The notes beneath the pieces were generated by a model, which saw only the letters and a program-made list of their open reading frames with translations, did no database searches and was not told the DNA's origin. The position numbers were made by a program, and so were the translations under genes. Positions 1 to 62,535 of a stretch of DNA of 62,535 nt are shown piece by piece. The DNA comes from an uncultured Eubacteriales bacterium (GTDB taxonomy: Bacteria > Bacillota > Clostridia > Christensenellales > UBA1242), in the NCBI GenBank assembly GCA_902788085.1, contig CADAJB010000007.1, positions 1-62,535 of the forward strand. The letters run 5' to 3'. Numbering within the stretch: the first letter of the stretch is position 1; each line of letters starts with the position of its first letter.

Positions 1-1046
1 ATGTTTGGCAGTGCTGGAATATTTAACGGACTGCAATCGTGAGTTTTTAACATAAAGTAAGCAAGACTGCCTATCATTGCCGCGTTGTCGGTGCAATATT
101 CCATTTTAGGAAAAAGCACTTCTATGCCGTTTTGCTTACCTTTGTTTGTAAGCATTTCTCTTAAATACGAGTTAGCCGAAACGCCACCAGCCACACAAAC
201 GGTTTTTAAATTGTTTTGAAGACAGGCTTTTATTGTTTTTTCTACAACAACGCTAACAGCCTCGTGCTGAAAAGATGCGCAAACTTGCGCCACATCTACA
301 ACTTCACCTCTTTCGGTTTGATTATGTACATAGTTTATAACCGCAGTTTTTAAACCACTAAAACTAAAATTAAAACTATCTTTTAGCGATGTGTGATGTA
401 CAAATTGAAGTTTTGGTTGTACACCCTTTGAAATTTTATCTATCTTTGGTCCACCTGGATACCCAAGCCCCATGACACGCGCAACTTTATCAAAACTTTC
501 GCCTATGGCATCATCTATGGTTGTTCCAAATAGGCTTATTTTTGTATAATCTTCTACTTTAACTATTGCTGTATGTCCACCACTTACTATTAAACACGCA
601 AAGGGCGGTTTTAAGTTATTATAAGTAAGATAGTTTGCGCATATATGCCCTTTTATGTGATTGCAAGCAATAAGCGGAAGTTCTAACGAAAAAGCAAGTG
701 CCTTAGCAGTAGTTAAACCTACCAAAAGCGAACCAACCAGCCCCGCCCCCTGCGTAACACCTATGGCATCTATATCTTTAAAAGTTAAGTTAGCATCTTT
801 TAATGCTTTATCTACCAATGGCAAAACTGCTAATATATGGTTTCGACTTGCAACTTCGGGCACAACACCGCCAAAGCGCGTATGAATATCTACCTGCGAG
901 GCTAACACATTAGATAAAACTTTTCTGCCGTTTTCTACTATTGCCACACCCGTATCGTCGCAACTAGATTCAATAGCCAAAATGCGTACAACCTTTTTTG
1001 TACGCAAATCTTCCATTTTTTGTTGCATCTTGTTAAAGTATGTCAT
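1..1046 (-). CDS. tsaD: tRNA N6-adenosine threonylcarbamoyltransferase TsaD (last few C-terminal residues run off the window)
   Basis: My own minus-strand translation from ATG at 1046 (RBS GGAGAA upstream) gives MTYFNKMQQKMEDLRTKKVVRILAIESSCDDTGVAIVENGRKVLSNVLASQVDIHTRFGGVVPEVASR, the Kae1/TsaD N-terminal signature. The frame stays open to position 1. It is absent from the ORF track because there is no in-window stop. Confidence 0.85.
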   Translation of the reverse strand, partial: MTYFNKMQQKMEDLRTKKVVRILAIESSCDDTGVAIVENGRKVLSNVLASQVDIHTRFGGVVPEVASRNHILAVLPLVDKALKDANLTFKDIDAIGVTQGAGLVGSLLVGLTTAKALAFSLELPLIACNHIKGHICANYLTYNNLKPPFACLIVSGGHTAIVKVEDYTKISLFGTTIDDAIGESFDKVARVMGLGYPGGPKIDKISKGVQPKLQFVHHTSLKDSFNFSFSGLKTAVINYVHNQTERGEVVDVAQVCASFQHEAVSVVVEKTIKACLQNNLKTVCVAGGVSANSYLREMLTNKGKQNGIEVLFPKMEYCTDNAAMIGSLAYFMLKTHDCSPLNIPALPN

Positions 1047-1059
1047 TAGTTTTCTCCTG

Positions 1060-2160
1060 CTAACTAATTTTAGATTGCCTTAAATATTCGTTTATAAAGT
1101 CTTGAATATCTCCGTCCATAACACGCGCTACATCGCTTGTTTCGAAGTCAGTGCGGTGGTCTTTTACCATAGTGTAGGGGCAAAACACATAACTTCGTAT
1201 TTGACTGCCCCATTCTATCTTTTTTAATGTGCCTTGTATTTCCTTGCTATCTTGCAATCGTTTTTGTTCTTCTAGTTCGGCAAGTTTAGATTTTAACACA
1301 TTTAAAGCGTTTTGTTTGTTTTGAATTTGGCTACGCTCGTTTTGGCAAGTAACTATAATGCCTGTTGGCAAGTGTTTTATGCGCACTGCGCTGTCTGTTG
1401 TGTTTACCCCCTGCCCGCCGTGCCCGCCTGCGTGGAATGTATCTATACGCAAATCGGTTTCGGGTATATCTATTTGCACATCATCATCTATCTCGGGCAT
1501 AACCTCAACCGAGGCAAAACTTGTGTGTCTGCGGGCATTACTATCGAAAGGCGAAATGCGCACTAACCTGTGCACACCCTTTTCGGCTTTTAAATAACCA
1601 TAGGCATAGTCGCCATAGACAGATAAAGTTACACTTTTTATACCTGCTTCGTCGCCTTCTTGTCTATCTAAAACCGCCACTTTAAAATTTTGTTTTTCAA
1701 AGTATCTTAAATACATTCGTTCTAGCATTTGTGCCCAATCACAAGCCTCGGTGCCACCCGCCCCCGATTGTATTGTAAGAATAGCATTGTTTTTATCGTA
1801 TTTATCGTTTAATAACGCCAAAAGCATCATTTCTTCTACATCACTTGTTAAAGTGTTTAATTCGGTAGATAAATCTTTTAATATATCTATATCATTTTCG
1901 GTGCAATCTAAAAACACATCATTTATAGCACTATACCTAAATTTTAGGTTATCAATTTTTGATATTGTTTTTTCTAAAAAATTAATTCGTTGCCCTACAC
2001 GCTGAACATTTTTTTGGTCGTTAAAAAAGTTTGGTTGGGTTTGTTGCGCTTGCAAAGACTTAATTTCGGCTTGCAAAAGCGAAACATCAAAAACAGCCTG
2101 GATATCACCAAGCCTTTTTTGAACATCTTGTAAACTATTTTTTATATCAAAATAATCCAT
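1060..2160 (-). CDS. prfB: peptide chain release factor 2, encoded in one uninterrupted frame
   Basis: 366-aa ORF with the SPF motif (RISPFDSNARRHTSF) and GGQ motif (GGHGGQGVNTTDSAVRIKHLPTG). It lies directly downstream of secA, as in many Firmicutes. Confidence 0.95.
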   Translation of the reverse strand: MDYFDIKNSLQDVQKRLGDIQAVFDVSLLQAEIKSLQAQQTQPNFFNDQKNVQRVGQRINFLEKTISKIDNLKFRYSAINDVFLDCTENDIDILKDLSTELNTLTSDVEEMMLLALLNDKYDKNNAILTIQSGAGGTEACDWAQMLERMYLRYFEKQNFKVAVLDRQEGDEAGIKSVTLSVYGDYAYGYLKAEKGVHRLVRISPFDSNARRHTSFASVEVMPEIDDDVQIDIPETDLRIDTFHAGGHGGQGVNTTDSAVRIKHLPTGIIVTCQNERSQIQNKQNALNVLKSKLAELEEQKRLQDSKEIQGTLKKIEWGSQIRSYVFCPYTMVKDHRTDFETSDVARVMDGDIQDFINEYLRQSKIS

Positions 2161-2171
2161 AAATAACCTTT

Positions 2172-4857
2172 TTATTTACCACAGCAGTTTTTATACTTTT
2201 TGCCACTACCACAAGGGCAAGGGTCGTTGCGACCTACCACTTTATCACTTTTTGCTGGGGTTTTTGCACTGTTTTGCGCAGAGTTTTTTGCATTTTCTTG
2301 GCTAGCAATGTATTCTTGGCGTTGACGATTTACACGCTCTACCATAGCACGAAAGGCCTCGACATCCATATTTAGCATAACCGAACTTGTGTCTTCCCTA
2401 ATTTTTGCTACCATATCATCAAACATATTAAAACCAATCTTTTTGTACGCTACTATTGGGTCTTGCCTACCATAAGCAAGGGTGCCTACATCACGCCTTA
2501 AATCTGACATTGCATCAATATGTTGCATCCAAGCGTGGTCAACTACGCTAAGCAAAACCGAACGCTCGATATCTGCAAAAACTAGACCTAACTCTTCTAT
2601 TTGCTTTTTCTTTTCGTCGTATCTAGCAATTACATCATCTAAAACTTTTTGTCTTAACTCTTCGTAAATTATATCTTCGCACATCTCGCTAGTTACAAAG
2701 TTTGTACCTTTTTTATACAACTTGTCTTCTAGGTTTAGGTTGATTTTTTCGATATTCCAATCAACACTTGGTTTATCTACATCAACGCTAGATAACAATG
2801 CATCATCTACTAAATCTGGGAACATCTCTTCAATTTGTGCGTGAACATCTTCACCGTCTAATATTGAATTTCGCTGACCATAAATAATAGTACGCTGTTT
2901 GTTTATAACATCATCATATTCTAGCAAATATCTACGGCTTGCGTAGTGTGCTGCTTCCACTTTCTTTTGTGCGTTTTCTATCATTTTGGTTAGCAACTTG
3001 CTTTTCATAGGTGTATCGTCATCAACACGCATAAAGTTGGTTATGCTTTTTAGTCTATCACCAGCAAACAACCTTATTAAATCATCTTCAAACGATATAT
3101 AAAACACACTGCGTCCTGGGTCACCCTGACGACCAGCACGACCACGCAACTGGTTGTCTATACGCCTAGATTCGTGGCGCTCGGTACCTATAATTAACAA
3201 ACCGCCTGTTTCTAAAACGCGTTGCTTTTCGGCATCGGTTTCTTTGGTGAATTTTTCTAGTAAGTTTGTATAATCTTGTTTTGCTTTTATGGTTTCGTCA
3301 CTGGTTGGTGTAAGATAAGAACTAGCAAGTTCTATCTGCCCGTGTGTATACCCCATTTTTGCCATTTCGGCTTTTGCAAGATATTCGGGGTTACCACCAA
3401 GCAAAATATCGGTACCACGACCAGCCATGTTTGTAGCAATGGTTACCATACCATATCTACCCGCTTGGGCAACAATTTCACCTTCTTGGGCGTGGTTTTT
3501 AGCGTTTAATACTTTATGTGGTATTTTACGCTCTTTTAACATTTTAGAAATTTGTTCCGATTTTTCTATGGTTATAGTACCAACAAGCACAGGCTGACCT
3601 GTTTCGTGGGCTTGGGCAACACGCTCGACAACCGCACGCAACTTACCTTCAACTGCCGGGTAAATTACATCAGGCTCGTCAATACGCTTGTTTTGAAGGT
3701 TTGGCGGAATAGTAACTACATCAAGGCTATAAATTTTGTTAAACTCGGCTTCTTCGGTTTTTGCAGTACCTGTCATACCACTAATTTTAGAATATAACCT
3801 AAAAAAGTTTTGCAAAGTTATAGTTGCAACAGTTAGGTTTTCGTCTTTAATCTGCACGCCTTCTTTTGCTTCAATAGCCTGGTGCAAACCGTTGCTATAA
3901 CGCCTGCCTTCCATAATACGACCAGTAAACTCGTCAACAATCAACACTTGCCCATTGTTTACAACATAATTGCTATCTAGTTTAAAAAACACATTGGCTT
4001 GCAAGGCGTTTAAGATGTATTGGTTTAATTCTACACAACTTAAATCACTTAACGATTCTACACCAAAAAACTCTTCGGCTTTGATAGTACCTTGTTCGGT
4101 TAAGTGAACTTTTTTGTGTTCTTCGTCAACTGCATAGTCTTCATCACGGCGCAATTTTTTAAAGAATTTTTGCGCTTTTATATACATATCACTACTTTTA
4201 AAACCACGACCACTAATAATAAGCGGTGTGCGGGCTTCGTCTATAAGGATGCTATCAACCTCGTCGATGATTGCAAAGTTATAGCCCCTTGTGCGACGGT
4301 CTTGTGCACGGGTTACCATATTATCACGCAAATAGTCAAAACCTAGTTCGTTGTTTGTGCTGTAAGTTATATCACAAGCATACGCTGCCTTTTTTTGTTC
4401 GGGCGACATACCAGCAAAACTACACCCAACAGTTAAACCTAAAAAGCGGTGAACCTTGCCCATCCACTCAGCATCACGTAACTATGTGCACACCTTTACC
4501 TGTTAGTGCATTTAAGTACGCTGGCAAAGTACTAACCAAAGTTTTACCTTCACCAGTGCGCATTTCGGCAATACGACCTTGATGCAAAACAATACCACCA
4601 ATAATTTGCACTCTAAAATGACGCATACCCAAAACCCTTACACTTGCCTCGCGGACAAGGGCAAAAGCATCATACAAAATGTCGTCTAGTGTTTCGCCAT
4701 TTTTTAACCTGTCTTTTAACACCTGGGTTTGTGCTTGAAGTGTGGCGTTATCCATTGCTTGATATTTTGGCTCTAACAAGTCAATTTGGTCTGCCATTTT
4801 ATTTAACTTTTTTAAACTACGCGCGTTGTCTGACTGAAATATGCTAAATATTCCCAT
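2172..4857 (-). pseudogene. secA: preprotein translocase ATPase SecA, split into two ORFs (4474..4857 and 2172..4463) by a short out-of-frame deletion
   Basis: The N-terminal ORF ends ...[13 protein letters not shown] then TGA. The second frame reads [19 protein letters not shown]... and continues through the DEAD-like motor to the C-terminal zinc finger CPCGSGKKYKNCCGK. The canonical VNDYLA(K) segment between VT and RDAEW is missing, about 23 nt. Confidence 0.9.
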
Positions 4858-4923
4858 TATAATCTCCTAAAAACAATTTAAAGCATTATACAACAAATAT
4901 AAAAAAAATAAAAGCATTATTGC

Positions 4924-5760
4924 TTATTTTTTATTTTTTTGTTTGGTTTCGGCATTTTTTTCGGTGTGTATTTTATCTTGAACATTAGCAAAACTAATAA
5001 CATACACGCATTTTGCACCTGCCTGTTTTAATGCTTTTGCACATATACTAGAAGTAGCACCTGTGGTTATTACATCATCTACAAGCAAAACCGTTTTGTC
5101 TTTTAGGTGCTGGCTGTTGTTTACTTTTATGCTACCCTTTAAATTTTCTTGCCTATCATTAAAATTTAACCCTACTTGGTCGGGTGTTTCTTTTGCTTTT
5201 ATTAATACATCATTTAAAACTGGCACATCTAGGTTTTTGCTTATAACCTCGCCTAAAAGGTATGCTTGGTTATACCCACGCTGTTTTAGGCGTTTTTTAG
5301 ATACTGGCACAGGCACTATAACATCAAATTTCCAGCCTAAACTTAATAATTTGTTTGTCATTAAATTGCCTAATGCGTTTTTTATGTATGGTTTTGCACC
5401 AAATTTAAACGAATGCACAAGCCCTTGCGCTAAATCTTTAAACACTACAACGCTACGCCCAACATCAAACTCGCGCTTGTTATCCATACAGTTAAAACAA
5501 TAATCGCCACTACCCGTTATAAACGAACCACATTTTTTGCAACACGAAGTTTCGGGTATAAAGGTTAGCATATTTAAGCAAACATCGCAAATTTCGATAT
5601 CTTGTTTTGTTTTTAAGTCTTTTCCGCAACACAAACATTTTATGTTGTTTGGGTACAAAGCCCTGCTAAAAGCAGAAAAAGTATGCGCAAAAGCATTTTT
5701 TACACATACTAAAAACTTATTTTTTGGTTTGTTGGTTATAATTAATTTAATTTTGCTCAT
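4924..5760 (-). CDS. comFC: ComF family protein (ComFC-like, phosphoribosyltransferase fold)
   Basis: N-terminal Cys pairs (CLCCGKDL...CDVCLN, CKKCGS...CFNC) and a C-terminal PRT motif VLLVDDVITTGATS. Confidence 0.8.
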   Translation of the reverse strand: MSKIKLIITNKPKNKFLVCVKNAFAHTFSAFSRALYPNNIKCLCCGKDLKTKQDIEICDVCLNMLTFIPETSCCKKCGSFITGSGDYCFNCMDNKREFDVGRSVVVFKDLAQGLVHSFKFGAKPYIKNALGNLMTNKLLSLGWKFDVIVPVPVSKKRLKQRGYNQAYLLGEVISKNLDVPVLNDVLIKAKETPDQVGLNFNDRQENLKGSIKVNNSQHLKDKTVLLVDDVITTGATSSICAKALKQAGAKCVYVISFANVQDKIHTEKNAETKQKNKK

Positions 5761-8017
5761 TTAACAACTTTTCTGCTTTTTCGTTTTGTTGAATTAAAAA
5801 CAACTTTAATGCACTATATCTTGTGGCGGTATAGTCGTTGTTTACCATAAGTTTTAGGTGAAAATATTGCCCCACTAGCACCACCATTTTTTTAGCCCGT
5901 GTTACACCAGTATAAAGTAAATTTCGGGTTAAGATGCTGCTTGCACCGCCAATAACGGGCATAATAACAACATCAAACTCGCTACCCTGCGACTTATGTA
6001 TAGTTATGGCATAACTTAGCGATAGTTGACCTAAGTCTGTTTTTAAATATGTGGCTATGCGCCCGTCTTCAAAGGTTACTTCAACAGCACCCGCTTCGGT
6101 TACATCAGATATAAAACCTATATCACCATTAAATACTGCTTCTCCATATTCTACCCTGCCACCGTCAAAACGCTTCCATTCGAGGTTATAGTTGTTTTGG
6201 GTTTGCATAACTTTATCGCCCTTTCTAAATATAACATCACCTAGTATAACTTCGGGCTGATTAGGTTTTTTAGGGTTTATAATTTTTTGTATTTGGTTGT
6301 TTATGTTATCCACGCCACAAACACCCGCTTTAAGTGGTGCTAAAACTTGTATTTTTTGTGGCTCGATATTTAAAAACCTTGGTATGCGCACCGATTGCAT
6401 ATCTAAAATTCGGCGCAAAATCTCATCGGAATTAGAACATTTTTCAAAAAAGAAATCGTGGCTTGTATTATCTATTTTTGGCATCTCACCATTGTTTATG
6501 GCGTGCGCATTGTAAATGATTAAACTTTTATCTGCCTGCCTATATATTTTTGTAAGCGAACTAACAGGAATGCTACCCGAAGATATAATATCGGCAAGCA
6601 CATTACCCGCCCCCACACTAGGAAGTTGGTTTTTATCACCCACTAAAATTAGACGCGTTGTTGGTTTTAAGGCACTAACAAGGTTGTACATTAACTGCAC
6701 ATCAACCATTGAAACTTCATCTACAATTACCACATCACTAGGCAAAGGGTTACGCTCGTTATAAATAAAGCGTTCGTGGTTAGTTTCCATTCTGCCGTGT
6801 CCAAAATCTAGCATTAGCGCCCTATGAATTGTGCTAGCATCGGCTTCGCAACTTTCGCTCATTCGTTTGGCTGCCCTACCAGTTGGGGCTAGCAGAGTAA
6901 CAACTTGCTTGTGGTTTTTTAGTATATTTAAAATACACTTAATAATTGTTGTTTTACCAGTACCTGGTCCACCTGTTATAACAGATACCCCATTGTTTAT
7001 AGCGTTTATAACTGCATTCTTTTGGTCTTGGTGCAACTCTACATTATTTATTTGCTGAAAGTGTTGTATTTCGTCTTCTAGGTCTAGCATTGGCAATAAG
7101 TTTGCCGACATCATTAATAACTTATTTGCTATGTGTTGCTCTAAAAGATAGTAGTGTAAAAGCATAACACAATCCACATCTTCTACCTTCATTTCTTTTA
7201 TCAAGCCTTCGAAAGTTAGTTCCTTTAAAACCTGACTTAGTTGTTCTTGGTAGTCGTCAAAGTTTAAATCTAATAGTTTAGATAAATTTTGTATTAACTC
7301 TTCTTTTGGCAAATAAGTGTTTCCGCTTTTTTCGCTTGTTTCGTTTAAAGCATAAACAAGCCCTGCCCTAATACGAAAAGTGCTATCTTTTTGTATGCCC
7401 AAACTTACAGCAATTTTATCTGCCGATTTAAACCCAACGCCGCGAATGTCTTCTACAAGCTTATAAGGGTTTGTTTGCAATATGTTTTTTGTATCGTCGC
7501 CGTAGATATTAAATATTTTAACAGCCATATTAACAGAAATGTTATACTCTTGCAAAAACATAACAACATCTTGCATACGCCTAAGGTTTAAAAAAGCACT
7601 GTTAATTTCGGCTGCTTTTTTTGCACTAACCCCCGAAATTGATGTTAGTTTTAGCGGGTTAAACTCTATAACATCTAAAGTATCTGTGCCAAACTTATCT
7701 ACTATTTTTTTTGCGGTTGCTGGCCCTACACCTGCAATTAAACCACTAGATAAATATTTTTCTATTGCTTCGCGAGAGTTGGGTTGTTCTATTTCAAAAC
7801 TCTCTACATTAAACTGCTCGCCCCACTTACTGTTGGTTATAAAATGCCCTTGTGCTAATATTGTTTGCCCTTCAAACAAAGAAGGAATTTTGCCCACTAA
7901 TGTAATCTTTTCGCCATTGCTTTCAATTTTGGCAACAGTATAGCCGTTGTCTTTGTTTTGAAAGATGATACTAACAACATTACCTTTAATGACCATAATT
8001 CCCTCTTTTTTATGCAT
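5747..8017 (-). CDS. recD2: SF1B ATP-dependent RecD-like DNA helicase (RecD2/YrrC type)
   Basis: 756-aa ORF with Walker A (ITGGPGTGKTT), motif VIVDEVSMVD, LVGDKNQLPSVGAG and C-terminal AITIHKSQGSE. An alternative start at M8 (7996) has RBS AGAGGGA. Confidence 0.85.
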   Translation of the reverse strand: MHKKEGIMVIKGNVVSIIFQNKDNGYTVAKIESNGEKITLVGKIPSLFEGQTILAQGHFITNSKWGEQFNVESFEIEQPNSREAIEKYLSSGLIAGVGPATAKKIVDKFGTDTLDVIEFNPLKLTSISGVSAKKAAEINSAFLNLRRMQDVVMFLQEYNISVNMAVKIFNIYGDDTKNILQTNPYKLVEDIRGVGFKSADKIAVSLGIQKDSTFRIRAGLVYALNETSEKSGNTYLPKEELIQNLSKLLDLNFDDYQEQLSQVLKELTFEGLIKEMKVEDVDCVMLLHYYLLEQHIANKLLMMSANLLPMLDLEDEIQHFQQINNVELHQDQKNAVINAINNGVSVITGGPGTGKTTIIKCILNILKNHKQVVTLLAPTGRAAKRMSESCEADASTIHRALMLDFGHGRMETNHERFIYNERNPLPSDVVIVDEVSMVDVQLMYNLVSALKPTTRLILVGDKNQLPSVGAGNVLADIISSGSIPVSSLTKIYRQADKSLIIYNAHAINNGEMPKIDNTSHDFFFEKCSNSDEILRRILDMQSVRIPRFLNIEPQKIQVLAPLKAGVCGVDNINNQIQKIINPKKPNQPEVILGDVIFRKGDKVMQTQNNYNLEWKRFDGGRVEYGEAVFNGDIGFISDVTEAGAVEVTFEDGRIATYLKTDLGQLSLSYAITIHKSQGSEFDVVIMPVIGGASSILTRNLLYTGVTRAKKMVVLVGQYFHLKLMVNNDYTATRYSALKLFLIQQNEKAEKLLNEQN

Positions 8018-8597
8018 TTAAAACGCTTTCTATCTTATCTAAAATGCGTTCTTTGCCTTGTTTATCTTGACTAGAAGTAAACATAATATCTTGTGTGCCA
8101 ACACCAAAAGTATTGGCAATAACTTGTAAATTTTTATTTATTTGGCTTTTGCCTATTTTATCTGCCTTGGTGGCTATAATGCAAAATGGAATATTATAGG
8201 TATATAAATATTTAACCATTTCTTCATCTAGTTTTGTAGGATTATGCCTAATATCTACTAAAACACAAACAAGTTTTAAAGCCTTGCTGTTTTGTAAATA
8301 ACCACCAATCAAGCCTTGCCATTGCGACTGCTCGGTTTTGCTGGCTTGGGCAAAACCATAACCCGGTAAATCTACTAAATAAAACTGATTGTTTATTTTA
8401 AAATAGTTTATAAGCCTTGTGCGCCCTGGTGTGCTACTGGTTTTTGCTAAATTTTTGCGATTAGTTAAATAATTTATAAGTGAAGACTTGCCCACATTAC
8501 TTCTGCCAACAAAAGTTATTTGTGGCAAATCTTCGTAGTTTATAATATCTTTTACATTACTAACGCTAACCACAAAGTCGGCAGATTTAATTATCAT
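8010..8597 (-). CDS. engB: ribosome biogenesis GTP-binding protein YsxC/EngB
   Basis: G1 GRSNVGKSS, LVDLPGYG, and TKADK (G4). It sits directly downstream of lon, the conserved Firmicute arrangement. Confidence 0.9.
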   Translation of the reverse strand: MIIKSADFVVSVSNVKDIINYEDLPQITFVGRSNVGKSSLINYLTNRKNLAKTSSTPGRTRLINYFKINNQFYLVDLPGYGFAQASKTEQSQWQGLIGGYLQNSKALKLVCVLVDIRHNPTKLDEEMVKYLYTYNIPFCIIATKADKIGKSQINKNLQVIANTFGVGTQDIMFTSSQDKQGKERILDKIESVLNA

Positions 8598-8599
8598 AA

Positions 8600-11011
8600 C
8601 TATTCTCCTTTTGCTTTTTTAGCTTCAATTTCGGCTAAATCGCGCTCTACAAACTTTTGTAAACTTGTTTTTTCTTTATTTGGTGGAAGCAACGCAAAAT
8701 CAAACACTTCTTGAATGTTTGTTACTAATTTTATATCAAGTTTTTCGCGAACTTCTTTTGGTAAATCGTCTAGGTTGTGTTCGTTTTGTTTTGGTAGAAT
8801 AACAGTTGTCATTCCAGCACGCGCAGCACCCATAAGTTTATCACGCACACCACCTATACTTAAAACTCTGCCGTGCAACGATACCTCACCTGTCATTGCA
8901 AGTTTTTGTTTTACTGGGCGGTTTGTTAACGCACTTGCTATTGCTAGTGCTGTTGCAACACCTGCACTTGGCCCTTCTACACCATAAGGAAGGTGTGGAT
9001 AGTGAATATGAAGCGTAGTTTTAGAGAAAGTGTAAGGGTTTATACCCAATTTATCTGCCATACTTTGAACAAGTGTATATGCTGTTTTTGCAGACTCTTG
9101 CGATATATTGCCCATTTGCCCTGTTAGCACCATTTTTTCGGAACCATATACAGCATTAACTTCGATAAGTAGTGTGCTTCCGCCTGTATAATCTACGCCT
9201 AAGCCTACAACTTCGCCGACATTTCCGCCATCAAAGAAAGTATCTTTTTCGGCATAGTCGTTGCCTAAATATGCCTTTAAGTTTGTTAGGCTTACATCTT
9301 TAAACTTTTTGCCGTCAACCTTACGCATTGCATACTTTCGGCAGATTGACGCAATTTGACGCTCTAAGCCCCTAACACCTGCTTCCATAGTATAATCTTC
9401 TATAATTTTTAACAATAACTCGTCGGTAAAAGGCACAGTATTTTGTGCAAGACCGGCTAATTTTTCTTGTTTAACTATTAGGTGGCGTTTGGCTATTTCC
9501 ACCTTTTCTAGTGGTGTATAGCCACTAACTTCTATAACTTCCATACGGTCTAGTAGTGGGCGCGGAATAGTTTGTAAAGTGTTGGCCGTTAGTATAAACA
9601 TAACCTTAGATAAATCGTAAGGTATTTCTAAGAAATTATCTTTAAAGTGGTCGTTTTGCGCTGGGTCTAAAACTTCTAATAGTGCACTTGCAGGGTCGCC
9701 GTGCACATCTTGTGTTAGTTTATCAATTTCGTCTAGCAAGAACACTGGGTTTATAGTGCCGGCTTGCTTCATACCTTCTATTATTCGCCCTGGCATTGCA
9801 CCCACATAAGTGCGGCGGTGCCCACGAATAACACTTTCGTCGCTTACACCACCCAAAGATACTTGAACAAACTTACGCCCCATTGCTTTTGCAATAGATT
9901 GTGCTACCGAAGTTTTACCAACACCAGGTGCACCAACCAAACATATAATTTGGGCGTTTACATTTTTTGTAAGAGATATAACCGATAAAGTTTCTAAAAT
10001 TCGATCTTTAACCTTATCTAGTGCATAGTGGTCGTCATCTAAAATTTTGCGCGCCTGCACAATATCTAACTTGTCTTCGGTTTTTGTGTGCCAAGGAAGT
10101 GCTAATACTGTATCTAAAAAGTTGCGAATATACCCAAGTTCTGGCGAACCAAACGGAAGTTTTGCAAGCCTGTTTACTTCTTTTAATACTTTTTCTTCGC
10201 TTTCTTTTGGCATATTAAGCGCTTTAACTTTTTTGCGGTATTCTTCTATTTCGTCAACTTCGCCATTAAGTTCCTGATTAATAACATTAAGTTGCTCACG
10301 CAAGTAAATTTCTTTTTGGGTTTTAGATAAATTTTCGTTTACTTTGTCGTCAATAGACTTGCGCACTGCTAAAAGTTCTTTCAAACCTTTTATTAAGCCT
10401 TCTTCTAGTTCTAAACGCTCTTCTACATTTTGCGTAGCAAGCAAGGTTTGTTGGGTTTTTATGTCTTCTTTGGCAAGCAAATGAATAAGTGCATCCGAAA
10501 ATTTTGCAGGGCTAGATTCTAGGTTTAACAACTGGTTTTCTAGCATAGGTGGCAAAAAGCGGGTTTTGTAGTTTATTTTTTTAAGTTCATCTTTTAGTAT
10601 ATTCATCTTTTGATATGCAAAAACACTGTTTGCGTTTACTTCTGGCAACTCCTGTGCATATAAAACAAATTGCGGTTGCAAACTTTCTATTTTGTTTATA
10701 AGCACCCTACTTTGCCCAAGCAACAAAACTTTTGTATGACCTTCTTCTTCTACAAATTTTTTTATTTCACACAAACAACCTATTTCAAAAAAGTCGTTTA
10801 TAGTTGGCTCGGCAATTCCGTCTTTGCTAGAAACCAAAACAACCTTTTGCCCCTTTTCGTTGGCAATCTTTATATTTGTTAGTTCTTCGGGGTTTACTAT
10901 ATCACAAGTTATATTTACATTTGGCACTGCAACTATGTTGGTTAAAAAAACACCAATGTACTGCTTACTTGCTTCAAATTTTTGTTTATTTTGCTCTGTC
11001 ATATTTTCCAT
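8600..11011 (-). CDS. lon: ATP-dependent Lon protease (LonA)
   Basis: 803-aa ORF with an N-terminal LON domain, AAA+ Walker A GAPGVGKTS, and protease motif PSAGVATALAIASAL with the catalytic Ser. Confidence 0.95.
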   Translation of the reverse strand: MENMTEQNKQKFEASKQYIGVFLTNIVAVPNVNITCDIVNPEELTNIKIANEKGQKVVLVSSKDGIAEPTINDFFEIGCLCEIKKFVEEEGHTKVLLLGQSRVLINKIESLQPQFVLYAQELPEVNANSVFAYQKMNILKDELKKINYKTRFLPPMLENQLLNLESSPAKFSDALIHLLAKEDIKTQQTLLATQNVEERLELEEGLIKGLKELLAVRKSIDDKVNENLSKTQKEIYLREQLNVINQELNGEVDEIEEYRKKVKALNMPKESEEKVLKEVNRLAKLPFGSPELGYIRNFLDTVLALPWHTKTEDKLDIVQARKILDDDHYALDKVKDRILETLSVISLTKNVNAQIICLVGAPGVGKTSVAQSIAKAMGRKFVQVSLGGVSDESVIRGHRRTYVGAMPGRIIEGMKQAGTINPVFLLDEIDKLTQDVHGDPASALLEVLDPAQNDHFKDNFLEIPYDLSKVMFILTANTLQTIPRPLLDRMEVIEVSGYTPLEKVEIAKRHLIVKQEKLAGLAQNTVPFTDELLLKIIEDYTMEAGVRGLERQIASICRKYAMRKVDGKKFKDVSLTNLKAYLGNDYAEKDTFFDGGNVGEVVGLGVDYTGGSTLLIEVNAVYGSEKMVLTGQMGNISQESAKTAYTLVQSMADKLGINPYTFSKTTLHIHYPHLPYGVEGPSAGVATALAIASALTNRPVKQKLAMTGEVSLHGRVLSIGGVRDKLMGAARAGMTTVILPKQNEHNLDDLPKEVREKLDIKLVTNIQEVFDFALLPPNKEKTSLQKFVERDLAEIEAKKAKGE

Positions 11012-11085
11012 ATACTTAAAAGTCTCCTATTAGGTCGATAATACTGGCATAGTATATAACAAAACTAATAAAAAAGCAAGAAAAA

Positions 11086-11117
11086 ATACAAAAAGGCTTA
11101 AAAAAAGCCCTTTTTTA
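11086..11117 (-). terminator. rho-independent terminator, probably the original glmS terminator now displaced by the islet
   Basis: The minus strand reads AAAAAGGGCTT-TTTTT-AAGCCTTTTT followed by a T-rich run. It lies just outside the left 17-bp direct repeat. Confidence 0.5.
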
Positions 11118-11134
11118 GAACATTTATATAAAAT

Positions 11135-11151
11135 AAAACAAAATACTACTC
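11135..11151. repeat. left 17-bp direct repeat (AAAACAAAATACTACTC) bounding the recombinase islet
   Basis: Exact copy of 12594..12610, which overlaps the glmS stop codon. Confidence 0.85.
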
Positions 11152-11174
11152 AGCATAAGATAACTTAACGAATC

Positions 11175-11441
11175 TCAGTCTTCGTCTTCTGTGAGTTTAT
11201 CAAACAATGCGACTAAATCACGGCTAGTCTTCTCTATAATGCTTATCTTTCGCAAATAATTAATAGCAATCTCCAAAGCAGCCGCATCTTCTTTCTGTCT
11301 ATTATAGTAGGAAGATATTTTTTCTTCTGACCAATCCTGCATAAATGGTGGTAAATATCTCCTTTCTGTTGGTCTTGTTGCTTTAAATTTAATCTTTCTT
11401 AATATCTCAACAACATCTTCTAAATTGTTTACTTCTCTCAT
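11175..11441 (-). CDS. hypothetical small acidic protein of the islet
   Basis: Start trimmed to MREVNNLEDVV (ATG 11441, RBS ACGGAG), 1 nt after the stop of the upstream ORF. I recognise no family. Confidence 0.5.
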   Translation of the reverse strand: MREVNNLEDVVEILRKIKFKATRPTERRYLPPFMQDWSEEKISSYYNRQKEDAAALEIAINYLRKISIIEKTSRDLVALFDKLTEDED

Positions 11442-11442
11442 A

Positions 11443-11670
11443 TTATATATCTCCGTTTTTTCTCTTTCTGTGTTTTCCTCTACCTTTCGGCTTATACACC
11501 CCTTCTGCAAGTGCCTTATTAACAATAATTTTTATTGAATTTTGCCATAGGTTATACTTTGCCATTATTTCCTTGTATGTCATATCTTTTTCAAAATAGT
11601 CAGCCAAAAGTTCATTCTCTTGCTCTTTGTTTAATTTTTTATTTGCAGGATTGTAACCTTTTTTTTTCAT
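11443..11670 (-). CDS. small helix-turn-helix protein of the islet
   Basis: 75-aa ORF. YKEIMAKYNLWQNSIKIIVNKA looks like an HTH, and the tail is basic. The start ATG sits immediately before an A9 tract shared with the upstream ORF. Confidence 0.55.
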   Translation of the reverse strand: MKKKGYNPANKKLNKEQENELLADYFEKDMTYKEIMAKYNLWQNSIKIIVNKALAEGVYKPKGRGKHRKRKNGDI

Positions 11671-11890
11671 ACGGTTTCCAGTTCCCTTGCCCTTTATGTA
11701 TAGGTTTTCTACCTACAAATGAAGGCACTCTTGCTTTTATTTCCCCACTACGCAAGTATGGTTTTACAATATTGCTAATTGTTGTAGGTGTTAAACCTGT
11801 TGTTTCACCAATATATTTAAGTTTAACCCCTTGCTTATAAAGAGTTAAAATTTGTTGTTTTGTTTCTTCTGTAATAATTTTTCTTGCCAT
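11639..11890 (-). CDS. small helix-turn-helix protein of the islet (resolvase/transposase-type HTH)
   Basis: 83-aa ORF. ILTLYKQGVKLKYIGETTGLTPTTISNIV resembles an HTH_23/HTH_7-like motif. It overlaps the next ORF by 32 nt across the A9 tract. Confidence 0.6.
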   Translation of the reverse strand: MARKIITEETKQQILTLYKQGVKLKYIGETTGLTPTTISNIVKPYLRSGEIKARVPSFVGRKPIHKGQGNWKPYEKKRLQSCK

Positions 11891-11903
11891 AAAACACCTT
11901 CTC

Positions 11904-12500
11904 TTAACATAGTGCGACTTCTCTTGCTACGACCGTTCTACTTATGCCCATTTTTTTACTAATTTGATTTTGGCTAACACCACTAACATATAACGCTTTT
12001 ATGTTTGCAATTTGCTCTTCTGTAATAGTTCTTCTTCTACCAAGTTGAACACCTTGTTCTTTTAATGCTTTCAATTTGTTTTTTGTATCATAACTAATAA
12101 GTCTTTTTTGGAACTCGTCAGCCAAAAAGAATTGAGATAAAGCCATCCATTCGTACGGGTTGAGTTTTTTACCACCTTGTAATGTTGTGCCATTGCTCAA
12201 GAAGTTAATATTAACCCCATATTCAAGGGTAATTGTATCAACAATATCCAAACAATCAATGTAGTTACAACCAAATCTTGAACTTTCTGTAAACACGACA
12301 GTGTCCCCTGGTCTTAAAACCGATAACATTTCACGGAAAGCCTTTCTCTCATCACCACGGACACCACCTGAAATATGTTCTTCAAAAACTCTTTCTATAT
12401 CTAGCCCACTGTGTTCAATAAGGTATTTTTGCCTTTCAAAGTCTTGTGATTTTTTCGCTTTTTTTGCACTAACACGAAAATACGCATAAATTTTACTCAT
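11904..12500 (-). CDS. serine recombinase (resolvase/invertase family, C-terminal HTH)
   Basis: N-terminal YAYFRVSAKK (catalytic Ser), HISGG, PGDTVVFTESSRFGCN, GVQLGRRRT, and C-terminal HTH ISKKMGISRTVVAREV. Same layout as Hin/Gin/Tn3 resolvase. Confidence 0.9.
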   Translation of the reverse strand: MSKIYAYFRVSAKKAKKSQDFERQKYLIEHSGLDIERVFEEHISGGVRGDERKAFREMLSVLRPGDTVVFTESSRFGCNYIDCLDIVDTITLEYGVNINFLSNGTTLQGGKKLNPYEWMALSQFFLADEFQKRLISYDTKNKLKALKEQGVQLGRRRTITEEQIANIKALYVSGVSQNQISKKMGISRTVVAREVALC

Positions 12501-12554
12501 AATATCTCCTTTACAAAGCCATCAAATGTATGGACTTACATGGTTTATATAGTT

Positions 12555-12583
12555 ATTATATCATAATAACATAAAAAACACAA
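12555..12583 (-). promoter_or_regulatory. putative sigma-A promoter for the recombinase
   Basis: The minus strand reads TTGTGT, 17 nt, TGATATAAT (extended -10), about 55 nt upstream of the ATG. Confidence 0.45.
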
Positions 12584-12593
12584 GCAAAAATTA

Positions 12594-12610
12594 AAAACAA
12601 AATACTACTC
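12594..12610. repeat. right 17-bp direct repeat (AAAACAAAATACTACTC), overlapping the glmS stop
   Basis: Exact copy of 11135..11151. It contains the glmS codons GAG-TAG on the minus strand. Confidence 0.85.
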
Positions 12611-14401
12611 TACTGTAACTGACTTTGCAAGGTTTCGGGGTTTATCTACATTTAAGTTTTTTTGTTTAGCAAGAAGCAATGCTAATTGTTGCAAAACCTT
12701 TGTGGCGACAAATGGCGAAAACACATCTTTTTTGTTGTTTATGTAAATACAAAAATCCACAACAATATCAACCTTTTGCGAAGTAATTAAAATTATATGT
12801 GCGCCACGGCTTTGCATTTCTATAATATTGCTAATCACTTTTTGGGTTAACTCTTTTTGGGTTAGCAACACTATTGCATAAGTTGTGTTATTAAAAAGCG
12901 CCAAACTGCCATGTTTTAACTCGCCTAATGGCATAGCCTCGCAATGAATATAACTAACTTCTTTTATCTTTAAAGCACCTTCTTGTGCAGTTATATAGTC
13001 TATATCCCGCCCTAATATATACAAACTTTGTAGGTCTTTTATGGCGTTTACAACTGGTTGAAGTTTTAAATAATAATCTTCTTTTAAGCATAAAGCAACA
13101 TCTAACAAGTCTTTATAACTATAATCTATATTTTTGCCTAAAACTTTACTAATCCACTCGGTTAACAAAAAAGCCGAACAAAGTTGCGCTATATACGCTT
13201 TTGTGCTTGCTACCGAGTTTTCGGTGCCTGCGCTTGTAAACAAGCAATAATCCACCATATTAGATATGCGTGATGTATAAACATTAGTTATGCCTAAGCA
13301 AAAAGCCCCACTTTGTTTGGCTAGTTCTAAACACCCCAAAGTATCTGCTGTTTCGCCACTTTGTGATATAAAAATGCAAAAACTATGCTTATCTAAAAAG
13401 TTGTTTTTATACCTAAATTCGCTAGCATAATCTACAACGCAAAATATGCCACAATACTTTTGCAATAAATACCCCAAAACTCTGCCCGCGTGCAAGGCCG
13501 TTCCGCAAGCACAAATAAAAAAGGTTTTGGCGCTTTCTATCGCATTTTTTGGTATGTATGATAAAGCATTGTTATATAGTATATTTTGCGCTGTATTTAA
13601 TAGTGCACTAGGGCTTTGGTTAATCTCTTTTTCCATAAACGAAGAAAAACCATTTATATCTGTATCTAAACCATTGTTTTTTACATCTAACTTTTGTAGT
13701 ATAACTGGTTCTAAATTAAAGTTATAGCATTTAAAACCATCTTTAAAAACAAGCCCTAAGGTATTGTCTTTTAGTTTATAAACTTGGGCTTTTTGTGGCA
13801 ACCCCACTATATCACTTGCAACCATAACCCCTGTATTTGTTTTGCCTATAACAAGTGGGCTAAACTTTGTTGCTATAAACAAACAATTTAAGTTGTCTAT
13901 TAATATACACAACGCAAACGAGCCTTTTAGCATTGGCAAAACCTTATTTAAAGCGTTTAACACATTTTTTATAGTGTAGGCTTTGCCTTTTAATTTTTGC
14001 ATAATAAGATTTGGTATAACTTCGGTATCTGTATCCGAAACTAAGTTTATGCCATCTAAATACAAAGTTTGTTTTAATTGCAAAAAATTTTCGATAATTC
14101 CGTTATGTACAACTGCAATTTTTTTATTTTCACTTATTTGTGGGTGCGCGTTTTTTGTGCAAACTTTTCCGTGAGTTGCCCAGCGTGTATGCCCTATCAT
14201 AACACTAGCCGGGGTTGCGTTTTTTTGTAGTGCTTGTTTTAAGTTATCAACCCCACCTGTTACTTTAACCGTGTATAAACCTTTGTTTAACAAATACCCT
14301 ACGCCTGCGCTATCATACCCGCGATATTCTAGTTTTTTTAAGCAATCTAGCACAATATTTTGGGCAGGTTTTTTGCCTATATAGCCTGCAATTCCGCACA
14401 T
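12605..14401 (-). CDS. glmS: glutamine--fructose-6-phosphate aminotransferase
   Basis: Starts MCGIAGYIG (Ntn Cys1) and has two SIS domains. C-terminus is NLAKSVTVE. Confidence 0.95.
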   Translation of the reverse strand: MCGIAGYIGKKPAQNIVLDCLKKLEYRGYDSAGVGYLLNKGLYTVKVTGGVDNLKQALQKNATPASVMIGHTRWATHGKVCTKNAHPQISENKKIAVVHNGIIENFLQLKQTLYLDGINLVSDTDTEVIPNLIMQKLKGKAYTIKNVLNALNKVLPMLKGSFALCILIDNLNCLFIATKFSPLVIGKTNTGVMVASDIVGLPQKAQVYKLKDNTLGLVFKDGFKCYNFNLEPVILQKLDVKNNGLDTDINGFSSFMEKEINQSPSALLNTAQNILYNNALSYIPKNAIESAKTFFICACGTALHAGRVLGYLLQKYCGIFCVVDYASEFRYKNNFLDKHSFCIFISQSGETADTLGCLELAKQSGAFCLGITNVYTSRISNMVDYCLFTSAGTENSVASTKAYIAQLCSAFLLTEWISKVLGKNIDYSYKDLLDVALCLKEDYYLKLQPVVNAIKDLQSLYILGRDIDYITAQEGALKIKEVSYIHCEAMPLGELKHGSLALFNNTTYAIVLLTQKELTQKVISNIIEMQSRGAHIILITSQKVDIVVDFCIYINNKKDVFSPFVATKVLQQLALLLAKQKNLNVDKPRNLAKSVTVE

Positions 14402-15147
14402 TATTTTTTACCCCCAAAACTTAAATAGGCGCTAACCAAACGATTATAAATTTTGCCTTTATTTAAAAACTTTATGCCACTAACACTTGCCTGCATTTTA
14501 AAGGTTTTTATAAGGTTTTTTAAGCGTTTGCTTACGCCAAAATTTCCGTCTATCACTTCAACTTTTAACAGCCTTTTTATATAATTTTTAAAAAACACAT
14601 AATGTGTGCATCCAAGCACAACGCAGTCAATTTTGTTTTTACACGGCAATAACAATTTAGTTAAATATTCTTGCACCACTTTTTTTGTGTATAAATTGTT
14701 TTCAATTAAATAAGCAAGGTCTTGGGGGCATAAACAAAAAACATTAAAATACCTTTTAGTTAGGTTTGTAATTTTACTGTTTTTTATAGTATTAGATGTA
14801 GCAAGCAACAATATATTTTTGTGCTTTTTTACAGCAGGCACAAGTGCGGGCTCGGTGCCAATAAAGATAATGGACTTGTATTTGTTTCTTAAATAACTTA
14901 CTACAAGAGCCGTTGCCGTATTGCACGCTAAAACCACAATTTTGGGGTTGTATTGATTAATTAAATTTTTTATTGTATTTTTTATGCTATACACAAGTTT
15001 AGTTTTTGACTTGTTGCCATAAGGCATATTATCTTCATCGGCATAATATAAATACGGCTGATTAGGCACAAGTTTGTAACACCTATACAGCGTAGAAACG
15101 CCACCTATACCGCTATCAAAAAATAAAATTGGTTGGTTGTTAATCAT
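14401..15147 (-). CDS. murI: glutamate racemase
   Basis: FFDSGIGGVS near the N-terminus, plus LACNTA and VLGCTHY catalytic Cys motifs. Its stop overlaps the glmS start (TAATG). Confidence 0.9.
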   Translation of the reverse strand: MINNQPILFFDSGIGGVSTLYRCYKLVPNQPYLYYADEDNMPYGNKSKTKLVYSIKNTIKNLINQYNPKIVVLACNTATALVVSYLRNKYKSIIFIGTEPALVPAVKKHKNILLLATSNTIKNSKITNLTKRYFNVFCLCPQDLAYLIENNLYTKKVVQEYLTKLLLPCKNKIDCVVLGCTHYVFFKNYIKRLLKVEVIDGNFGVSKRLKNLIKTFKMQASVSGIKFLNKGKIYNRLVSAYLSFGGKK

Positions 15148-15178
15148 AAAGTGGTATATGCAAAAAATAAAAACAAGG

Positions 15179-15988
15179 TTAACAAAACCTGTTTAAAATA
15201 TCTTTTGAATACAAACTATTGTTTATTGCGTTAGATATAATATAGGCGCACTTTTTTATAACAAAATCTATCTCTTTGGGTGTAAAATGCCTGTATATAC
15301 CATCGCAACTATTTTGTGTTATGCTTTCAATCCCTATAAGAAGCGGAACACCAACAGATATAACAGGTACACCCAAACTATATTTATTTAATATTTTTTT
15401 ACCACTATCTACCCCACCACCTGGCAAAATGCCCGCATTGCTAACCTGAAAAGTTAGACCTAATCTTTCTAAACTAAACGCTGTTAAACTATCCACCGCT
15501 AAAACTACATCTGGCTTAATTTTGCGCACAGTTTGATAGATTATATCGTACGAACTTACACCCGTTAAACCTTCTACACTAGGCAAAATATAACAAAGTT
15601 TTGGCAGATTTAGCGCAGAAAGTATATCACTGTTTACAACGCACAACCCATGGCAAACCAAACTGCCTAAACTATCACAAACCATATTGCCGTTTCCTAG
15701 CCCTACAACCATTAATTTTATAATGTTTTTGTTTAATTTTTTGTAAAAATTATTTAAAGTTAAGCAGAGTTGTTTAGATATATAATTTTGTATTTTTTTA
15801 GACCACAAAAAGTTTTGTTTTGCCTTAAATGTAACATAATGCCCTGTGCCTTTTTTTAATATTATGCTTAATTTTTTATTTACATTTAGTTCATACTTTA
15901 ATACGCCATACGCACCTTTTTGGGTGATTTTGCCTAATATTTTATTTTGATTGGCGTTTTGCAGTAATTCATCTAATAAATCTGTCAT
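15179..15988 (-). CDS. gpr: GPR-like spore germination protease (short form)
   Basis: MVVGLGNGNMVCDSLGSLV, KPDVVLAVDSLTA, ILPGGGV and GVPVISVGVPLL match the GPR endopeptidase core. At 269 aa it is shorter than the Bacillus enzyme. Confidence 0.75.
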   Translation of the reverse strand: MTDLLDELLQNANQNKILGKITQKGAYGVLKYELNVNKKLSIILKKGTGHYVTFKAKQNFLWSKKIQNYISKQLCLTLNNFYKKLNKNIIKLMVVGLGNGNMVCDSLGSLVCHGLCVVNSDILSALNLPKLCYILPSVEGLTGVSSYDIIYQTVRKIKPDVVLAVDSLTAFSLERLGLTFQVSNAGILPGGGVDSGKKILNKYSLGVPVISVGVPLLIGIESITQNSCDGIYRHFTPKEIDFVIKKCAYIISNAINNSLYSKDILNRFC

Positions 15989-16044
15989 ATCTACCCTTAT
16001 ATTGTGTTTTAAATAATTATTTACAAAAAATTAGCAAATAACTC

Positions 16045-16073
16045 TTGCAATATAAAAAAAATTATGTTAAACT
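16045..16073 (+). promoter_or_regulatory. sigma-A type promoter of rpsT
   Basis: TTGCAA, 17 nt, TGtTAAACT (extended -10), about 30 nt upstream of the GTG start. Confidence 0.6.
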
Positions 16074-16105
16074 AACAAAGCAAATTTATATTTAGGAGAA
16101 ACAAA

Positions 16106-16378
16106 GTGGCAAACATTAAATCACAAAAAAAGAGAATTGAATTAGCAAAAGCCGAAAACTTGCAAAACAAGTCTAAAAAATCTCGTATTGCTACCGAAGT
16201 GCGTACTTACCGCGGTTTAGTTAAAGAACAAAAGTTTGACGAAGCACAAAAAGCATTAAACAACTTATTTAGTTTAATAGACCGTGCAAGGTTAGATAAT
16301 GTTTACAAACAAAACACTGCTAGCCGTAAAAAAGCTGCACTAGCACGCGAATTAAGCCAAGCTAAAAACGCTAAATAA
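16106..16378 (+). CDS. rpsT: 30S ribosomal protein S20
   Basis: MANIKSQKKRIELAKAENLQNKSKKS... is a typical S20 N-terminus. GTG start with RBS AGGAGA. Confidence 0.95.
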   Translation: MANIKSQKKRIELAKAENLQNKSKKSRIATEVRTYRGLVKEQKFDEAQKALNNLFSLIDRARLDNVYKQNTASRKKAALARELSQAKNAK

Positions 16379-16393
16379 TCAAAAATTTTCAAC

Positions 16394-16418
16394 TAGGGGG
16401 CTATCCCCTATTTTTTTT
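16394..16418 (+). terminator. rho-independent terminator after rpsT
   Basis: TAGGGG-GCTAT-CCCCTA followed by T8. Confidence 0.75.
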
Positions 16419-16428
16419 AGGAGTTTGT

Positions 16429-17178
16429 ATGAAATTAATAATAAATGCCGATGATTTTGGTCTTTCTAAATCGGTAAACAAAGGCATAATAGAAGGTTTA
16501 TCACAAGGCATTGTTTCTAGCACTAGCCTTATGGTAAACACCCCATACACACAAGAAGCAATCGAATTTATACGCAAACTAAAATTAAAAAATGTAGGTA
16601 TTCATTTAAACCTAACCTACGGATTTTCGGTATTGCCCGCCAACGAAGTTTCTTCGTTAGTAGATAGTACTGGCAGGTTTCATTATGTTTGTTTACTTGG
16701 ATATTACACACAATATATAGATGCAAAAAAAGAATTAAGGGCGCAAATTGAAAAGTTTTTAAAAGCAGGTTTAAAACCCACTCATTTAGACTATCACCAC
16801 TACTTCCACGAAGTGCCAAACATTTTTAAAGCATACTTAGAACTAGCAAAAGAATATAACCTACCTGTTAGAACAATGACACCCGAAACACGCGCTATGG
16901 CAAAAGAAATGGGGCTTGTTACAACCGACGAATTTAGTTTTGACTTCCACAACGATTATGGTGTAAATGTAGAAACGCTAAAAGATATTGTAAGCAAATA
17001 TAAAAACACCGATAAAACAGTAGAAATTTTAACTCATATTGGCTATATAGACGAATACACACAAAACCAAACAAACTATTTAATCCGCGAAAAAGAAATA
17101 GAAGTTTTAAAACAAGCAAAACAGCAAGGTGTTTTTGATGACTGCTCACTTATTAGTTTTGCCGATTTAAAAAAGTAA
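16429..17178 (+). CDS. YdjC/ChbG family carbohydrate deacetylase
   Basis: MKLIINADDFGLSKSVNKGI... and HLDYHHY motifs are characteristic of the YdjC family. Confidence 0.85.
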   Translation: MKLIINADDFGLSKSVNKGIIEGLSQGIVSSTSLMVNTPYTQEAIEFIRKLKLKNVGIHLNLTYGFSVLPANEVSSLVDSTGRFHYVCLLGYYTQYIDAKKELRAQIEKFLKAGLKPTHLDYHHYFHEVPNIFKAYLELAKEYNLPVRTMTPETRAMAKEMGLVTTDEFSFDFHNDYGVNVETLKDIVSKYKNTDKTVEILTHIGYIDEYTQNQTNYLIREKEIEVLKQAKQQGVFDDCSLISFADLKK

Positions 17179-17205
17179 AGCCTAGTATTTTAGGCTTTAT
17201 TTTTA
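17178..17205 (+). terminator. rho-independent terminator
   Basis: AAGCCTA-GTATTT-TAGGCTT followed by a T-rich run. Confidence 0.7.
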
Positions 17206-17211
17206 TTAGTA

Positions 17212-17240
17212 TTGACTAACTTCTGTTTTTATGTTATACT
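17212..17240 (+). promoter_or_regulatory. sigma-A type promoter
   Basis: TTGACT, 17 nt, TGtTATACT. Confidence 0.6.
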
Positions 17241-17261
17241 TAAAACTATAAGGGGGTATTT

Positions 17262-17480
17262 ATGCCGAGTACAGAAAAGAAAGTTCAGCATCTAGAAAAC
17301 AAAATTGACAAAATTGACGACAAGCTAAACAAAAAATCTTCTGTTATTCTATACGAAATTTTTGAAAGATATTATTTAAAAAGAAACGAAAAATTAAGAG
17401 ATAAAAAAACAGAATTAAGAAGACAAATAGATATTTTGCAAGATGACGAACTAAAACTAGAATTAAATAAAAGCAGGTAA
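17262..17480 (+). CDS. small coiled-coil protein, unknown function
   Basis: 72-aa ORF with RBS AGGGGG and its own promoter and terminator. Lys/Glu-rich and predicted helical. Confidence 0.5.
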   Translation: MPSTEKKVQHLENKIDKIDDKLNKKSSVILYEIFERYYLKRNEKLRDKKTELRRQIDILQDDELKLELNKSR

Positions 17481-17499
17481 AAACCTGCTTTTTATTTTT
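17471..17499. terminator. bidirectional terminator between convergent genes
   Basis: AAGCAGGT-AAAA-ACCTGCTT flanked by an A-run and a T-run. Confidence 0.75.
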
Positions 17500-18439
17500 A
17501 ATCTGCCAAACCTACATTTTCGGCATCAACTATTTCGCATACTGCATCATATTCTTCATTGCGTGCTAGCACCCTTTCAACCTCGGCGTTTAACTTTTCG
17601 GTTTTTTCTTTGGTTGCAAACTCATAACTATTTGAATATTTTTTAAAGAATTTAGCACCCTTTTTGCCTTTTGCAAACTCTAACACTGCATCACTAACCG
17701 CAGACAACGAACCACCTGTCTGCCCATCTTTTATAGTTTTGTAGGCTTCTTTTATGTCTTTGCCTTCGTCTAATGCTTTTAGCACTTTTATAGTATCTAG
17801 GGCATCTTTACCCATGTATAAACCGTTAATACTATCTAGCACATACTTTGCCCACTTTGTTTGCATTTGTGGATATATAATATCTGCGCTGTTTTTAATT
17901 ATGTCTTCGGCTTTTTCTAGCATTTGGGTGCGTTCTTTATAAATTTTTTTGTTAAGCATTTGACTAACCTTAACATCTTCTATTTCGTCTTGAACATACT
18001 TACCACCTGCTTCTTTACCATAAACAGCAGCAACCTGAATATTTGTTGGTCTTAAATATTGAGTGTTTAAAAATAAGATATCTTTTGTTTTTGCATCTAT
18101 AACATTATATACACAACACTTTCCAACAAGTGGCAATACTACATCTTTCTCTAGTTGTACATAATATTTGCCATCGTTTTGTGCTAATTTTAATTCACAT
18201 TCAATCTTATGCATAACTTTAAAGGTATAAACAGATACTTTTACTTGTCTGCCCTCGGCTTCTTTTAATTTTTGCACATATTCGGGGTTTTCTAAAAACA
18301 ACCCACTTCTATCTCTTTTTATTTGAAATGCTAATTTTTCTAGTTCCGAAAGTTTAATTTCGTTTTCTCTTTCTTTTTTATGCATTTCTTCTCTTGCTTT
18401 TACTATGGATAATTTAATTTCGCGTTTTAAATCAAACAT
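17498..18439 (-). CDS. hypothetical protein (N-terminal coiled coil), start trimmed
   Basis: The ORF-track start at 18499 lies upstream of a consensus promoter -10. MFDLKREIKL (ATG 18439) has RBS GAGG. I recognise no family. Confidence 0.6.
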   Translation of the reverse strand: MFDLKREIKLSIVKAREEMHKKERENEIKLSELEKLAFQIKRDRSGLFLENPEYVQKLKEAEGRQVKVSVYTFKVMHKIECELKLAQNDGKYYVQLEKDVVLPLVGKCCVYNVIDAKTKDILFLNTQYLRPTNIQVAAVYGKEAGGKYVQDEIEDVKVSQMLNKKIYKERTQMLEKAEDIIKNSADIIYPQMQTKWAKYVLDSINGLYMGKDALDTIKVLKALDEGKDIKEAYKTIKDGQTGGSLSAVSDAVLEFAKGKKGAKFFKKYSNSYEFATKEKTEKLNAEVERVLARNEEYDAVCEIVDAENVGLAD

Positions 18440-18467
18440 ATAACAACCTCGTATAAAAATGTACAAA

Positions 18468-18496
18468 ATTATACAACAAAAAAAGCAGGCTGTCAA
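18468..18496 (-). promoter_or_regulatory. consensus sigma-A promoter embedded in the upstream gene's terminator
   Basis: The minus strand reads TTGACA, 17 nt, TATAAT. The -35 lies in the loop of the hairpin AGCAGG...CCTGCT. Confidence 0.65.
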
Positions 18497-18505
18497 CACC
18501 TGCTT
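18474..18505 (-). terminator. rho-independent terminator of the 18517..19416 gene
   Basis: The minus strand reads AAGCAGG-TGTTGACAG-CCTGCTT followed by T7. Confidence 0.6.
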
Positions 18506-18516
18506 ATACTATTTAA

Positions 18517-19416
18517 TTATAACATTTCATCATAAAACTCGGCTATGCGGTTTTGAAGTTCGTTATTATAAAACTTTGTGCTTTTTACAAACCTTAATAG
18601 TTCGTTTAAACTAATCATTAAAGCATTAAATATTTTTAAACTTTTATATTCAATAGCCAAAAGAATCGCATCTAAGGTTATGTTTAGTTCGTCTTTTCGG
18701 TCGTCTTTTATTCGGCGGTCGTTGTTTATTGTATCTTGTATTTGGTTAATAATAACCACTACATCATCAAAAAATTGCTCTACCTTATCATCACTGTTTG
18801 TTTGGTTGGTGTATTGCTCGTCGTCTTCGTATTCATCATAATCTAACATTTCTTCTTCTCCTTCTTCTTGGGAATTTTCTTCTGTTTCGTCTTCGTCTTC
18901 AAAATCGGGCAAAATTTGGTTTTGTGTTTCTTCTTCGTAGTTATAGTCGCCGTCTTCTTCGGTTTCTTCTTCATCTATTTCTTCTTCGGGTGTTTCAAAC
19001 CCAACAAGGTTGCATAAAGTATCTCTAAAAGGTAAGATAATTGTAGCAACAAATCTGTTATAGCACTCTAACAAACTTGAACCACCTGCATCAAAGTAAC
19101 TAAAAATAAAATCGTGAAAATCTACCCTATGTGCATCAATTTCGCCTAACAAACTAAATACAATAGCCACCAACTTTTGTGGGTCTTTTGGCAAAACTAT
19201 ATTAACCTTGCGCGCGTCGTTTTTAACTTGAATTTTATTAAACTCGTTTGAAAAATTAAACCCAGCCAAAGCATCACTAACCACACTAACAAGTTCGGGG
19301 CTGTTTACTATACAGCGCAAAATTTCGCTAATTTTGCTTTCTGCTAGAATGAACTTTGCATATTTAGTATCTGTGCAAGCATTATAAAAAGCCTGTATTT
19401 TTGTTGCAGCATCCAT
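18517..19416 (-). CDS. hypothetical protein with a central poly-acidic (Glu/Asp) low-complexity region
   Basis: 299-aa ORF with structured N- and C-terminal parts flanking about 70 residues of E/D-rich sequence. No family recognised. Confidence 0.65.
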   Translation of the reverse strand: MDAATKIQAFYNACTDTKYAKFILAESKISEILRCIVNSPELVSVVSDALAGFNFSNEFNKIQVKNDARKVNIVLPKDPQKLVAIVFSLLGEIDAHRVDFHDFIFSYFDAGGSSLLECYNRFVATIILPFRDTLCNLVGFETPEEEIDEEETEEDGDYNYEEETQNQILPDFEDEDETEENSQEEGEEEMLDYDEYEDDEQYTNQTNSDDKVEQFFDDVVVIINQIQDTINNDRRIKDDRKDELNITLDAILLAIEYKSLKIFNALMISLNELLRFVKSTKFYNNELQNRIAEFYDEML

Positions 19417-19518
19417 ACAAAAAACCTCACTAACCTACATTTTTTTATTAGTATAGCATATATTTTTACAAATTAAAACTAAATTAGAATAAAAAACTAT
19501 TTTTTTTGTGCTAATTAT

Positions 19519-19548
19519 TTGCCAAGTTAAATAAATGTGTGCTATAAT
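19519..19548 (+). promoter_or_regulatory. sigma-A type promoter
   Basis: TTGCCA, 18 nt, TGcTATAAT. Confidence 0.55.
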
Positions 19549-19580
19549 ACTAAATACAAAATTTATTTAGGAGGGTTGTT

Positions 19581-20120
19581 TTGAAATTAGAGTTCTCACA
19601 CGATGACTTTGGTACAAAATTAATACTCCTGTATATGCTAGAACAAATTGAAATACCATTATCCGAACAATTTATTATGGATATTTGTACCACTCGAAAC
19701 GACTGGATAAACTATATGGAATGCGTTAGCGTTTTTCACGACTTATTAAAAGACGGCTTTATATACACCCCCGACGAAGACCCAAAACACAGCCGTTATA
19801 CCCTAACAGCAAAAGGGCGCAACGGGCTTTCTATATACTACGAAGAAATTCCCGACGAAACACGCAACGCTATATCAGCATTTTGCAAAACCAATCGTAT
19901 GTACTTTAAAAGGTTGCAAGAGTATGTTGCCGAGTTTACCAAAAATAGTGATGGCACATATCTAGTAACTTTAAAAATTACCGAAACAGCATCAAGCAAA
20001 CCAATGTTTGAGGTTAAAATAAATCTTCAAACCCGTGCAGATGCCGTTAGGGCCGTAGAAATTTGGACAACAAAAGCACCTAGTTTTTATGAATTTGTTT
20101 ACACTAATTTAATGAGCTAA
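19581..20120 (+). CDS. DUF4364-like protein
   Basis: 179-aa ORF. ILLYMLEQIEIPLSEQFIMDI... resembles the Clostridial DUF4364 family from memory. TTG start with RBS GGAGGG. Confidence 0.55.
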   Translation: MKLEFSHDDFGTKLILLYMLEQIEIPLSEQFIMDICTTRNDWINYMECVSVFHDLLKDGFIYTPDEDPKHSRYTLTAKGRNGLSIYYEEIPDETRNAISAFCKTNRMYFKRLQEYVAEFTKNSDGTYLVTLKITETASSKPMFEVKINLQTRADAVRAVEIWTTKAPSFYEFVYTNLMS

Positions 20121-20147
20121 AACAAAATTTAATTTTAGGAGTAAATT

Positions 20148-20459
20148 ATGGAATCATACCGAACAGTAGGAACTTGCGCTAGACAAATACTTTTTTCTGT
20201 AAAAGATAACATTTTAACCGACCTTAAATTTTTGGGCGGTTGTGCTGGCGGACTGCAAGCACTATCTAAATTACTTATAGGCAAAGACATAGATTTTATA
20301 ATAGAAAAATGCCGTGGCATATTGTGTAAAAACAACACTTCTTGCCCCGACCAACTTGCTTGTGCTTTGTGTATGTATAAAAAGCGTTGCGAAGAGTTTG
20401 AAAACGCAAAAGACCAAATAAAGCAACGCGGACACCCAATAGTGCTAGAAACTCACTAA
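20148..20459 (+). CDS. TSCPD-domain protein (TIGR03905-like)
   Basis: VGTCARQILFSVKDNILTDLKFLGGCAGGLQALSKLLIGK...CRG..C matches the small TSCPD family. Confidence 0.6.
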   Translation: MESYRTVGTCARQILFSVKDNILTDLKFLGGCAGGLQALSKLLIGKDIDFIIEKCRGILCKNNTSCPDQLACALCMYKKRCEEFENAKDQIKQRGHPIVLETH

Positions 20460-20468
20460 AAATAAAAA

Positions 20469-20495
20469 GCAACTTGTTTAAAGTTGTTTTTTTTT
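20469..20495. terminator. bidirectional terminator between convergent genes
   Basis: GCAACTT-GTTTA-AAGTTG followed by T9. Confidence 0.7.
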
Positions 20496-20512
20496 ATTAT
20501 TCCCTACTAAAA

Positions 20513-21061
20513 TTATTTATATAAGTCAGAAATTGCCCTAAGTTGTTTATCAAAATTTATACTAGTGTTTACAAACCTAATATTATTTTTCTTACACTCT
20601 GCTTCTATTGTTTTGCTAATTTCAATTAGGTTTTTTATTTTAAAACATAATTCATCAAAAGTTTTCTTTTTTGTCCAATCGTTTTTGTCGTCTTTCTCTA
20701 AAATCACTTTTGTTTTTTCTTCAACAGTAGTATTTGGATAACCTAAAAAATAAACATCCCACTTTTTAGCATCTATATATTTTAAAATATCATAAGGTAG
20801 AATGTGGGCGGAATCTATAATATATTTTTCTTCTTTTGTGTTTATTATGTCCATAACCTTTGAAAGTAGCCGTGCTAACTTGGGACTAGTTTCACCCATT
20901 ATAACATCTGTTTTTATTCCTGTTTCTGGAAAAATTTCTTTTAATGCGGATGTAAAATAATCAAGTGAAATGTGGTTATATTGCGGAACATTTTGTTTTA
21001 TAAGACTTGCAAGTGTTCCTTTCCACGACCTTGCAACTCCACCTATAAAAATATTTTTCAT
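20513..21061 (-). CDS. P-loop NTPase/kinase-like protein with a degenerate Walker A
   Basis: Start trimmed to MKNIFIGG (RBS GGAG). IFIGGVARSWKGTLASLI occupies the GxxxxGK(S/T) position without matching it. Confidence 0.55.
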   Translation of the reverse strand: MKNIFIGGVARSWKGTLASLIKQNVPQYNHISLDYFTSALKEIFPETGIKTDVIMGETSPKLARLLSKVMDIINTKEEKYIIDSAHILPYDILKYIDAKKWDVYFLGYPNTTVEEKTKVILEKDDKNDWTKKKTFDELCFKIKNLIEISKTIEAECKKNNIRFVNTSINFDKQLRAISDLYK

Positions 21062-21134
21062 TTTTATCTCCATTAATAAAGCAGACACATCGTTTAATTA
21101 TGTGTTACTTTTTTTTTATTTTTTATCTACTTTA

Positions 21135-21257
21135 CTAATTCTTTTTAAGTAAAAAATCTTTTAATTGTAAGTATGCTTCGTTAGACCAAAACTTCCAGCG
21201 CTTATCATCACTTAATAAAGTTCCTTCATAATCTACAATAATATACTTATTGGACAT
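21135..21257 (-). CDS. 40-aa small ORF below the ORF-track size cutoff
   Basis: Strong RBS GAGGAGGT 5 nt before the ATG. Product MSNKYIIVDYEGTLLSDDKRWKFWSNEAYLQLKDFLLKKN. IIVDYEGTL resembles HAD motif I. Confidence 0.4.
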   Translation of the reverse strand: MSNKYIIVDYEGTLLSDDKRWKFWSNEAYLQLKDFLLKKN

Positions 21258-21345
21258 ACTTACCTCCTCATTGATAATAACATTATATCATATATACTAT
21301 AATTTTGTAACGAATTTTATAAATAAAAAAACAAAACAAAGATTT

Positions 21346-22455
21346 TTACACTCTGCTTTGTTTTGATATATTTAATAAAACACCAATGGCCGCCATAAAC
21401 ACCACAAGTGATGTTGACCCTGCACTAATAAACGGAAGTGGCAACCCCGTTGGTGGCACTGCACCAGAAACAACCGCCACATTTAACAAAACCTGCACGG
21501 CTAAAATACTGGTTATACCCACACCCAAATAACAACCAAATCGGTTTTTTGCATTTATTGCAACTTTATAACCAAAGTAAATAAGCACAAAAAACAGCAA
21601 CAACACCATAACAGCCCCAACAAAACCTAATTCTTCGCCAATGATAGAAAATATAAAATCACTTTCGCTAAATGGTAAAAAAGCATATTTTTGGCGAGAA
21701 TTAAAAAGCCCTGTGCCAAACATTCCACCTGCACCTAAGGCATATAAAGATTGAATTAGTTGAAACCCCTCGCCTTGCGGACTTGCCCAAGGGTCTATAA
21801 ACGCAAAAAGTCGCTTTAACCTATACGGCTCTAGTAAGATAAGAAGAGGGATTGCACTTGCTATTGGTATAGACATAAGTGCCAAATGTTTTGGTTGCAT
21901 ACCGCCTATTAACAGCATAGTTAGCATTACAACCCCAACGCAAATTGTTACCGACATATTGGGCTCTAACATTATAAGCGCACATATTATTCCACCAGCC
22001 AACAAAACAGGCAAACTGCCTTTAAAAGTTGTCATTTTTGTGGCATTTTTTGTCATATAACCAGCACAAAAAAGTATAAAGCAGAATTTTGCAACTTCAC
22101 TTGCTTGAAAACTAAACGCACCAAAACCTATCCAACGACGCGCGCCATAGTTTGAAATTCCTACACCCGGTATAAGCACAACAACCAATAAAACTATTCC
22201 TAAAATTAAAGCAGGAATATACAACTTTGCTAAAAAATTATAATTAACATTAGCAAGTATTAACATAGCAACCAGCCCCAACAAAAAGCCTATAATTTGC
22301 TTGTTTAAAAAATAAGTGCTATTGCCATATAAATTTTGAGCATTATAACTAGATGCCGAATATACCATAATCAACCCAAAAATGCACAATGCAATGGTTA
22401 TAAAAAATATGATAATAGCATTTTTGTTATAAAAAACTTTATTTAATACTTTCAA
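21346..22455 (-). CDS. ftsW: FtsW/RodA/SpoVE family peptidoglycan glycosyltransferase (SEDS)
   Basis: 369-aa polytopic membrane ORF with SEDS motifs (QPSE-like ASEVAKF, PFISAGSTS). Last gene of the dcw block. Confidence 0.9.
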   Translation of the reverse strand: MKVLNKVFYNKNAIIIFFITIALCIFGLIMVYSASSYNAQNLYGNSTYFLNKQIIGFLLGLVAMLILANVNYNFLAKLYIPALILGIVLLVVVLIPGVGISNYGARRWIGFGAFSFQASEVAKFCFILFCAGYMTKNATKMTTFKGSLPVLLAGGIICALIMLEPNMSVTICVGVVMLTMLLIGGMQPKHLALMSIPIASAIPLLILLEPYRLKRLFAFIDPWASPQGEGFQLIQSLYALGAGGMFGTGLFNSRQKYAFLPFSESDFIFSIIGEELGFVGAVMVLLLFFVLIYFGYKVAINAKNRFGCYLGVGITSILAVQVLLNVAVVSGAVPPTGLPLPFISAGSTSLVVFMAAIGVLLNISKQSRV

Positions 22456-23788
22456 AAGTTTCTCCGCTAACTAAATATTTAAAAAAATCTCCGCGTTGTA
22501 AATAATTTGAAAACTGGTCAAAACTTGCACACGCTGGACTTAATAAAACAACATCACCGCTTTTTGATATTTGCATACTCTTTATTACAGCATCCTCAAA
22601 ATTATATATAAACTCGGCTTTTATCTTGAATTTTTTAGATAAATTAAATATCTTTTTGCCAGTCTTCCCAAATGCCACTATATATTTTATATTTTGTGTT
22701 AAGTTTTTAAATAAGTAAGAAAAATCTTCGCCCTTATTGCTTCCGCCCAACAGTAAGATAAGGGGCTTATTAAAGTTATTTAGTGCATTTAGCGTTGCGT
22801 GAATATTTGTTGCCTTCGAATCGTTTATATAATCTACACCATTTTTATTAACCACAAACTCGCATCTGTGTGGTGGAAGTTTAAAACTATTAATTGCTTC
22901 TTTTACATCTACAATGTCAACACCACACAATAGCGCAATCGTGCTTGCCACTAACACATTATATAAATTTATAGACAACATTTTTGCGTTGATTTGCAGT
23001 TTATATAACTTTGTATCTAGTTTTATGCACAAAAAGTCTTGGCTTTTGTAAGCACTATATTTATAATTGCTTAAACTATGTTTTATGCTAAAATACACGA
23101 CATTTGCTTTTGTATTTTGTGCACAATTAAATACAATTTTATCATCATAATTTAAAATTACATAGTCTTGTTTATCTTGGTTTTTGTATATATTTTGCTT
23201 GCACATAAGATATTCGTTTATAGTACTATGCACATCTAAATGATCAGGCGCAAAATTCAAAAAAGCCGAAATTTTAGGTTTGAATTTTTTTATATACTGC
23301 AACTGAAAACTACTTGCCTCGCACACTAAAAAATTATCTTTTGTTGTGTTAAAAACAACTTCGCTAATGCTACGGCCAACATTACCAACAGCAACAGCCT
23401 TTTTTTGTGCGCAGTTTAGTATGTGCGTAGCAAGCAATGTTGTGGTGGTTTTTCCATTGGTTCCTGTTATTGCAATTAGTTTGCCACTATTATACTGTGC
23501 ACCTAATTCTATTTCGCTAATTATGTCTATATTATATAATTTTGCTTTTTTGTGCATAGTTTTGCTTATTTTTACGCCCGGACTAACTACTATGCACTTA
23601 ATACTATGAGGTTTAATTTTGTTTAGTTTAGTGCATAGTACTACGCTTTTATCTACTAGTTTTGCATTATAAATTGAATATAATTTAGATTTATCTTTAT
23701 CATATAATATAACTTTTTGCTTTTGCTTAATTAATAAATTGCAAGCCCCTATTCCGCTTATGCCCGCGCCTAAAACTAAATAAAACAT
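22439..23788 (-). CDS. murD: UDP-N-acetylmuramoylalanine--D-glutamate ligase
   Basis: N-terminal Rossmann motif GAGISGIG and Mur ligase P-loop ITGTNGKTTTT. Located between mraY and ftsW. Confidence 0.95.
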   Translation of the reverse strand: MFYLVLGAGISGIGACNLLIKQKQKVILYDKDKSKLYSIYNAKLVDKSVVLCTKLNKIKPHSIKCIVVSPGVKISKTMHKKAKLYNIDIISEIELGAQYNSGKLIAITGTNGKTTTTLLATHILNCAQKKAVAVGNVGRSISEVVFNTTKDNFLVCEASSFQLQYIKKFKPKISAFLNFAPDHLDVHSTINEYLMCKQNIYKNQDKQDYVILNYDDKIVFNCAQNTKANVVYFSIKHSLSNYKYSAYKSQDFLCIKLDTKLYKLQINAKMLSINLYNVLVASTIALLCGVDIVDVKEAINSFKLPPHRCEFVVNKNGVDYINDSKATNIHATLNALNNFNKPLILLLGGSNKGEDFSYLFKNLTQNIKYIVAFGKTGKKIFNLSKKFKIKAEFIYNFEDAVIKSMQISKSGDVVLLSPACASFDQFSNYLQRGDFFKYLVSGETFESIK

Positions 23789-23797
23789 TATGCCCCC

Positions 23798-24799
23798 TTA
23801 TAACAAACATAACATTATACCTAATACGCTAAATATAATGGTTGTTATTATATATATGGCAACAATTTTATTTTCATTCACTCCTTTCTTTTCAAAATGA
23901 TGATGCAACGGCGCCATTAAAAATATTCTTTTCTTTGTAAATTTATAATAAACGACTTGCAATAATACACTAAGTGCACTAACAACAAAGCATATACATA
24001 TAATAGGCAAAATAAGTGGAAGTTTTGTAAACACAGCAATACTGGCAATAACCCCACCTAGCGATAAAGAGCCCGTATCACCCATAAAAATTTTTGCAGG
24101 GTTGCTGTTTACACACAAAAACGCAAGCACTCCACCAACTACGCAAACACCTAAAACTATTAAGTTTTTATATTCCATTATAACATTCTGCCCTATGCCC
24201 AAGTTTGTTTGCACGCCACACAAAAGTAATATTATTACACATAGTGCCGATAAGCCTACTACACTAACCCCACCCGCCAAACCATCTAAACCATCTGTTA
24301 GGTTTGCACTATTTGTTACGGCCAAAAACACAAGCATACTAACAGGTATTATTCCCCAACCTATATCTATGCTTTTAAAACCAAACGGCAAATATAAAGA
24401 TGTGCCTATTATATTAGATTTGTAAACAAAAATAGCCACCAAAACCGAAATTCCAACTTGCCCTATTATTTTTTGATAAGCACGCAAACCTAAATTTTTG
24501 TGTGTTTTTATTTTTATAAAATCATCTAAAAAACCAAGCAAAGCAAAACTAACAAAAACCACCAAAGCAACAACAGCAAGTCTGTTTTGCGAATTAAAAA
24601 ACCAAGGGGCAACCAAGCACGCACTAAACACAAATATTAACCCACCAAGAGTACGAGTGCCCTGCTTGTTTTTGTGTGTTGTTACATATTGCAAAATTGT
24701 TTGTTTAGCTTTTGTTTTATCTACTATCCAAAAAACTAGGGGTATAAGCCCTAGTCCTACAACAAACGATAACACAAAAGCCAACAGCACATTTATCAT
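23798..24799 (-). CDS. mraY: phospho-N-acetylmuramoyl-pentapeptide transferase
   Basis: Polytopic membrane protein with NLTDGLDGLA, MGDTGSLSLGG and APLHHHFE motifs. Confidence 0.95.
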   Translation of the reverse strand: MINVLLAFVLSFVVGLGLIPLVFWIVDKTKAKQTILQYVTTHKNKQGTRTLGGLIFVFSACLVAPWFFNSQNRLAVVALVVFVSFALLGFLDDFIKIKTHKNLGLRAYQKIIGQVGISVLVAIFVYKSNIIGTSLYLPFGFKSIDIGWGIIPVSMLVFLAVTNSANLTDGLDGLAGGVSVVGLSALCVIILLLCGVQTNLGIGQNVIMEYKNLIVLGVCVVGGVLAFLCVNSNPAKIFMGDTGSLSLGGVIASIAVFTKLPLILPIICICFVVSALSVLLQVVYYKFTKKRIFLMAPLHHHFEKKGVNENKIVAIYIITTIIFSVLGIMLCLL

Positions 24800-24803
24800 T
24801 GTT

Positions 24804-26258
24804 TTACCTTTTTTGGTTTATTTTATTAATAACTTTATAATCACTATAACTAATTTTTTGTCCTTTTATGTCTAAATAATCTTCGGCACCTTTGCCCGAT
24901 ATTACAACAAAATCGTTGGGTTTACTTAAACTAACAGCATTTTCTATGGCTTTCTTTCTATCTGTTATGCACATATAGTTTTTATAATTTTTGGGTATGC
25001 CTTTTTTTATATCAATAATTATAGATTGTGGTTCTTCAAAGCGCGGATTATCACTTGTTATTATTGTAAAATCGGCTAAACTTACGCTTATTTGCCCCAT
25101 TAGTGGGCGTTTTAGCCTGTCTCTATTTCCGCCACAACCAAAAACTGATATAACCCTGCCCTTAGAAATCTCTTTTGCGCTAGTTAAAATTTTTTGCAAA
25201 CCATCGGGTGTGTGCGCATAATCTATAACTGCATAAGCCCCGTTTTTTAGTGGCAAAACATTAAACCGCCCCAAAACTGGCAAAACATTTTTAACGCCTT
25301 GTATAATATTTTTTTGCTCTATACCCAAAACACTACAAGCACAAATAGCACCCAAAATATTATATAAGTTAAACTTACCCATTAATGCCGAACTGCAATT
25401 AAAAGTATATCCATTTACTTCTACATTAAACTTTAAACCATTATTTTGTAGGCTATAACTTAAACATTTTTGCCCCACTTTATTGTTTAGCCCAAAACCA
25501 AAGCAGTTAAACCCAATACTCAAACTATTTTTATAAACCCCGCTTGCAAGTTTATCGTCTAAATTAACTACCCCGTTTATGCAATATTTTGGCGATAAAA
25601 AACTTAGTTTCGTTTTTGCATAGTTAGAAAAAGTTTTAAAAAAATCTAAGTGGTCTTGTGTTATGTTTGTTAATATTCCAACTAAAAACTTAACCCCTTC
25701 CATTTTGTTTAAACTTATTGCGTGCGCACTAACTTCCATTACAACATAGTCAATTTTTTGTTTTACCATTTGGGCTAAAACCTTATGAAAAACTATTGGG
25801 TCGGGCGTTGTCATATTCGTTTTTAATTTTTTATTGCCTATATATATACCAATAGTTCCAAACAACCCAACCTTATACCCCGATGTTTCTAAAATAGATT
25901 TTAAAATATATGTTGTGCTTGTCTTCCCGTTTGTGCCTGTTACGCCTATTAGTTTTAGTTTTTTTGCAGGGTTACCATAAAAGTTAGCACTGCACAGCGC
26001 CATAGCCGCACGCGCATTTTCTACTTTTATTTGCACAACATCTAAATTTAAAAACTTTTCCACCACAATAGCCACCGCACCAAGTTCTACTGCATTTTGC
26101 GCATAGTTATGCCCATCTTCATTCACACCGGTTAAGCAAAAAAATAATGAATTTTTGTGCATAGCACTTGTGTTAAAGCATAAATTTTGTATATTTTTAT
26201 GGTTTATTTCGCCTTTTGTTTGACAATTTATATTTTTTAAGATGTTTTTTAACAACAT
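24804..26258 (-). CDS. murE: UDP-N-acetylmuramoyl-tripeptide synthetase (MurE)
   Basis: GVTGTNGKTST P-loop and the DNPR motif (SDNPRFEEP). Confidence 0.9.
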   Translation of the reverse strand: MLLKNILKNINCQTKGEINHKNIQNLCFNTSAMHKNSLFFCLTGVNEDGHNYAQNAVELGAVAIVVEKFLNLDVVQIKVENARAAMALCSANFYGNPAKKLKLIGVTGTNGKTSTTYILKSILETSGYKVGLFGTIGIYIGNKKLKTNMTTPDPIVFHKVLAQMVKQKIDYVVMEVSAHAISLNKMEGVKFLVGILTNITQDHLDFFKTFSNYAKTKLSFLSPKYCINGVVNLDDKLASGVYKNSLSIGFNCFGFGLNNKVGQKCLSYSLQNNGLKFNVEVNGYTFNCSSALMGKFNLYNILGAICACSVLGIEQKNIIQGVKNVLPVLGRFNVLPLKNGAYAVIDYAHTPDGLQKILTSAKEISKGRVISVFGCGGNRDRLKRPLMGQISVSLADFTIITSDNPRFEEPQSIIIDIKKGIPKNYKNYMCITDRKKAIENAVSLSKPNDFVVISGKGAEDYLDIKGQKISYSDYKVINKINQKR

Positions 26259-26266
26259 AATATCAC

Positions 26267-28156
26267 CTAACCTAAAATTATTATTGTTCCTATTTCTACA
26301 AACTCGCCTTCGGGTATTGCCTGACTAAACACAACTTCTACTTCTTCATTAAAGTAATAATCTAACTTTATAGACTTTAAAATTGCACAAGCATCTAAAA
26401 TTGACATTCCAACAACATTTGGCACTTGCACTAAATTTGTTGTATCTATCATATCGGGGTTATCTGGTGGTATTTGAAGATAATTAAATAGTTTTGAAAA
26501 AATCTCTTTGCCATAAGGCTTTGCCACTTGTCCACCATAATACATACCGTTGCTAGGCTCGTTTACACAAAGTAGCAAAACATATTGCGGGTTGCTTGCC
26601 GGATATGTTCCTACAAAACTAGAAATATACTTGCCCTGTGCAACTTTACCATCTTCATACTTTTGTGCTGTACCTGTTTTTCCGCCTATGTGATAACCTG
26701 TTACAAACTGACACTCGCCCTGTGTAGATAAAACTTGCTCTAATAAATAATTTAGGTCTTTTCTAACTTGCTGTGTGGTAGTTTGTCTAACCGGAATGCT
26801 ATTAAAGGTTTTTATGCCATCTTGTGTTGTTATAGACTTTATAAATCGTGGTTGATATAATGTGCCATTTATTACACCACAAATGCTGGTTATCATTTGT
26901 ATAGGTGTTACGGCAACTGCTTGTCCAAATGATATGCGTGCTAAATCTACATTTTTAACAATGTTTTGGTCCATTAATATGCCCGAACTTTCACCATTAA
27001 AATCTATGCCTGTTTTTTGACCTATCCCAAAAGTTTTTAAGTTAGAATAAAACTTTTCCACGCCCATTCGCAAACCTAAATCCATAAACACGCTATTGCA
27101 ACTATTTGAAAATCCTTCCACCAAAGTTTCGCTTCCGTGCCCCTTTGTTTTCCAGCATTTTATTTTTTGCCCATCCACCACCCTATATCCCGGGTCGTAA
27201 AAGCGTTCTTCTAAGTTTGTTATTCCCAAAGATAAAGCGCTGGCTGTTGTAAAAATTTTAAAAGTGCTTCCTGGTTCATATACATCTGTGATTGCGGTAT
27301 TTTTACTTAGTTTTAATAGTGTTTGCACATCTTCACGCGGTATTTCGTTTAGGTTAAAACTTGGTTTTGTTGCCATACTAAGCACTTCACCATTTTGGGC
27401 GTTCATAATAATTCCTAGCGCACTGGTGGCTTTTTGTTCGGTTAAAGATTTTTCTAAAACACCTTCTAAAATTTGTTGAAGCCCTACATCAATAGTTAAA
27501 GTTATGTCACAACCCTTTATTCCTGCTATATATTGCGTGGTGGCATTACTTAACTCTACCCCCGTTATTGTTCCATCGGTTAGCGAATAACCGTCTGTTC
27601 CTACAAGAAATCTGTTATAATAATCTTCTAACCCAGCCTGTCCGTCGTTGTCTATTGTTGTAAAGCCTAATACTGATGTTAAAAGGTTGTTATATGGGTA
27701 TTGACGAGTTGAGGTTTCGGTTAGATAAACACCATTTAAATTAGCCCCCAATAAATTTAGGGCAACTTCGGGTGAAATTTGTTTTTGAATTAGCACTTCG
27801 GATACTTTTTTATTTTGTATTTTATCTAAAATTTTTTGGCTATCTATATTTAAAATTGAGCCAATAGTATCTGCACTATTTTGTGCATCTATTATTGATG
27901 CAGGGCGAACATATAAATTGTATGAGGTGTAAGAACTTGCTAAAACATTTCCGTTTGTATCTAAAATACTTCCACGCACGCCACTTAATGTTAAATCTCG
28001 GGTCCACTGACTAATTGCTTTTGTTTGCAAACTTTTTGATTGCACCACAATAACCAAAAATAATTTTACACCTATTAATATAAAAGCAAAGGTTACTATA
28101 CAAATAATGCATAGTAACCTCTTTTGTAGATTATAAATAGTGTAATCTTTTTTCAT
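26267..28156 (-). CDS. class B penicillin-binding protein (FtsI/SpoVD type) with a C-terminal PASTA domain
   Basis: Start trimmed to MKKDYTIYNL (ATG 28156), 1 nt after the upstream stop. Motifs STFK (PGSTFK), SNS (SNSCNS) and KTGT (GKTGTAQ), plus a PASTA-like tail. Confidence 0.9.
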   Translation of the reverse strand: MKKDYTIYNLQKRLLCIICIVTFAFILIGVKLFLVIVVQSKSLQTKAISQWTRDLTLSGVRGSILDTNGNVLASSYTSYNLYVRPASIIDAQNSADTIGSILNIDSQKILDKIQNKKVSEVLIQKQISPEVALNLLGANLNGVYLTETSTRQYPYNNLLTSVLGFTTIDNDGQAGLEDYYNRFLVGTDGYSLTDGTITGVELSNATTQYIAGIKGCDITLTIDVGLQQILEGVLEKSLTEQKATSALGIIMNAQNGEVLSMATKPSFNLNEIPREDVQTLLKLSKNTAITDVYEPGSTFKIFTTASALSLGITNLEERFYDPGYRVVDGQKIKCWKTKGHGSETLVEGFSNSCNSVFMDLGLRMGVEKFYSNLKTFGIGQKTGIDFNGESSGILMDQNIVKNVDLARISFGQAVAVTPIQMITSICGVINGTLYQPRFIKSITTQDGIKTFNSIPVRQTTTQQVRKDLNYLLEQVLSTQGECQFVTGYHIGGKTGTAQKYEDGKVAQGKYISSFVGTYPASNPQYVLLLCVNEPSNGMYYGGQVAKPYGKEIFSKLFNYLQIPPDNPDMIDTTNLVQVPNVVGMSILDACAILKSIKLDYYFNEEVEVVFSQAIPEGEFVEIGTIIILG

Positions 28157-28157
28157 T

Positions 28158-28880
28158 TTATCTCCCAAACAAACGAGAGAAAAAGTCGCAAACTTTATCC
28201 CAAACACTACTGCTAGGAATTTCTTGCGAAGCGGTATTGTTGGATATGTCGTGATTAGATATGTTTTTTGGAACATTTCTGCCCGAAAGCCAATCGGTAA
28301 GTTCGGCATCTGTAAGATTTGAATCGGTTTGGTTAATAATACCCTGCTGGCTAGAAAGGTCGCCTGTTTCTACATTTTTTCGAGTAAAAGCATTGCTTCC
28401 CGCCCCCGCGCCTAAACCTAATATACCCATTAATGTGGCACTAGCAAGCAAGGCAAAAGCACATATACCACTTATAAGCCACAACTTAAAGCGCTTTTTA
28501 GATTTTTTTGCAGGCACAGGAATGTAAGGACGGATATCCATTTGCGGTGTTACATCTTCAAAATCGACAACATCGTTATAAGTTTGAAGTTGTTCGGTTG
28601 GCTGTTCTTGCTTTGTAAAAGGATTTGGTGCAATGTTAGGTTTTGTTCGAACAACCCCTGCGGGTTTTTTTGCTTTTGCCACGCGTGTAGTATCACCCGA
28701 ATTTGTAATATAGCCTTGAATATTTAACTCGCTATATGCCTGTTGCAAATTTTGGTCTTCGTCGTCTTCTTGCATACTCGAACGAACATCGGGCTGAGTA
28801 TTAGTTAGTTTTTCGTCTATCATACTAACTAGATCATTATCATATAAGTTTGTGTCTTTTTCTTTTAATTTTTTAGACAT
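28158..28880 (-). CDS. single-pass membrane protein at the ftsL position of the dcw cluster
   Basis: 240-aa ORF: a cytoplasmic N-terminal part of about 130 aa, one TM segment (LWLISGICAFALLASATLMGILGL) and an extracellular tail. Too long and too divergent to call FtsL. Confidence 0.6.
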   Translation of the reverse strand: MSKKLKEKDTNLYDNDLVSMIDEKLTNTQPDVRSSMQEDDEDQNLQQAYSELNIQGYITNSGDTTRVAKAKKPAGVVRTKPNIAPNPFTKQEQPTEQLQTYNDVVDFEDVTPQMDIRPYIPVPAKKSKKRFKLWLISGICAFALLASATLMGILGLGAGAGSNAFTRKNVETGDLSSQQGIINQTDSNLTDAELTDWLSGRNVPKNISNHDISNNTASQEIPSSSVWDKVCDFFSRLFGR

Positions 28881-28923
28881 TTATTTATACTCCTTTTTTG
28901 TATAAATTATGATAACTAATGCT

Positions 28924-29847
28924 TTATATTTTTTGCAATACTCTTAATTTTGCACTATGTGCGCGTGGGTTTAGGTTTAATTCTTCATTAGTTGCAGTAA
29001 TAGGTTTTTTATTTACAAGCACGGCTTCTTTTTTGTGATGACATATACAAACTGGAATTTTTTTATCACAAATACAATCTGCACATAATTCAGCAAACGC
29101 CTGCTTCGTAATTTTATCTTCTAGCGAGTGGAATGTTAGCACGCACATTCTTCCGTCTTTGTTTAAACTTCGCGCCATTTCTTTTATGCAATCTTCTAGT
29201 TCATCTAACTCAGCATTCACTTCTATTCGTATAGCCTGAAAAACTCGTTTAGCAGGGTGCCCCTGCTGTTGTGGTGGCACACTGCGTTTTATAATTTCAG
29301 CTAATTGCAGGGTTGTGCTAATTGGTTTTTGTTTTCGCGCAAATATAATTTGGTGCGCTATTCTTTTTGAATATGGCTCTTCGCCATAGCGTGAGAATAT
29401 ATCTGTTAGTTTTTCTTCGCTATAATAGTTAACAACATCAAACGCGGTTTTTTGCTGGTCTTGGTTCATACGCATATCAAGTGGCGCATCGTGTATATAA
29501 CTAAAACCACGAGATGCCGTGTCTATTTGATAACTGCTTACACCTAGGTCTAACAAAATTCCATCTACTTTTTGTATCTTTAACTCATCTAAATGCTGTT
29601 TAAAGTTTTTAAAATCGTCATTTATAAAAACTACTTTATCTAAATATTTTTCTAGTTTTTGCTGACAAAAATTGATGGCTGTTTTATCTTTATCGAAGGC
29701 TATTAGTTTACCCTTGTTTAGTTTAGATAAAATTTGCAAAGAATGCCCACCACCACCAAGTGTGCCATCTATATAGATGCCATTAGGGTTTATATTTAAA
29801 TTATCTATACATTCGTTTAACATAACAGATATATGTGTAAACTGCAT
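28924..29847 (-). CDS. rsmH: 16S rRNA (cytosine1402-N4)-methyltransferase
   Basis: HISVMLNECI, DGTLGGGGHS and DLGVSSYQ motifs. Confidence 0.95.
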   Translation of the reverse strand: MQFTHISVMLNECIDNLNINPNGIYIDGTLGGGGHSLQILSKLNKGKLIAFDKDKTAINFCQQKLEKYLDKVVFINDDFKNFKQHLDELKIQKVDGILLDLGVSSYQIDTASRGFSYIHDAPLDMRMNQDQQKTAFDVVNYYSEEKLTDIFSRYGEEPYSKRIAHQIIFARKQKPISTTLQLAEIIKRSVPPQQQGHPAKRVFQAIRIEVNAELDELEDCIKEMARSLNKDGRMCVLTFHSLEDKITKQAFAELCADCICDKKIPVCICHHKKEAVLVNKKPITATNEELNLNPRAHSAKLRVLQKI

Positions 29848-29860
29848 ACCCTAACCCCCC

Positions 29861-30525
29861 TTATATAATATCTACAAGTTGACAATCCACTTGGTCGCAC
29901 GCTGTTAAATAATATTTAACTCCGTTTTTTTCTACAAACTTACAGGCTCTGCAATTCTTTCCGTGCAAGTGTCCATAAACCACTGCATTAATTTTATATT
30001 TTTCGAAAAGCCTTGTAAAATCGGAATCCATAAGTTTTGCATTAAATGGCGGATAATGTATCATTGCAATTAAATAGTCGTTTTCTTTCTTTATTTTTTC
30101 TAGGTCTTGCAAAGCTAATTCCATACGAATAACTTCGCGGTCGTATATCTTTTTGTCGTTGTCGTCTTTAAACTCGTCGGGACTATTAGGAACAGTCCAC
30201 CCCCTAGTTCCACACACCACAACATTTTCTATTTTTATAGCGTCATTTTGTAATGCATAAAACTCGCCTGTTAGCATAGACCTAACCTTAGATATACTAT
30301 CCCACCAATAATCGTGGTTATTAAATCTAAGTCGGGCTTTGCTTCGTTAGAACGCATACCCCAACTAATGTCGCCCGGAATTAAAACCAAATCGTTTTCG
30401 GTTACTTTTTGCTTCCAACTTTGGCAAATACGCTCGAAATGGTCTTCCCACCCAGGACCGAAAACATCCATAGGTTTATCTACCACACTATCTAAGTGCA
30501 AATCTCCTATTGCAAATACTTTCAA
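29861..30525 (-). pseudogene. metallophosphoesterase split into two ORFs by an out-of-frame deletion
   Basis: ORF 30271..30525 gives MKVFAIGDLHL...GDISWGM...PDLDLI and then nonsense. In the frame of ORF 29861..30277 the upstream sequence reads NHDYWWDSISKVRSMLTGEF..., followed by GHLHG. The expected linker between DLDxI and GNHDYWW is missing, roughly 35-40 nt. Confidence 0.8.
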
Positions 30526-30591
30526 TTGATACTTCTCCTTATGTTAAATTATAACTAAAATTAATTTTAAAATCAACAAAAACACCATAAT

Positions 30592-30621
30592 AAAAAAGAA
30601 AAAACAGGCTTTTGCCTGTTT
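30592..30621 (-). terminator. rho-independent terminator
   Basis: The minus strand reads AAACAGGC-AAAA-GCCTGTTT followed by a long T run. Confidence 0.75.
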
Positions 30622-30640
30622 GTAGAGATAACAAAATGTA

Positions 30641-31333
30641 TTAACTAAATAAATTAAAGCCGTTATTGTTGTTTTGGTTGTTTATATTTTGTGCTGGCGC
30701 AGTTGAAGGAAATAATGGCATATCAAAAAATCCATCACAAGCATTTTGTGAAAACTCTTGACACGCTGGTATGTGGCAATAGCCATAACTAGGCACCAAC
30801 AACTCGGTTTCGGCAACCACTTTTAAAACAATTAATGCACAGCACTCCACCACGGCAGTATCGTCTGTAATTGTTGCATTTGCTATCATAACACTTGCAA
30901 CAACTTCAATGTTATAAGGAATAATTGATGGTTGCGGTAAAAACAACACAACATCTTGCGGAACACTTAAAACACCTTGGGCAACACCCTGTGTGCCGTT
31001 TGCATCGGTATAAACAATATCAACAGGCATATTAACCGTTGCCGAAATTCGTGCAAAATTTGGCCTATCTTCAAACCTAGTTACAACTAAATTTGTAAGA
31101 TATGGCTTTTCGGTAGCACTAGATTGCCCCGACACAAAAGTTAAAGGTGCAGTTGGATTTGGTGGTGTAAAGTTTGTAAGTGTTATTTCTTGATTTTCAA
31201 TGTGCTGTTGCTTTAAACAAGCATCAAAAACTTTTTTAACCTGAATGCACACCTTTTCGCACAAGCCCTTTAATGGGTTGTTAACTATTGGGCCTGGTAT
31301 GTAATTGTTACTAACCCCCGAGAAAAAAGACAT
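30641..31333 (-). CDS. hypothetical Cys-containing protein, possibly a spore coat or late sporulation protein
   Basis: Start trimmed to MSFFSGVSNN (RBS AGGAGG). No family name recalled. A sigma-K-like promoter lies upstream. Confidence 0.6.
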   Translation of the reverse strand: MSFFSGVSNNYIPGPIVNNPLKGLCEKVCIQVKKVFDACLKQQHIENQEITLTNFTPPNPTAPLTFVSGQSSATEKPYLTNLVVTRFEDRPNFARISATVNMPVDIVYTDANGTQGVAQGVLSVPQDVVLFLPQPSIIPYNIEVVASVMIANATITDDTAVVECCALIVLKVVAETELLVPSYGYCHIPACQEFSQNACDGFFDMPLFPSTAPAQNINNQNNNNGFNLFS

Positions 31334-31361
31334 AAAACCTCCTATAAAATCCCGTACATTA

Positions 31362-31389
31362 TATTTTATGAAAAATAAAAGCATAGTGT
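31362..31389 (-). promoter_or_regulatory. candidate mother-cell (sigma-K-like) promoter
   Basis: The minus strand reads AC, 17 nt, CATAAAATA, matching the remembered AC-17-CATAnnnTA consensus. Confidence 0.35.
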
Positions 31390-31410
31390 TACAAAAATAA
31401 ATACCCACAA

Positions 31411-31428
31411 GTGCATAGTACTATGCAC
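31411..31428. repeat. perfect 18-bp palindrome GTGCATAGTACTATGCAC
   Basis: The sequence is its own reverse complement, read directly from the window. Confidence 0.95.
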
Positions 31429-31470
31429 CACTATTTATAAGCAAAACTATGCGCAAAAGCGAGTTTTATA

Positions 31471-31510
31471 TAGGTACTATGCACTTTTAAAACAAAGTGC
31501 ATAGTACCTA
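31471..31510. repeat. split copy of the same palindrome: 14-bp perfect arms separated by a 12-nt spacer
   Basis: TAGGTACTATGCAC (31471..31484), ttttaaaacaaa, GTGCATAGTACCTA (31497..31510). Confidence 0.9.
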
Positions 31511-31586
31511 CTAATGCCCTACTATAAAGAAAGCGTATTTTAATTATAAATTTAGGCAACAATTTTAATAAAGTGGTGTTTTTTAT

Positions 31587-31615
31587 TTGAATTTTTTTGT
31601 ATTTAATTATATACT
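31587..31615 (+). promoter_or_regulatory. sigma-A type promoter
   Basis: TTGAAT, 17 nt, TATACT. Confidence 0.5.
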
Positions 31616-31642
31616 ATATAAAATTAGATAATGAGGTATGAT

Positions 31643-32758
31643 ATGCTTTCTTTAATTATACTAACAAATAAAGTTGTAGAAGACTTACCTGCACGCCAAC
31701 AAGCCATTATTAATCTATTAGAAAACTACAAAATAAAGTTTGATGTTAACTTTGTTTCTACCGCCGACTATAACGCATTAGATGATGTTAAAAATGTTGT
31801 TGCACAAAACGAAAAGCACAACCTTATTGTATTAGCACCTAGTTCAAACAAAAACTCGCAGATATATGTAGGGCTAGATAGCATAAAAGGCGACAATGCT
31901 TTAATTTTGGATATAGACACAAACATATCTTTGATAGAAAAAATCTTGCAAAAATATAAAGACGACTGCCAAAATGTGTTTGTTAGAAAAAAAGTAAATT
32001 CGGCACACTACTTCTTTACTAAAATAGGAATGCTTACTTATGGGCTTGGGTTAAAAATGCTAAAAAAACTACCCGACCTATGCTGTGAAAGCAGTGTAAT
32101 TTTATTAAACCGAGTTTCGATAGACACAATTTTAGAAAACCCAAAACATCTAAAAGAGTTATTAAACACAAACATAACCCCCGAACAAAAATACAGCATT
32201 CTTCACGAAAAGAATATTTATGACTCACCAACTAAAGTTCAACAAAAAAGTCAAACAAGTTTTATGTTGCTGGGTGTACTGTCTATTGTATTTTTACTTG
32301 TAACCTTAGGCGCAATGTTTATCTACCCTATGTTTAATGGCTGGATTTATAGTTTGTGGATGTTTATAACCATTGTTGTGTGGCTTGTGCTAAGCATATC
32401 GGTTTGCGCATTAACGGCAAAACAAATTTTTAACGCTAGACTTGGAAGCCCTATACCACTAGATATTGATGACTTGCCACTTATTCATATAAGCAACACT
32501 TTTTCGCACAGCGATTTATATCAACAGCAAATGTTTAAAGAATATTATAACGAAAAAGAACCAACAGAAAAAGAAAACAAAAAACCTAAAAAGAAACCTA
32601 AAAATGAAAAAGTAAAAAAAGAAACCGCAACAAAAAAGACAACCGCTAAAAAGATAACAAAAACCACTTCTGCTAATAAAAAAGAAAAAACACAAAACAT
32701 AACCACATCTACCACCCCTAAAAAGCGTGGAAGACCACCCAAAAATAAAACAAATTAA
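31643..32758 (+). CDS. membrane protein with a degenerate GT2-like N-terminal domain and a Lys-rich, AT-hook-like C-terminal tail
   Basis: Start trimmed to MLSLIILTNK (RBS GAGGT). LILDIDTN sits at the DxD position. Two TM segments are followed by about 70 Lys-rich residues ending PKKRGRPPKNKTN. Confidence 0.55.
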   Translation: MLSLIILTNKVVEDLPARQQAIINLLENYKIKFDVNFVSTADYNALDDVKNVVAQNEKHNLIVLAPSSNKNSQIYVGLDSIKGDNALILDIDTNISLIEKILQKYKDDCQNVFVRKKVNSAHYFFTKIGMLTYGLGLKMLKKLPDLCCESSVILLNRVSIDTILENPKHLKELLNTNITPEQKYSILHEKNIYDSPTKVQQKSQTSFMLLGVLSIVFLLVTLGAMFIYPMFNGWIYSLWMFITIVVWLVLSISVCALTAKQIFNARLGSPIPLDIDDLPLIHISNTFSHSDLYQQQMFKEYYNEKEPTEKENKKPKKKPKNEKVKKETATKKTTAKKITKTTSANKKEKTQNITTSTTPKKRGRPPKNKTN

Positions 32759-32769
32759 AGAAGGTATAA

Positions 32770-33774
<1,005 letters not shown>

Positions 33775-33853
33775 AATATAAAAACATAAAATAAAAAGGC
33801 CTTTAAGACCTTTTCTTTTTTGCTGGCAAATTAAATTTATAAAACTTTATGCC

Positions 33854-34558
33854 CTAATTTATTTGATTGATATACTTTTTCATTTTGGTTAAAATTTTCT
33901 TTTCTATACGCGATATATAACTTTGTGATATATTTAAAATTTCGGCAACTTCTTTTTGTGTTTTTTCTTCTTCACCAAGTAAACCAAAGCGCATTTTCAT
34001 AATGCTTTTTTCTTTTTCGTCTAGCGTGTCTAAAACCTGATATACCATTTGATTTTCGAACTGGCTTTCTACACTATTATATGCCTCGTCTGCATCCACC
34101 CCTATAATATCAGATAAAACAAGTTCGTTGCCTTCGCTATCTAAACTTAATGTTTTATCTAGCGAAAGTTCGTTTTTTTGTTTAGACACTTTACGCAAAT
34201 ACATTAAAATTTCATTTTCTATACAACGACTAGCATAAGTTGCTAGTTTAATGTTTTTTTGCGAATTAAAAGTATTTATTGCCTTAATTAAACCAATAGA
34301 ACCAACAGAAATTAAGTCGTCTAAATCGCTTGCGGTGTTTTCAAACTTTTTAGATATATACACCACAAGTCTTAAATTATGCTCGATTAATTTATTTTTT
34401 GCATCTGCATCGCCTTCTTGTGCTTTTAACAAAAAAGCTGTTTCTTCGTCTTCGGATAGTGGATTTGGCAACGCTTCGTTGTTGCATAAATAATAAACCC
34501 AATTTTGACTATCTGCATTAAATAAGTTTTTAAATATCTTTTTTAATAGTTTTAACAT
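33854..34558 (-). CDS. sigE: sporulation sigma factor E (pro-sigma-E)
   Basis: Pro-sequence followed by YYLCNNEALPNPLSEDEE, sigma-70 regions 2-4, and C-terminal ISQSYISRIEKK. It lies immediately downstream of spoIIGA and overlaps it. Confidence 0.9.
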   Translation of the reverse strand: MLKLLKKIFKNLFNADSQNWVYYLCNNEALPNPLSEDEETAFLLKAQEGDADAKNKLIEHNLRLVVYISKKFENTASDLDDLISVGSIGLIKAINTFNSQKNIKLATYASRCIENEILMYLRKVSKQKNELSLDKTLSLDSEGNELVLSDIIGVDADEAYNSVESQFENQMVYQVLDTLDEKEKSIMKMRFGLLGEEEKTQKEVAEILNISQSYISRIEKKILTKMKKYINQIN

Positions 34559-35388
34559 ACTACTTCCCCCATTTTATTATTTAGCAAAATCGAAAAGTCT
34601 TTAAAATGCTTTGAGTTGTCTATACCTACTGCCACATTATAATTGCGATTGTTTATACATAAGTTATCTGCATCAAACACCAAAATTTTAGCCTTGCTTC
34701 CAACACTGCAAACTTCTAACCTTTGCGGGTTTTTTATTTTTACCATTTTAAACTTACCCAAAAGTATGTTTGTGCGCTCGTCACACGAAAACCAAAACCT
34801 TAAACTATCTTCTTTTAAAATTATAATTGGCACATTGTCTTTGGTGCATAGGTTGTTGCCACTATCATAATAAGCACTTAAATTTACAGTTTTGTTGTTG
34901 ATAGTTAAATCTACTTTTGTTAAATAGTTAGAAAATTTAACAGCGGTATATACTTTTTTTATAAGTTTTAACAAAACCATTAAAAACACCACCCCCGCCC
35001 CCACTGTTGCACCTAGCGGAATTTTGCTAAAATACACTAAATTTGCCCCTTGTATAACATTTACATTCGCAAAATAGCACACGGCTATTAGCATACCACC
35101 AAACAAAAAGGTTAAAACCACAAAACAAACTATTCGCAAAAACAATTTATAAAAGGTTAGACTGCTTATTAATACAATTATAAACGCCACTAACATTTTA
35201 ATAATTAAAAGCACCACTCCACTAAAATTTAACAACGGGCTAATTAGGGCAAAAACAGCACCAAACAAACTTGCACCCGCTATGCCCCACCAGTTGTTTG
35301 GAACTTTTAATAGTTTGTTTGTGCAATATAACAAAATGCCATCTATAACAAAATTGTCCAGCATTACATATTCTATTACAACTTCCAT
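34552..35388 (-). CDS. spoIIGA: sigma-E processing peptidase SpoIIGA
   Basis: Membrane N-terminal half, and MEVVIEYVMLDNFVIDGILL aligns with Bacillus MKIYLDVIWLLNF. YDSGN is the aspartic protease motif (DSGN). The start is uncertain: the ORF track offers GTG at 35427. Confidence 0.8.
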   Translation of the reverse strand: MEVVIEYVMLDNFVIDGILLYCTNKLLKVPNNWWGIAGASLFGAVFALISPLLNFSGVVLLIIKMLVAFIIVLISSLTFYKLFLRIVCFVVLTFLFGGMLIAVCYFANVNVIQGANLVYFSKIPLGATVGAGVVFLMVLLKLIKKVYTAVKFSNYLTKVDLTINNKTVNLSAYYDSGNNLCTKDNVPIIILKEDSLRFWFSCDERTNILLGKFKMVKIKNPQRLEVCSVGSKAKILVFDADNLCINNRNYNVAVGIDNSKHFKDFSILLNNKMGEVVC

Positions 35389-35499
35389 TTCTCCTCGCAA
35401 AAAAATAATGTACTGGTATTTTAACACAGTACATTTTAAATACGAAAAGAAAAAAACATTAAGTTAAGGCGAAAACTGCCTGTTTTAATGCTTTTTTGT

Positions 35500-35742
35500 C
35501 TAACTGAAAAATACAACGGTGGCATTAACTACTAAACCAACTATCATTAATACCAAACCAACTATACGAATAGCAAGTAACATTCTGTCGTTGCTTTCTA
35601 CTTCGTCAACCTTGCGTATGGTGCGAACAACCCTACCTGCAATTAGCACACAAACTAGACCAATTAATACTAAAACCAAACCTATAATAATACTTGGTTC
35701 TTTTAAGTAATTTACTAATTCGTTAAAAAATGATGCCAACAT
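35500..35742 (-). CDS. small two-TM membrane protein
   Basis: 80-aa ORF with RBS AGAGGGG and a consensus promoter upstream. Confidence 0.6.
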   Translation of the reverse strand: MLASFFNELVNYLKEPSIIIGLVLVLIGLVCVLIAGRVVRTIRKVDEVESNDRMLLAIRIVGLVLMIVGLVVNATVVFFS

Positions 35743-35772
35743 ATTTTATTCCCCTCTTTAAATACTAGCAAA

Positions 35773-35801
35773 ATTATATCAAACTTTTTTGTAGTTGTCA
35801 A
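35773..35801 (-). promoter_or_regulatory. consensus sigma-A promoter
   Basis: The minus strand reads TTGACA, 17 nt, TATAAT. Confidence 0.65.
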
Positions 35802-35855
35802 TACTGAATTTATATATTTTATGAAAACACTTTTATAAAAAGCACAAGTTTGGCT

Positions 35856-36467
35856 CTACTCTTGCTTTTCTTCTTGTGTATTATCTTCTTCGATATGTAG
35901 TTTTTGTTTTTTACTAAACCTTGAAAAAACCTTTTTTGCATTAAGTGCAATATACACTATAACACTTATAATAATTATAATTAGCCCACAGCATAAAATG
36001 TAAAAGCCCCATTTATCAAAGGTTTGTTGCAAAAAGCACAACACCAACCCCACCGACATAACAACAGTGCCAAGTTTTCCTATAAAGTTGCTTGGTATTG
36101 TTATTTTTTCTTTTAACAAACAAAGCCCTGTTATTATCATTGCCAAATCTATAACAATAAGCAAAACACTTAACCATATAGGCAATGCGCCATCTATGCA
36201 CAAACATAATAGCGTTGACATTTTTAACAACTTATCGGCAAACGGGTCTAAAACAGTGCCAATAGGTGTTATTTGGTTTGTTGCGCGTGCTATTATTCCG
36301 TCTAAAACATCAGTGACGCTAGCAACAATAAAAATGATTAGTGCTATTATGTGGTTTGTTCCGGGAACACAAAAATAAGTAACAACCAATGCCGGAACTA
36401 ACAACAACCTAAACAGCGACAGCATATTAGGAACATTCCAAAAGCCTTTTAATAACTTGTTTTCCAC
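35856..36467 (-). CDS. pgsA: CDP-alcohol phosphatidyltransferase (PgsA-like)
   Basis: DVLDGIIARATNQITPIGTVLDPFADKL matches DGx2ARx8Gx3Dx3D. GTG start. Confidence 0.8.
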   Translation of the reverse strand: MENKLLKGFWNVPNMLSLFRLLLVPALVVTYFCVPGTNHIIALIIFIVASVTDVLDGIIARATNQITPIGTVLDPFADKLLKMSTLLCLCIDGALPIWLSVLLIVIDLAMIITGLCLLKEKITIPSNFIGKLGTVVMSVGLVLCFLQQTFDKWGFYILCCGLIIIIISVIVYIALNAKKVFSRFSKKQKLHIEEDNTQEEKQE

Positions 36468-36608
36468 AAATTCCTCACAATTACATTATATACAAAATAT
36501 AGTTTATTATAGCATACAAACAAAAAAACACAAACAAAAAACTACAAAATTTAACAAAAACCACTACACCCGAATATTATATAAATATATCATATTAAGG
36601 AGGATATT

Positions 36609-37628
36609 TTGAAGAAAATAGGTTTTTTGTATATGCTGCTGCTTTTACCAGTATTTTGCGTATTTTGTTTTGCTGGTTGTGGCAGTACACAAAGCACAAC
36701 ACAAACTGTTAAACTATACGAAGTTACACACAGTGTTTTTTATGCACCACTTTACATTGCCATTAACAAAGGCTTTTTTGAAGATGAAAATTTAGAGATA
36801 GAATTAACAAACGCAAATGGCAGCAACAATGTTATGACTGCTCTGCTTTCTAACAACGCAGATGTAGGGCTGGCGGGCCCCGAAACAAGTGTATATACAG
36901 CCCTGCAAAGTAACGGAAAAACGCCAAAAGTATTTGGGCAACTGACTGCTTGTGACGGAAGTTTTTTAATAGGCAAAAAAACAGACAAAACTTTTGAACT
37001 TAGCGACCTAGCAGGTAAAACAATAATTGGCGGAAGGCGTGGCGGTATGCCTGCAATGACCTTGCAATATGCCTTACATTTAGCGGGCTTAGAAAATGGC
37101 AAAGATTACACCCTAAACCTAGACTACGATTTTGGTATGGTTGCAAGTGTTTATGATAGTGGTATTGGCGACTATTGCACAATGTTTGAACCAACAGCCA
37201 GCAACTATATTGCATCTAAACCAAACGAACAAATTGTGGCAAGCATTGGCAAACTTGGTGGAAGTGTGCCTTACACCGCCTTTATTGCCAGTGATGACTG
37301 GCTAAACAAAGACTCTGCCCGTGCAGAAAAGTTTTTGCGTGCAGTATATCGTGGTTATAGGTTTATGACAACAGCAGATATAACCGAAGTGGTAAAAGCA
37401 TTAAAACCAAGTTTTGACGGAAGTAGCGATGAAAGTTTAAAACAAAGTGTATTAAACTATATAGAAATAAACGCTTTTGCCTCTACCCCAGTTATGACCG
37501 AAGAAGGTTTTGAAAGACTTTTAAACATCATAAAATTTGCTGGCGAGTTAGATAAAGACGCAAATGTAAACTTTAACGATGTTTGCACAAACACCTATGC
37601 TAAAAAATGTGTAGAATATTTTATATAA
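36609..37628 (+). CDS. lipoprotein, NMT1/THI5-like ABC transporter substrate-binding protein (orphan)
   Basis: Lipobox FAGC. The overall pattern resembles SsuA/TauA/THI5-like SBPs. No adjacent permease or ATPase gene. Confidence 0.75.
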   Translation: MKKIGFLYMLLLLPVFCVFCFAGCGSTQSTTQTVKLYEVTHSVFYAPLYIAINKGFFEDENLEIELTNANGSNNVMTALLSNNADVGLAGPETSVYTALQSNGKTPKVFGQLTACDGSFLIGKKTDKTFELSDLAGKTIIGGRRGGMPAMTLQYALHLAGLENGKDYTLNLDYDFGMVASVYDSGIGDYCTMFEPTASNYIASKPNEQIVASIGKLGGSVPYTAFIASDDWLNKDSARAEKFLRAVYRGYRFMTTADITEVVKALKPSFDGSSDESLKQSVLNYIEINAFASTPVMTEEGFERLLNIIKFAGELDKDANVNFNDVCTNTYAKKCVEYFI

Positions 37629-37632
37629 CAAA

Positions 37633-37660
37633 AAGACCACACTTTTGTGTGGCCTTTTAA
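37633..37660 (+). terminator. rho-independent terminator
   Basis: AAGACCACAC-TTTT-GTGTGGCCTT followed by a T-rich run. Confidence 0.6.
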
Positions 37661-37681
37661 TTAACATTATTAATAAAACAC

Positions 37682-37710
37682 TTGAAAAAAAACCTTATTT
37701 ATACTATAAT
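37682..37710 (+). promoter_or_regulatory. sigma-A type promoter
   Basis: TTGAAA, 17 nt, TATAAT. Confidence 0.55.
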
Positions 37711-37732
37711 GGTAAAAACGAGGTAAAGTATA

Positions 37733-38233
37733 ATGAGGTGTCCAAACTGCGGGGCTAAATTCCCTAAAAGTGCAAATATTTGCATACATTGTGGCACACA
37801 GATGTCACAACTAGAAACAGCATCTAATAAAGCAGTAACAAAAGCACGAAAAGAATATCAACCCGAATTAGTTGTTTATTCTAGTATTTTTCCATCCGAT
37901 TTAAGTTATAAAAAAACATTGCTATTGTGCATTTTCTTAGGCTTTTTTGGTGTACACCGCTATTATACAAAACAAAAACTTTCGGCAATTTTAATGACTA
38001 TTGCTTCGGTAGCATTAATAGTTGTAAGCATAATTTTAGGTATGTATTGGGGTGGCTATTTAGATGTAAACTCTTTAGGAATTTCTTTAACGGCACTAAA
38101 TAGTGTTGTCAGCCTTGTTTCGATATGTGGCGCAATTAGTATAATTAGGTGGGCTTTTGATATAGTGTTTTTAGCAATAAAGCGATATAAAGTTCCCGTA
38201 GTATTAGGCAAAAAAGAAGAAAAAGGAAAATAA
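37733..38233 (+). CDS. zinc-ribbon plus TM2 domain membrane protein
   Basis: MRCPNCGAKF...CIHCG zinc ribbon and the TM2 signature FLGFFGVHRYY. Confidence 0.7.
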   Translation: MRCPNCGAKFPKSANICIHCGTQMSQLETASNKAVTKARKEYQPELVVYSSIFPSDLSYKKTLLLCIFLGFFGVHRYYTKQKLSAILMTIASVALIVVSIILGMYWGGYLDVNSLGISLTALNSVVSLVSICGAISIIRWAFDIVFLAIKRYKVPVVLGKKEEKGK

Positions 38234-38234
38234 A

Positions 38235-39320
38235 ATGCAGCAAAAAACAGTAGTTGTTGGAATGTCGGGCGGTGTAGATTCTTCGGTTAGTGCATTACTA
38301 TTAAAAGAGCAAGGCTATAATGTTGTTGGTCTTTTTATGCAAAACTGGGAAGAAACCGACCAAAACGCAGTTTGCACAGCACAACAAGATTACGATGATA
38401 TGCGAAAGGTATGCGATAAACTTAACATACCTTATTTTAGTGTTAATTTTTCAAAAGAATACTACGAAAAAGTTTTTGAATACTTTTTACAAAGTTATAA
38501 ACAAGGGCGAACCCCTAACCCCGATGTTTTGTGCAATAAAGAAATTAAGTTTGGTCCTTTTATACAAAAAGCCTTGCAACTGGGGGCGGATTATATTGCC
38601 ACAGGGCATTATGCAAAACTAGAACAAAAAGACGGGCTTTTTTACCTAAAAAAAGCATTTGACAAAAACAAAGACCAAAGTTATTTTTTAAACCAACTTA
38701 CACAAGACCAACTAAAATATGCAATGTTTCCTTTAAGTGATATTACAAAGCCCGAAGTGCGTGAAATTGCTAAAAAGGCAGGTTTAAACACAGCCAGCAA
38801 AAAAGATAGCACAGGTATTTGCTTTATAGGTGAACGAAACTTCCGCAAATTTTTATCTAACTACTTACCTGCCCAAAGTGGCGAAATTAAAACCCTAAAC
38901 GGCAAAGTTATTGGAAAACATCAAGGGTTAATGTATTATACTATTGGGCAGCGAAAGGGTTTGGGTATTGGCGGACTAAAAGACAGTAACGGTTCGGCTT
39001 GGTTTGTGGTTAAAAAAGACCTAACAACCAACACCCTATATGTTGCCGAAGGTGAAGCCGAAATGCCAGTACAAAATGGATTAATTACAAACGGTTTTAA
39101 CTTTATTCCTACTCGCCCACAAAATACAAGTTTTGAATGTTTTGCAAAATTTAGATATCGTCAACCCGACCAACCAGTAAAAGTAAACATAAAAGATGAT
39201 GGCAATGTAGATATAAAATTTTTATCTAAACAAACAAGCGTAACGCCCGGACAATTTGTTGTGTTATACGACCAGCAAGAAAACTGCCTTGGTGGTGGCG
39301 AAATAGATATAATATATTAA
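38235..39320 (+). CDS. mnmA: tRNA 2-thiouridine(34) synthase
   Basis: VVGMSGGVDSSVSA PP-loop, NPDVLCN, and DSTGICFIGER. Confidence 0.95.
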   Translation: MQQKTVVVGMSGGVDSSVSALLLKEQGYNVVGLFMQNWEETDQNAVCTAQQDYDDMRKVCDKLNIPYFSVNFSKEYYEKVFEYFLQSYKQGRTPNPDVLCNKEIKFGPFIQKALQLGADYIATGHYAKLEQKDGLFYLKKAFDKNKDQSYFLNQLTQDQLKYAMFPLSDITKPEVREIAKKAGLNTASKKDSTGICFIGERNFRKFLSNYLPAQSGEIKTLNGKVIGKHQGLMYYTIGQRKGLGIGGLKDSNGSAWFVVKKDLTTNTLYVAEGEAEMPVQNGLITNGFNFIPTRPQNTSFECFAKFRYRQPDQPVKVNIKDDGNVDIKFLSKQTSVTPGQFVVLYDQQENCLGGGEIDIIY

Positions 39321-39353
39321 AAAAACATATCAAACGATATGTTTTTTGTTTTT
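39321..39353. terminator. bidirectional terminator between mnmA and ypeB
   Basis: AAAAACATATC-AAAC-GATATGTTTTT followed by a T run. Confidence 0.75.
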
Positions 39354-39376
39354 AATACTATGCATAGTACTATGCA
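39353..39376. repeat. 24-bp motif block TAATACTATGCATAGTACTATGCA (left arm of a 24-bp perfect inverted repeat)
   Basis: Its exact reverse complement occurs at 42099..42122. It contains overlapping copies of the TGCATAGTA / TACTATGCA half-sites. Confidence 0.9.
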
Positions 39377-39416
39377 CCACTGTTTTGCGAATAGTTTATT
39401 ACAAAATATAGGGCTT

Positions 39417-39430
39417 TTAATACTATGCAC
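39417..39430. repeat. motif half-site TTAATACTATGCAC abutting the ypeB stop codon
   Basis: The minus strand reads TAG (ypeB stop) followed directly by TGCATAGTATTAA. Confidence 0.75.
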
Positions 39431-40758
39431 TACATAAGTAAACTTCCGTCATCGGTTTCCACTACTTTTAAAATTTGCGACTGCACGCCTGTTTTTGCAT
39501 CTATATATACATAATATGTGCTACTATCATACACGCACATAAACTCCCAGCATAAAGTTTCGCCCACATATTCGTTTGGTGTTAGTGTTAATTTAACTGT
39601 GCGAATATCCATTTCGGGCGAAACACTTTTTTGTGCTTCTTCTTTTTTAATAGTTGGGGCTAAATCTTTGCGTTCGGTATGGTTGTATGCCCAACTTTTT
39701 GCTTCCCACCCCACTACTTTGCCGGTAGTGTTAGAAACCTTTACTTTAATTTCATCTGGATATAATATCACACCACTTTGTATAGGGGCTAAATTTACAT
39801 AAGTAAAGTTATCCGAAACAGTACTCCAAACAACTTCTAAGTTATCTAACCCAAGTTTTTTAGCAAATGTTAAAGCAAAGGTACAGCATTCTTCTTCGGT
39901 AAAATTTTCTTTTTCTGATTCTTGCCCACTATTTAATTGAAGCAAAATTCCATCACGCACCGAAACTTGTGCATAATATCTTGTTTTATCTTTAACTAAA
40001 CTATAATTATATGTATCAAAATCTCCGCCAGTTGTTTTTCCTTCAAAGTTAACAATAAAGTCTTTAAACCACTCCTGCATTTTTACATAGGCTTGGGCTT
40101 GGGTTATTTCGTTTTGCGAAAGTCCTTTTATTTGCTTGTGTATAACACTATCGCTAAAAGGTCCATCGTATATAAGTTGCGGATATTCTATATTGCCATT
40201 ATTAAAACTTGCCCATTCGTTATTAAATTTTGAAGAATTATTGCTTGTAACAGATAAATTATCTATTATGCTATAATTATTGCTGCTTATCATAACAGAA
40301 AGTTTATTAAGTTCGGTTTTTACTTTTTTGCTGGTATCTAACAATTCATCTATTTGGTCTAATTCATCCATATCTAAATTTTTATTGTCTATCAAGTTTG
40401 CTTGCAAAGTGCTTGTATATCCACCCAAAGTATTTAAATATGTAATAGTTTCGTTTATTGCATTATGCTCTATTGGCAAAACGCTAATGTTATCTTGGGC
40501 GTTGCTAGATAATGTGCTAACTTTGCTTAAATATTGGTTTTGCATAGTTTTATCGGTTGAAACAGTTAGTTTTGATAAATTAGATTCTATATTATTTACA
40601 TTATCTACTAATTCATAAAAATTTTGCTGGTAAACATATTCTAGTTGCGATTTATAATTGTTTGCTTCGTTTGCCTTGTCAAAATATAATACACTACCTA
40701 TAACCGTACCAAATATTGCGCCTATTATAGATAAAGTTATGAGTACAGACTTTTTCAT
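39430..40758 (-). CDS. ypeB: germination protein YpeB
   Basis: N-terminal TM segment, YQQNFYELVDNVNNIE similar to the Bacillus YpeB N-terminal region, and a PepSY-like C-terminal region. Directly downstream of sleB. Confidence 0.85.
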   Translation of the reverse strand: MKKSVLITLSIIGAIFGTVIGSVLYFDKANEANNYKSQLEYVYQQNFYELVDNVNNIESNLSKLTVSTDKTMQNQYLSKVSTLSSNAQDNISVLPIEHNAINETITYLNTLGGYTSTLQANLIDNKNLDMDELDQIDELLDTSKKVKTELNKLSVMISSNNYSIIDNLSVTSNNSSKFNNEWASFNNGNIEYPQLIYDGPFSDSVIHKQIKGLSQNEITQAQAYVKMQEWFKDFIVNFEGKTTGGDFDTYNYSLVKDKTRYYAQVSVRDGILLQLNSGQESEKENFTEEECCTFALTFAKKLGLDNLEVVWSTVSDNFTYVNLAPIQSGVILYPDEIKVKVSNTTGKVVGWEAKSWAYNHTERKDLAPTIKKEEAQKSVSPEMDIRTVKLTLTPNEYVGETLCWEFMCVYDSSTYYVYIDAKTGVQSQILKVVETDDGSLLM

Positions 40759-40767
40759 ACTTCCCCC

Positions 40768-41463
40768 TTATATTGCAAAATTATGCTTACCAATTTTTAC
40801 CAAAACTTTTCGCGACCATATCCACGAACTTGTGGCGGTGTTGGGGTTATAATAATATAACGCGCCATAACTTGGGTCCCAACCGTTCATTGCATCACGC
40901 GCGGCGTTATATGCAGACTGGTTTGGTTCTAACTTTATTTGCCCATCACTTACACAAGTAAAAGCATAAGGCTGATAAATTACGCCATATATAGAATTTG
41001 GAAATTTGCTAGATTTTACCCTGTTTAATATTACCGCCCCAACGGCCACCTGCCCAGCATAAGGTTCTCCTCTGGCTTCGGCATATATACACTTTGCAAG
41101 ATTATATAAATCGCCACTATTTTGGGTGTTAGAACTTGTTTTTGTTAGGGTTATGCCCATAGCAGCAGCGGTTTTTGCACCCACTACACCATCTGCAACT
41201 AAGCCATTCTTTTTTTGAAAAGATATAACAGCATTTTTTGTTTTTGGGCCATATACACCATCAACCACCCCAGTATAATACCCCCAGCGTTTAAGTTTTG
41301 TTTGAACAGTTTTAACTTGCGAAGATGTTAGTGCCGCTTCGGCAATAAATTGTATATCTGTTTGTTGTTGCGAATAACTAAACACACTATAAACACCTAA
41401 AAAAACAGTGCTAATTAATAAAAACAAAATTACAATTTTTTTATAAATACTTTTAACTTGCAT
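40768..41463 (-). CDS. sleB: spore cortex-lytic enzyme SleB
   Basis: PG-binding domain (VKTVQTKLKRWGYYTGVVDGVYGPKTKNAVISFQKKNGL) plus a hydrolase_2 domain (CIYAEARGEPYAGQVAVGAVILNRV). Confidence 0.9.
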   Translation of the reverse strand: MQVKSIYKKIVILFLLISTVFLGVYSVFSYSQQQTDIQFIAEAALTSSQVKTVQTKLKRWGYYTGVVDGVYGPKTKNAVISFQKKNGLVADGVVGAKTAAAMGITLTKTSSNTQNSGDLYNLAKCIYAEARGEPYAGQVAVGAVILNRVKSSKFPNSIYGVIYQPYAFTCVSDGQIKLEPNQSAYNAARDAMNGWDPSYGALYYYNPNTATSSWIWSRKVLVKIGKHNFAI

Positions 41464-42007
41464 TTACTTTCCCCCAAAAAGAATTGATAATTTCTAATAA
41501 TTTAGACCTATAAGTTACATCATTAGAGTTATCGGCATTTACAAAGCATAGTGGCGGATATACTACGCACCACCAATTATTGCCTTGCCCCGAACCAAGA
41601 TTAACAATCAAACTATCATATACGCCAGCCGGAAGAGTTAAATTATTATAAGCCCGTGTAGGAAACTCTTCTTTTTTTATAACACTATTTGTTTTGTAAC
41701 TAAACTTGTTTTTACTTAACACACTATCTGCCACATTATTGATATTAAGAAGATTGTCACTAACAATTTTTATGGCAGTTTTTTTATCTACTGCATTAGT
41801 AAGTAGTGGTGTTAAATAATTTACAACAGCATCTTTTACTTCGTATTTTACATTTTGGTCAATATCGGCATTCGAGTTTGCCCTAATATGTATTCTTAAA
41901 AATTCATCATTAAATGTACTGGCTGAATTATTTTCTGTTGGAATAATAAAAAATACCGCCAATAAAGATAAACTTAAAACTAAACTAATAATTACCTTTA
42001 CATTCAT
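41453..42007 (-). CDS. spoIIR: stage II sporulation protein R
   Basis: Start trimmed to MNVKVIISL (RBS GGAGAAG). FLRIHIRANSNADIDQNVKYEVKDAV and NWWCVVYPPLCF are SpoIIR signatures. Its end overlaps the sleB start by 11 nt. Confidence 0.85.
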   Translation of the reverse strand: MNVKVIISLVLSLSLLAVFFIIPTENNSASTFNDEFLRIHIRANSNADIDQNVKYEVKDAVVNYLTPLLTNAVDKKTAIKIVSDNLLNINNVADSVLSKNKFSYKTNSVIKKEEFPTRAYNNLTLPAGVYDSLIVNLGSGQGNNWWCVVYPPLCFVNADNSNDVTYRSKLLEIINSFWGKVNAS

Positions 42008-42098
42008 ATATTCTTCTCCTTTTTTAAAATTATTCACTATAAATTTAAAAATAAACAAAAAAGACAAGATAAATCTTGACTTTTTGTTATAATTTATT

Positions 42099-42122
42099 TG
42101 CATAGTACTATGCATAGTATTA
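42099..42122. repeat. right arm of the 24-bp perfect inverted repeat (TGCATAGTACTATGCATAGTATTA)
   Basis: Exact reverse complement of 39353..39376. Its last 3 nt are the stop codon of the SipL-like gene. Confidence 0.9.
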
Positions 42123-43637
42123 TATGTTTTGCCTATAAACTAATATATTTGTAGGCTGTGTTATAGGAAAAGTTAAATTTGGGTTTTGTGCTGTTATAAT
42201 GCTAGGGCTAACTTTTAATAGTTTAGACACTTCCCACAAACTTTCCGCCCCACTTACAATATATACGCCCATAGGTTTATTTACTTCTTCTATCTTTTTG
42301 CCAAGCGTTATATTGCTTACAATATTGTTTTCTACATTTTGTGAATAGTTTAGCATAATACTTATAGCAACCTGAATATCTATATCTTTTACTCTTTTGC
42401 TTCGGGCTTCTATTTCTTTTACACTTATTATTGTGCTTATGCTACCTATATTTTGGTAACTAAAAGTTTTGGTAAACGGAATTTCGGCTAGTATTGCACC
42501 TGTTGTTAAATTATCGTCATCTAATTGATAAATGACATTTGCATATACCACCCCGTTTATTGTTGTTTGGTTATCTTTATCTTTTGTTATGTTGTGTGTT
42601 ATATACGAGTGCGAAACACATAAAATTTTATCTATACGCACATCATCAGTTAAAGACAAGTTGCCATCAATTTTTTCGTTAAAGCTTTCGGTTAAATAAT
42701 TTTGGTTTGTATAACTTGTGTTTTCGGGTATAAGTTCGTATTTAGGGCAAAAAGCATCTTCTAACACTTCTATACTACTTTTTCTAGTTGTAAAAGCGTT
42801 TACTAAAATATTAGATTTTAAAGACAAAACACCCTTGCTGCTATTTAACTCGCCTTGTACTTCTGCTATAATATTATTTAGTTTTACTTGTGCCACCACA
42901 CTATCATCTTGCAAAACCGAATTTGCTAAAATTTCTTGGGTGTAGTCTAAAACATAATCTTGTGTTTTTAACTTTGGAACTTCTTCGTTTGTTAAATACA
43001 CTACACTTGCAAAAACTTTTCCGCTTAAAGTTATTACATCGGTGCTTGTCTTGCAATCTTCTACTATTGCACTGCCACTAGATAACAAAACCGAAGATAT
43101 GCTATTAGGCAAGTTTACTTCATTTATTACATCAAAATTTTGTGAAGTACTATAATTTACATCTAAAAACTCGTGTTGGCATGTTTTTTGACACACATCA
43201 GGGCTTAAAGACTGAACATAGTTTATTGTTTGGTTTTTTATTAAATAACTATCTACACTAATAACAACATTAAACGAAACCGAGTTTTCGCTGGCTATTA
43301 TGTTTTTTACTTCGTTTAGGCTGGCCACTGCATAAATTTTTGTTTCGTCTATTATATCTGCATCACTAATATGGGCATTAAAGTTTATGTTTTCTTCTAA
43401 TAATTTATATTGTTTGTCGGCATCTAAAACCAAAACTTTTATAACTGCACCACCGCTTATATCAGCATTCCCGTTAGTTGTTATTACATTGTTTATATTA
43501 GGCAAAGCGTTTATAGATAAAACTTGTTTTACTACCACACCATTAGACATTATATTTACTGGCAAATCTACTTTTTGTGTTGTTAAAGTTTTTTGTAGTT
43601 TATAACTTTGTGTATTAACACTTGGTTCGAAAGGCAT
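42120..43637 (-). CDS. DUF3794-repeat plus C-terminal LysM protein (SipL/SpoVID-like coat morphogenetic protein)
   Basis: 505 aa with a LysM-like C-terminus (VYIVSGAESLWEVSKLLKVSPSIITAQNPNL). Size and layout match Clostridial SipL. Confidence 0.7.
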   Translation of the reverse strand: MPFEPSVNTQSYKLQKTLTTQKVDLPVNIMSNGVVVKQVLSINALPNINNVITTNGNADISGGAVIKVLVLDADKQYKLLEENINFNAHISDADIIDETKIYAVASLNEVKNIIASENSVSFNVVISVDSYLIKNQTINYVQSLSPDVCQKTCQHEFLDVNYSTSQNFDVINEVNLPNSISSVLLSSGSAIVEDCKTSTDVITLSGKVFASVVYLTNEEVPKLKTQDYVLDYTQEILANSVLQDDSVVAQVKLNNIIAEVQGELNSSKGVLSLKSNILVNAFTTRKSSIEVLEDAFCPKYELIPENTSYTNQNYLTESFNEKIDGNLSLTDDVRIDKILCVSHSYITHNITKDKDNQTTINGVVYANVIYQLDDDNLTTGAILAEIPFTKTFSYQNIGSISTIISVKEIEARSKRVKDIDIQVAISIMLNYSQNVENNIVSNITLGKKIEEVNKPMGVYIVSGAESLWEVSKLLKVSPSIITAQNPNLTFPITQPTNILVYRQNI

Positions 43638-43705
43638 TTTGTTCCTCCTAAAAATTATATCAAAATAGTTTATTAATAAAAAAAAGCAAATATGATAACT
43701 TGCTT

Positions 43706-43945
43706 CTATTTTAATGCTATTTTTACATCACCACACAAAACTTCGGTAAAACTATAAGACTTCTTATCTATTACATTGTCGTTTTCTATTTTTACAACAA
43801 ATACACTTTGATATATGTTTTCAACTACCCCTTGATAATGCACAATCTTTTTTCGTCCGTTGTTTACCTGCATGTTTATTTGTTTTCCTTTTAGTGCCAT
43901 TATTGCCTGTTTTATTTCGTTTAAGGTCATATTTGGTTTTCGCAT
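43706..43945 (-). CDS. veg: Veg protein
   Basis: LNEIKQAIMALKGKQINMQVNNGRKKIVHYQGVVENIYQSVFVV resembles B. subtilis Veg. Start chosen at MRKPNM (RBS AGGGG). The ORF-track start is a TTG further upstream. Confidence 0.8.
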   Translation of the reverse strand: MRKPNMTLNEIKQAIMALKGKQINMQVNNGRKKIVHYQGVVENIYQSVFVVKIENDNVIDKKSYSFTEVLCGDVKIALK

Positions 43946-43999
43946 TTTATTATACCCCTGCAAAAATTATAACCTTTTACATACTTTTTAAACTAAATT

Positions 44000-44042
44000 A
44001 AATAAAAATAGCAAAATTATCGTGTTTTGCGAATAATTTTGC
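44000..44042 (-). terminator. AT-rich rho-independent terminator after tkt
   Basis: The minus strand reads GCAAAATTAT, 12-nt loop, ATAATTTTGC, followed by TATTTTTATTT. Confidence 0.6.
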
Positions 44043-44055
44043 TAGTACTATGCAC
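44043..44055. repeat. motif half-site TAGTACTATGCAC abutting the tkt stop codon
   Basis: The minus strand reads TAG (tkt stop) followed directly by TGCATAGTACTA, the same 12-mer TAGTGCATAGTA as at the ypeB stop. Confidence 0.75.
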
Positions 44056-46022
44056 TAATTTGTTTTATTTCGTTTTATTAAATCTATTGCAATATTGCTT
44101 ATATTTACTGCACTAACCCCAAATAAATCATATAATTCTTCTTTTGTTCCACTCTCACCAAAAGTATTAATGCCTACAACATAACCAAACCTGCCCGCCA
44201 CACTATGCCAACTGCGTGTAACACCTGCTTCTACTACAATTTTAGTAGGAAATTCGCTTGGTAGTACACTTTGAATATAGTTTTTATCTTGCTTTTCAAA
44301 CAACTCACGGCAAGGCATACTTACAACCCTTACCGAATAACCTTTATATTCTAATAATTTTTTTGTTCGCATTGCTACTTCTACTTCGCTTCCGGTGGCT
44401 ATAAGTATGGCATTAAGTTTGTATCTATCTTTTTCGGGTGCAATTATATATGCGCCTTTTGATACATCTTTATATTTTGCCTTACTAAAAATAGGATTTT
44501 CGGTTTTAGATAAAGACAACACCATAGGGCAATTATTTAATACCTGATAAATATAACTATACTTAGTTTCCACCGCATCGGCGGGTCTAAAAACCATTAA
44601 ATTTGGTGTTAACCTTAAACTTTCTAACTGCTCTACTGGCTGATGTGTTGCGCCGTCTTGCCCTAAGGCTACACTATCGTGTGAAAATATAAATAGTGAT
44701 GGCACATTCATCATAGCACACAATCTAATTGCTGGGCGCATATAATCGGAAAAAGCTAAAAAAGTAGAACAATACCCACGCAATCCGCCGTGCAAAACTA
44801 TTCCGTTTATAATGTTTGCCATAGCAAACTCTCGCACACCAAAAGCAATGTTTCTGCCCATATAATTTTTTGCGCTATAATATTCTAGCCCTGTTAGTTC
44901 GGTTTTTGTGCTTTTAGATAAATCCGCACTACCGCCAACAAAGTTTATATCTTTTTTTGCTAGCACATTTAACACTTTAAAACTAGCGTCACGCGTACTT
45001 ATATCGGATTTATTAAAGTTTATGTTTATATCTTTTGCTATTTGTTGTGGATTATATGTAAATAGTTTTTTGTATTTACTTATATTATGACGCTTATACA
45101 ACTTTAACAAATCTTCCCACAAAGCAAACAACTGTTCACCCTTGTTTTGTAGCGTTTTAAAATGTTTATATACATCTAAACTTACACAAAAAGGTGTTGT
45201 ATCAAGCCCCCAACTTGCCACCAGTTTTTTAACTTCTTTTTCGTTATATGGGTTTGCGTGCGCTTGTGGATTGTTTTGATACATTGTGTTTTTTGCTATT
45301 ATTGTATTGCAAATTATTAATGTAGGTTTTTTAGATTTTTTTGCTGTTTTTATAGCAAGTATTATGTTTTTATAATTGTCATCACAATCTAGAACATTAA
45401 AGCCTTGTGCGGTAAAACGCATTTTTATATCTTCGGCGGTTGTTTTATCAGTGCTTCCGTCAATGGTCATATTGTTTTTATTATATAAAACAATTAATTT
45501 ATTTAGTTTAAACAAGCCACTTAACGAAAAACTTTCGTAACTAACACCTTCCATTAAATCGCCATCACCACAAACTAAATATGTATAGTGGTCAATTATG
45601 TTTATGCCCTTTAAATTGTATCTAGTGTTTAACATTGTTTCGGCAACCGCTAGCCCTGTTGCAACCGCTATGCCCTGCCCCAAAGCACCTGTTGTGCAGT
45701 CAACGCCCGGTGTATTTGTTTCGGGGTGCCCCGGTGTTATTGAACCAAGCGTGCGAAAATCTTTTAGGTCGTCAATAGTGATATCATAGCCCATTAAATG
45801 TAAGATGGAATATAGTGCGGCACTTGCGTGCCCATTAGATAAAACTACTCTATCACGATTTATCCAGTTGGGTTGACTAGGGCAAACTTTGGCTTCGTGA
45901 TAAATTGCATATAAAATTGGGGCACAATCTAGCGCAGCGCCACAGTGACCACTATTAGCACGCAAAATCATTTCTAGCGACAATTTTTTTATTGTGTTAA
46001 TTGCTTGTTCTTCTATCGACAT
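44055..46022 (-). CDS. tkt: transketolase
   Basis: SGHCGAALDCAPI, GDGDLMEG (TPP-binding) and GEDGATHQP-like SHDSVALGQDGATHQP. Confidence 0.95.
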   Translation of the reverse strand: MSIEEQAINTIKKLSLEMILRANSGHCGAALDCAPILYAIYHEAKVCPSQPNWINRDRVVLSNGHASAALYSILHLMGYDITIDDLKDFRTLGSITPGHPETNTPGVDCTTGALGQGIAVATGLAVAETMLNTRYNLKGINIIDHYTYLVCGDGDLMEGVSYESFSLSGLFKLNKLIVLYNKNNMTIDGSTDKTTAEDIKMRFTAQGFNVLDCDDNYKNIILAIKTAKKSKKPTLIICNTIIAKNTMYQNNPQAHANPYNEKEVKKLVASWGLDTTPFCVSLDVYKHFKTLQNKGEQLFALWEDLLKLYKRHNISKYKKLFTYNPQQIAKDININFNKSDISTRDASFKVLNVLAKKDINFVGGSADLSKSTKTELTGLEYYSAKNYMGRNIAFGVREFAMANIINGIVLHGGLRGYCSTFLAFSDYMRPAIRLCAMMNVPSLFIFSHDSVALGQDGATHQPVEQLESLRLTPNLMVFRPADAVETKYSYIYQVLNNCPMVLSLSKTENPIFSKAKYKDVSKGAYIIAPEKDRYKLNAILIATGSEVEVAMRTKKLLEYKGYSVRVVSMPCRELFEKQDKNYIQSVLPSEFPTKIVVEAGVTRSWHSVAGRFGYVVGINTFGESGTKEELYDLFGVSAVNISNIAIDLIKRNKTN

Positions 46023-46069
46023 ATTAACCTACCTTTGTTTATATTATACAAAAAAACAACAAAAACACA

Positions 46070-46098
46070 AACAAAAAAAGATAGTGTTGCTATCTTTT
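46070..46098 (-). terminator. rho-independent terminator
   Basis: The minus strand reads AAAGATAG-CAACA-CTATCTTT followed by a T run. Confidence 0.7.
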
Positions 46099-46103
46099 TA
46101 TAA

Positions 46104-46622
46104 TTAACCTTGATTTTTAAAGTGTTTTACAATTTCGGAAACAATTTTTTTAGCAGCTTTGTTTTCTTTTAATTTACTGCAATCTAAAACTATATCCGAG
46201 TTTTCTACATATTGTTTGTCTTTTTCGGCAAAAGCAATACCCAAAATGTCATTAGGAATTGAATCGCGGCTAGATTTTGCCCTTGCTTCGAAATATTTAG
46301 GGCTAATTTGAAGATAAACAATAAAGCATTGTTTTGATATTTTGTTAAAGTTCTTTTTTTCGAACAACATATTAGGTGTTATTGTTACTATGGTGTTTTC
46401 AAAATCGCAAACATTATCAACTACTTTTGTTTGGCATTTTTTTATATAATTTTCGCCTTCTTTATCACCCAAAACTTCTTTTATGTGAGATACATCACCT
46501 AACTCAAAGTCTAGCATATCTTCTACATCTACATAAAACATATCTAGTTTATCGCCTAATGCTTTTGAAACATTACGGGCATAATTGTTAAACAAACATA
46601 TAAGTGCAATGTTAGATTTCAT
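46104..46622 (-). CDS. shikimate-kinase-like P-loop-fold protein lacking a Walker A motif
   Basis: NIALICLFNNYARNVSKALGDKLDMFYVDVEDML aligns in shape with the AroK pattern NIvLIGfMGxGKttiGxxLaxxLxxxFiDxD, but the GxxGxGK residues are replaced. Confidence 0.5.
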   Translation of the reverse strand: MKSNIALICLFNNYARNVSKALGDKLDMFYVDVEDMLDFELGDVSHIKEVLGDKEGENYIKKCQTKVVDNVCDFENTIVTITPNMLFEKKNFNKISKQCFIVYLQISPKYFEARAKSSRDSIPNDILGIAFAEKDKQYVENSDIVLDCSKLKENKAAKKIVSEIVKHFKNQG

Positions 46623-46696
46623 TATACACCTCGTATTATAAATCAGTTTAATATAACATCTTTTTATGTTTTTGGCAATTAAAAAAGCATAAAATA

Positions 46697-46726
46697 TAAA
46701 AAATAAAGAGAATAGTACTTCTCTTT
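46697..46726 (-). terminator. rho-independent terminator after nrdG
   Basis: The minus strand reads AAAGAGAA-GTACTAT-TCTCTTT followed by ATTTTTT. Confidence 0.65.
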
Positions 46727-47390
46727 ATCTTAATTTTGTTGTTATATAGCGGTTGCATTCTTTTACAATCTGTTGTAAATCAGCATCAGCATATATAGGT
46801 TTTGGGTGATTTTTTGTAGGAGGAAGATAATGCTGTATATAATAATGTTTTGCACCTTTTAAATATTTGGCAATATCTATAAAGTCTTGTTTTAAAATGG
46901 TTGGAATTGCTGTTGTGCGAAACTCGTAATCTATATTGCTATTTATAAGCAAACTTATAGATTGTTTTAGTGCATCTAAGTTTACACTTACTTGTGCTAC
47001 ATCATTATATTTTTTTGATATTGTTTTTATATCCATTGCAACATAATCTATCAACTTTTTATCTAACAAGTCCTTTAAGGCTGTGGGGTTTGTGCCGTTT
47101 GTATCTAACTTTACTAAAAAGCCTAAATCTTTTATTTCTTTAATAAACTGCGGTAGGTCTTTGTGCATAGTAGGTTCACCACCACAAACAACCACTGCAT
47201 CTAACTTACCTATTCTTGTTTTTAAAAAGTCTAAAACTTCTTGCTTATCTACTTCGCCTTTTTTAAGTGAAAGCAGTTCAGCATTTTGACAAAACCAACA
47301 ATTCCACATACAACCCTGCGTAAACACCACACAAGCAAGTTTGCCCGGATAATCTATTAATGATGTTTTAACATAGTTGTGAATTTCCAT
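46725..47390 (-). CDS. nrdG: anaerobic ribonucleoside-triphosphate reductase activating protein (radical SAM)
   Basis: SLIDYPGKLACVVFTQGCMWNCWFCQN (CxxxCxxC) and CGGEP. Immediately downstream of nrdD. Confidence 0.9.
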   Translation of the reverse strand: MEIHNYVKTSLIDYPGKLACVVFTQGCMWNCWFCQNAELLSLKKGEVDKQEVLDFLKTRIGKLDAVVVCGGEPTMHKDLPQFIKEIKDLGFLVKLDTNGTNPTALKDLLDKKLIDYVAMDIKTISKKYNDVAQVSVNLDALKQSISLLINSNIDYEFRTTAIPTILKQDFIDIAKYLKGAKHYYIQHYLPPTKNHPKPIYADADLQQIVKECNRYITTKLR

Positions 47391-47393
47391 TTT

Positions 47394-49538
47394 TTATGCA
47401 CCTAATTGTTCTTTTTTGAATTGTTGATATTCGTCAGTTGTCATAACTTGTTCGGGGCGAAGTTTAAACACTGTGCGGTTGTGGTATTCTAGTTGTTTTG
47501 ATTTGCTAAAATCTTTTACACATCTAAAGAAACCTACAACACGGGTCCAAACTTCACTTTCTTGACCACATACTGGGCACTCGAAGTGTTCGCCAGCAAT
47601 ATAGCCGTGCGTTGGGCAGACGCTAAATGTTGGGGTTATGCTAATGTATGGCATTTTGTTGTTATTAAATATCTTTTGAATAAGGTTTTTGCAGGTGCTT
47701 GGGTCATCTACTTTTTGACCTAAATATAAATGTAGCACCGTACCACCTGTATAGCGTGATTGCAATTCGTCTTGAAGTCTTACAACATCAAAAATGTCGT
47801 CGCTATACTCTACCGGAATTTGTGTAGAGTTTGTATAATAAACATCGTTTCCGCTGCCCGATGTAATAATTTCGGGATAGCGTGCTTTATCTAGTTTTGC
47901 AAGTCTTGGTGCAGTACCTTCGCCTGGGGTTGCTTCTAGGTTATATTGATTGCCAGTTTCTTCTTGGAACTTTATCATTTTTGCACGCAAAAAGTCCATA
48001 ACTTCTATGGCAAACTTTTGACCTTTTTCGCTAGTGATTGGCTCGTTTAAAAAGTTTAACAACGCTTCGTGCATACCAATTATACCAATGGTGTTAAAGT
48101 GGTTTGCCCAGTATTTGCCAAAACGGTCTTTAACTGTTTGTAAATAGAATTTGCAGTATGGGTACAAGCCGTTTTCGGTTTGTTCTTCTACAATTTTACG
48201 CTTAATTTCTAGCGACTTTTTAGCAAGGTCAACAAGATGTTCTAGTCTTTCGTAAAATTCTTCTTTGGTTTTAGATAAATAACCAATACGCGGAAGGTTG
48301 ATTGTTACCACACCAATAGAACCAGTTAGTGGGCTAGAACCAAACAATCCACCACCACGCTTGCGGAGTTCGGATACATTAAGTCTTAACCTACAACACA
48401 TAGATATAGCGTCTTCGGGGCTTAGGTCGCTTGTAACATAGTTGGCAAAGTATGGTGTGCCATATTTGGCTGTCATTTCCATAATTGCGTCCATTACTGG
48501 CGAATTCCATTCGGTATCTTTTGTAACATTAATTGTAGGAATTGGGAATGTAAATATACGCCCATTGCTATCACCGTGCATCATAACTTCGCAGAATGCA
48601 AGGTTAAACATATCCATTTCTTTTTGGAAGTCGCCATAAGTTTTATCTTGTGGCACACCACCTATTATAACTGGGCGGTCTTTTAACAGTCTTGGAACTT
48701 TTAGGTCTAATGTAATGTTGCTAAATGGGCATTGAAAACCTACACGAGTGGCAACATTCATATTGTGCACCCAACTTTGAAGCATTTGCACAACCTGGTC
48801 GTAAGATAGTTTGTCATAGTAGATAAATGGCGCACAGTATGTGTCAAAACTACTCCACGCTTGCGCACCTGCTGTTTCGCCTTGCAATGTAAAGGTGGCA
48901 TTCATAACTTGACCCAAAAAACTATTTAAGTGCTTTGCCGGAGCCGAACTTACCTTTCCTTCTACACCAGTAAAACCTAAGGTTAATAATTGGTTTAAAT
49001 CCCAACCAACACAGTATGCACCAAAAAAGCCTAAATCGTGGATATGTAAATCACCCGATAAGTGTGCTTCTTTTATATCTACAGGATACACCTCGTTTAA
49101 CCAATAACCTTTTGTAAACTCTTCACGCACAAAGTTGTTTAAACCAGCAACACTACGCTTCATATTACTATTTTCGCGGGTACGCCAGTCGGTATCGTTG
49201 ATATACCTACCAAATAAATCAATTGTTGCACCAATTAATGCATTTGCTTCTCTGGCGCGTTGACGCTTTTCGCGATATAAAATATAAGCCTTTGCTGTTT
49301 GCGAGTGTTTGTTTTCGATTAACACATATTCTACCATATCTTGAATTTGCTCGACTGTTGGGGTTTTGTCTTCTCCAAACTTTTGCAATAGCAACTCTTC
49401 TACTTGGTCGGCAAGTTTTGCCGATTGTTCGTAGTTGCTGCCATTACAAGCAACGGCTGCCTTAAATATGGCATCGGTTATCTTCTTTTTATTAAAAGGT
49501 TGATAAGTCCCATCTCGTTTTAGCACTAATTTAATCAT
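47394..49538 (-). CDS. nrdD: anaerobic (class III) ribonucleoside-triphosphate reductase
   Basis: ATP-cone N-terminus (MIKLVLKRDGTYQPF), C-terminal Zn site CPVCG, and a glycyl-radical region (RVVGFFR). Start trimmed to M16 (RBS AAGGAGGAA). Confidence 0.95.
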   Translation of the reverse strand: MIKLVLKRDGTYQPFNKKKITDAIFKAAVACNGSNYEQSAKLADQVEELLLQKFGEDKTPTVEQIQDMVEYVLIENKHSQTAKAYILYREKRQRAREANALIGATIDLFGRYINDTDWRTRENSNMKRSVAGLNNFVREEFTKGYWLNEVYPVDIKEAHLSGDLHIHDLGFFGAYCVGWDLNQLLTLGFTGVEGKVSSAPAKHLNSFLGQVMNATFTLQGETAGAQAWSSFDTYCAPFIYYDKLSYDQVVQMLQSWVHNMNVATRVGFQCPFSNITLDLKVPRLLKDRPVIIGGVPQDKTYGDFQKEMDMFNLAFCEVMMHGDSNGRIFTFPIPTINVTKDTEWNSPVMDAIMEMTAKYGTPYFANYVTSDLSPEDAISMCCRLRLNVSELRKRGGGLFGSSPLTGSIGVVTINLPRIGYLSKTKEEFYERLEHLVDLAKKSLEIKRKIVEEQTENGLYPYCKFYLQTVKDRFGKYWANHFNTIGIIGMHEALLNFLNEPITSEKGQKFAIEVMDFLRAKMIKFQEETGNQYNLEATPGEGTAPRLAKLDKARYPEIITSGSGNDVYYTNSTQIPVEYSDDIFDVVRLQDELQSRYTGGTVLHLYLGQKVDDPSTCKNLIQKIFNNNKMPYISITPTFSVCPTHGYIAGEHFECPVCGQESEVWTRVVGFFRCVKDFSKSKQLEYHNRTVFKLRPEQVMTTDEYQQFKKEQLGA

Positions 49539-49612
49539 TTTTTTGTTTCCTCCTTTAATGCTATTAAAATTATAAACGCCCAACTATATTTAGTCAAACA
49601 TTTTTTCAAAAA

Positions 49613-49628
49613 ATACTAGATATAGTGT
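49613..49628 (-). promoter_or_regulatory. NrdR box (proximal)
   Basis: The minus strand reads ACACTATATCTAGTAT, compared with the remembered consensus acaCwAtATaTwGtgt. Confidence 0.6.
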
Positions 49629-49644
49629 TATATTTGTACTAAAT

Positions 49645-49660
49645 GCACAAAATGTAGTGT
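49645..49660 (-). promoter_or_regulatory. NrdR box (distal)
   Basis: The minus strand reads ACACTACATTTTGTGC. It starts 32 bp from the other box, typical tandem phasing, just downstream of a TATAAT at about 49673..49678. Confidence 0.6.
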
Positions 49661-49774
49661 TTTTGGCTTTAAATTATAATTCATAAAATTTTATAAATAT
49701 ACAACAAAAAACAGCATAACACCCCAAAATTAGCGGTATGTATTTTTTACAAAATTTATAAAATTGCAAAACAT

Positions 49775-49812
49775 AAAAAAACAAAAGATATTAGCCTAAA
49801 ACTAATATCTTT
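49775..49812 (-). terminator. rho-independent terminator
   Basis: The minus strand reads AAAGATATTAG-TTTTAGG-CTAATATCTTT followed by TGTTTTTTT. Confidence 0.75.
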
Positions 49813-49831
49813 GATTTTTGCGAATACTTTA

Positions 49832-51160
49832 TTATTTTTTACTCATTTTTTTAATAACTTTTTTGCTAGTTTTTGGTGCTAAGAACAAAATTATTGCAGA
49901 TAAAACTATCAAACCTAGTGCTATATACCACCATTTTATAACAGTTTGTGGTACATATTCACCCGAACTTATACCAATTGCCATATTCGCTCCGCTTGCT
50001 AGGGTTTCGCCTTCTTGACTACCCGCGTTTTCGCTAGGTGTGTAGTTTAAACCTATAACTATATCTCCATATTTTATTGTTTCGAAAATTCTGTTTAAAA
50101 TTTCGGCATCGTGTTGTTTTAATCTTTCGTAAACTTCTTCATCTGGCAAACCATATATTTCGTGCTTTCCTACTGCAACTATGGCATACTCGGGGTCTAG
50201 GGCTTCTATAAACTCGGATATATTGCCCGTTTTACTGCCGTGGTGGGCTAAGTCCATAAAATCTACATTAGGCAAAGTGCCATACTTTTGTAGTATCATT
50301 TTTTCGCTTTCTTTTTCGCCATCACCAGTAAAAGCAAAAGAAAACTGCTTGTAAGTTAAAATAATTAGTGGTGAATAGTTGTTTGGGTTACTTTTTAAAC
50401 CGCCAACTGTTGGGTTGTAGTATTCGTTTGTATCTATTGTATAAAACTTAACTTTATATTCGTTGCCTTCGTCATCTGTGCCACTAAACTGTATTGTGTC
50501 GTTTGTAACCAGCATAGTTGCACCCAAATCAACTTCGGCATAAGCGTTGTTTAAAAATGCGCGCATTGTGTTTGTTTTTGTAATGTTATAATCTTTTTTT
50601 AATGTAACACCAATGCTATCTGCTAGTGTTTTTTCTTTTGCTGTTAAAACTGCATCTTTTTCATCGTTTTGGTAAAATTCGGGCGACCTAACTATTGTGC
50701 CAACTTCAAACTCTTCTAATATGTTATCTAAAATGCTTACATGGTCTTCGTGTGCGTGTGTTAGCACCATATAATCAAACTTTTCGCCTTCTTTTATAAT
50801 GTTTGCCTTTGCATAGTTAATAACATGGTTGGTTATTGCAACATCATTGCTTTCGGTTTGGTTGCTATAAATTGGCTTGCTACCATTCTTTTGCCCAGCA
50901 TCTATAATCATATTTTTGTTATCGGGCAAATTTATCATAATGCAATCACCCTGCCCCACATTTACATAGTGCACAGATAGTTTGCTGTTGTCTAAAATTT
51001 CGGTTGAACTAATTACTTTTACATTGCCTGTTATTTGTTGATAATAGTTTTCTATTTGCGTAGAAAATAACATACTTACGCCCAAAACTACTGCTATTAT
51101 TATAAAAATTATAAATCTTAACTTACTAAATCTAAAAATGCCTTTTGATTTGTTTGCCAT
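49832..51160 (-). CDS. membrane-anchored MBL-fold hydrolase (ComEC/Rec2-related beta-lactamase domain only)
   Basis: N-terminal TM, VNVGQGDCIMINLPDNKNMIIDAG, HAHEDH, HHGS, and a C-terminal TM anchor. Confidence 0.8.
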   Translation of the reverse strand: MANKSKGIFRFSKLRFIIFIIIAVVLGVSMLFSTQIENYYQQITGNVKVISSTEILDNSKLSVHYVNVGQGDCIMINLPDNKNMIIDAGQKNGSKPIYSNQTESNDVAITNHVINYAKANIIKEGEKFDYMVLTHAHEDHVSILDNILEEFEVGTIVRSPEFYQNDEKDAVLTAKEKTLADSIGVTLKKDYNITKTNTMRAFLNNAYAEVDLGATMLVTNDTIQFSGTDDEGNEYKVKFYTIDTNEYYNPTVGGLKSNPNNYSPLIILTYKQFSFAFTGDGEKESEKMILQKYGTLPNVDFMDLAHHGSKTGNISEFIEALDPEYAIVAVGKHEIYGLPDEEVYERLKQHDAEILNRIFETIKYGDIVIGLNYTPSENAGSQEGETLASGANMAIGISSGEYVPQTVIKWWYIALGLIVLSAIILFLAPKTSKKVIKKMSKK

Positions 51161-52158
51161 TATTGCTCCTTAGTTTTTATTACATCTACCATACTTTCGC
51201 GCTTTTTTGCGCTGTCAAAGATTATTCCTTCGTCTATAAGTTGTTGTTGTTTGCGTTCGAACTTTCTTCGTGTTTTATCCATAAGTTTGATACGCCTTTC
51301 GGTCTTTTTAATATCTTCGTCGGGTTTAACTTTTTGAACCGCCTTTAATATCTCGGGCATTTGCTCGATTGTTTGTATATAGCCTTGATATATCATATTG
51401 TCTAAATCATCCAAACTTGTGCGGTCATACCTTGCAAGGTCTAGTTTAACCACACAGTCGGAATAAACATAACCGTTTAACGAGTTAGACTTCATAATAA
51501 TGCGCAAGGCTGCTTTTAATTCTTCAAAATACTTTGTGCTATCTGTGCCATAACCTCTATCTGGGTTTATATCAAAAGATATAACAACATCGGCACCCAT
51601 ATCACGCACAACATCGGCAGGAATATTATTTACTAACCCACCATCATACAATCTATAATCTAAAAACTCTACCGGTTTGAATATAGCAGGAACAGCACAA
51701 CTACCCGCTATTGCTTTGCCTATATCACCCGAAGTTATTCGAATTTCTTTGCCCGAAATTATATCAGTTGCTACAACTGTTAGTGGTATATTAAAACTAT
51801 CAAAACTTCTGCCATCTAATAATTGAGTTATTAGCGCGCTAAATTTATCGGTTTTGCTTGGCATAAACTTAATTTTGTTTGTTAAAATATCTTTTTTAGA
51901 TAAACCACGCGCCTTGTTTTCTACTTCTTCTAGTGGTATTCCACTAGCATACACTGCGCCCATAAGCGACCCAACACTTGTGCCAGCCACATAGTCAAAC
52001 ACTATTCCGTTTTCTTGCAAAGCCTTAAATACGCCAATGTATGCAGCCCCCCTTGTGCCACCACCAGATAAAGCCAACCCAAGTTTTAAAGGGCTTTTTA
52101 CAATAGGAATATCAAACATATTTGTATCTGTTTTGTTTTTCTTGCCAAACCAGCCCAT
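51160..52158 (-). CDS. patatin-like phospholipase
   Basis: Start trimmed to MGWFGKKNK (RBS AGAGG). Motifs GLALSGGGTRGAAYIG, GTSVGS (GxSxG) and DGG. Its stop overlaps the MBL gene start. Confidence 0.85.
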   Translation of the reverse strand: MGWFGKKNKTDTNMFDIPIVKSPLKLGLALSGGGTRGAAYIGVFKALQENGIVFDYVAGTSVGSLMGAVYASGIPLEEVENKARGLSKKDILTNKIKFMPSKTDKFSALITQLLDGRSFDSFNIPLTVVATDIISGKEIRITSGDIGKAIAGSCAVPAIFKPVEFLDYRLYDGGLVNNIPADVVRDMGADVVISFDINPDRGYGTDSTKYFEELKAALRIIMKSNSLNGYVYSDCVVKLDLARYDRTSLDDLDNMIYQGYIQTIEQMPEILKAVQKVKPDEDIKKTERRIKLMDKTRRKFERKQQQLIDEGIIFDSAKKRESMVDVIKTKEQ

Positions 52159-52218
52159 TTTAACCTCTTTTTTATTTTTATATATTATATAATAATATAA
52201 CACAAAAAATATTAATTT

Positions 52219-52252
52219 CAAAACAAAAAGAACACCCAAAATGGTGTTCTTT
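52219..52252 (-). terminator. rho-independent terminator
   Basis: The minus strand reads AAAGAACACC-ATTTTG-GGTGTTCTTT followed by TTGTTTTG. Confidence 0.7.
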
Positions 52253-52266
52253 AAAATTTATTTAGA

Positions 52267-53400
52267 TTATTCGTTAGGGTGTGTTTGTTTGTAGATTTCA
52301 ATAGCATCCATAACTTCGGCAATGTCGTCTTTTAAGTCGTGGTTAACTTGAACCAAAATTTTGTTAGTTGTTTCTAACAATGGGAAGCGGTCTTTGTTAG
52401 TTGCCATTACATCTTCGCAGTGTTGTACAGATAATCTTAAACCATCTAACAAGTCTAAATCTTCAGATAACTTTTTAGCTTTTTCTTCGTCAATATCTAC
52501 ATAGTTGTTTACGCCGTAAAGTATAACTTTTTTGCGTGCAACAATTGCTTCGCGACGACGAAGTTTTTGTTCATCGCGTTCTAATGTCTTTTTAACTCTA
52601 GCAAGTGGCATATATTCTTTGCGGTTTGCTTTTAGTTCTTTTTCGTTTAATTTTAATCTGTCTTTTAATTTTTCTAATCTAGCATTTAATTGTTCTAATG
52701 TAAGTGTAGCGTAGATAGATGCAGGAATTACAACATCTTCTTTAACTGGTTGCTCTTCTACAACTTCTTGTGGTTGTTCTTCTACTTTTTCTACTGTTTC
52801 TGCGTTTTCGGCAGCAACTGGTTGACTTTCGGTTAAAGCTTCACCTTCGTCACCTTCGCCTTCATCTTCGGCCTTAACCTCTTCTGCTGGTTGTTCTTCA
52901 CTTGCTTGTTCTTCAACTGGTTGGTTAAAGAATTCTGCAACAGCGGCTTCGTTAATTTCGTTAATCATTGTGTTGATGTCTTCTTCACTTGCAGGTGTTT
53001 CTTCATCAAACAATGCATCAAAATCGTCCATTTCTTGTTGACGAGCTTCAATTTCTTGTTCTTTTTTTTCTGTTGTGTTAGCTTCAATTTGTGGAACATC
53101 GTTGCCTAAAAGTTGTTGTTGTTCGGCAGCAACTAAGCTTTCGTCCCAGTTGTTTACTTTGTTTTCTTCTTTTTTGTTTTCGTTTTCTAATTCTTCTAAA
53201 CTTACTGTGTTTGCTTTGGTGTTTTCTACCATTTTAGGCTTTTTTTGTTTAGAACTTGCATTTCTGCGGAAGAACAAACCTTTTGTTTCTGGCGAAATGA
53301 TTGCCAAGAATAAGTCGATAATTAAAGCGATAACTAACGCTACAACTACCAAAAATACAATAACTGTTAATACAGCCAATAATGCATCAATAAAACTCAT
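52267..53400 (-). CDS. hypothetical membrane-anchored protein with acidic low-complexity and coiled-coil regions
   Basis: 377-aa ORF with an N-terminal TM, an E/Q/A-rich acidic middle, and a C-terminal helical domain. No family recognised. Confidence 0.6.
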   Translation of the reverse strand: MSFIDALLAVLTVIVFLVVVALVIALIIDLFLAIISPETKGLFFRRNASSKQKKPKMVENTKANTVSLEELENENKKEENKVNNWDESLVAAEQQQLLGNDVPQIEANTTEKKEQEIEARQQEMDDFDALFDEETPASEEDINTMINEINEAAVAEFFNQPVEEQASEEQPAEEVKAEDEGEGDEGEALTESQPVAAENAETVEKVEEQPQEVVEEQPVKEDVVIPASIYATLTLEQLNARLEKLKDRLKLNEKELKANRKEYMPLARVKKTLERDEQKLRRREAIVARKKVILYGVNNYVDIDEEKAKKLSEDLDLLDGLRLSVQHCEDVMATNKDRFPLLETTNKILVQVNHDLKDDIAEVMDAIEIYKQTHPNE

Positions 53401-53442
53401 AATGTTTTACCCCTTAAATAATCTTTTGAAAATAGTTTTTAA

Positions 53443-53835
53443 TGGTGGAGATGATGGGAGTTGAACCCATGTCCAAAAAACTATCAAACCAACATCTACA
53501 TATTTAGTTGCTTTATAATCTTGCATAAGGCTAACCAAGCAACAGGTGCAATATGCAAAGTTTAATTTAATACGGCACAAAACCTTAAACACTTTTTGTG
53601 CGAGTAACCTAATGGGTTGATACCATATTGTATGCCTTAGGTACTATCCAACACACAACTGGCAGATTTAATAAAACTTAAATCAAGCAATTACGCATAA
53701 GCGTAAACTGTGTTAACACTTGCGTAATTAGAAACGTTTTTGTTTGCGTTTACATTTAATTTTCGTTGGTAATGCAGACGAACCTGCAATATGCATTTGG
53801 TTTGACCCATTTTCTGTCAAAGCCGTAACACCCCC
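53443..53835 (-). ncRNA. ssrA: tmRNA (SsrA)
   Basis: The minus strand starts GGGGGTGTTACGGCTTTGACAG and ends GGACATGGGTTCAACTCCCATCATCTCCACCA (tRNA-like acceptor/T-arm with CCA). It has an internal tag ORF and lies 6 nt downstream of smpB. Confidence 0.9.
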
Positions 53836-53841
53836 AAAAAG

Positions 53842-54285
53842 TTAGGAATTTTCCCTAAGCTCTCTCTCAATGTTACGCCTAACATCGCGCTCTTTTACAA
53901 CATTGCGCTTATCAAATAGTTGTTTACCACGGCACAATGCTATTTCTACCTTTACAAGTTGCTTATCAAAATAAACTTTTAAAGGCACAATAGTTAAACC
54001 TTTTGTTTCCACCTTGCCCGAAAGAAAATTAATTTCACTTCGGTTTAACAAAAGTTTTCGTGGACGGCGTTCTTCGGTTGGAACTCGGTCGCATTCGTAA
54101 GGCTTTATATAACTATTAATTATATATGCCTCACCATTCTTAATGATTACATAAGTATCATTAATTGAAATGTGCCCTGCCCTAACCGATTTAACTTCGC
54201 CACCCATTAAAACTATGCCGGCGGTAAACTTTTGTAGCACAAAATATTCAAAGTTGGCTTTTTTGTTAGTAGTAATAACTCTCAT
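53842..54285 (-). CDS. smpB: SsrA-binding protein
   Basis: NKKANFEYFVLQKFTAGIVLMGGEVKS and a basic C-terminal tail. Confidence 0.95.
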   Translation of the reverse strand: MRVITTNKKANFEYFVLQKFTAGIVLMGGEVKSVRAGHISINDTYVIIKNGEAYIINSYIKPYECDRVPTEERRPRKLLLNRSEINFLSGKVETKGLTIVPLKVYFDKQLVKVEIALCRGKQLFDKRNVVKERDVRRNIERELRENS

Positions 54286-54366
54286 TGCTACCTCACTATT
54301 ATATCACACATAAAATAATATTTCAATACCTTTTTGCAAAATTTTTGATATTGTAAGCAAAAACGC

Positions 54367-56469
54367 CTATTCTGTAAGCATTTTAAAGGTTATTTGGCGT
54401 TTTAAAAGGTTAACTTCTACTGCGCGCACCCTAACCTTTTGCCCTAGATGATAACTGTGCTGACTGCCCGAAAGTTTGTATGCTTTTTCAAACAACAAGT
54501 AGTTGTCATTAGGCAAGTTTTCCATTGTGCAAAGACCTTCTATTGTGTTTGGTAGTTCTACAAACACACCAAAAGATGTAACGCCAGTAACAATTCCTTC
54601 AAACTCTTCTTGCAAATGACCTTGCATATATTCGGCTTTTTTAAGGTCATCAACTTCACGCTCGGCACTTTCGGCTAGTTTTTCGCGGTCGCTAGACTGC
54701 AAACTTGCATCAACTACCCAATCTTTTAGAAAATCGTACCAAAGTTTATCGGGCTTACGCAAAACCACAGATTTAATAATACGGTGTATTGCTAAGTCTG
54801 GGTAACGCCTAATTGGTGAAGTAAAGTGGCAATAATATGGTGCCGCTATACCAAAATGCCCTAAGTTTTTGCTTGCATATCTTGCTTTTTGCAAACTACG
54901 AAGCATAACTTGATTAACCATACTTTCGTACGGTTGACCTTTAATTTTATTTAATAGGTTTTGAAGGTCTTTTGGCTTTACTTTTTCGGGTGTAGTATTG
55001 ATTTTTAGTTTAAAACCATTAATAAAGTTGAAAAATTCGTTCATTTTTTCGGCGTCTGGCTGTTCGTGCACACGAAAAACAAACGGAATTTCGCGCTTGC
55101 ACATAGCCTCGGCAACTACTTCGTTGGCAATAAGCATAAACGATTCTATCATCATGTGTGCAACATTGCGTTCGTATAGTTTTACATCTATAACATGCCC
55201 TTCGCTATCCATTTCGAACTTACATTCAGGCAGATCAAACTCTAAGGCCCCGCGTTTTTTGCGGTTATTTTCTAAAATGTAGTGCAATTCTTCCATATTT
55301 TTAAAATCTTGCACTAAATATTCATACTTTTTGCAGGTTGTTGGGTCACCTTGTAAAATTGCATACACATCGGTATAAGTCATACGCTCGCAAGTGCGTA
55401 TAACACCTTCGCAAATGTTATAGTTGGTTACTTCTCCGTCTTTGTTTATATCCATTACAACAGAAAGTGTAAGACGGTTTTCGTGTGGGTTTAGCGAGCA
55501 TATACCATTAGACAACTCACGCGGAAGCATAGGATAAACAAGGTTTGGAAAATATACACTTGTAGCGCGCTTATACGCCTCTTTATCTAGCAAACTATCA
55601 TATTTTACATAATCGGATACATCGGCAATATGAACTTTTAAGGTAAAATTGCCATCGGGTTTTTTAATAACACAAACGGCGTCATCTAGGTCTTTTGCGT
55701 CTTCGCCGTCTATGGTTACTACTTTGTCGTCTCTAAAATCGGTACGCCCTTTTATTTTACTTTCGGGCACAGATGTTGGTTGTGTTTTGGCCTCTGCTAA
55801 AACATCATTTGGAAATTCTTCGTATAGATTGTTTTCACGGATGATAGAAAGCATAGCAAGCATTGGGGTGTCGTCGTGACCTAACACTTCGGTAATCTCG
55901 CCAAATGGGTTTTTATCACCATTTTTATATTCTTTTATTCGGCAAACAACTTTATCGCCATTTTCGGCACGCATTTTATCGGCATTGCGCACCATTATAT
56001 CGGTAAAATAATGCACATCATCGGGTTTAACAAAAGCCAAACCTTTTTTAACATAGTCTAGTTTACCAACAATATTTAAATTGTTTCGGGCTAAAATTTT
56101 AATAACTTGCCCTTCTTGTTGGTCACCTTTTTGTTTTATGCTAACAAGCACAGTATCTTTGTGTAACGCGTTTTTTAAGTTTGCATGTGGAATAAATACA
56201 TCGGGTATATCTTCATCTAAAATGCGACAAAAAGCAAACCCCCTAGCGTTGCCAGTAAGTTTACCTTTTTTATAACCTAGTGTTTTAGACAAAGCAAGTT
56301 TGCCCATATTGCCCACTTGCACCATATCGCCGTTTTCTAACAAATCGTTTATGCAAGCATAAGCCTGTGTATAAGGCATATTAAGCCCGTCGCTAAGTGC
56401 GCGGGCAATTATAGGCTTTGTTTGATAATCTAAACTATGTTGAGCAATAAAATCTATTATTTGTTGCAT
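54367..56469 (-). CDS. rnr: ribonuclease R
   Basis: RNB domain (VTIDGEDAKDLDDAV, HFTSPIRRYPDL) and a C-terminal S1 domain (GIVTGVTSFGVFVEL). Confidence 0.95.
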   Translation of the reverse strand: MQQIIDFIAQHSLDYQTKPIIARALSDGLNMPYTQAYACINDLLENGDMVQVGNMGKLALSKTLGYKKGKLTGNARGFAFCRILDEDIPDVFIPHANLKNALHKDTVLVSIKQKGDQQEGQVIKILARNNLNIVGKLDYVKKGLAFVKPDDVHYFTDIMVRNADKMRAENGDKVVCRIKEYKNGDKNPFGEITEVLGHDDTPMLAMLSIIRENNLYEEFPNDVLAEAKTQPTSVPESKIKGRTDFRDDKVVTIDGEDAKDLDDAVCVIKKPDGNFTLKVHIADVSDYVKYDSLLDKEAYKRATSVYFPNLVYPMLPRELSNGICSLNPHENRLTLSVVMDINKDGEVTNYNICEGVIRTCERMTYTDVYAILQGDPTTCKKYEYLVQDFKNMEELHYILENNRKKRGALEFDLPECKFEMDSEGHVIDVKLYERNVAHMMIESFMLIANEVVAEAMCKREIPFVFRVHEQPDAEKMNEFFNFINGFKLKINTTPEKVKPKDLQNLLNKIKGQPYESMVNQVMLRSLQKARYASKNLGHFGIAAPYYCHFTSPIRRYPDLAIHRIIKSVVLRKPDKLWYDFLKDWVVDASLQSSDREKLAESAEREVDDLKKAEYMQGHLQEEFEGIVTGVTSFGVFVELPNTIEGLCTMENLPNDNYLLFEKAYKLSGSQHSYHLGQKVRVRAVEVNLLKRQITFKMLTE

Positions 56470-56514
56470 AATTTTATCCTTTTACAAACAAAAAGAGGGA
56501 TAGCACCCCTTTTT

Positions 56515-56823
56515 TTAATTAAATGGATTGTATATTTTTAGTGTAATCCAATAAACCACAGCAAGAACAGCAATAATAATTGCCAAAATTATTGTAAGTT
56601 TACGCAATAATCCATCACGGGTTTTGCCTTTGTTTTGTGCAAAATATGTTTCTTGTACACCACTTATGGCGTTTAAGTTGCCGTCGCTGTTACTTTTTTG
56701 GAACAATACCAAAAATATAATAGCCAAAGCACATACTGCCACAATAGCAACAATAACATATTGAATAATGCCCAAAACCTGAGCAACCGCAGGATCTAAT
56801 GCACCTAATAAATAATTAAACAT
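56515..56823 (-). CDS. secG: preprotein translocase subunit SecG
   Basis: Start trimmed to MFNYLLGAL (RBS GGAGGA). Two TM segments flank LFQKSNSDGNLNAISG, as in SecG. Confidence 0.7.
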   Translation of the reverse strand: MFNYLLGALDPAVAQVLGIIQYVIVAIVAVCALAIIFLVLFQKSNSDGNLNAISGVQETYFAQNKGKTRDGLLRKLTIILAIIIAVLAVVYWITLKIYNPFN

Positions 56824-56920
56824 ACATCCTCCGACATTGTACAATAATATTTTTGTATTGTAACACACAACACATAATTATTCAAGCATTTTTGCTAATA
56901 TTTTGCGTTTTTAGGCGTTT

Positions 56921-57160
56921 TTATCCGCGAAAAGTTGTATATAATAGCAAAACACCTAAACAAATAATACTTAAAATTAAATAACCTATTTTTATTGGGT
57001 GTTTTTCGTGTGTTTTTGATTTATTAATAGACAAACCAAAAAACAAGAACATTCCGGCTATTGCCAAACTAACTATTATCCACCTAACACTATTAGGAAT
57101 ATCGCGTACACAAGTGTTTAAAAAGGTGTTTATAAAATTTGCAACCAAACTGATGTTCAT
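56921..57160 (-). CDS. small two-TM membrane protein
   Basis: 79-aa hydrophobic ORF with RBS AGGAGA. Confidence 0.5.
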   Translation of the reverse strand: MNISLVANFINTFLNTCVRDIPNSVRWIIVSLAIAGMFLFFGLSINKSKTHEKHPIKIGYLILSIICLGVLLLYTTFRG

Positions 57161-57243
57161 AACTTCTCCTTAGTTTTTAAATCGCTTATGTTTAATTATA
57201 TCACATACATAAACATATTTCAAGGCTAATTATAAATTTAATG

Positions 57244-58767
57244 TTATTCTTTTATTAAACTTTCGCCCGTCATTTCTTGTGGTTTATCCACTTCCATTAA
57301 GTTTAGTATAGTTGGGGCAAAACAATCTAACCCAAAATCGCCTTTTTTTAGTTTTAGTTTAGAGTTTGTAACAATAAACGGAACAGGGTTTGTAGTATGT
57401 GTAGTTGCACAACCGTTTGAAGTGCGCATATCTTCTATATTTCCGTGGTCGGCGGTTATTACACACACATAACCATTGTTTTGCGCAGAGTTTACCACTA
57501 TTTTAAGGCACTCGTCTAAAACTTCTAACGCCTTTACACTTGCATTTATATTGCCCCTATGCCCTACCATATCGGCATTACTAAAATTAACAACTATTAA
57601 ATCGTACTTTTGCTCTAACATTTTATAAACAAGTTGTTGCGCAATCTCGTAAGCACGCATTTGAGGGAATGTGGCAAAATCATCTACAAACTTGCTTTCT
57701 ATTAAAATTCGGTCTTCGCCTTTATATGACTTTTCTACTCCACCATTTAAATAATAAGTTATGTGTGCATACTTTGTTGTTTCGGCTATTTTTAATTGTT
57801 TTAGTTTATTATTAGATATAACCTGCGACAAAGTGTTTTTAGGAAACTCTGGCAAAAACAGGGCTGGCAAGTTTTTTTGCTTTGCATCGTACACACACAT
57901 TGCTGTGCAGTTTATCTTTGGCATCTTGCCCCTATTAAACTTGTTAAACTTAGGGCTTGCAAATGCACTTGTAAGTTGGCGCATACGGTCGGGGCGAAAG
58001 TTAAAGAATAAAACCTCATCACCCGACTGCATACCACTATAACCACCCACTGCAAAACTTGGCATATATTCGTCACTAACTTTGCGTGCATACGCTTTTT
58101 CGAAGGCGTGATTAATAGTATTTACCCTAAACTTTGCAGTACTATGCACTATTAGGTTGAATGCCTCTTCGGTGCGCACCCAACGCTGTTCGCGGTCCAT
58201 TGCGTAAAAACGCCCAATAATTGTGGCAACACTGCCTAAATTTAGTTTATTTAACTTATCTTCTACTTGTTTTACAAATTTAAAGCCACTATCTACACTA
58301 GTATCGCGCCCGTCTGTAATACAATGCACATACACATTTTTTATATTATAATCGGCAATTATATCTAAAAGAGCAAACAAATGATTTATACTACTATGCA
58401 CTCCACCATCGGAAACTAGGCCCACTAAGTGCATAGTACTATGATTTTTTTGCGCCCTAGTTATTGCTTGCAACAATACTTTGTTTTGTAATAATTGACC
58501 ATTTTGTATTGCGTTGTTTATACGCATAAAGTCTTGATAAACAACACGACCACTACCAATATTTAAATGCCCTACTTCGCTATTGCCCATTTGCCCGTCG
58601 GGCAACCCCACATATTTGCCACTTGCCTGTATTGTAGTATGTGGATATTCTTTTAATAACGAATTATAAAAAGGCATTTTTGCTAAACTAAAAGGATTTT
58701 CGTCTTTACTTTTTCGAACACCAAAACCGTCTAAAATAATACCCAATACTGGCTGTTTTACTTTCAT
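57244..58767 (-). CDS. gpmI: 2,3-bisphosphoglycerate-independent phosphoglycerate mutase
   Basis: Start trimmed to MKVKQPVLGIILDGFG (RBS AAAGGAG, just after the tpiA stop). Motifs GNSEVGHLNIGSGR, SDGGVHS and ITADHGN. Confidence 0.95.
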   Translation of the reverse strand: MKVKQPVLGIILDGFGVRKSKDENPFSLAKMPFYNSLLKEYPHTTIQASGKYVGLPDGQMGNSEVGHLNIGSGRVVYQDFMRINNAIQNGQLLQNKVLLQAITRAQKNHSTMHLVGLVSDGGVHSSINHLFALLDIIADYNIKNVYVHCITDGRDTSVDSGFKFVKQVEDKLNKLNLGSVATIIGRFYAMDREQRWVRTEEAFNLIVHSTAKFRVNTINHAFEKAYARKVSDEYMPSFAVGGYSGMQSGDEVLFFNFRPDRMRQLTSAFASPKFNKFNRGKMPKINCTAMCVYDAKQKNLPALFLPEFPKNTLSQVISNNKLKQLKIAETTKYAHITYYLNGGVEKSYKGEDRILIESKFVDDFATFPQMRAYEIAQQLVYKMLEQKYDLIVVNFSNADMVGHRGNINASVKALEVLDECLKIVVNSAQNNGYVCVITADHGNIEDMRTSNGCATTHTTNPVPFIVTNSKLKLKKGDFGLDCFAPTILNLMEVDKPQEMTGESLIKE

Positions 58768-58777
58768 AAAAACTCCT

Positions 58778-59503
58778 TTACATATCTTTGGCAATACCTA
58801 AAAAGTCGGCACAATTTAAACTTGCACCACCAACTAATGCACCATCTACACAATCTATTTTAAATATATCTGCACTCATTCCTGGTTTTACACTTCCACC
58901 ATATAGCACCGGAACAGTTTTACCAAACTTTTTTTGCAAAACCTGCTTTATATACTGTATGTTTGTTTTTATATCTTTTACAGAAGCAGTTTTGCCCGTA
59001 CCTATTGCCCAAACAGGCTCGTACGCAATAATTATATTAGAAACATCTTTAATATCACACAAACATTCTTTTAATTGTTTTAACAATACTTTTTTTGTTT
59101 GTTTGTTTTCATATTCTTGTAATGTTTCGCCGATGCACAAAAGTGGTTTTATATCATTATTTAGCAAACGATTAATCTTTTTGTTTATAGTTTGGTTATC
59201 TTCATTAAAATAAGTTCGGCGTTCGCTATGCCCTACTAAACAAAAATCTGCACCAACTTCTTTTAACATTTTTGCACTATTTTCACCAGTATAGGCACCA
59301 CTTTCGGCAAAAGCAACATTCTGCCCACCTGCTAGCCAACCATTCTTTTTAAGTGTTAAAGCGGTTTTTTGTAAATACACACTAGGCACACTTACACCAT
59401 AAGTTATATTTAAAGGAAATTGTGAACGCTTAAAGTCTTTAAAAAACTGGTCAATTTGCGCATTATATATAGACATTTTCCAGTTGGCTATTAAATATTT
59501 CAT
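58778..59503 (-). CDS. tpiA: triose-phosphate isomerase
   Basis: ANWKM, LVGHSERR, AYEPVWAIGTG and GGASL motifs. Confidence 0.95.
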   Translation of the reverse strand: MKYLIANWKMSIYNAQIDQFFKDFKRSQFPLNITYGVSVPSVYLQKTALTLKKNGWLAGGQNVAFAESGAYTGENSAKMLKEVGADFCLVGHSERRTYFNEDNQTINKKINRLLNNDIKPLLCIGETLQEYENKQTKKVLLKQLKECLCDIKDVSNIIIAYEPVWAIGTGKTASVKDIKTNIQYIKQVLQKKFGKTVPVLYGGSVKPGMSADIFKIDCVDGALVGGASLNCADFLGIAKDM

Positions 59504-59513
59504 AAAACACCTC

Positions 59514-60707
59514 TTAATCGAATTTATCTTGAATAACTTCTACACCTGGCAAACTTTTGCCTTCTAATAGTTTTAAACTTGCTCCGCCACCTGTTGATAT
59601 AAATTTAATTTTATCTTGTAGTTCTAGCCCTTCTACTGCGGCAATACTATCACCACCGCCTACCATTGTAAAGTAAGGTGATTTTGCCATAGTTTTGGCT
59701 ACTTCATTAGTACCCTTTGCAAATTTTTGGAACTCGAATACACCCATAGGGCCATTCCAAAATACTGTGCGGGCGCGTTGCAAAAAGCGTTTGTATATAG
59801 CAAGTGTTTTTGGCCCTATATCTAGCCCCATTAAACTGCGTGGAAAGTGGTCGGTAGAAACAATAGTTGGCTGTGCAGCAAAACTAAACTCGCCTGCTGC
59901 AACATGGTCAACCGGCAACAAAATGCGTGTGCCTAATTTTTCGGCTTTTTCTAAAATTAATTTTGCCATTGGCACTTTATCTTTTTCGACTAACGATTTA
60001 CCCAAAGTGTAACCTTGTGCACGCAAAAAGGTATATGCCATAGCACCACCAATCATAATGGTGTCGGCTTTATCTAAAAGGTTGTCTAAAAGTTCTATTT
60101 TATCTTTAACCTTCGAACCACCAACTAGCACTACAAAAGGCTTGTCGGGGTCGTTTAACACTTTATCAAATGTTTTTAATTCTTTTTCTACAAGCAAACC
60201 AACACAGTTTGGCATTACCTGTGCCACACCATAGGTGCTGGCGTGTTGACGGTGCATAGTACCAAAAGCGTCATCACAATAAATATCTGCAAGTGCCGAA
60301 AGTTTTCGTACAAAGTCGGGGTCGTTTGCTTCTTCACCTGGGTCGAACCTTAGGTTTTGCATCATAACAATGTCGCCCTCTTTCATATTGCGAACAAACT
60401 TAATAGTATCTATATCACCTACATCTTTTGTAAGTATAACAGGCTTTTTAATAAGTTGGCGCAAGCGCTCGGCAACTGGTTCGAGGCTGAAATCTGGCAC
60501 AACCTTACCTTCGGGACGACCAAGGTGTGTGCAAATAATTATTTTTGCCTTCTGCTCTATTAAATATTTTAGTGTTGGTATAGATTCACGAATACGCCTA
60601 TCGTTTGTTATTTTTAAGTTAGCGTTTAAAGGTACATTATAATCTACCCTTAATAAAACTTTTTTACCTTCTAAAACATAATCTTTTAAAGTGGTTTTAT
60701 TAAACAT
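59514..60707 (-). CDS. pgk: phosphoglycerate kinase
   Basis: RVDYNVP, a variant of the FGTAHRAHAS motif (FGTMHRQHAS), and GGGDS. Confidence 0.95.
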   Translation of the reverse strand: MFNKTTLKDYVLEGKKVLLRVDYNVPLNANLKITNDRRIRESIPTLKYLIEQKAKIIICTHLGRPEGKVVPDFSLEPVAERLRQLIKKPVILTKDVGDIDTIKFVRNMKEGDIVMMQNLRFDPGEEANDPDFVRKLSALADIYCDDAFGTMHRQHASTYGVAQVMPNCVGLLVEKELKTFDKVLNDPDKPFVVLVGGSKVKDKIELLDNLLDKADTIMIGGAMAYTFLRAQGYTLGKSLVEKDKVPMAKLILEKAEKLGTRILLPVDHVAAGEFSFAAQPTIVSTDHFPRSLMGLDIGPKTLAIYKRFLQRARTVFWNGPMGVFEFQKFAKGTNEVAKTMAKSPYFTMVGGGDSIAAVEGLELQDKIKFISTGGGASLKLLEGKSLPGVEVIQDKFD

Positions 60708-60719
60708 TTCTATTTCCTC

Positions 60720-62363
60720 CTAATTGGTTAAAATTCCTATTTTTATTGTTATATTAGATAAGTCGGTGTTTATATTTTCAAAAGCCATTAACACATCAAA
60801 ATAAGTTATATAGTCGCCATTAATTTTTTGTTGTGGCACAAACAAACTTTTTCGGGCTGTACTATTTTCTCGTTCGTTTTCTTGTGCTTTTAACAATATT
60901 TCGTTAAAGGTTTTGTCATCTACTTTTAAGTTATTGGCTAAGGCGTTTTCTACAAGTTTGTGTAAATTATTAGATAAATCTTCTATACTGCCCCAAATAG
61001 TTTTTAAAGATTCCACCTGAACATTGTTTAGTTTTTTAGGCTTTGCTTTAAACCTTAAACCATAGTTATAAATTTTGTTTATGTGTTCTAGATAATGGTT
61101 GGCATCATTTAAGATATTTATAACAATGTTTATTTTATCTAAGTTGTCTTTATTTACATTTGCACTAAGCCTAATGGCTGTGTTGTTTGTAAGTTTAATA
61201 ATTTTATCTAAACCTTTAATTTCGCTTTGAATGCCCTTATCGTTAAACAACTTATCTTCAAACCTATGCACAATTTTTGTGGTTAGTTTTGTTTGCATAG
61301 TAATTATTCGTGCTACATTATTTAAAAGCGTTGGCAAGGCTACACTAAAAATTTTTGTTGAATTTTCGTCTATTATAAAAGTATCATAAACACTAACATT
61401 CTTTTTGTTGTTTGGTATTAGTTTTATAAACAACTTACCTAAAAACTTGCTTAGTGGCAACAATAAAAGCCCAGGAACAAACATAGTAATTAAATATAGC
61501 AACAACAAATATATTGCCGTTTGATGCCCTAACAAATCGTAAAATGGTATTAACCACGGAATTAAACTAGATAACAATAATAAAGCAGTAGCAAACACCT
61601 TATATAAATTATAACCAAGCAACATTGCCTTACTTTCACGCGAGGTATTATTTATGCAATAAAGCATAGGCACAATACCACCAAACGCCGAAGCGCCAGC
61701 AAGCATATATACACCACTCATAACACTAAGTGGCCCGCCACCTGTTGCCCCCATAAGGGCTATCATAATAGTAACAGTTGCATACATACTATTAGTAACC
61801 ATACTAATAATACCGCCCACAACAAATAACAATATAGGGTTGGTCATAACAGAAATTGCATCATAAATATTTGGGTCGTTTACTAAAACACTCATACCAT
61901 CACCAAGCAACGAGATACCCGCAAACAACAACCCAAAGCCCATAACACTTAATGCAACTTTTTGCATTTTATAACTTTTGCAAAACATAAGCATAAATGC
62001 GCCAACTACACACAATACAGACAAAATTTTCATTAAGTCTATAGACTGGAATGCCACCAGCACAATCATTAACGCCGAACCCAACTGCACACCAAGCATT
62101 AAGGCTACACCCTGCGTAAGAGTGATAGAACCTACATTTAAAAAACTGCTAATCATAGATAAAGTTAGCGTTGTAGATTGCCAAGCACCCGAAACCCCCG
62201 CAGATAAAGCATAACTGCCAAACCTATTATTTGCCACTTTGCCAATAATGCGTTTAAAACTAGAACCTAGTGAGGTTTCCATACCCTCGCGCAGTACTTT
62301 AAAGCCATATAACGAAACACCTAAGCCCGCCAATACTGTTATAATAGTATAAAATAAATTCAT
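60720..62363 (-). CDS. Na/Pi cotransporter family protein (with a PhoU-like C-terminal region)
   Basis: 547-aa ORF with a polytopic N-terminal half of typical NptA-like pattern and a helical soluble C-terminal half. Confidence 0.8.
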   Translation of the reverse strand: MNLFYTIITVLAGLGVSLYGFKVLREGMETSLGSSFKRIIGKVANNRFGSYALSAGVSGAWQSTTLTLSMISSFLNVGSITLTQGVALMLGVQLGSALMIVLVAFQSIDLMKILSVLCVVGAFMLMFCKSYKMQKVALSVMGFGLLFAGISLLGDGMSVLVNDPNIYDAISVMTNPILLFVVGGIISMVTNSMYATVTIMIALMGATGGGPLSVMSGVYMLAGASAFGGIVPMLYCINNTSRESKAMLLGYNLYKVFATALLLLSSLIPWLIPFYDLLGHQTAIYLLLLYLITMFVPGLLLLPLSKFLGKLFIKLIPNNKKNVSVYDTFIIDENSTKIFSVALPTLLNNVARIITMQTKLTTKIVHRFEDKLFNDKGIQSEIKGLDKIIKLTNNTAIRLSANVNKDNLDKINIVINILNDANHYLEHINKIYNYGLRFKAKPKKLNNVQVESLKTIWGSIEDLSNNLHKLVENALANNLKVDDKTFNEILLKAQENERENSTARKSLFVPQQKINGDYITYFDVLMAFENINTDLSNITIKIGILTN

Positions 62364-62535
62364 ATTTTTACCTTTTATTAATATACAATTTAACTATACT
62401 AAATAAAATAAAAAGTAGCAAACGATTTTGCCACTTTTTTAACTTTAAACCCCATTAAAACTAACTATTTTTTACTAAATGCCTGATTTAATAAATCCAT
62501 TATTTCTTCTAGATTTAGCGACCTATTAATTTTAT

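Follow-up and report, generated by a model that had tools for sequence, protein, structure and literature searches.

The word and its copies in the window

Why does one short word recur, on both strands and in genes as well as spacers, within a stretch of Clostridia DNA? Within the 62,535 nucleotides analysed here (the window), exact matches to ACTATGCAC/GTGCATAGT number 17 (9 on the plus and 8 on the minus strand), each at its originally predicted start position, and dinucleotide-preserving shuffles of the window give 0.46 (shuffle maximum 2), in agreement with the earlier estimate of well under one copy. When one mismatch is allowed in ACTATGCAC the window holds 49 matches as opposed to an expected 14.3. 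The 8-of-9 copies that had been listed also exist, although four of them had been placed one nucleotide off and start at 28107, 40540, 42098 and 42110. The original prediction described the word as palindromic, and the 18-mer is indeed real (exact once, at 31411-31428; six occurrences in the window at three or fewer mismatches vs 0.05 expected), but the conserved unit is an asymmetric 12-mer, AGTACTATGCAC (also written RGTACTATGCAC), with a near-invariant core TACTATGCA, and the palindrome consists of two such units overlapping by AGTACT. The 12-mer is present in 8 exact and 10 one-mismatch copies, and the information profile of the copies reveals no conservation in the flanks beyond it. Overall, RGTACTATGCAC is over-represented at least 100-fold, and mutations in its 9-bp core hardly ever occur. 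Ten of the 17 copies are coding and seven are intergenic (6.9 kb of intergenic DNA), at the following sites:

10021..10029, minus strand: single copy inside lon, read cAC TAT GCA Cta (H-Y-A-L)
23222..23233, plus strand: exact 12-mer inside murD, coding strand GTG CAT AGT ACT (V-H-S-T), beside a weak partner half at 23216 (2 mismatches)
23552..23642, 23552 minus, 23589 plus, 23631 minus: three-copy cluster in the 5′ part of murD encoding TMH, CIV and LCT, and able to form either of two inverted pairs (28-nt or 33-nt spacer)
31411..31428, no strand: sole perfect 18-bp palindrome GTGCATAGTACTATGCAC, hairpin of -8.1 kcal/mol
31446..31454, plus strand: degenerate copy ACTATGCGC, part of the intergenic cluster that includes the palindrome
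31473..31508, no strand: inverted pair GGTACTATGCAC-N12-GTGCATAGTACC, a 17-bp hairpin
39354..39377, no strand: overlapping copies AATACTATGCATAGTACTATGCAC between the convergent mnmA and ypeB, just past the mnmA terminator
39419..39430, plus strand: copy fused to the ypeB stop, minus strand TAG-TGCATAGTATT
42098..42121, no strand: three overlapping one-mismatch copies TTGCATAGTACTATGCATAGTATT directly 3′ of the TAA of a SipL-like gene, with that gene's terminator and spoIIR further downstream
44044..44055, plus strand: exact 12-mer fused to the tkt stop, minus strand TAG-TGCATAGTACT, with the tkt terminator next and the veg promoter beyond it
47163..47171, minus strand: single copy inside nrdG, read cct ACT ATG CAC (P-T-M-H)
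58138..58149, plus strand: exact 12-mer in gpmI (V-H-S-T), within a loop whose sequence differs among relatives
58390..58440, 58393 plus, 58429 minus: inverted pair in gpmI with a 27-nt spacer
60252..60260, minus strand: single copy inside pgk, encoding FGTMHR

These copies are strongly clustered, with 11 pairs lying within 100 bp of each other (0.43 expected), 4 of the 29 intergenic regions carrying the word and one 33-kb stretch holding a single copy. As originally predicted, copies lie in a divergent region, where 31334-31630 holds four of the 17; the palindrome there separates two uncharacterised genes, for proteins of 230 aa and 375 aa, and gapA lies downstream of the 375-aa one. Copies also lie beside stops, as had been claimed, two being fused to TAG and one cluster following the SipL-like TAA.

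Most intergenic copies follow a stop codon and precede a terminator rather than lying at promoters. In the uptake sequences of Neisseria and Pasteurellaceae, inverted pairs double as terminators. The palindrome in the window is not itself a terminator, as its hairpin has a stability of about -8 kcal/mol, lacks a U tract and is followed by separate terminators. The pairs could act in RNA by forming hairpins, in mRNAs or in 3′ untranslated regions, or with both orientations serving as targets of a small RNA that bears the palindrome. The pair at 31473-31508 folds with far greater stability than shuffled sequences (-25.4 kcal/mol, z = -8.5), as do the inverted pairs in murD and gpmI (about -20 kcal/mol), and many copies lie just past stop codons. 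However, most copies are single, in-gene copies favour neither strand with respect to transcription (6 vs 4), there is no match in Rfam, and the arrays in the rsmG-parA gap described below are untranslated and change orientation in blocks, so that a role in RNA appears highly improbable.

Copies inside genes

The ten in-gene copies compare with 1.5 expected for the encoding proteins. They fall in lon, murD (four), nrdG, gpmI (three) and pgk, in both orientations, confirming the genes named originally. Out of 17 positions with compatible amino acids 10 are realised as the word (1.4 expected), which spells 4/4 TMH and 3/4 VHS tripeptides in the window's proteins, and the TAG stops of tkt and ypeB are reused within it. 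Comparison with relatives reveals amino-acid changes in gpmI that create the word: the site at 58138..58149 is a gain specific to the window's genome, and one arm of the pair at 58390..58440 is the family-conserved GGVHSS while the other is STMHL, for which relatives have KTLHL. In murD the window and the sister species L176 agree at all 10 degenerate codons that the motif covers, compared with a fraction of 0.67 elsewhere, and the positions of the murD site at 23222..23233 and of all three copies in the 23552..23642 cluster are retained in both L176 and a second sister species, L175. The pgk site can be regarded as free, because TMH is conserved across the whole family; the same 9-mer stands there in several motif-poor relatives. 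Since the in-gene copies align to homologues without gaps they are not insertions; judged from these alignments, they are substitutions achieved through codon choice and conservative amino-acid changes.

The REP/MITE alternative raised in the original prediction was rejected, as the copies have no conserved flank, lie mostly in genes and arose without insertion. More generally, a selfish or neutral short repeat (REP/BIME, MITE terminal repeat or HIP1-like) would spread through biased repair or the action of a transposase or nickase and have no function for the cell. The word is palindromic, occurs at gene 3′ ends in clusters of alternating orientation, is locally duplicated within the arrays, and contigs of clade members break at these arrays, all of which fit such a repeat. 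We still consider it improbable, as nothing is conserved past 12-13 bp, 10 of the 17 copies are gap-free substitutions in genes, the window contains no RAYT or transposase apart from a small serine recombinase islet in which the word is absent, and the near-absence of core variants argues for active upkeep of each copy.

Distribution among relatives

Enrichment of the word is confined to one clade of uncultured gut and rumen spore-forming Clostridia. In 158 kb of DNA from this clade the 11-mer GTACTATGCAC occurs 51 times vs 0.06 expected, with one-mismatch variants confined almost wholly to two end positions, while 1.26 Mb of DNA from relatives further removed contains the word no more often than chance predicts. 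Copies keep their positions from one species to another in murD and just past the stop codons of tkt (fused arrangement also in L185), the SipL-like gene (copies in L185 and L189) and ypeB (fused arrangement also in L189, which has a palindrome at the place equivalent to 39354..39377). Small clusters also occur outside the dense clade at orthologous intergenic places, downstream of rpmA in L062 and L014 and at another site common to L001 and L179.

Such retained clusters are what the operator of a global transcription factor, for example of sporulation or central carbon metabolism, might leave, with the arrays and in-gene sites being operators or roadblocks. This idea gains from clusters upstream of the gapA-containing operon, 32 nt upstream of spo0A and between the SipL-like gene and spoIIR, and from copies inside pgk and gpmI and beside tkt. 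The intergenic copies, however, mostly occupy the interval from stop codon to terminator and not promoters, no partner element stands at a fixed distance from the word, the flanking genes have no common function, and no regulator gene is adjacent. Moreover, sets of transcription-factor sites usually show far more variation than this core, and 15 sites in the gap upstream of parA exceed any known operator, making this explanation quite unlikely.

Arrays in the rsmG-parA gap, where outgroups keep parS

The densest copies lie in the non-coding gap between rsmG and parA, where four clade members carry arrays of 4 to ~15 copies. In L192, a clade member that may differ in species from the window, the 20.7-kb origin region contains 20 exact copies, none of them in a gene, with 15 sites (≤1 mismatch) within 670 bp of the rsmG-parA gap and further copies after parB and among the DnaA boxes. 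The same gap holds 12 copies in RUG666, 4-5 in L201 and 4 in L203, and the words common to all four gaps are sub-words of the motif only. Density is 0.27 copies per kb in the window, which may lie away from the origin, and 1 per kb at the origin, with a peak of one copy per 45 bp in the gap. The word also occurs inside parB itself (RUG666 at 8030, 8075 and 8120; L203 at 2630).

Three outgroups have 2-4 parS sites instead, canonical or variant, in this gap or close by. L197 has three parS sites in or beside the rsmG-parA gap, L199 two perfect sites ~3.8 kb upstream of parB (a distance to parB only) and L225 four copies of the CAT|ATG variant GTTTCATATGAAAC, and exact copies of the word are absent from all three. 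Conversely, ~190 kb of clade DNA contains no parS at ≤2 mismatches except the chance-like TATTGCTCGTGCAACA in L189, a two-mismatch match without the CACGTG centre.

The clade's ParB differs as well. All three available proteins carry K171V and G201N at DNA-contact positions, and their helix-turn-helix reads GVSR...(V/I)(T/I)N...APN(S/T)AR where parS-binding proteins have GKSR...IAN...(G/A)xxR; R173 is unchanged. Of the two altered positions, K171 contacts DNA and is shared by some 1800 ParB and 400 Noc sequences, and G201 is one of the residues that set specificity (PMC7383237).

Because dense arrays stand beside the partition genes where related bacteria carry parS, the word is more likely a protein-binding signal for chromosome organisation than a DNA-uptake tag. 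Our preferred reading, to which we give a probability of roughly 0.4, is that RGTACTATGCAC is the recognition sequence of a protein that partitions or organises the chromosome in this clade, the likeliest binder being the clade's own ParB, re-specified through its altered DNA-contact residues. ParB or another origin-associated protein would nucleate on the arrays, which would serve as centromere, and single copies in 3′ untranslated stretches and genes would be secondary sites comparable to half-parS or dispersed Noc sites. Selection for binding would maintain these scattered copies, and codons and amino acids would be bent to spell the word because of it. Among the alternatives listed originally, the operator of an abundant DNA-binding protein comes nearest to this reading.

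Several observations weigh against ParB as the binder. The association between its altered residues and the motif goes back to one evolutionary event, with one clade set against three outgroups, and R173 has not changed. Most copies are asymmetric 12-mers and not 16-bp palindromes, and the CAC ends of the palindrome point outward, the reverse of parS, which misfits the known geometry of the ParB dimer. At 17 copies per 62 kb, 10 of them in genes, its density is well beyond that of every known parS or Noc set. Another protein could bind the arrays, or these could be neutral DNA accumulating a driven word.

The original prediction likened the word to an uptake sequence, in which case the competence machinery would prefer DNA bearing it, and biased uptake and recombination would spread it genome-wide. 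Much of the likeness stands: the over-represented and sharp 9-12 bp core with few mismatched variants, equal strand use, inverted pairs, saturation of pre-adapted sites (10/17 compatible positions, reused TAG stops), the gpmI changes that generate the word, and its presence throughout the clade with some positions conserved. A comFC gene is present in the window as claimed, but the supposed ComEC-related gene (49832-51160) is not supported as such because it has a Lactamase_B domain only. Uptake is made less likely by the extreme patchiness, with arrays reaching their peak density while most intergenic regions are empty and 33 kb hold one copy, and by the position of the arrays, which occupy the outgroups' parS place. 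Additionally, neither a receptor nor a full set of competence genes was seen, the palindrome is not the terminator in the window, and we know of no sequence-specific DNA uptake in Firmicutes. We therefore judge uptake unlikely, though it ranks first among the alternatives to a chromosome-organisation signal.

Comparison with known systems

DnaA boxes (TTATNCACA) resemble the word in having an asymmetric 9-mer-like core that occurs in both orientations, clustered at the origin and scattered elsewhere, and the motif core CTATGCAC has TATNCAC in common with what we take to be the box consensus. However, the motif requires an additional RGTA on its 5′ side and carries a C where box position 1 has T, and canonical TTATCCACA boxes coexist with it in the same origins. 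Cyanobacterial HIP1 (GCGATCGC) is likewise a short, high-copy word of genes and spacers, maintained at the DNA level across a lineage and with a function that is not settled, but it is a symmetric octamer tied to methyltransferases and spread quasi-periodically, while the 12-mer described here is asymmetric and clustered, with copies concentrated at parAB and oriC. REP/BIME elements, associated with RAYT transposases, have in common with the word palindromy, a position just 3′ of stop codons and clusters of alternating orientation; they are, however, extragenic imperfect palindromes of 20-40 nt, as opposed to a 12-nt unit without flank that lies mostly in genes and arose by substitution.

The DUS of Neisseriaceae and USS of Pasteurellaceae resemble the word in being 9-12 bp words in orders-of-magnitude excess on both strands, with inverted pairs near gene ends, accommodation in coding sequence by codon choice and tolerated substitutions, and partly conserved positions within a clade. 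Unlike them, the word is patchy and arrayed at the centromere position, is not itself a terminator in the window and belongs to a Firmicute with no receptor or complete competence set seen.

Compared with ParB-parS and Noc, the word differs from parS (TGTTNCACGTGNAACA) in a sequence unrelated beyond the common T-N-CAC, in being an asymmetric 12-mer whose palindrome is joined at the opposite end, and in a copy density one to two orders of magnitude higher than that of parS/Noc. Half-parS heptamers, to which Pseudomonas aeruginosa ParB binds at many scattered sites (PMC5961200; PMC10419367), offer a precedent for the scattered single sites, although the codon and amino-acid adaptation seen here, indicative of selection or drive, is not known to have been reported for half-parS. 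In common with ParB-parS and Noc, the word has a sharply conserved core, can lie in genes and is concentrated beside parA-parB and oriC and even inside parB, and the changes at positions 171 and 201 of the clade's ParB recall the four-residue switch from ParB to Noc (PMC7383237).

A 12-bp asymmetric unit in strong excess

The 17 exact copies of the 9-mer ACTATGCAC and its complement listed in the original prediction were all recovered at their coordinates, compared with 0.46 copies expected from dinucleotide-preserving shuffles, and the excess in the window extends to 49 sites at up to one mismatch (14.3 expected) and to six matches at up to three mismatches to the 18-mer palindrome (0.05 expected), which is perfect at 31411-31428. 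The over-representation is confirmed, with more structure than was predicted. In the window, k-mer ranking and flank alignment gave the 12-mer AGTACTATGCAC (also written RGTACTATGCAC; core TACTATGCA) as the true unit, with 8 exact and 10 one-mismatch copies, and the 18-mer consists of two units sharing the self-complementary AGTACT. In an information profile of 26 copies conservation runs only from -3 to +8, and the final C is followed by a weakly preferred T. The unit is asymmetric, not symmetric as a HIP1-like methyltransferase-target word would be. The 17 copies divide 9 to 8 between the '+' and '-' strands under a GC skew that is uniform across the window, which rules out a polar motif of the Chi, KOPS or SRS kind.

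The profile is flat outside the 12-mer, which speaks against the copies being fragments of a longer mobile repeat, and the REP- or MITE-like alternative of the original prediction was rejected along with other selfish repeats, as neither conserved flanks nor insertions were found. REP/BIME elements are extragenic imperfect palindromes of 20-40 nt, whereas 10 of the 17 copies here are genic and conservation stops after 12-13 nt. A composite MITE including nearby TTTTGCG was also dropped, as this heptamer is common window-wide and there is no conservation outside the 12-mer. TTTTGCG itself is in mild excess (46 window sites, e.g. 39383 and 44025, against 24.9 expected; 32 '+' and 14 '-'), a bias that puts an excess of CGCAAAA on the strand coding for the genes, probably the leading one. 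A type II topoisomerase site was considered because ACTATGCAC is found in the 'E-site' oligonucleotide of S. pneumoniae topo IV; the palindrome breaks the gate rules given in the literature (-4 G, -2 A, -1 T, dyad position) and, with the 9-mer present in 282 papers, the E-site match is taken as chance.

The word is accommodated in coding sequence

When synonymous codons were permuted with the proteins kept, 1.49 ± 1.14 copies arose (maximum 6 in 1000 permutations), compared with the 10 copies that lie in coding sequence in the window. Expressed differently, 10 of 17 positions with word-compatible amino acids spell the word (1.4 expected). ACT ATG CAC is used for each of the four TMH tripeptides, and GTG CAT AGT for three VHS tripeptides out of four. 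Homologue alignments at the murD, gpmI and pgk sites are free of gaps, so these copies are not insertions, and an in-frame MITE or Rickettsia-type palindromic element is thereby excluded. Two sites come 'free' with family-wide conserved peptides (FGTMHR in PGK and GGVHSS in GpmI), where the 9-mer sometimes occurs in motif-poor relatives too. Two more, both in GpmI, are genome-specific gains by substitution: STMHL where relatives show KTLHL, and a VHST in a variable loop. The pressure for the word therefore acts on the DNA. This behaviour fits the original prediction, in which the word was a possible DNA uptake sequence (DUS/USS) accommodated in genes, and so does the strong excess of a short word in both orientations.

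In the SpoVB/MurJ-like flippase of motif-poor L010, L011, L015, L023 and L062 a conserved cytoplasmic-loop peptide, N-S-A-Q-N-x-V-H-S-T-M-H-S-T, is encoded by DNA (e.g. L062 3058-3130) that spells GCGCAAAAC...GTGCATAGTACTATGCATAGTAC, and either peptide or DNA may be what is conserved; this 'NSAQNGVHSTMHST' loop carries the word in relatives and is missing from the protein of the window species. The phage-like metagenome contig L178 (1-461, 40% GC) has five copies within 200 bp, including a perfect 18-mer, inside a gene for an AbrB/SpoVT-like protein with the peptide EYVHSTMHSS.

Copies are clustered and some follow stop codons

Within the window 11 pairs of copies lie no more than 100 bp apart by hand count (0.43 expected), with four copies in murD and three in gpmI. 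Only 4 of 29 intergenic regions hold a copy at up to one mismatch, and a single copy is found in 33 kb made up of window positions 1-23,000 and 10 kb past the left end (tsaD, S10 ribosomal operon). For an uptake sequence such patchiness, with 25 of 29 window intergenic regions empty and a 33-kb stretch with one copy in ~190 kb sampled, is unexpected. One long 'empty' region is so because it is occupied by the tmRNA gene (53443-53835, beside smpB; RF00023, 136 bits), the sole match of the Rfam search. As to competence, the predicted comFC is present and is the sole competence gene seen in the window; the gene called 'ComEC-related' does encode an MBL protein, with a Lactamase_B domain only.

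Three of the intergenic copies follow genes directly:

Copies at gene ends in the window
3' of tkt: TAG-TGCATAGTACT, copy at or overlapping the stop codon, separate terminator beyond
3' of ypeB: TAG-TGCATAGTATT, copy at or overlapping the stop codon, separate terminator beyond
3' of the SipL-like gene: TAA-TACTATGCAT, copy at the stop codon, separate terminator beyond

In Neisseria and Pasteurellaceae, to which the original prediction compared the word, inverted pairs of uptake sequences double as terminators. An intrinsic terminator combines a G+C-rich hairpin with a U tract, and the lone palindrome folds at only ~-8 kcal/mol without a U tract; in the window genome it is therefore not a terminator. 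Separate terminators come after the copies at tkt, the SipL-like gene and mnmA, and a terminator screen flagged only the copy at 31411-31428, weakly. A role as RNA hairpins more generally would agree with the good folding of paired copies, and is at odds with a majority of copies that are single and strand-neutral. An operator of a global transcription factor would account for the clusters near gapA, spo0A and spoIIR and for the small ones that motif-poor relatives have at orthologous sites; the copies after stop codons, the lack of partner elements and the lack of an adjacent regulator argue against it. A sporulation sigma-factor promoter (GCATA / CATnnTA) was rejected as there is no fixed-distance partner and copies follow stop codons.

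The genes of the window all point the same way, in the direction of the S10 operon, from which we infer an origin past the right end and a plausibly origin-proximal window; the copies become sparser leftward. Two further features of the window were noted. secA is split (2172-4857), as in strain L227, into ORFs of 763 and 127 aa, L226 (7281-9989) having an intact SecA of 902 aa, and the split may reflect an assembly error, or else a frameshift or stop codon in this essential gene. Between lon and glmS (~11100-12550) lies an islet that encodes a serine recombinase of 198 aa (Resolvase + HTH_7) besides several short ORFs. The window and L227 have this islet and L226, where glmS nearly abuts lon, does not; it is probably a small mobile insertion and contains zero copies of the motif.

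The word marks one clade of spore-forming Clostridia

Among the Pfam matches in the window are YpeB, SleB, SpoIIR, Veg and a SipL-like protein, and Spo0A lies immediately beyond it, which identifies the host as a spore-forming Firmicute. The closest relatives in a species-representative collection are uncultured MAGs labelled 'Clostridia/Christensenella' (GpmI 64% and Spo0A 65% identity). At 98.9-99.95% identity the window species recurs in many metagenome assemblies from rumen and gut, and the copies are kept in all of those strains. Enrichment extends to the following:

Word-enriched genomes and loci
Window species
L175 (MurD 90% identity)
L185 and L186 (SpoIIR 83%)
L176 and L177 (MurD 70%)
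L189-L191 (SpoIIR 66%)
RUG666
Several origin-region contigs

L175 and L185/L186 may represent a single species. Across 158 kb of clade DNA the 11-mer GTACTATGCAC occurs 51 times (0.06 expected), so that the word is shared by related genomes and not confined to the window; distant relatives are at chance level, with 10 copies in 1.26 Mb of spo0A loci. One-mismatch variants of the 11-mer nearly all differ at the first or last position, and the core TACTATGCA is therefore maintained copy by copy. The four murD sites are kept in L175 and L176, and all 10 degenerate codons under the murD motif are identical between window and L176, compared with 0.67 elsewhere (P = 0.017). The post-stop sites of tkt, the SipL-like gene and ypeB are kept in L185 and/or L189, other sites having been gained or lost.

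Similar strings elsewhere proved to be different things. AATTAGCAAT, found 28 times in 21.5 kb of L014 (the related MAG BRZ_DV__bin98), was dropped as a motif dialect: it is a tandem heptamer within a different repeat, of a MITE-like or microsatellite family, and many tandem AATTAGC runs (L014 1311-19466; e.g. 8894-8924, 16976-17013) are embedded there in a longer repeat (cggcggactttcgcttacgctcaagg...). The viral collections contained no 18-mer and no convergent pair, and 19 direct-pair matches were unrelated repeats, e.g. TACTATGCACGCATAG. AT-rich viral contigs from IMG/VR (L209-L223; e.g. L210 3906-3936) carry repeated TACTATGCACGCAYAG(T/G)AAAA units 3' of a TATTATGTTAAAT box that is conserved; the units are probably iterons or phage promoters, and the 10 bases that they have in common with the motif are a coincidence.

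Arrays of the word lie between rsmG and parA

RUG666, a clade member located by the exact 18-mer, has the order mnmE-mnmG-rsmG, a 2.3-kb AT-rich non-coding gap, and parA-parB, the gap holding 12 copies of the word and two DnaA boxes in inverted orientation. L192-L194, another clade member, reads mnmE-mnmG-rsmG, 1.3-kb gap, parA-parB, yidC-rnpA-rpmH, DnaA-box cluster and dnaA, with 20 exact copies in 20.7 kb, intergenic without exception. Its gap concentrates 15 sites (up to one mismatch) within 670 bp, a '+' block followed by a '-' block, and two further copies lie 3' of parB and four beside or among the DnaA boxes. The same gap has 4-5 copies in L201 and 4 in L203, mainly as the TACTATGCAG variant. 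Thus four clade members concentrate the word beside parAB and oriC, and the words with at least two G/C that are common to all four gaps are sub-words of the motif only, TACTATGCA occurring 12, 12, 4 and 4 times.

The origin layout of L192 departs from the usual Firmicute arrangement, in that dnaA and rpmH share a strand with the main DnaA-box cluster between them (18207-20559) and mnmE to parB are transcribed towards this cluster. Two clade members (L192 10789 and 10893; L198 5097 and 7010) have a palindrome, (C)TAGCGCTA(G), which resembles the KorB operator TTTAGCSGCTAAA, within the rsmG-parA gap and close to the parA promoter; it was rejected as a real new parS, being in the gaps of L192 and RUG666 and absent from those of L201 and L203. 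The L195 and L196 contigs stop right after rsmG, with a motif copy as the last sequence (L195 8897-8906), and further contigs stop at the gap. Metagenome assemblies appear to break at the arrays, and clade MAGs may therefore systematically lack the parAB/origin junction.

An apparent exchange of parS for the word, with changed ParB contacts

parS on primary chromosomes is, to our knowledge, considered near-invariant across bacteria. The outgroups carry parS in this gap or beside it: L197 has three sites (TGTTCCACGTGAAACA in rsmG and TGTTTCACGTGAAACT twice in the gap), L199 has a perfect pair, placed by distance alone ~3.8 kb upstream of parB, and L225 has four variant sites, GTTTCATATGAAAC, in and after rsmG (4235, 4826, 5218, 5349) with the centre CATATG and not CACGTG; exact copies of the word are absent from all three. 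Conversely, at up to two mismatches TGTTNCACGTGNAACA is absent from the window, its flanks, L192, RUG666, L175, L176, L185, L195, L201 and L203, a search covering ~190 kb of clade DNA in which the sole match, TATTGCTCGTGCAACA in L189, has no CACGTG centre and looks like chance. RUG666 retains one decayed TATTTCATATGAAAGG. The word itself did not match a parS-type 16-bp palindrome related to TGTTNCACGTGNAACA.

ParB of B. subtilis, Thermus, Myxococcus, L197 and L199 reads GKSR..IAN.LRLL...(G/A)xxR, and all three clade ParBs read GVSR..(V/I)(T/I)N.IRLL...APN(S/T)AR. The GERRxRA box, which bears on CTP-dependent spreading, is intact. In Caulobacter numbering the changes include K171V and G201N, which accompany the word in 3/3 clade ParBs (one evolutionary event), K171 being retained in 3/3 outgroup ParBs. 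K171 is one of six parS contacts conserved in ~1800 ParB and ~400 Noc proteins, and G201 is one of four residues deciding parS versus NBS specificity, where parS-specific binding tolerated G, C, S or T alone in a deep mutational scan (PMC7383237). ParB of L225 has N201 and VTN for IAN, keeps K171, and is partnered with the CATATG parS variant; judged from these sequences, L225 looks like an intermediate stage between parS and the word, and like natural parS/ParB co-variation in itself. Within clade parB genes the word occurs in the N-terminal linker, which is of low complexity; RUG666 has three copies spaced 45 nt apart, encoding VHST. Canonical parS frequently sits in parB too.

A predicted binding sequence for a partition protein

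The word is most likely a clade-specific, centromere-associated, putative protein-binding sequence. Arrays lie at the centromere position, parS is gone and ParB contact residues are changed; on the best-supported reading the word would be bound by a protein of chromosome partition or organisation, in the simplest case a re-specified ParB. The uptake reading is only partly supported: excess (17 against 0.46 in the window, 51 against 0.06 in 158 kb), use of both strands and accommodation in genes agree with it, and the patchiness, the 15 sites in 670 bp at rsmG-parA and the exchange with parS do not. If the word were an uptake sequence after all, it would be the first known in Firmicutes.

With a re-specified ParB, or another partition or organisation protein, binding the word, the scattered single copies would be secondary sites. 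Noc binds dispersed sites. Pseudomonas ParB is reported to bind numerous genome-wide half-parS heptamers (PMC10419367; see also PMC5961200). A fuller scenario, which on sequence grounds we put forward tentatively and consider rather unlikely, would have parS replaced outright by an asymmetric 12-bp word co-evolving with K171V/G201N, with L225 as the intermediate, followed by hundreds of secondary sites reshaping the codons and amino acids of housekeeping genes. If true, this would amount to a natural experiment on how a centromere and its binding protein co-evolve, complete with what looks like an intermediate and with identifiable ParB contact changes, and DNA loci could be tagged with the orthogonal ParB/site pairs that it would offer. 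Scattered copies of the word show that in core enzymes a signal in the DNA can prevail over codon preference and even over amino-acid identity; if ParB binds them, the idea of 'ParB as nucleoid-associated protein' would reach from Pseudomonas to Firmicutes, with evidence of selection.

Compared with known systems, DUS/USS are spread chromosome-wide without arrays at a locus, which does not hold for the word in the ~190 kb sampled, and HIP1-like iterated palindromes are symmetric, in contrast to the asymmetric unit found here. The word resembles ParB-parS and Noc-NBS in being concentrated beside parAB and oriC. It is unlike ParB-parS in that its unit is asymmetric and the two units of its palindrome meet at the end that does not suit the known ParB dimer geometry, and its density and coding adaptation go beyond any known for parS or NBS. 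If confirmed, the word would be a new form within the ParB/parS-Noc/NBS kind.

What the first reader, a model, noticed from the sequence alone, without database searches (positions are those of the whole stretch)
11086..12610. Minimal serine-recombinase islet integrated exactly at the glmS stop codon, with 17-bp direct repeats and a displaced terminator
AAAACAAAATACTACTC occurs at 11135..11151 and again at 12594..12610. The right copy contains the last sense codon and TAG stop of glmS. Just outside the left copy lies a terminator hairpin (11086..11117) that would follow glmS directly if the 1,459 bp between the repeats were removed. The intervening DNA encodes a Hin/resolvase-type serine recombinase with its own promoter, two small HTH ORFs and a small acidic ORF, and nothing else. 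The 3' end of glmS is the classic Tn7 attachment site, but Tn7 uses a different, much larger machinery. An element this small using a small serine recombinase to occupy the glmS terminator, with an unusually long 17-bp repeat for that family, does not match any element I can name. It may be a minimal integrative element or the remnant of a larger island or phage.
Basis: partly seen in the sequence, partly recalled or inferred. Interest (0 to 1): 0.65.

Follow-up and report, generated by a model that had tools for sequence, protein, structure and literature searches.

The report
Tiny phage-derived integrative element at glmS
A 1.46-kb piece of phage-derived DNA carrying a small resolvase-type recombinase sits exactly on the stop codon of the housekeeping gene glmS in an uncultured ruminant-gut bacterium. 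Metagenome data show both the empty site and a head-to-tail joined form, so it is a real, very small site-specific mobile element that is now partly decayed.

Summary
An exact 17-bp direct repeat (11135-11151 and 12594-12610) brackets 1,442 bp inserted between glmS and its native terminator, and the right copy holds the last sense codon and the TAG stop of glmS.

- **Empty site.** A conspecific strain (97.9% nt identity) has the predicted empty site: glmS, one 17-mer, then the terminator.
- **Junction unitigs.** One sheep-gut run holds an empty-site unitig next to filled sites. One other run holds a head-to-tail (circle or tandem) junction through a single 17-mer.
- **Second species.** A second host species carries the same islet at the same site. 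Host genes are saturated at synonymous sites (dS 0.8-2.0), but the islet ends are 97-99% identical (dS 0.04-0.13). The islet therefore moved horizontally and site-specifically.
- **Origin.** The cargo is a conserved block of IMG/VR-classified phage-like elements of about 42-57 kb. It comprises the recombinase, a bipartite HTH protein and a small acidic protein, and it keeps recombining with those elements.
The "two HTH ORFs" are one gene split by a T9 tract. The islet recombinase has Cys where Tn3 resolvase has the catalytic R71, while all phage homologues keep Arg. Some strains carry frameshifted recombinase genes.

Which enzyme does the recombination, the islet's own or a phage's in trans, is inferred and not shown. 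The closest precedent is the phiRSM small-serine-recombinase Int/attP unit. I class this as a new variant of a known kind.

The parts
12594..12610 (.). glmS-proximal copy of the 17-bp repeat (attL core); holds the last sense codon GAG and the TAG stop of glmS
11135..11151 (.). distal copy of the 17-bp repeat (attR core), directly followed by native host DNA
   Evidence: the empty site L108 joins this flank to glmS through one 17-mer
11152..12593 (-). body of the inserted element (1,442 bp; 1,459 bp with one core)
   Evidence: absent from the conspecific empty site; 90.6% identical to phage-like locus L012 over 12585..11179
12555..12583 (-). promoter-like sequence of the recombinase operon (TTGTGT, 17 nt, TGnTATAAT)
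   Evidence: read directly; conserved in position with TTGCAA/TATAAT-type promoters upstream of phage homologues; not flagged by the consensus scan
12516..12537 (-). conserved dyad in the 5' leader (AAGTCCATACATTTGATGGCTT); CCAT..ATGG changes to CCAC..GTGG in distant phage homologues
   Evidence: function unknown (operator or RNA hairpin)
11904..12500 (-). 198-aa small serine recombinase: resolvase/invertase-type catalytic domain plus C-terminal HTH
   Evidence: Pfam PF00239 E 1e-19 and HTH_7; PHROG DNA invertase E 8e-39; aligned to gamma-delta and Tn3 resolvase
12267..12269 (-). codon 78, TGT (Cys), at the position of catalytic R71 of Tn3/gamma-delta resolvase; CGT (Arg) in the phage copies
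   Evidence: R71 mutants of Tn3 resolvase lose recombination (PMC2794168)
11639..11890 (-). N-terminal part (first HTH) of the bipartite HTH gene; runs out of frame after the T9 tract
11659..11667 (.). T9 (A9 on the coding strand) tract that splits the HTH gene; T8 restores a 148-aa ORF
   Evidence: T8 alleles in runs X12, X13 and X25, probably the phage copy
11443..11670 (-). C-terminal part (second HTH and basic tail) of the bipartite HTH gene
11175..11441 (-). 88-aa acidic, helical protein of unknown function; always follows the HTH gene in islets and phage-like elements
   Evidence: no family match
11152..11174 (-). 23-bp islet-specific arm between the acidic ORF's stop and the distal core; identical in both host species and absent from the phage loci
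11090..11114 (-). native intrinsic terminator of glmS, displaced by the insertion; host DNA and not part of the element
   Evidence: follows glmS directly in the empty site; conserved in the outgroup L109
12605..14401 (-). glmS (598 aa), left intact by the insertion
8600..11011 (-). lon protease gene, the ancestral downstream neighbour of glmS

Best explanation
The islet is an IS-sized (1,459 bp) site-specific integrative element that derives from the recombinase module of a ~42-57-kb phage-like element. As a circle it carries one copy of the 17-bp core GAGTAGTATTTTGTTTT. That core is identical to the last sense codon, the stop codon and the next 11 nt of the host's glmS.

Conservative recombination between the two cores inserts the element between glmS and its terminator. 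This leaves the gene intact and produces the two 17-bp repeats (attL and attR). The reverse reaction restores the empty site and gives a circle.

Shown here:
- the insertion and its exact boundaries;
- the empty site;
- a head-to-tail junction through one core;
- recent horizontal arrival at the same site in two host species;
- continuing homologous exchange of the interior with related phages.

Inferred: the catalyst is a resolvase/invertase-type small serine recombinase of this family, helped or regulated by the bipartite HTH protein and the small acidic protein. The islet's own recombinase has Cys at the position of catalytic Arg71 of Tn3 resolvase, so the active enzyme may be supplied in trans by a co-resident phage relative that keeps Arg.

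In this window the element is partly decayed. The HTH gene is frameshifted and the recombinase is probably weakened.
For: - **Repeat.** The 17-bp repeat is exact and non-random.
- **Empty site, assembled.** L108 is 97.9% nt identical to the window over 2,360 bp (glmS dS 0.052). It reads glmS, one 17-mer, then the terminator.
- **Empty site, unitig.** Run X5 has a 43-nt unitig, 11122-11151 joined to 12611-12623, at depth 2 beside filled sites at depth 7-7.6.
- **Head-to-tail junction.** Run X17 has a 43-nt unitig, 12581-12610 joined to 11152-11164, at depth 2. Junction depths there are 3.7-3.8 and islet depth is 4.4-5.9.
- **Outgroups.** The outgroup with conserved synteny has glmS directly followed by lon, with the same terminator and lon promoter and no 17-mer; a more distant MAG also has glmS followed directly by lon.
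- **Second species.** It has glmS 74% aa identical, with dS of 1.62 (glmS), 0.83 (lon) and 2.02 (murI). It carries the islet at the same site with the same repeats. The islet ends are 97-99% identical. The recombinase catalytic domain has dS 0.128 and the acidic ORF 0.04.
- **Sharp boundary.** High identity begins inside the proximal core.
- **Core mismatch.** In the second species attL has C and attR has A at core position 8. A crossover to the right of position 8 between slightly different attB and attP would give this. A plain target duplication would not.
- **Only candidate enzyme.** The only recombination gene between the repeats is the serine recombinase.
- **Precedent.** A resolvase-like small serine recombinase integrates phage phiRSM at a 13-nt core at the 3' end of a host gene (PMC3816273).
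- **Selection.** Recombinase dN/dS is 0.09-0.14, so the protein is under purifying selection.
Against: - The islet recombinase has Cys78 where Tn3 resolvase has R71. R71A and R71K abolish recombination and cut cleavage at least 1,000-fold (PMC2794168). All 17 non-islet (phage-like or short-contig) homologues aligned keep Arg, while the window and the sister-species islet (P0001), the only two islet sequences aligned, have Cys. None of the islet alleles covering this codon in the read-laid runs differs there.
- Two further near-invariant positions are changed only in the islets (T12A, N138D).
- No dyad symmetry surrounds the core in attB or attP, which is unusual for a serine-recombinase crossover site.
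- Each junction form was seen in only one of about 21 runs, at depth 2. A circle cannot be told from a tandem dimer.
- No empty-site unitig was seen in X17.
- The HTH gene is frameshifted here. The recombinase is a pseudogene in runs X6, X7, X10 and X11.
- No phage copy examined carries the 17-mer or the islet-specific arms, so the origin of the attP is not explained.
- No enzyme activity was or could be tested.
Confidence: 0.62

Rival explanations
1. The islet is an immobile scar. A fragment of phage DNA, or a prophage later deleted down to 1.4 kb, was inserted once by illegitimate recombination that duplicated 17 bp. Empty sites are strains that never had it or lost it by slippage or homologous recombination between the repeats. 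The head-to-tail junction is an unequal-crossover tandem duplication. The second species got the whole locus by homologous replacement.
For: The recombinase lacks a catalytic Arg. The HTH gene is frameshifted and the recombinase is a pseudogene in several strains. No dyad symmetry surrounds the core. The cargo is plainly phage-derived. Junction forms are rare and shallow. Identity between the species continues for ~75 bp beyond the distal repeat.
Against: - The ~75 bp beyond the distal repeat is host regulatory DNA that is also conserved in the outgroup.
- On the glmS side, high identity starts inside the 17-mer, with ordinary divergence in the last 60 bp of glmS. This leaves no flanking homology tract for homologous replacement.
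- Islet dS (0.04-0.13) is 6-50 times lower than that of the flanking host genes.
- A head-to-tail joint on about a third of element ends in X17 is far more than rare unequal crossover between 17-bp repeats would sustain.
- Recombinase dN/dS between the two islets is 0.14, which argues against a dead gene.
Confidence: 0.2
2. The islet is a non-autonomous hitchhiker, a special case of the best explanation. Its own recombinase is catalytically dead and serves only in DNA binding or regulation. All integration and excision is done in trans by the Arg-bearing recombinase of the related phage when it infects. The islet would then be a minimal att-flanked parasite of that phage's recombination system.
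For: Cys78 is present in both sequenced islets and in every run where the codon is covered, while every phage copy has Arg. The phage recombinase is 92% identical and its C-terminal DNA-binding domain is almost identical to the window's. Phage of the L012 type co-occurs with the host in runs X3, X10 and X12. The mosaic interior shows that islet and phage meet in the same cell. The Cys78 allele still reached a second species.
Against: No junction forms were seen in the three runs where phage flanks were detected. The phage loci contain neither the 17-mer nor the islet arms, so the phage enzyme's natural site is unknown. Purifying selection on a dead enzyme needs another function.
Confidence: 0.3
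3. The islet is a domesticated phage module kept for the host's benefit. Examples would be a dominant-negative recombinase with DNA-binding proteins that interferes with related phages, or a regulator of the glmS-lon region. Its mobility would be incidental or past.
For: Recombinase dN/dS is 0.1-0.14 despite loss of a catalytic Arg. The acidic ORF is nearly invariant. The islet is present in most runs holding this species. It lies co-oriented downstream of glmS and uses the glmS terminator.
Against: There is no match to any known defence family. The HTH gene is broken in the window species and the recombinase in several strains. Empty-site strains exist. Together these look like a dispensable, decaying element.
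Confidence: 0.1
4. Another enzyme moves it. A tyrosine recombinase, Xer-type system or transposase encoded elsewhere in the host or in a phage recognises the 17-mer, and the resolvase gene is only cargo.
For: A long identical core that rebuilds the 3' end of the target gene is more typical of tyrosine integrases (general knowledge). There is no dyad symmetry of the serine-recombinase type. The islet recombinase is doubtful as a catalyst.
Against: No such gene lies in or next to the islet. No Tn7 genes and no 5-bp duplication are present. The element's ends lie directly next to the recombinase promoter, as is usual for int-attP units. A small serine recombinase with a 13-nt core has precedent.
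Confidence: 0.06

Closest known systems
phiRSM-type Int/attP unit of Ralstonia filamentous phages (resolvase-like small serine recombinase acting as integrase)
   Same: It is a recombinase of the resolvase/DNA-invertase type, not a large serine integrase. It is associated with integration and excision at a short identical core (13 nt) that matches the 3' end of a conserved host gene (PMC3816273). Ralstonia phages are among the weak tblastn matches of the islet recombinase.
   Different: Here the target is the stop codon of a protein gene (glmS) and not a tRNA gene, and the core is 17 nt. The element is 1.46 kb with no phage functions at all. The similarity is only family-level: every phage-database match, Ralstonia phages included, is below 60% identity, and the best listed matches are E. 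coli phage invertases at ~31%. Two accessory genes (bipartite HTH, acidic protein) always accompany it. The islet copy lacks a catalytic Arg.
Tn7 and Tn7-like transposons at attTn7 (downstream end of glmS)
   Same: They use the 3' end of glmS as a safe, conserved landing site that leaves the gene intact.
   Different: From general knowledge, Tn7 needs TnsABC+D, inserts about 25 bp downstream of the stop with a 5-bp duplication, and is many kb long. None of those genes or features is present here. This insertion point is the stop codon itself, with a 17-bp repeat.
Large serine integrases of prophages and ICEs (phiC31, Bxb1, SPbeta SprA, TnpX, CcrAB)
   Same: They use serine-recombinase chemistry for integration into or next to genes, with short common cores and separate directionality factors.
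   Different: Those enzymes are 450-700 aa, with recombinase, zinc-ribbon and coiled-coil domains. This one is 198 aa, with only a catalytic domain and an HTH_7-type domain.
IS607-family insertion sequences
   Same: They are IS-sized elements whose only mobility gene is a small serine recombinase.
   Different: From general knowledge, IS607 TnpA has the opposite domain order (N-terminal MerR-like HTH, C-terminal catalytic domain), little target specificity and no flanking repeats. The NCBIfam IS607 model scores only 15.9 bits against a cut-off of 110.
Resolvases and DNA invertases (gamma-delta/Tn3 resolvase, Hin/Gin, Mpi)
   Same: Same fold and domain order. The counterparts of Y6, R8, S10, R45 and R68 are conserved. 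The best curated hit is the Mpi invertase family.
   Different: The hit is far below family cut-offs (70.9 against 272 bits). The R71 counterpart is Cys in the islets. No res site or invertible segment is present, and the observed products are insertion and excision.
CIMEs and other att-flanked decayed integrative elements mobilised by a related element's integrase
   Same: It is a short att-flanked remnant of a larger mobile element that may depend on the recombinase of an intact relative.
   Different: From general knowledge, CIMEs lack a recombinase gene and descend from ICEs with tyrosine integrases. This element keeps a recombinase gene under purifying selection and descends from a phage-like element.

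Membership tests
Small serine recombinase (resolvase/invertase) | N-terminal resolvase catalytic domain (PF00239) with the nucleophilic Ser in an R-x-S motif | tested here: met
   PF00239 E 9.7e-20 over residues 4-151; YFRVS with S11 aligned to S10 of gamma-delta resolvase
Small serine recombinase (resolvase/invertase) | C-terminal HTH DNA-binding domain, total length ~180-210 aa | tested here: met
   HTH_7 at residues 154-189, 198 aa
Small serine recombinase (resolvase/invertase) | Full set of catalytic residues (Y6, R8, S10, D36, R68, R71 in Tn3 numbering) | tested here: not met
   The R71 counterpart is Cys78 (TGT) in both islets and Arg (CGT) in all phage homologues. The D36 counterpart is Glu across the whole family. 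The other residues are present. The importance of R71 comes from PMC2794168.
Site-specific integrative element | Flanked by direct repeats (attL/attR) that share a core with the target | tested here: met
   Exact 17-bp repeat; also present with 1-2 mismatches in the second species
Site-specific integrative element | Empty site (attB) with a single core copy in related genomes | tested here: met
   L108 assembly and a run X5 unitig
Site-specific integrative element | Excised circular form with a single core copy (attP) | tested here: inconclusive
   A head-to-tail junction unitig was found in run X17 at depth 2. A circle and a tandem dimer give the same 43-nt junction. It was not seen in about 20 other runs.
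Site-specific integrative element | Independent insertions at the same site in different lineages | tested here: met
   The same site is occupied in a species with glmS dS 1.62, while islet dS is 0.04-0.13. The boundary of high identity lies inside the core.
Site-specific integrative element | The encoded recombinase catalyses the attP x attB and attL x attR reactions | not testable with these tools
   Needs an in vivo or in vitro recombination assay
Tn7-like transposon | TnsA/TnsB/TnsC with TnsD or an equivalent target selector | tested here: not met
   Only four ORFs are present, none with transposase or AAA+ regulator domains
Tn7-like transposon | Insertion ~25 bp downstream of the glmS stop with a 5-bp target duplication | tested here: not met
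   The insertion is at the stop codon with a 17-bp repeat
Large serine integrase element | Recombinase over 400 aa with recombinase (PF07508), zinc-ribbon and coiled-coil domains | tested here: not met
   198 aa with only PF00239 and an HTH. XisF model scores 25 bits against a cut-off of 375.
IS607 family | Serine transposase with an N-terminal MerR-like HTH and a C-terminal catalytic domain; no flanking repeats | tested here: not met
   The domain order is the reverse. IS607 model scores 15.9 bits against a cut-off of 110. A 17-bp repeat is present.
Prophage remnant | Sequence homologous to a phage genome block | tested here: met
   90.6% nt identity to L012 over 1.4 kb. The same gene order occurs in ~42-57-kb elements, six of them in IMG/VR, which carry phage-type replication genes.
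Prophage remnant | Other phage genes or phage att arms adjoining the remnant | tested here: not met
   Nothing but the three-gene block lies between the repeats. The islet arms are absent from the phage loci examined.

The most novel reading that the evidence does not exclude
The element would be the smallest kind of integrative 'satellite'. It is a 1.46-kb att-flanked copy of a phage's own recombination module, and its recombinase has lost a catalytic arginine. It is nevertheless kept under purifying selection and spreads between host species at the glmS stop codon. It would do so by borrowing the active recombinase of the related phage, possibly while interfering with that phage through mixed, inactive recombinase complexes. 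This would be a new way of life for a mobile element: a parasite, or decoy, of one phage's site-specific recombination system.
Probability: 0.2. Interest if true: 0.8.

Novelty: new variant of a known kind. Interest (0 to 1): 0.62.

Why it matters
Integration by resolvase-type small serine recombinases is barely documented; the phiRSM filamentous phages are the only case I found. Here the same kind of enzyme is tied to a stand-alone, IS-sized element with natural evidence for an empty site, a joined form and interspecies spread.

If the recombinase family proves to be the catalyst, it would offer a very compact system for site-specific integration: an enzyme of about 200 aa, a 17-bp core, and two small accessory proteins of unknown role.

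It also shows a phage recombination module escaping into a chromosome and then continuing to trade sequence with its parent phages. It further raises a testable question: how can an element whose recombinase lacks a catalytic arginine still move?

The practical stakes are modest. The host is an uncultured ruminant-gut Clostridia-like bacterium, and the element carries no cargo.

Tried and rejected
- **Metagenome scan with a glmS alignment.** It returned only distant glmS genes (45% identity or less), so that scan was wasted for finding empty sites. Exact-protein look-ups found them instead.
- **Viral scan with the window recombinase.** Nothing was found. The family was reached only through a more distant member and an alignment.
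- **GTDB genomes.** There is no close glmS. Only two recombinase relatives turned up, both on phage-like contigs and none next to glmS.
- **Search for an attP in phages.** The 17-mer and both islet arms are absent from all phage loci held, allowing 3-4 mismatches. Six exact 17-mer matches in IMG/VR are chance hits with no related genes.
- **Dyad symmetry.** None was found around the core of attB or attP.
- **Tn7 reading.** Rejected, because no Tns genes are present and the geometry is wrong.
- **Ancestral gene order.** Rejected on the empty sites, the outgroup synteny and the dS contrast.
- **Terminator as part of the element.** Rejected, because it is conserved in the outgroup and follows glmS in the empty site.
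- **Defence-system reading.** No PADLOC match.
- **Structure of the accessory proteins.** The HTH protein models as two three-helix domains joined by a disordered basic linker, with only weak likeness to Pax and Tc3 bipartite domains (E 0.01 or above). The acidic protein models as three helices at low confidence. Neither gave a function.
- **Raw reads.** The raw-read run X21 held no reads of this locus.
- **RNA evidence.** The only run returned for the RNA query (X25, kind unrecorded) held just parts of the islet and showed no junction, so expression is untested.
- **T8 alleles.** The T8 (intact HTH) alleles in X12, X13 and X25 carry phage-type SNPs, so they probably belong to the phage. I do not count them as intact islets.
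Full report
**What is in the sequence**

The 17-mer AAAACAAAATACTACTC occurs exactly twice in the window, at 11135-11151 and 12594-12610. There are no other copies with up to two mismatches, and 0 of 100 dinucleotide shuffles gave two matches. The flanking bases differ, so the repeat is exactly 17 bp.

All genes here lie on the minus strand. glmS (12605..14401, 598 aa, SIS and GATase domains) ends with GAG TAG inside the right copy. lon (8600..11011) lies beyond the left copy. A terminator-like hairpin with a T-run lies at 11114..11090, just outside the left copy.

The 1,442 bp between the copies encode:
- a 198-aa resolvase/invertase-type serine recombinase (11904..12500; PF00239 E 1e-19 plus HTH_7; PHROG 'DNA invertase' E 8e-39);
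- two overlapping HTH ORFs;
- an 88-aa acidic ORF (11175..11441).

G+C content is 32.7%, against 34.3% for the window, so composition does not set the islet apart.

**The two HTH ORFs are one gene**

In every relative the recombinase is followed by a single 144-155-aa protein with two HTH domains. In the window, a T9 tract at 11659-11667 (A9 on the coding strand) puts the second half out of frame. Removing one T yields a 148-aa ORF collinear with the relatives.

AlphaFold models the intact protein as two three-helix HTH domains (residues 8-46 and 84-125) joined by a disordered basic linker (pLDDT 73). Foldseek gives only weak likeness to bipartite DNA-binding domains such as Pax and Tc3 (E 0.01 or above). 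The acidic protein has no family match and a low-confidence helical model.

**It is an insertion, and the empty site exists**

Exact-protein look-ups found the same locus, base for base, in three further assemblies.

A contig from another sample, L108, carries a glmS that is 98% identical in protein. It is 97.9% identical in DNA over 2,360 bp, with glmS dS 0.052. It reads ...GTTACAGTAGAGTAGTATTTTGTTTT|ATTTTATATAAATGTTCTAAAAAAGGGCTTTTTTTAAG. That is glmS, one 17-mer, and then directly the sequence that lies outside the left repeat in the window.

The next relatives, at 55% glmS identity, have the full YdjC-S20-Gpr-MurI-GlmS-Lon-EngB-RecD2 synteny. In them glmS is followed by lon after 131 bp, with a recognisably conserved terminator and lon promoter but no 17-mer. 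A 46% relative shows the same arrangement. The terminator is therefore native host DNA displaced by the insertion. Its conservation explains why identity between species continues for ~75 bp beyond the distal repeat.

**Both recombination products are visible in public runs**

The locus is held by about 20 ruminant-gut (and one mouse-gut) metagenome runs, kept as k=31 unitigs.

- In run X5 a 43-nt unitig at depth 2 joins 11122-11151 to TACTGTAACTGAC (12611-12623). This is the empty-site joint, beside filled junctions at depth 6.9-7.6.
- In run X17 a 43-nt unitig at depth 2 joins 12581-12610 to AGCATAAGATAAC (11152-11164). It was seen from both ends, as CAAGCAAAAATTA + 17-mer + AGCATAAGATAAC. 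This is the head-to-tail joint of the element through a single core. It is what a circle or a tandem dimer would give. Chromosomal junction depths there are 3.7-3.8 and islet depths 4.4-5.9.

Thirteen consecutive novel 31-mers, each seen at least twice, cannot come from sequencing error. Both joints are exactly the products of recombination within the 17-mer. About 18 other runs showed neither joint. At these depths, rare forms would not survive unitig building.

**The same islet at the same site in a second species, and much younger than its hosts**

A recombinase 91% identical (P0001) lies between glmS and lon in a second lineage (L015-L019). It has an intact 144-aa HTH gene and the acidic ORF. 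The flanking repeats are GAGTAGTCTTTTGTTTT at the proximal end and G/AAGTAGTATTTTGTTTT at the distal end.

The hosts are different species. GlmS is 74% identical in protein, and dS is 1.62 for glmS, 0.83 for lon and 2.02 for murI. The islets, in contrast, are 97-99% identical at both ends. dS is 0.128 for the recombinase catalytic domain and 0.04 for the acidic ORF.

On the glmS side the last 60 bp of the gene show ordinary divergence, and near-identity starts inside the 17-mer. Vertical inheritance of an ancestral insertion is therefore excluded. Replacement by homologous recombination lacks a homology tract on the glmS side. The simplest reading is independent, site-specific arrival.

The single mismatch between the repeats of the second species fits this. 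C in attL and A in attR at position 8 is what a crossover to the right of position 8 between slightly different attB and attP cores would leave. A later point mutation cannot be excluded.

**Where the cargo comes from**

A recombinase 92% identical (P0002) lies on phage-like contigs (L012, 20.5 kb; L013, 52.7 kb). It is followed by the same HTH and acidic genes and a convergent FtsK/SpoIIIE-like gene. It is preceded by small ORFs that include HNH endonucleases, YopX, methyltransferases and a pyrimidine-dimer glycosylase.

Window 12585..11179 matches L012 at 90.6%. The homology runs from the recombinase promoter to the last codons of the acidic ORF and stops 9 bp and 27 bp short of the two repeats.

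More distant homologues (44-78% identity) keep the same block, sometimes with an extra 112-aa ORF, at the end of a replication module with an exonuclease, an ERCC4-type nuclease, an initiator and a DnaB-like helicase. They sit on contigs that repeatedly measure 54-57 kb. Six such contigs of 35-57 kb are in IMG/VR.

The block is thus a core, syntenic part of a family of phage-like elements. I did not see structural genes, so 'phage' rests on the IMG/VR classification and the gene content.

The islet interior is a mosaic:
- Between 12005 and 11806 the window matches phage L012 at 93-97% and the sister islet matches another phage-like contig (L027) at 94-98%; the two islets are only 66-71% alike there.
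- 11805-11706 is unique to the window.
- From 11705 to 11506 the window again follows L012 (87-99%), while the two islets are only 68-74% alike.
- Other runs carry further alleles of 11693-11799.

Phage flanks of the L012 type appear as loose ends in runs X3, X10 and X12. Islet and phage therefore meet and exchange sequence by homologous recombination. The islet-specific ends are never replaced.

**The recombinase**

Aligned with gamma-delta and Tn3 resolvase, the counterparts of Y6, R8, S10, R45 and R68 are present. The counterpart of R71 is Cys78 (TGT) in the window and in the second species' islet. All 17 non-islet (phage-like or short-contig) homologues aligned have Arg, encoded as CGT in the closest ones.

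In Tn3 resolvase, R71A and R71K abolish recombination and lower cleavage about 1,000-fold or more (PMC2794168). Two other near-invariant positions are also changed only in the islets: T12A and N138D. No run that covers the codon shows a different residue at position 78.

Even so, dN/dS is 0.14 between the two islets and 0.08-0.11 against the phage. Because both islets have Cys78, that allele was already present when the element reached the second species.

In runs X6, X7 and X11 the gene carries two compensating indels that create in-frame stops, and in X10 a frameshift. The gene is therefore dispensable to the host.

Neither the att core nor its surroundings show the partial dyad symmetry usual for serine-recombinase sites. 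Upstream of the phage genes, just 5' of the -35 element, lies a conserved palindrome AAAATATTTT. At the corresponding position the islet has GTAGTATTTTG, which is part of the 17-mer. This is a lead on the family's natural site and nothing more.

**How it most likely works**

Shown: the element inserted between glmS and its terminator at a 17-bp sequence that it also carries. It can be absent, with one core left. It can be joined head to tail through one core. It entered two species at the same place.

Inferred: these are conservative site-specific recombination events between a core on a circular element and the chromosomal core. They would be catalysed by a small serine recombinase of this family, with the bipartite HTH protein and the acidic protein as accessory or regulatory factors.

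Because the islet's enzyme lacks a catalytic arginine, two possibilities remain. It may retain low activity, which would favour stable residence. Alternatively, the reaction may be done in trans by the Arg-bearing recombinase of a co-infecting relative. I cannot decide between these.

How the element acquired a core identical to the host's, and how a 1.46-kb DNA travels between species, remain unexplained. Carriage on the related phage after homologous recombination is an obvious candidate.

**Comparison with known systems**

- The closest precedent is the Int/attP unit of Ralstonia phage phiRSM. There a resolvase/invertase-like small serine recombinase mediates integration and excision at a 13-nt core equal to the 3' end of a tRNA-Ser gene (PMC3816273).
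- Tn7 shares only the choice of glmS.
- Large serine integrases share the chemistry but not the architecture.
- IS607 shares the size and enzyme class, but not the domain order, target specificity or repeats.
- No curated recombinase subfamily is matched. The best is the Mpi invertase model at 71 bits against a 272-bit cut-off.

I therefore class this as a new variant of a known kind: a stand-alone, phage-derived mini-element built on a small-serine-recombinase integration module.

**Limits**

- The junction evidence rests on one assembly and two shallow unitigs.
- A circle and a tandem dimer are not distinguished.
- No activity was tested.
- The phage-like relatives are known only in part.

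Noticed in passing
window 11659-11667: A T9 (A9 on the coding strand) tract splits the bipartite HTH gene. It is the only such tract in the islet and one of three runs of 9 or more A/T in the window. An A9 run could allow transcriptional slippage to restore some full-length protein. T8 alleles appear in runs X12, X13 and X25, but with phage-type SNPs.
   Followed up: partly
window 12392 and 12458 (recombinase gene): Strains in runs X6, X7 and X11 lack one base at 12392 and have an extra T after 12458. This gives two in-frame stops near the recombinase N-terminus (called as a 141-aa protein, P0005). Run X10 has only the deletion. The recombinase is thus a pseudogene in several natural strains.
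   Followed up: yes
window 11693-11799: This is a hypervariable segment of the HTH gene. It is unique to the window compared with the sister islet and the phages (57-60% identity). In run X16 it is replaced by a different 93-nt stretch, and the run X15 contig diverges at the same left boundary (11693).
   Followed up: partly
window 12516-12537; L012, L027, L001, L113 upstream of the recombinase: A conserved dyad lies in the recombinase leader just before the ribosome-binding site. CCAT..ATGG in the islets and L012 changes to CCAC..GTGG in distant phage homologues, a compensatory change. It could be an operator or an RNA hairpin.
   Followed up: no
L012 ~5895-5905; L027 and L001 at the equivalent place: A perfect palindrome AAAATATTTT lies just 5' of the -35 element of the recombinase promoter in several phage-like relatives. 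At the same position the islets have GTAGTATTTTG, which is part of the 17-bp core. It is a possible natural recombinase site.
   Followed up: no
window 14398-14404 and upstream of glmS: glmS starts within the end of murI (overlapping stop and start). No glmS ribozyme, or any other Rfam family, is found near it. glmS here is evidently not ribozyme-controlled, unlike in many Firmicutes.
   Followed up: partly
window 53443-53835 (-): A tmRNA gene (136 bits) is the only Rfam match in the window. tmRNA genes are frequent integration sites, but the surroundings were not examined.
   Followed up: no
L015 7478-9905: In one assembly of the sister species, lon is called as two ORFs (210 and 610 aa) in place of the single 805-aa ORF in L016. 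This is a frameshift or an assembly error in that contig.
   Followed up: no
L020, L022, L113 (contigs of 56,690, 56,514 and 56,701 bp) and L021 (130,244 bp): Independent assemblies of the P0013-type phage-like element end at nearly the same coordinates, which suggests defined genome ends. One 130-kb contig begins at about the same point and runs on. It may be a concatemer or an integrated copy, and it was not resolved.
   Followed up: no
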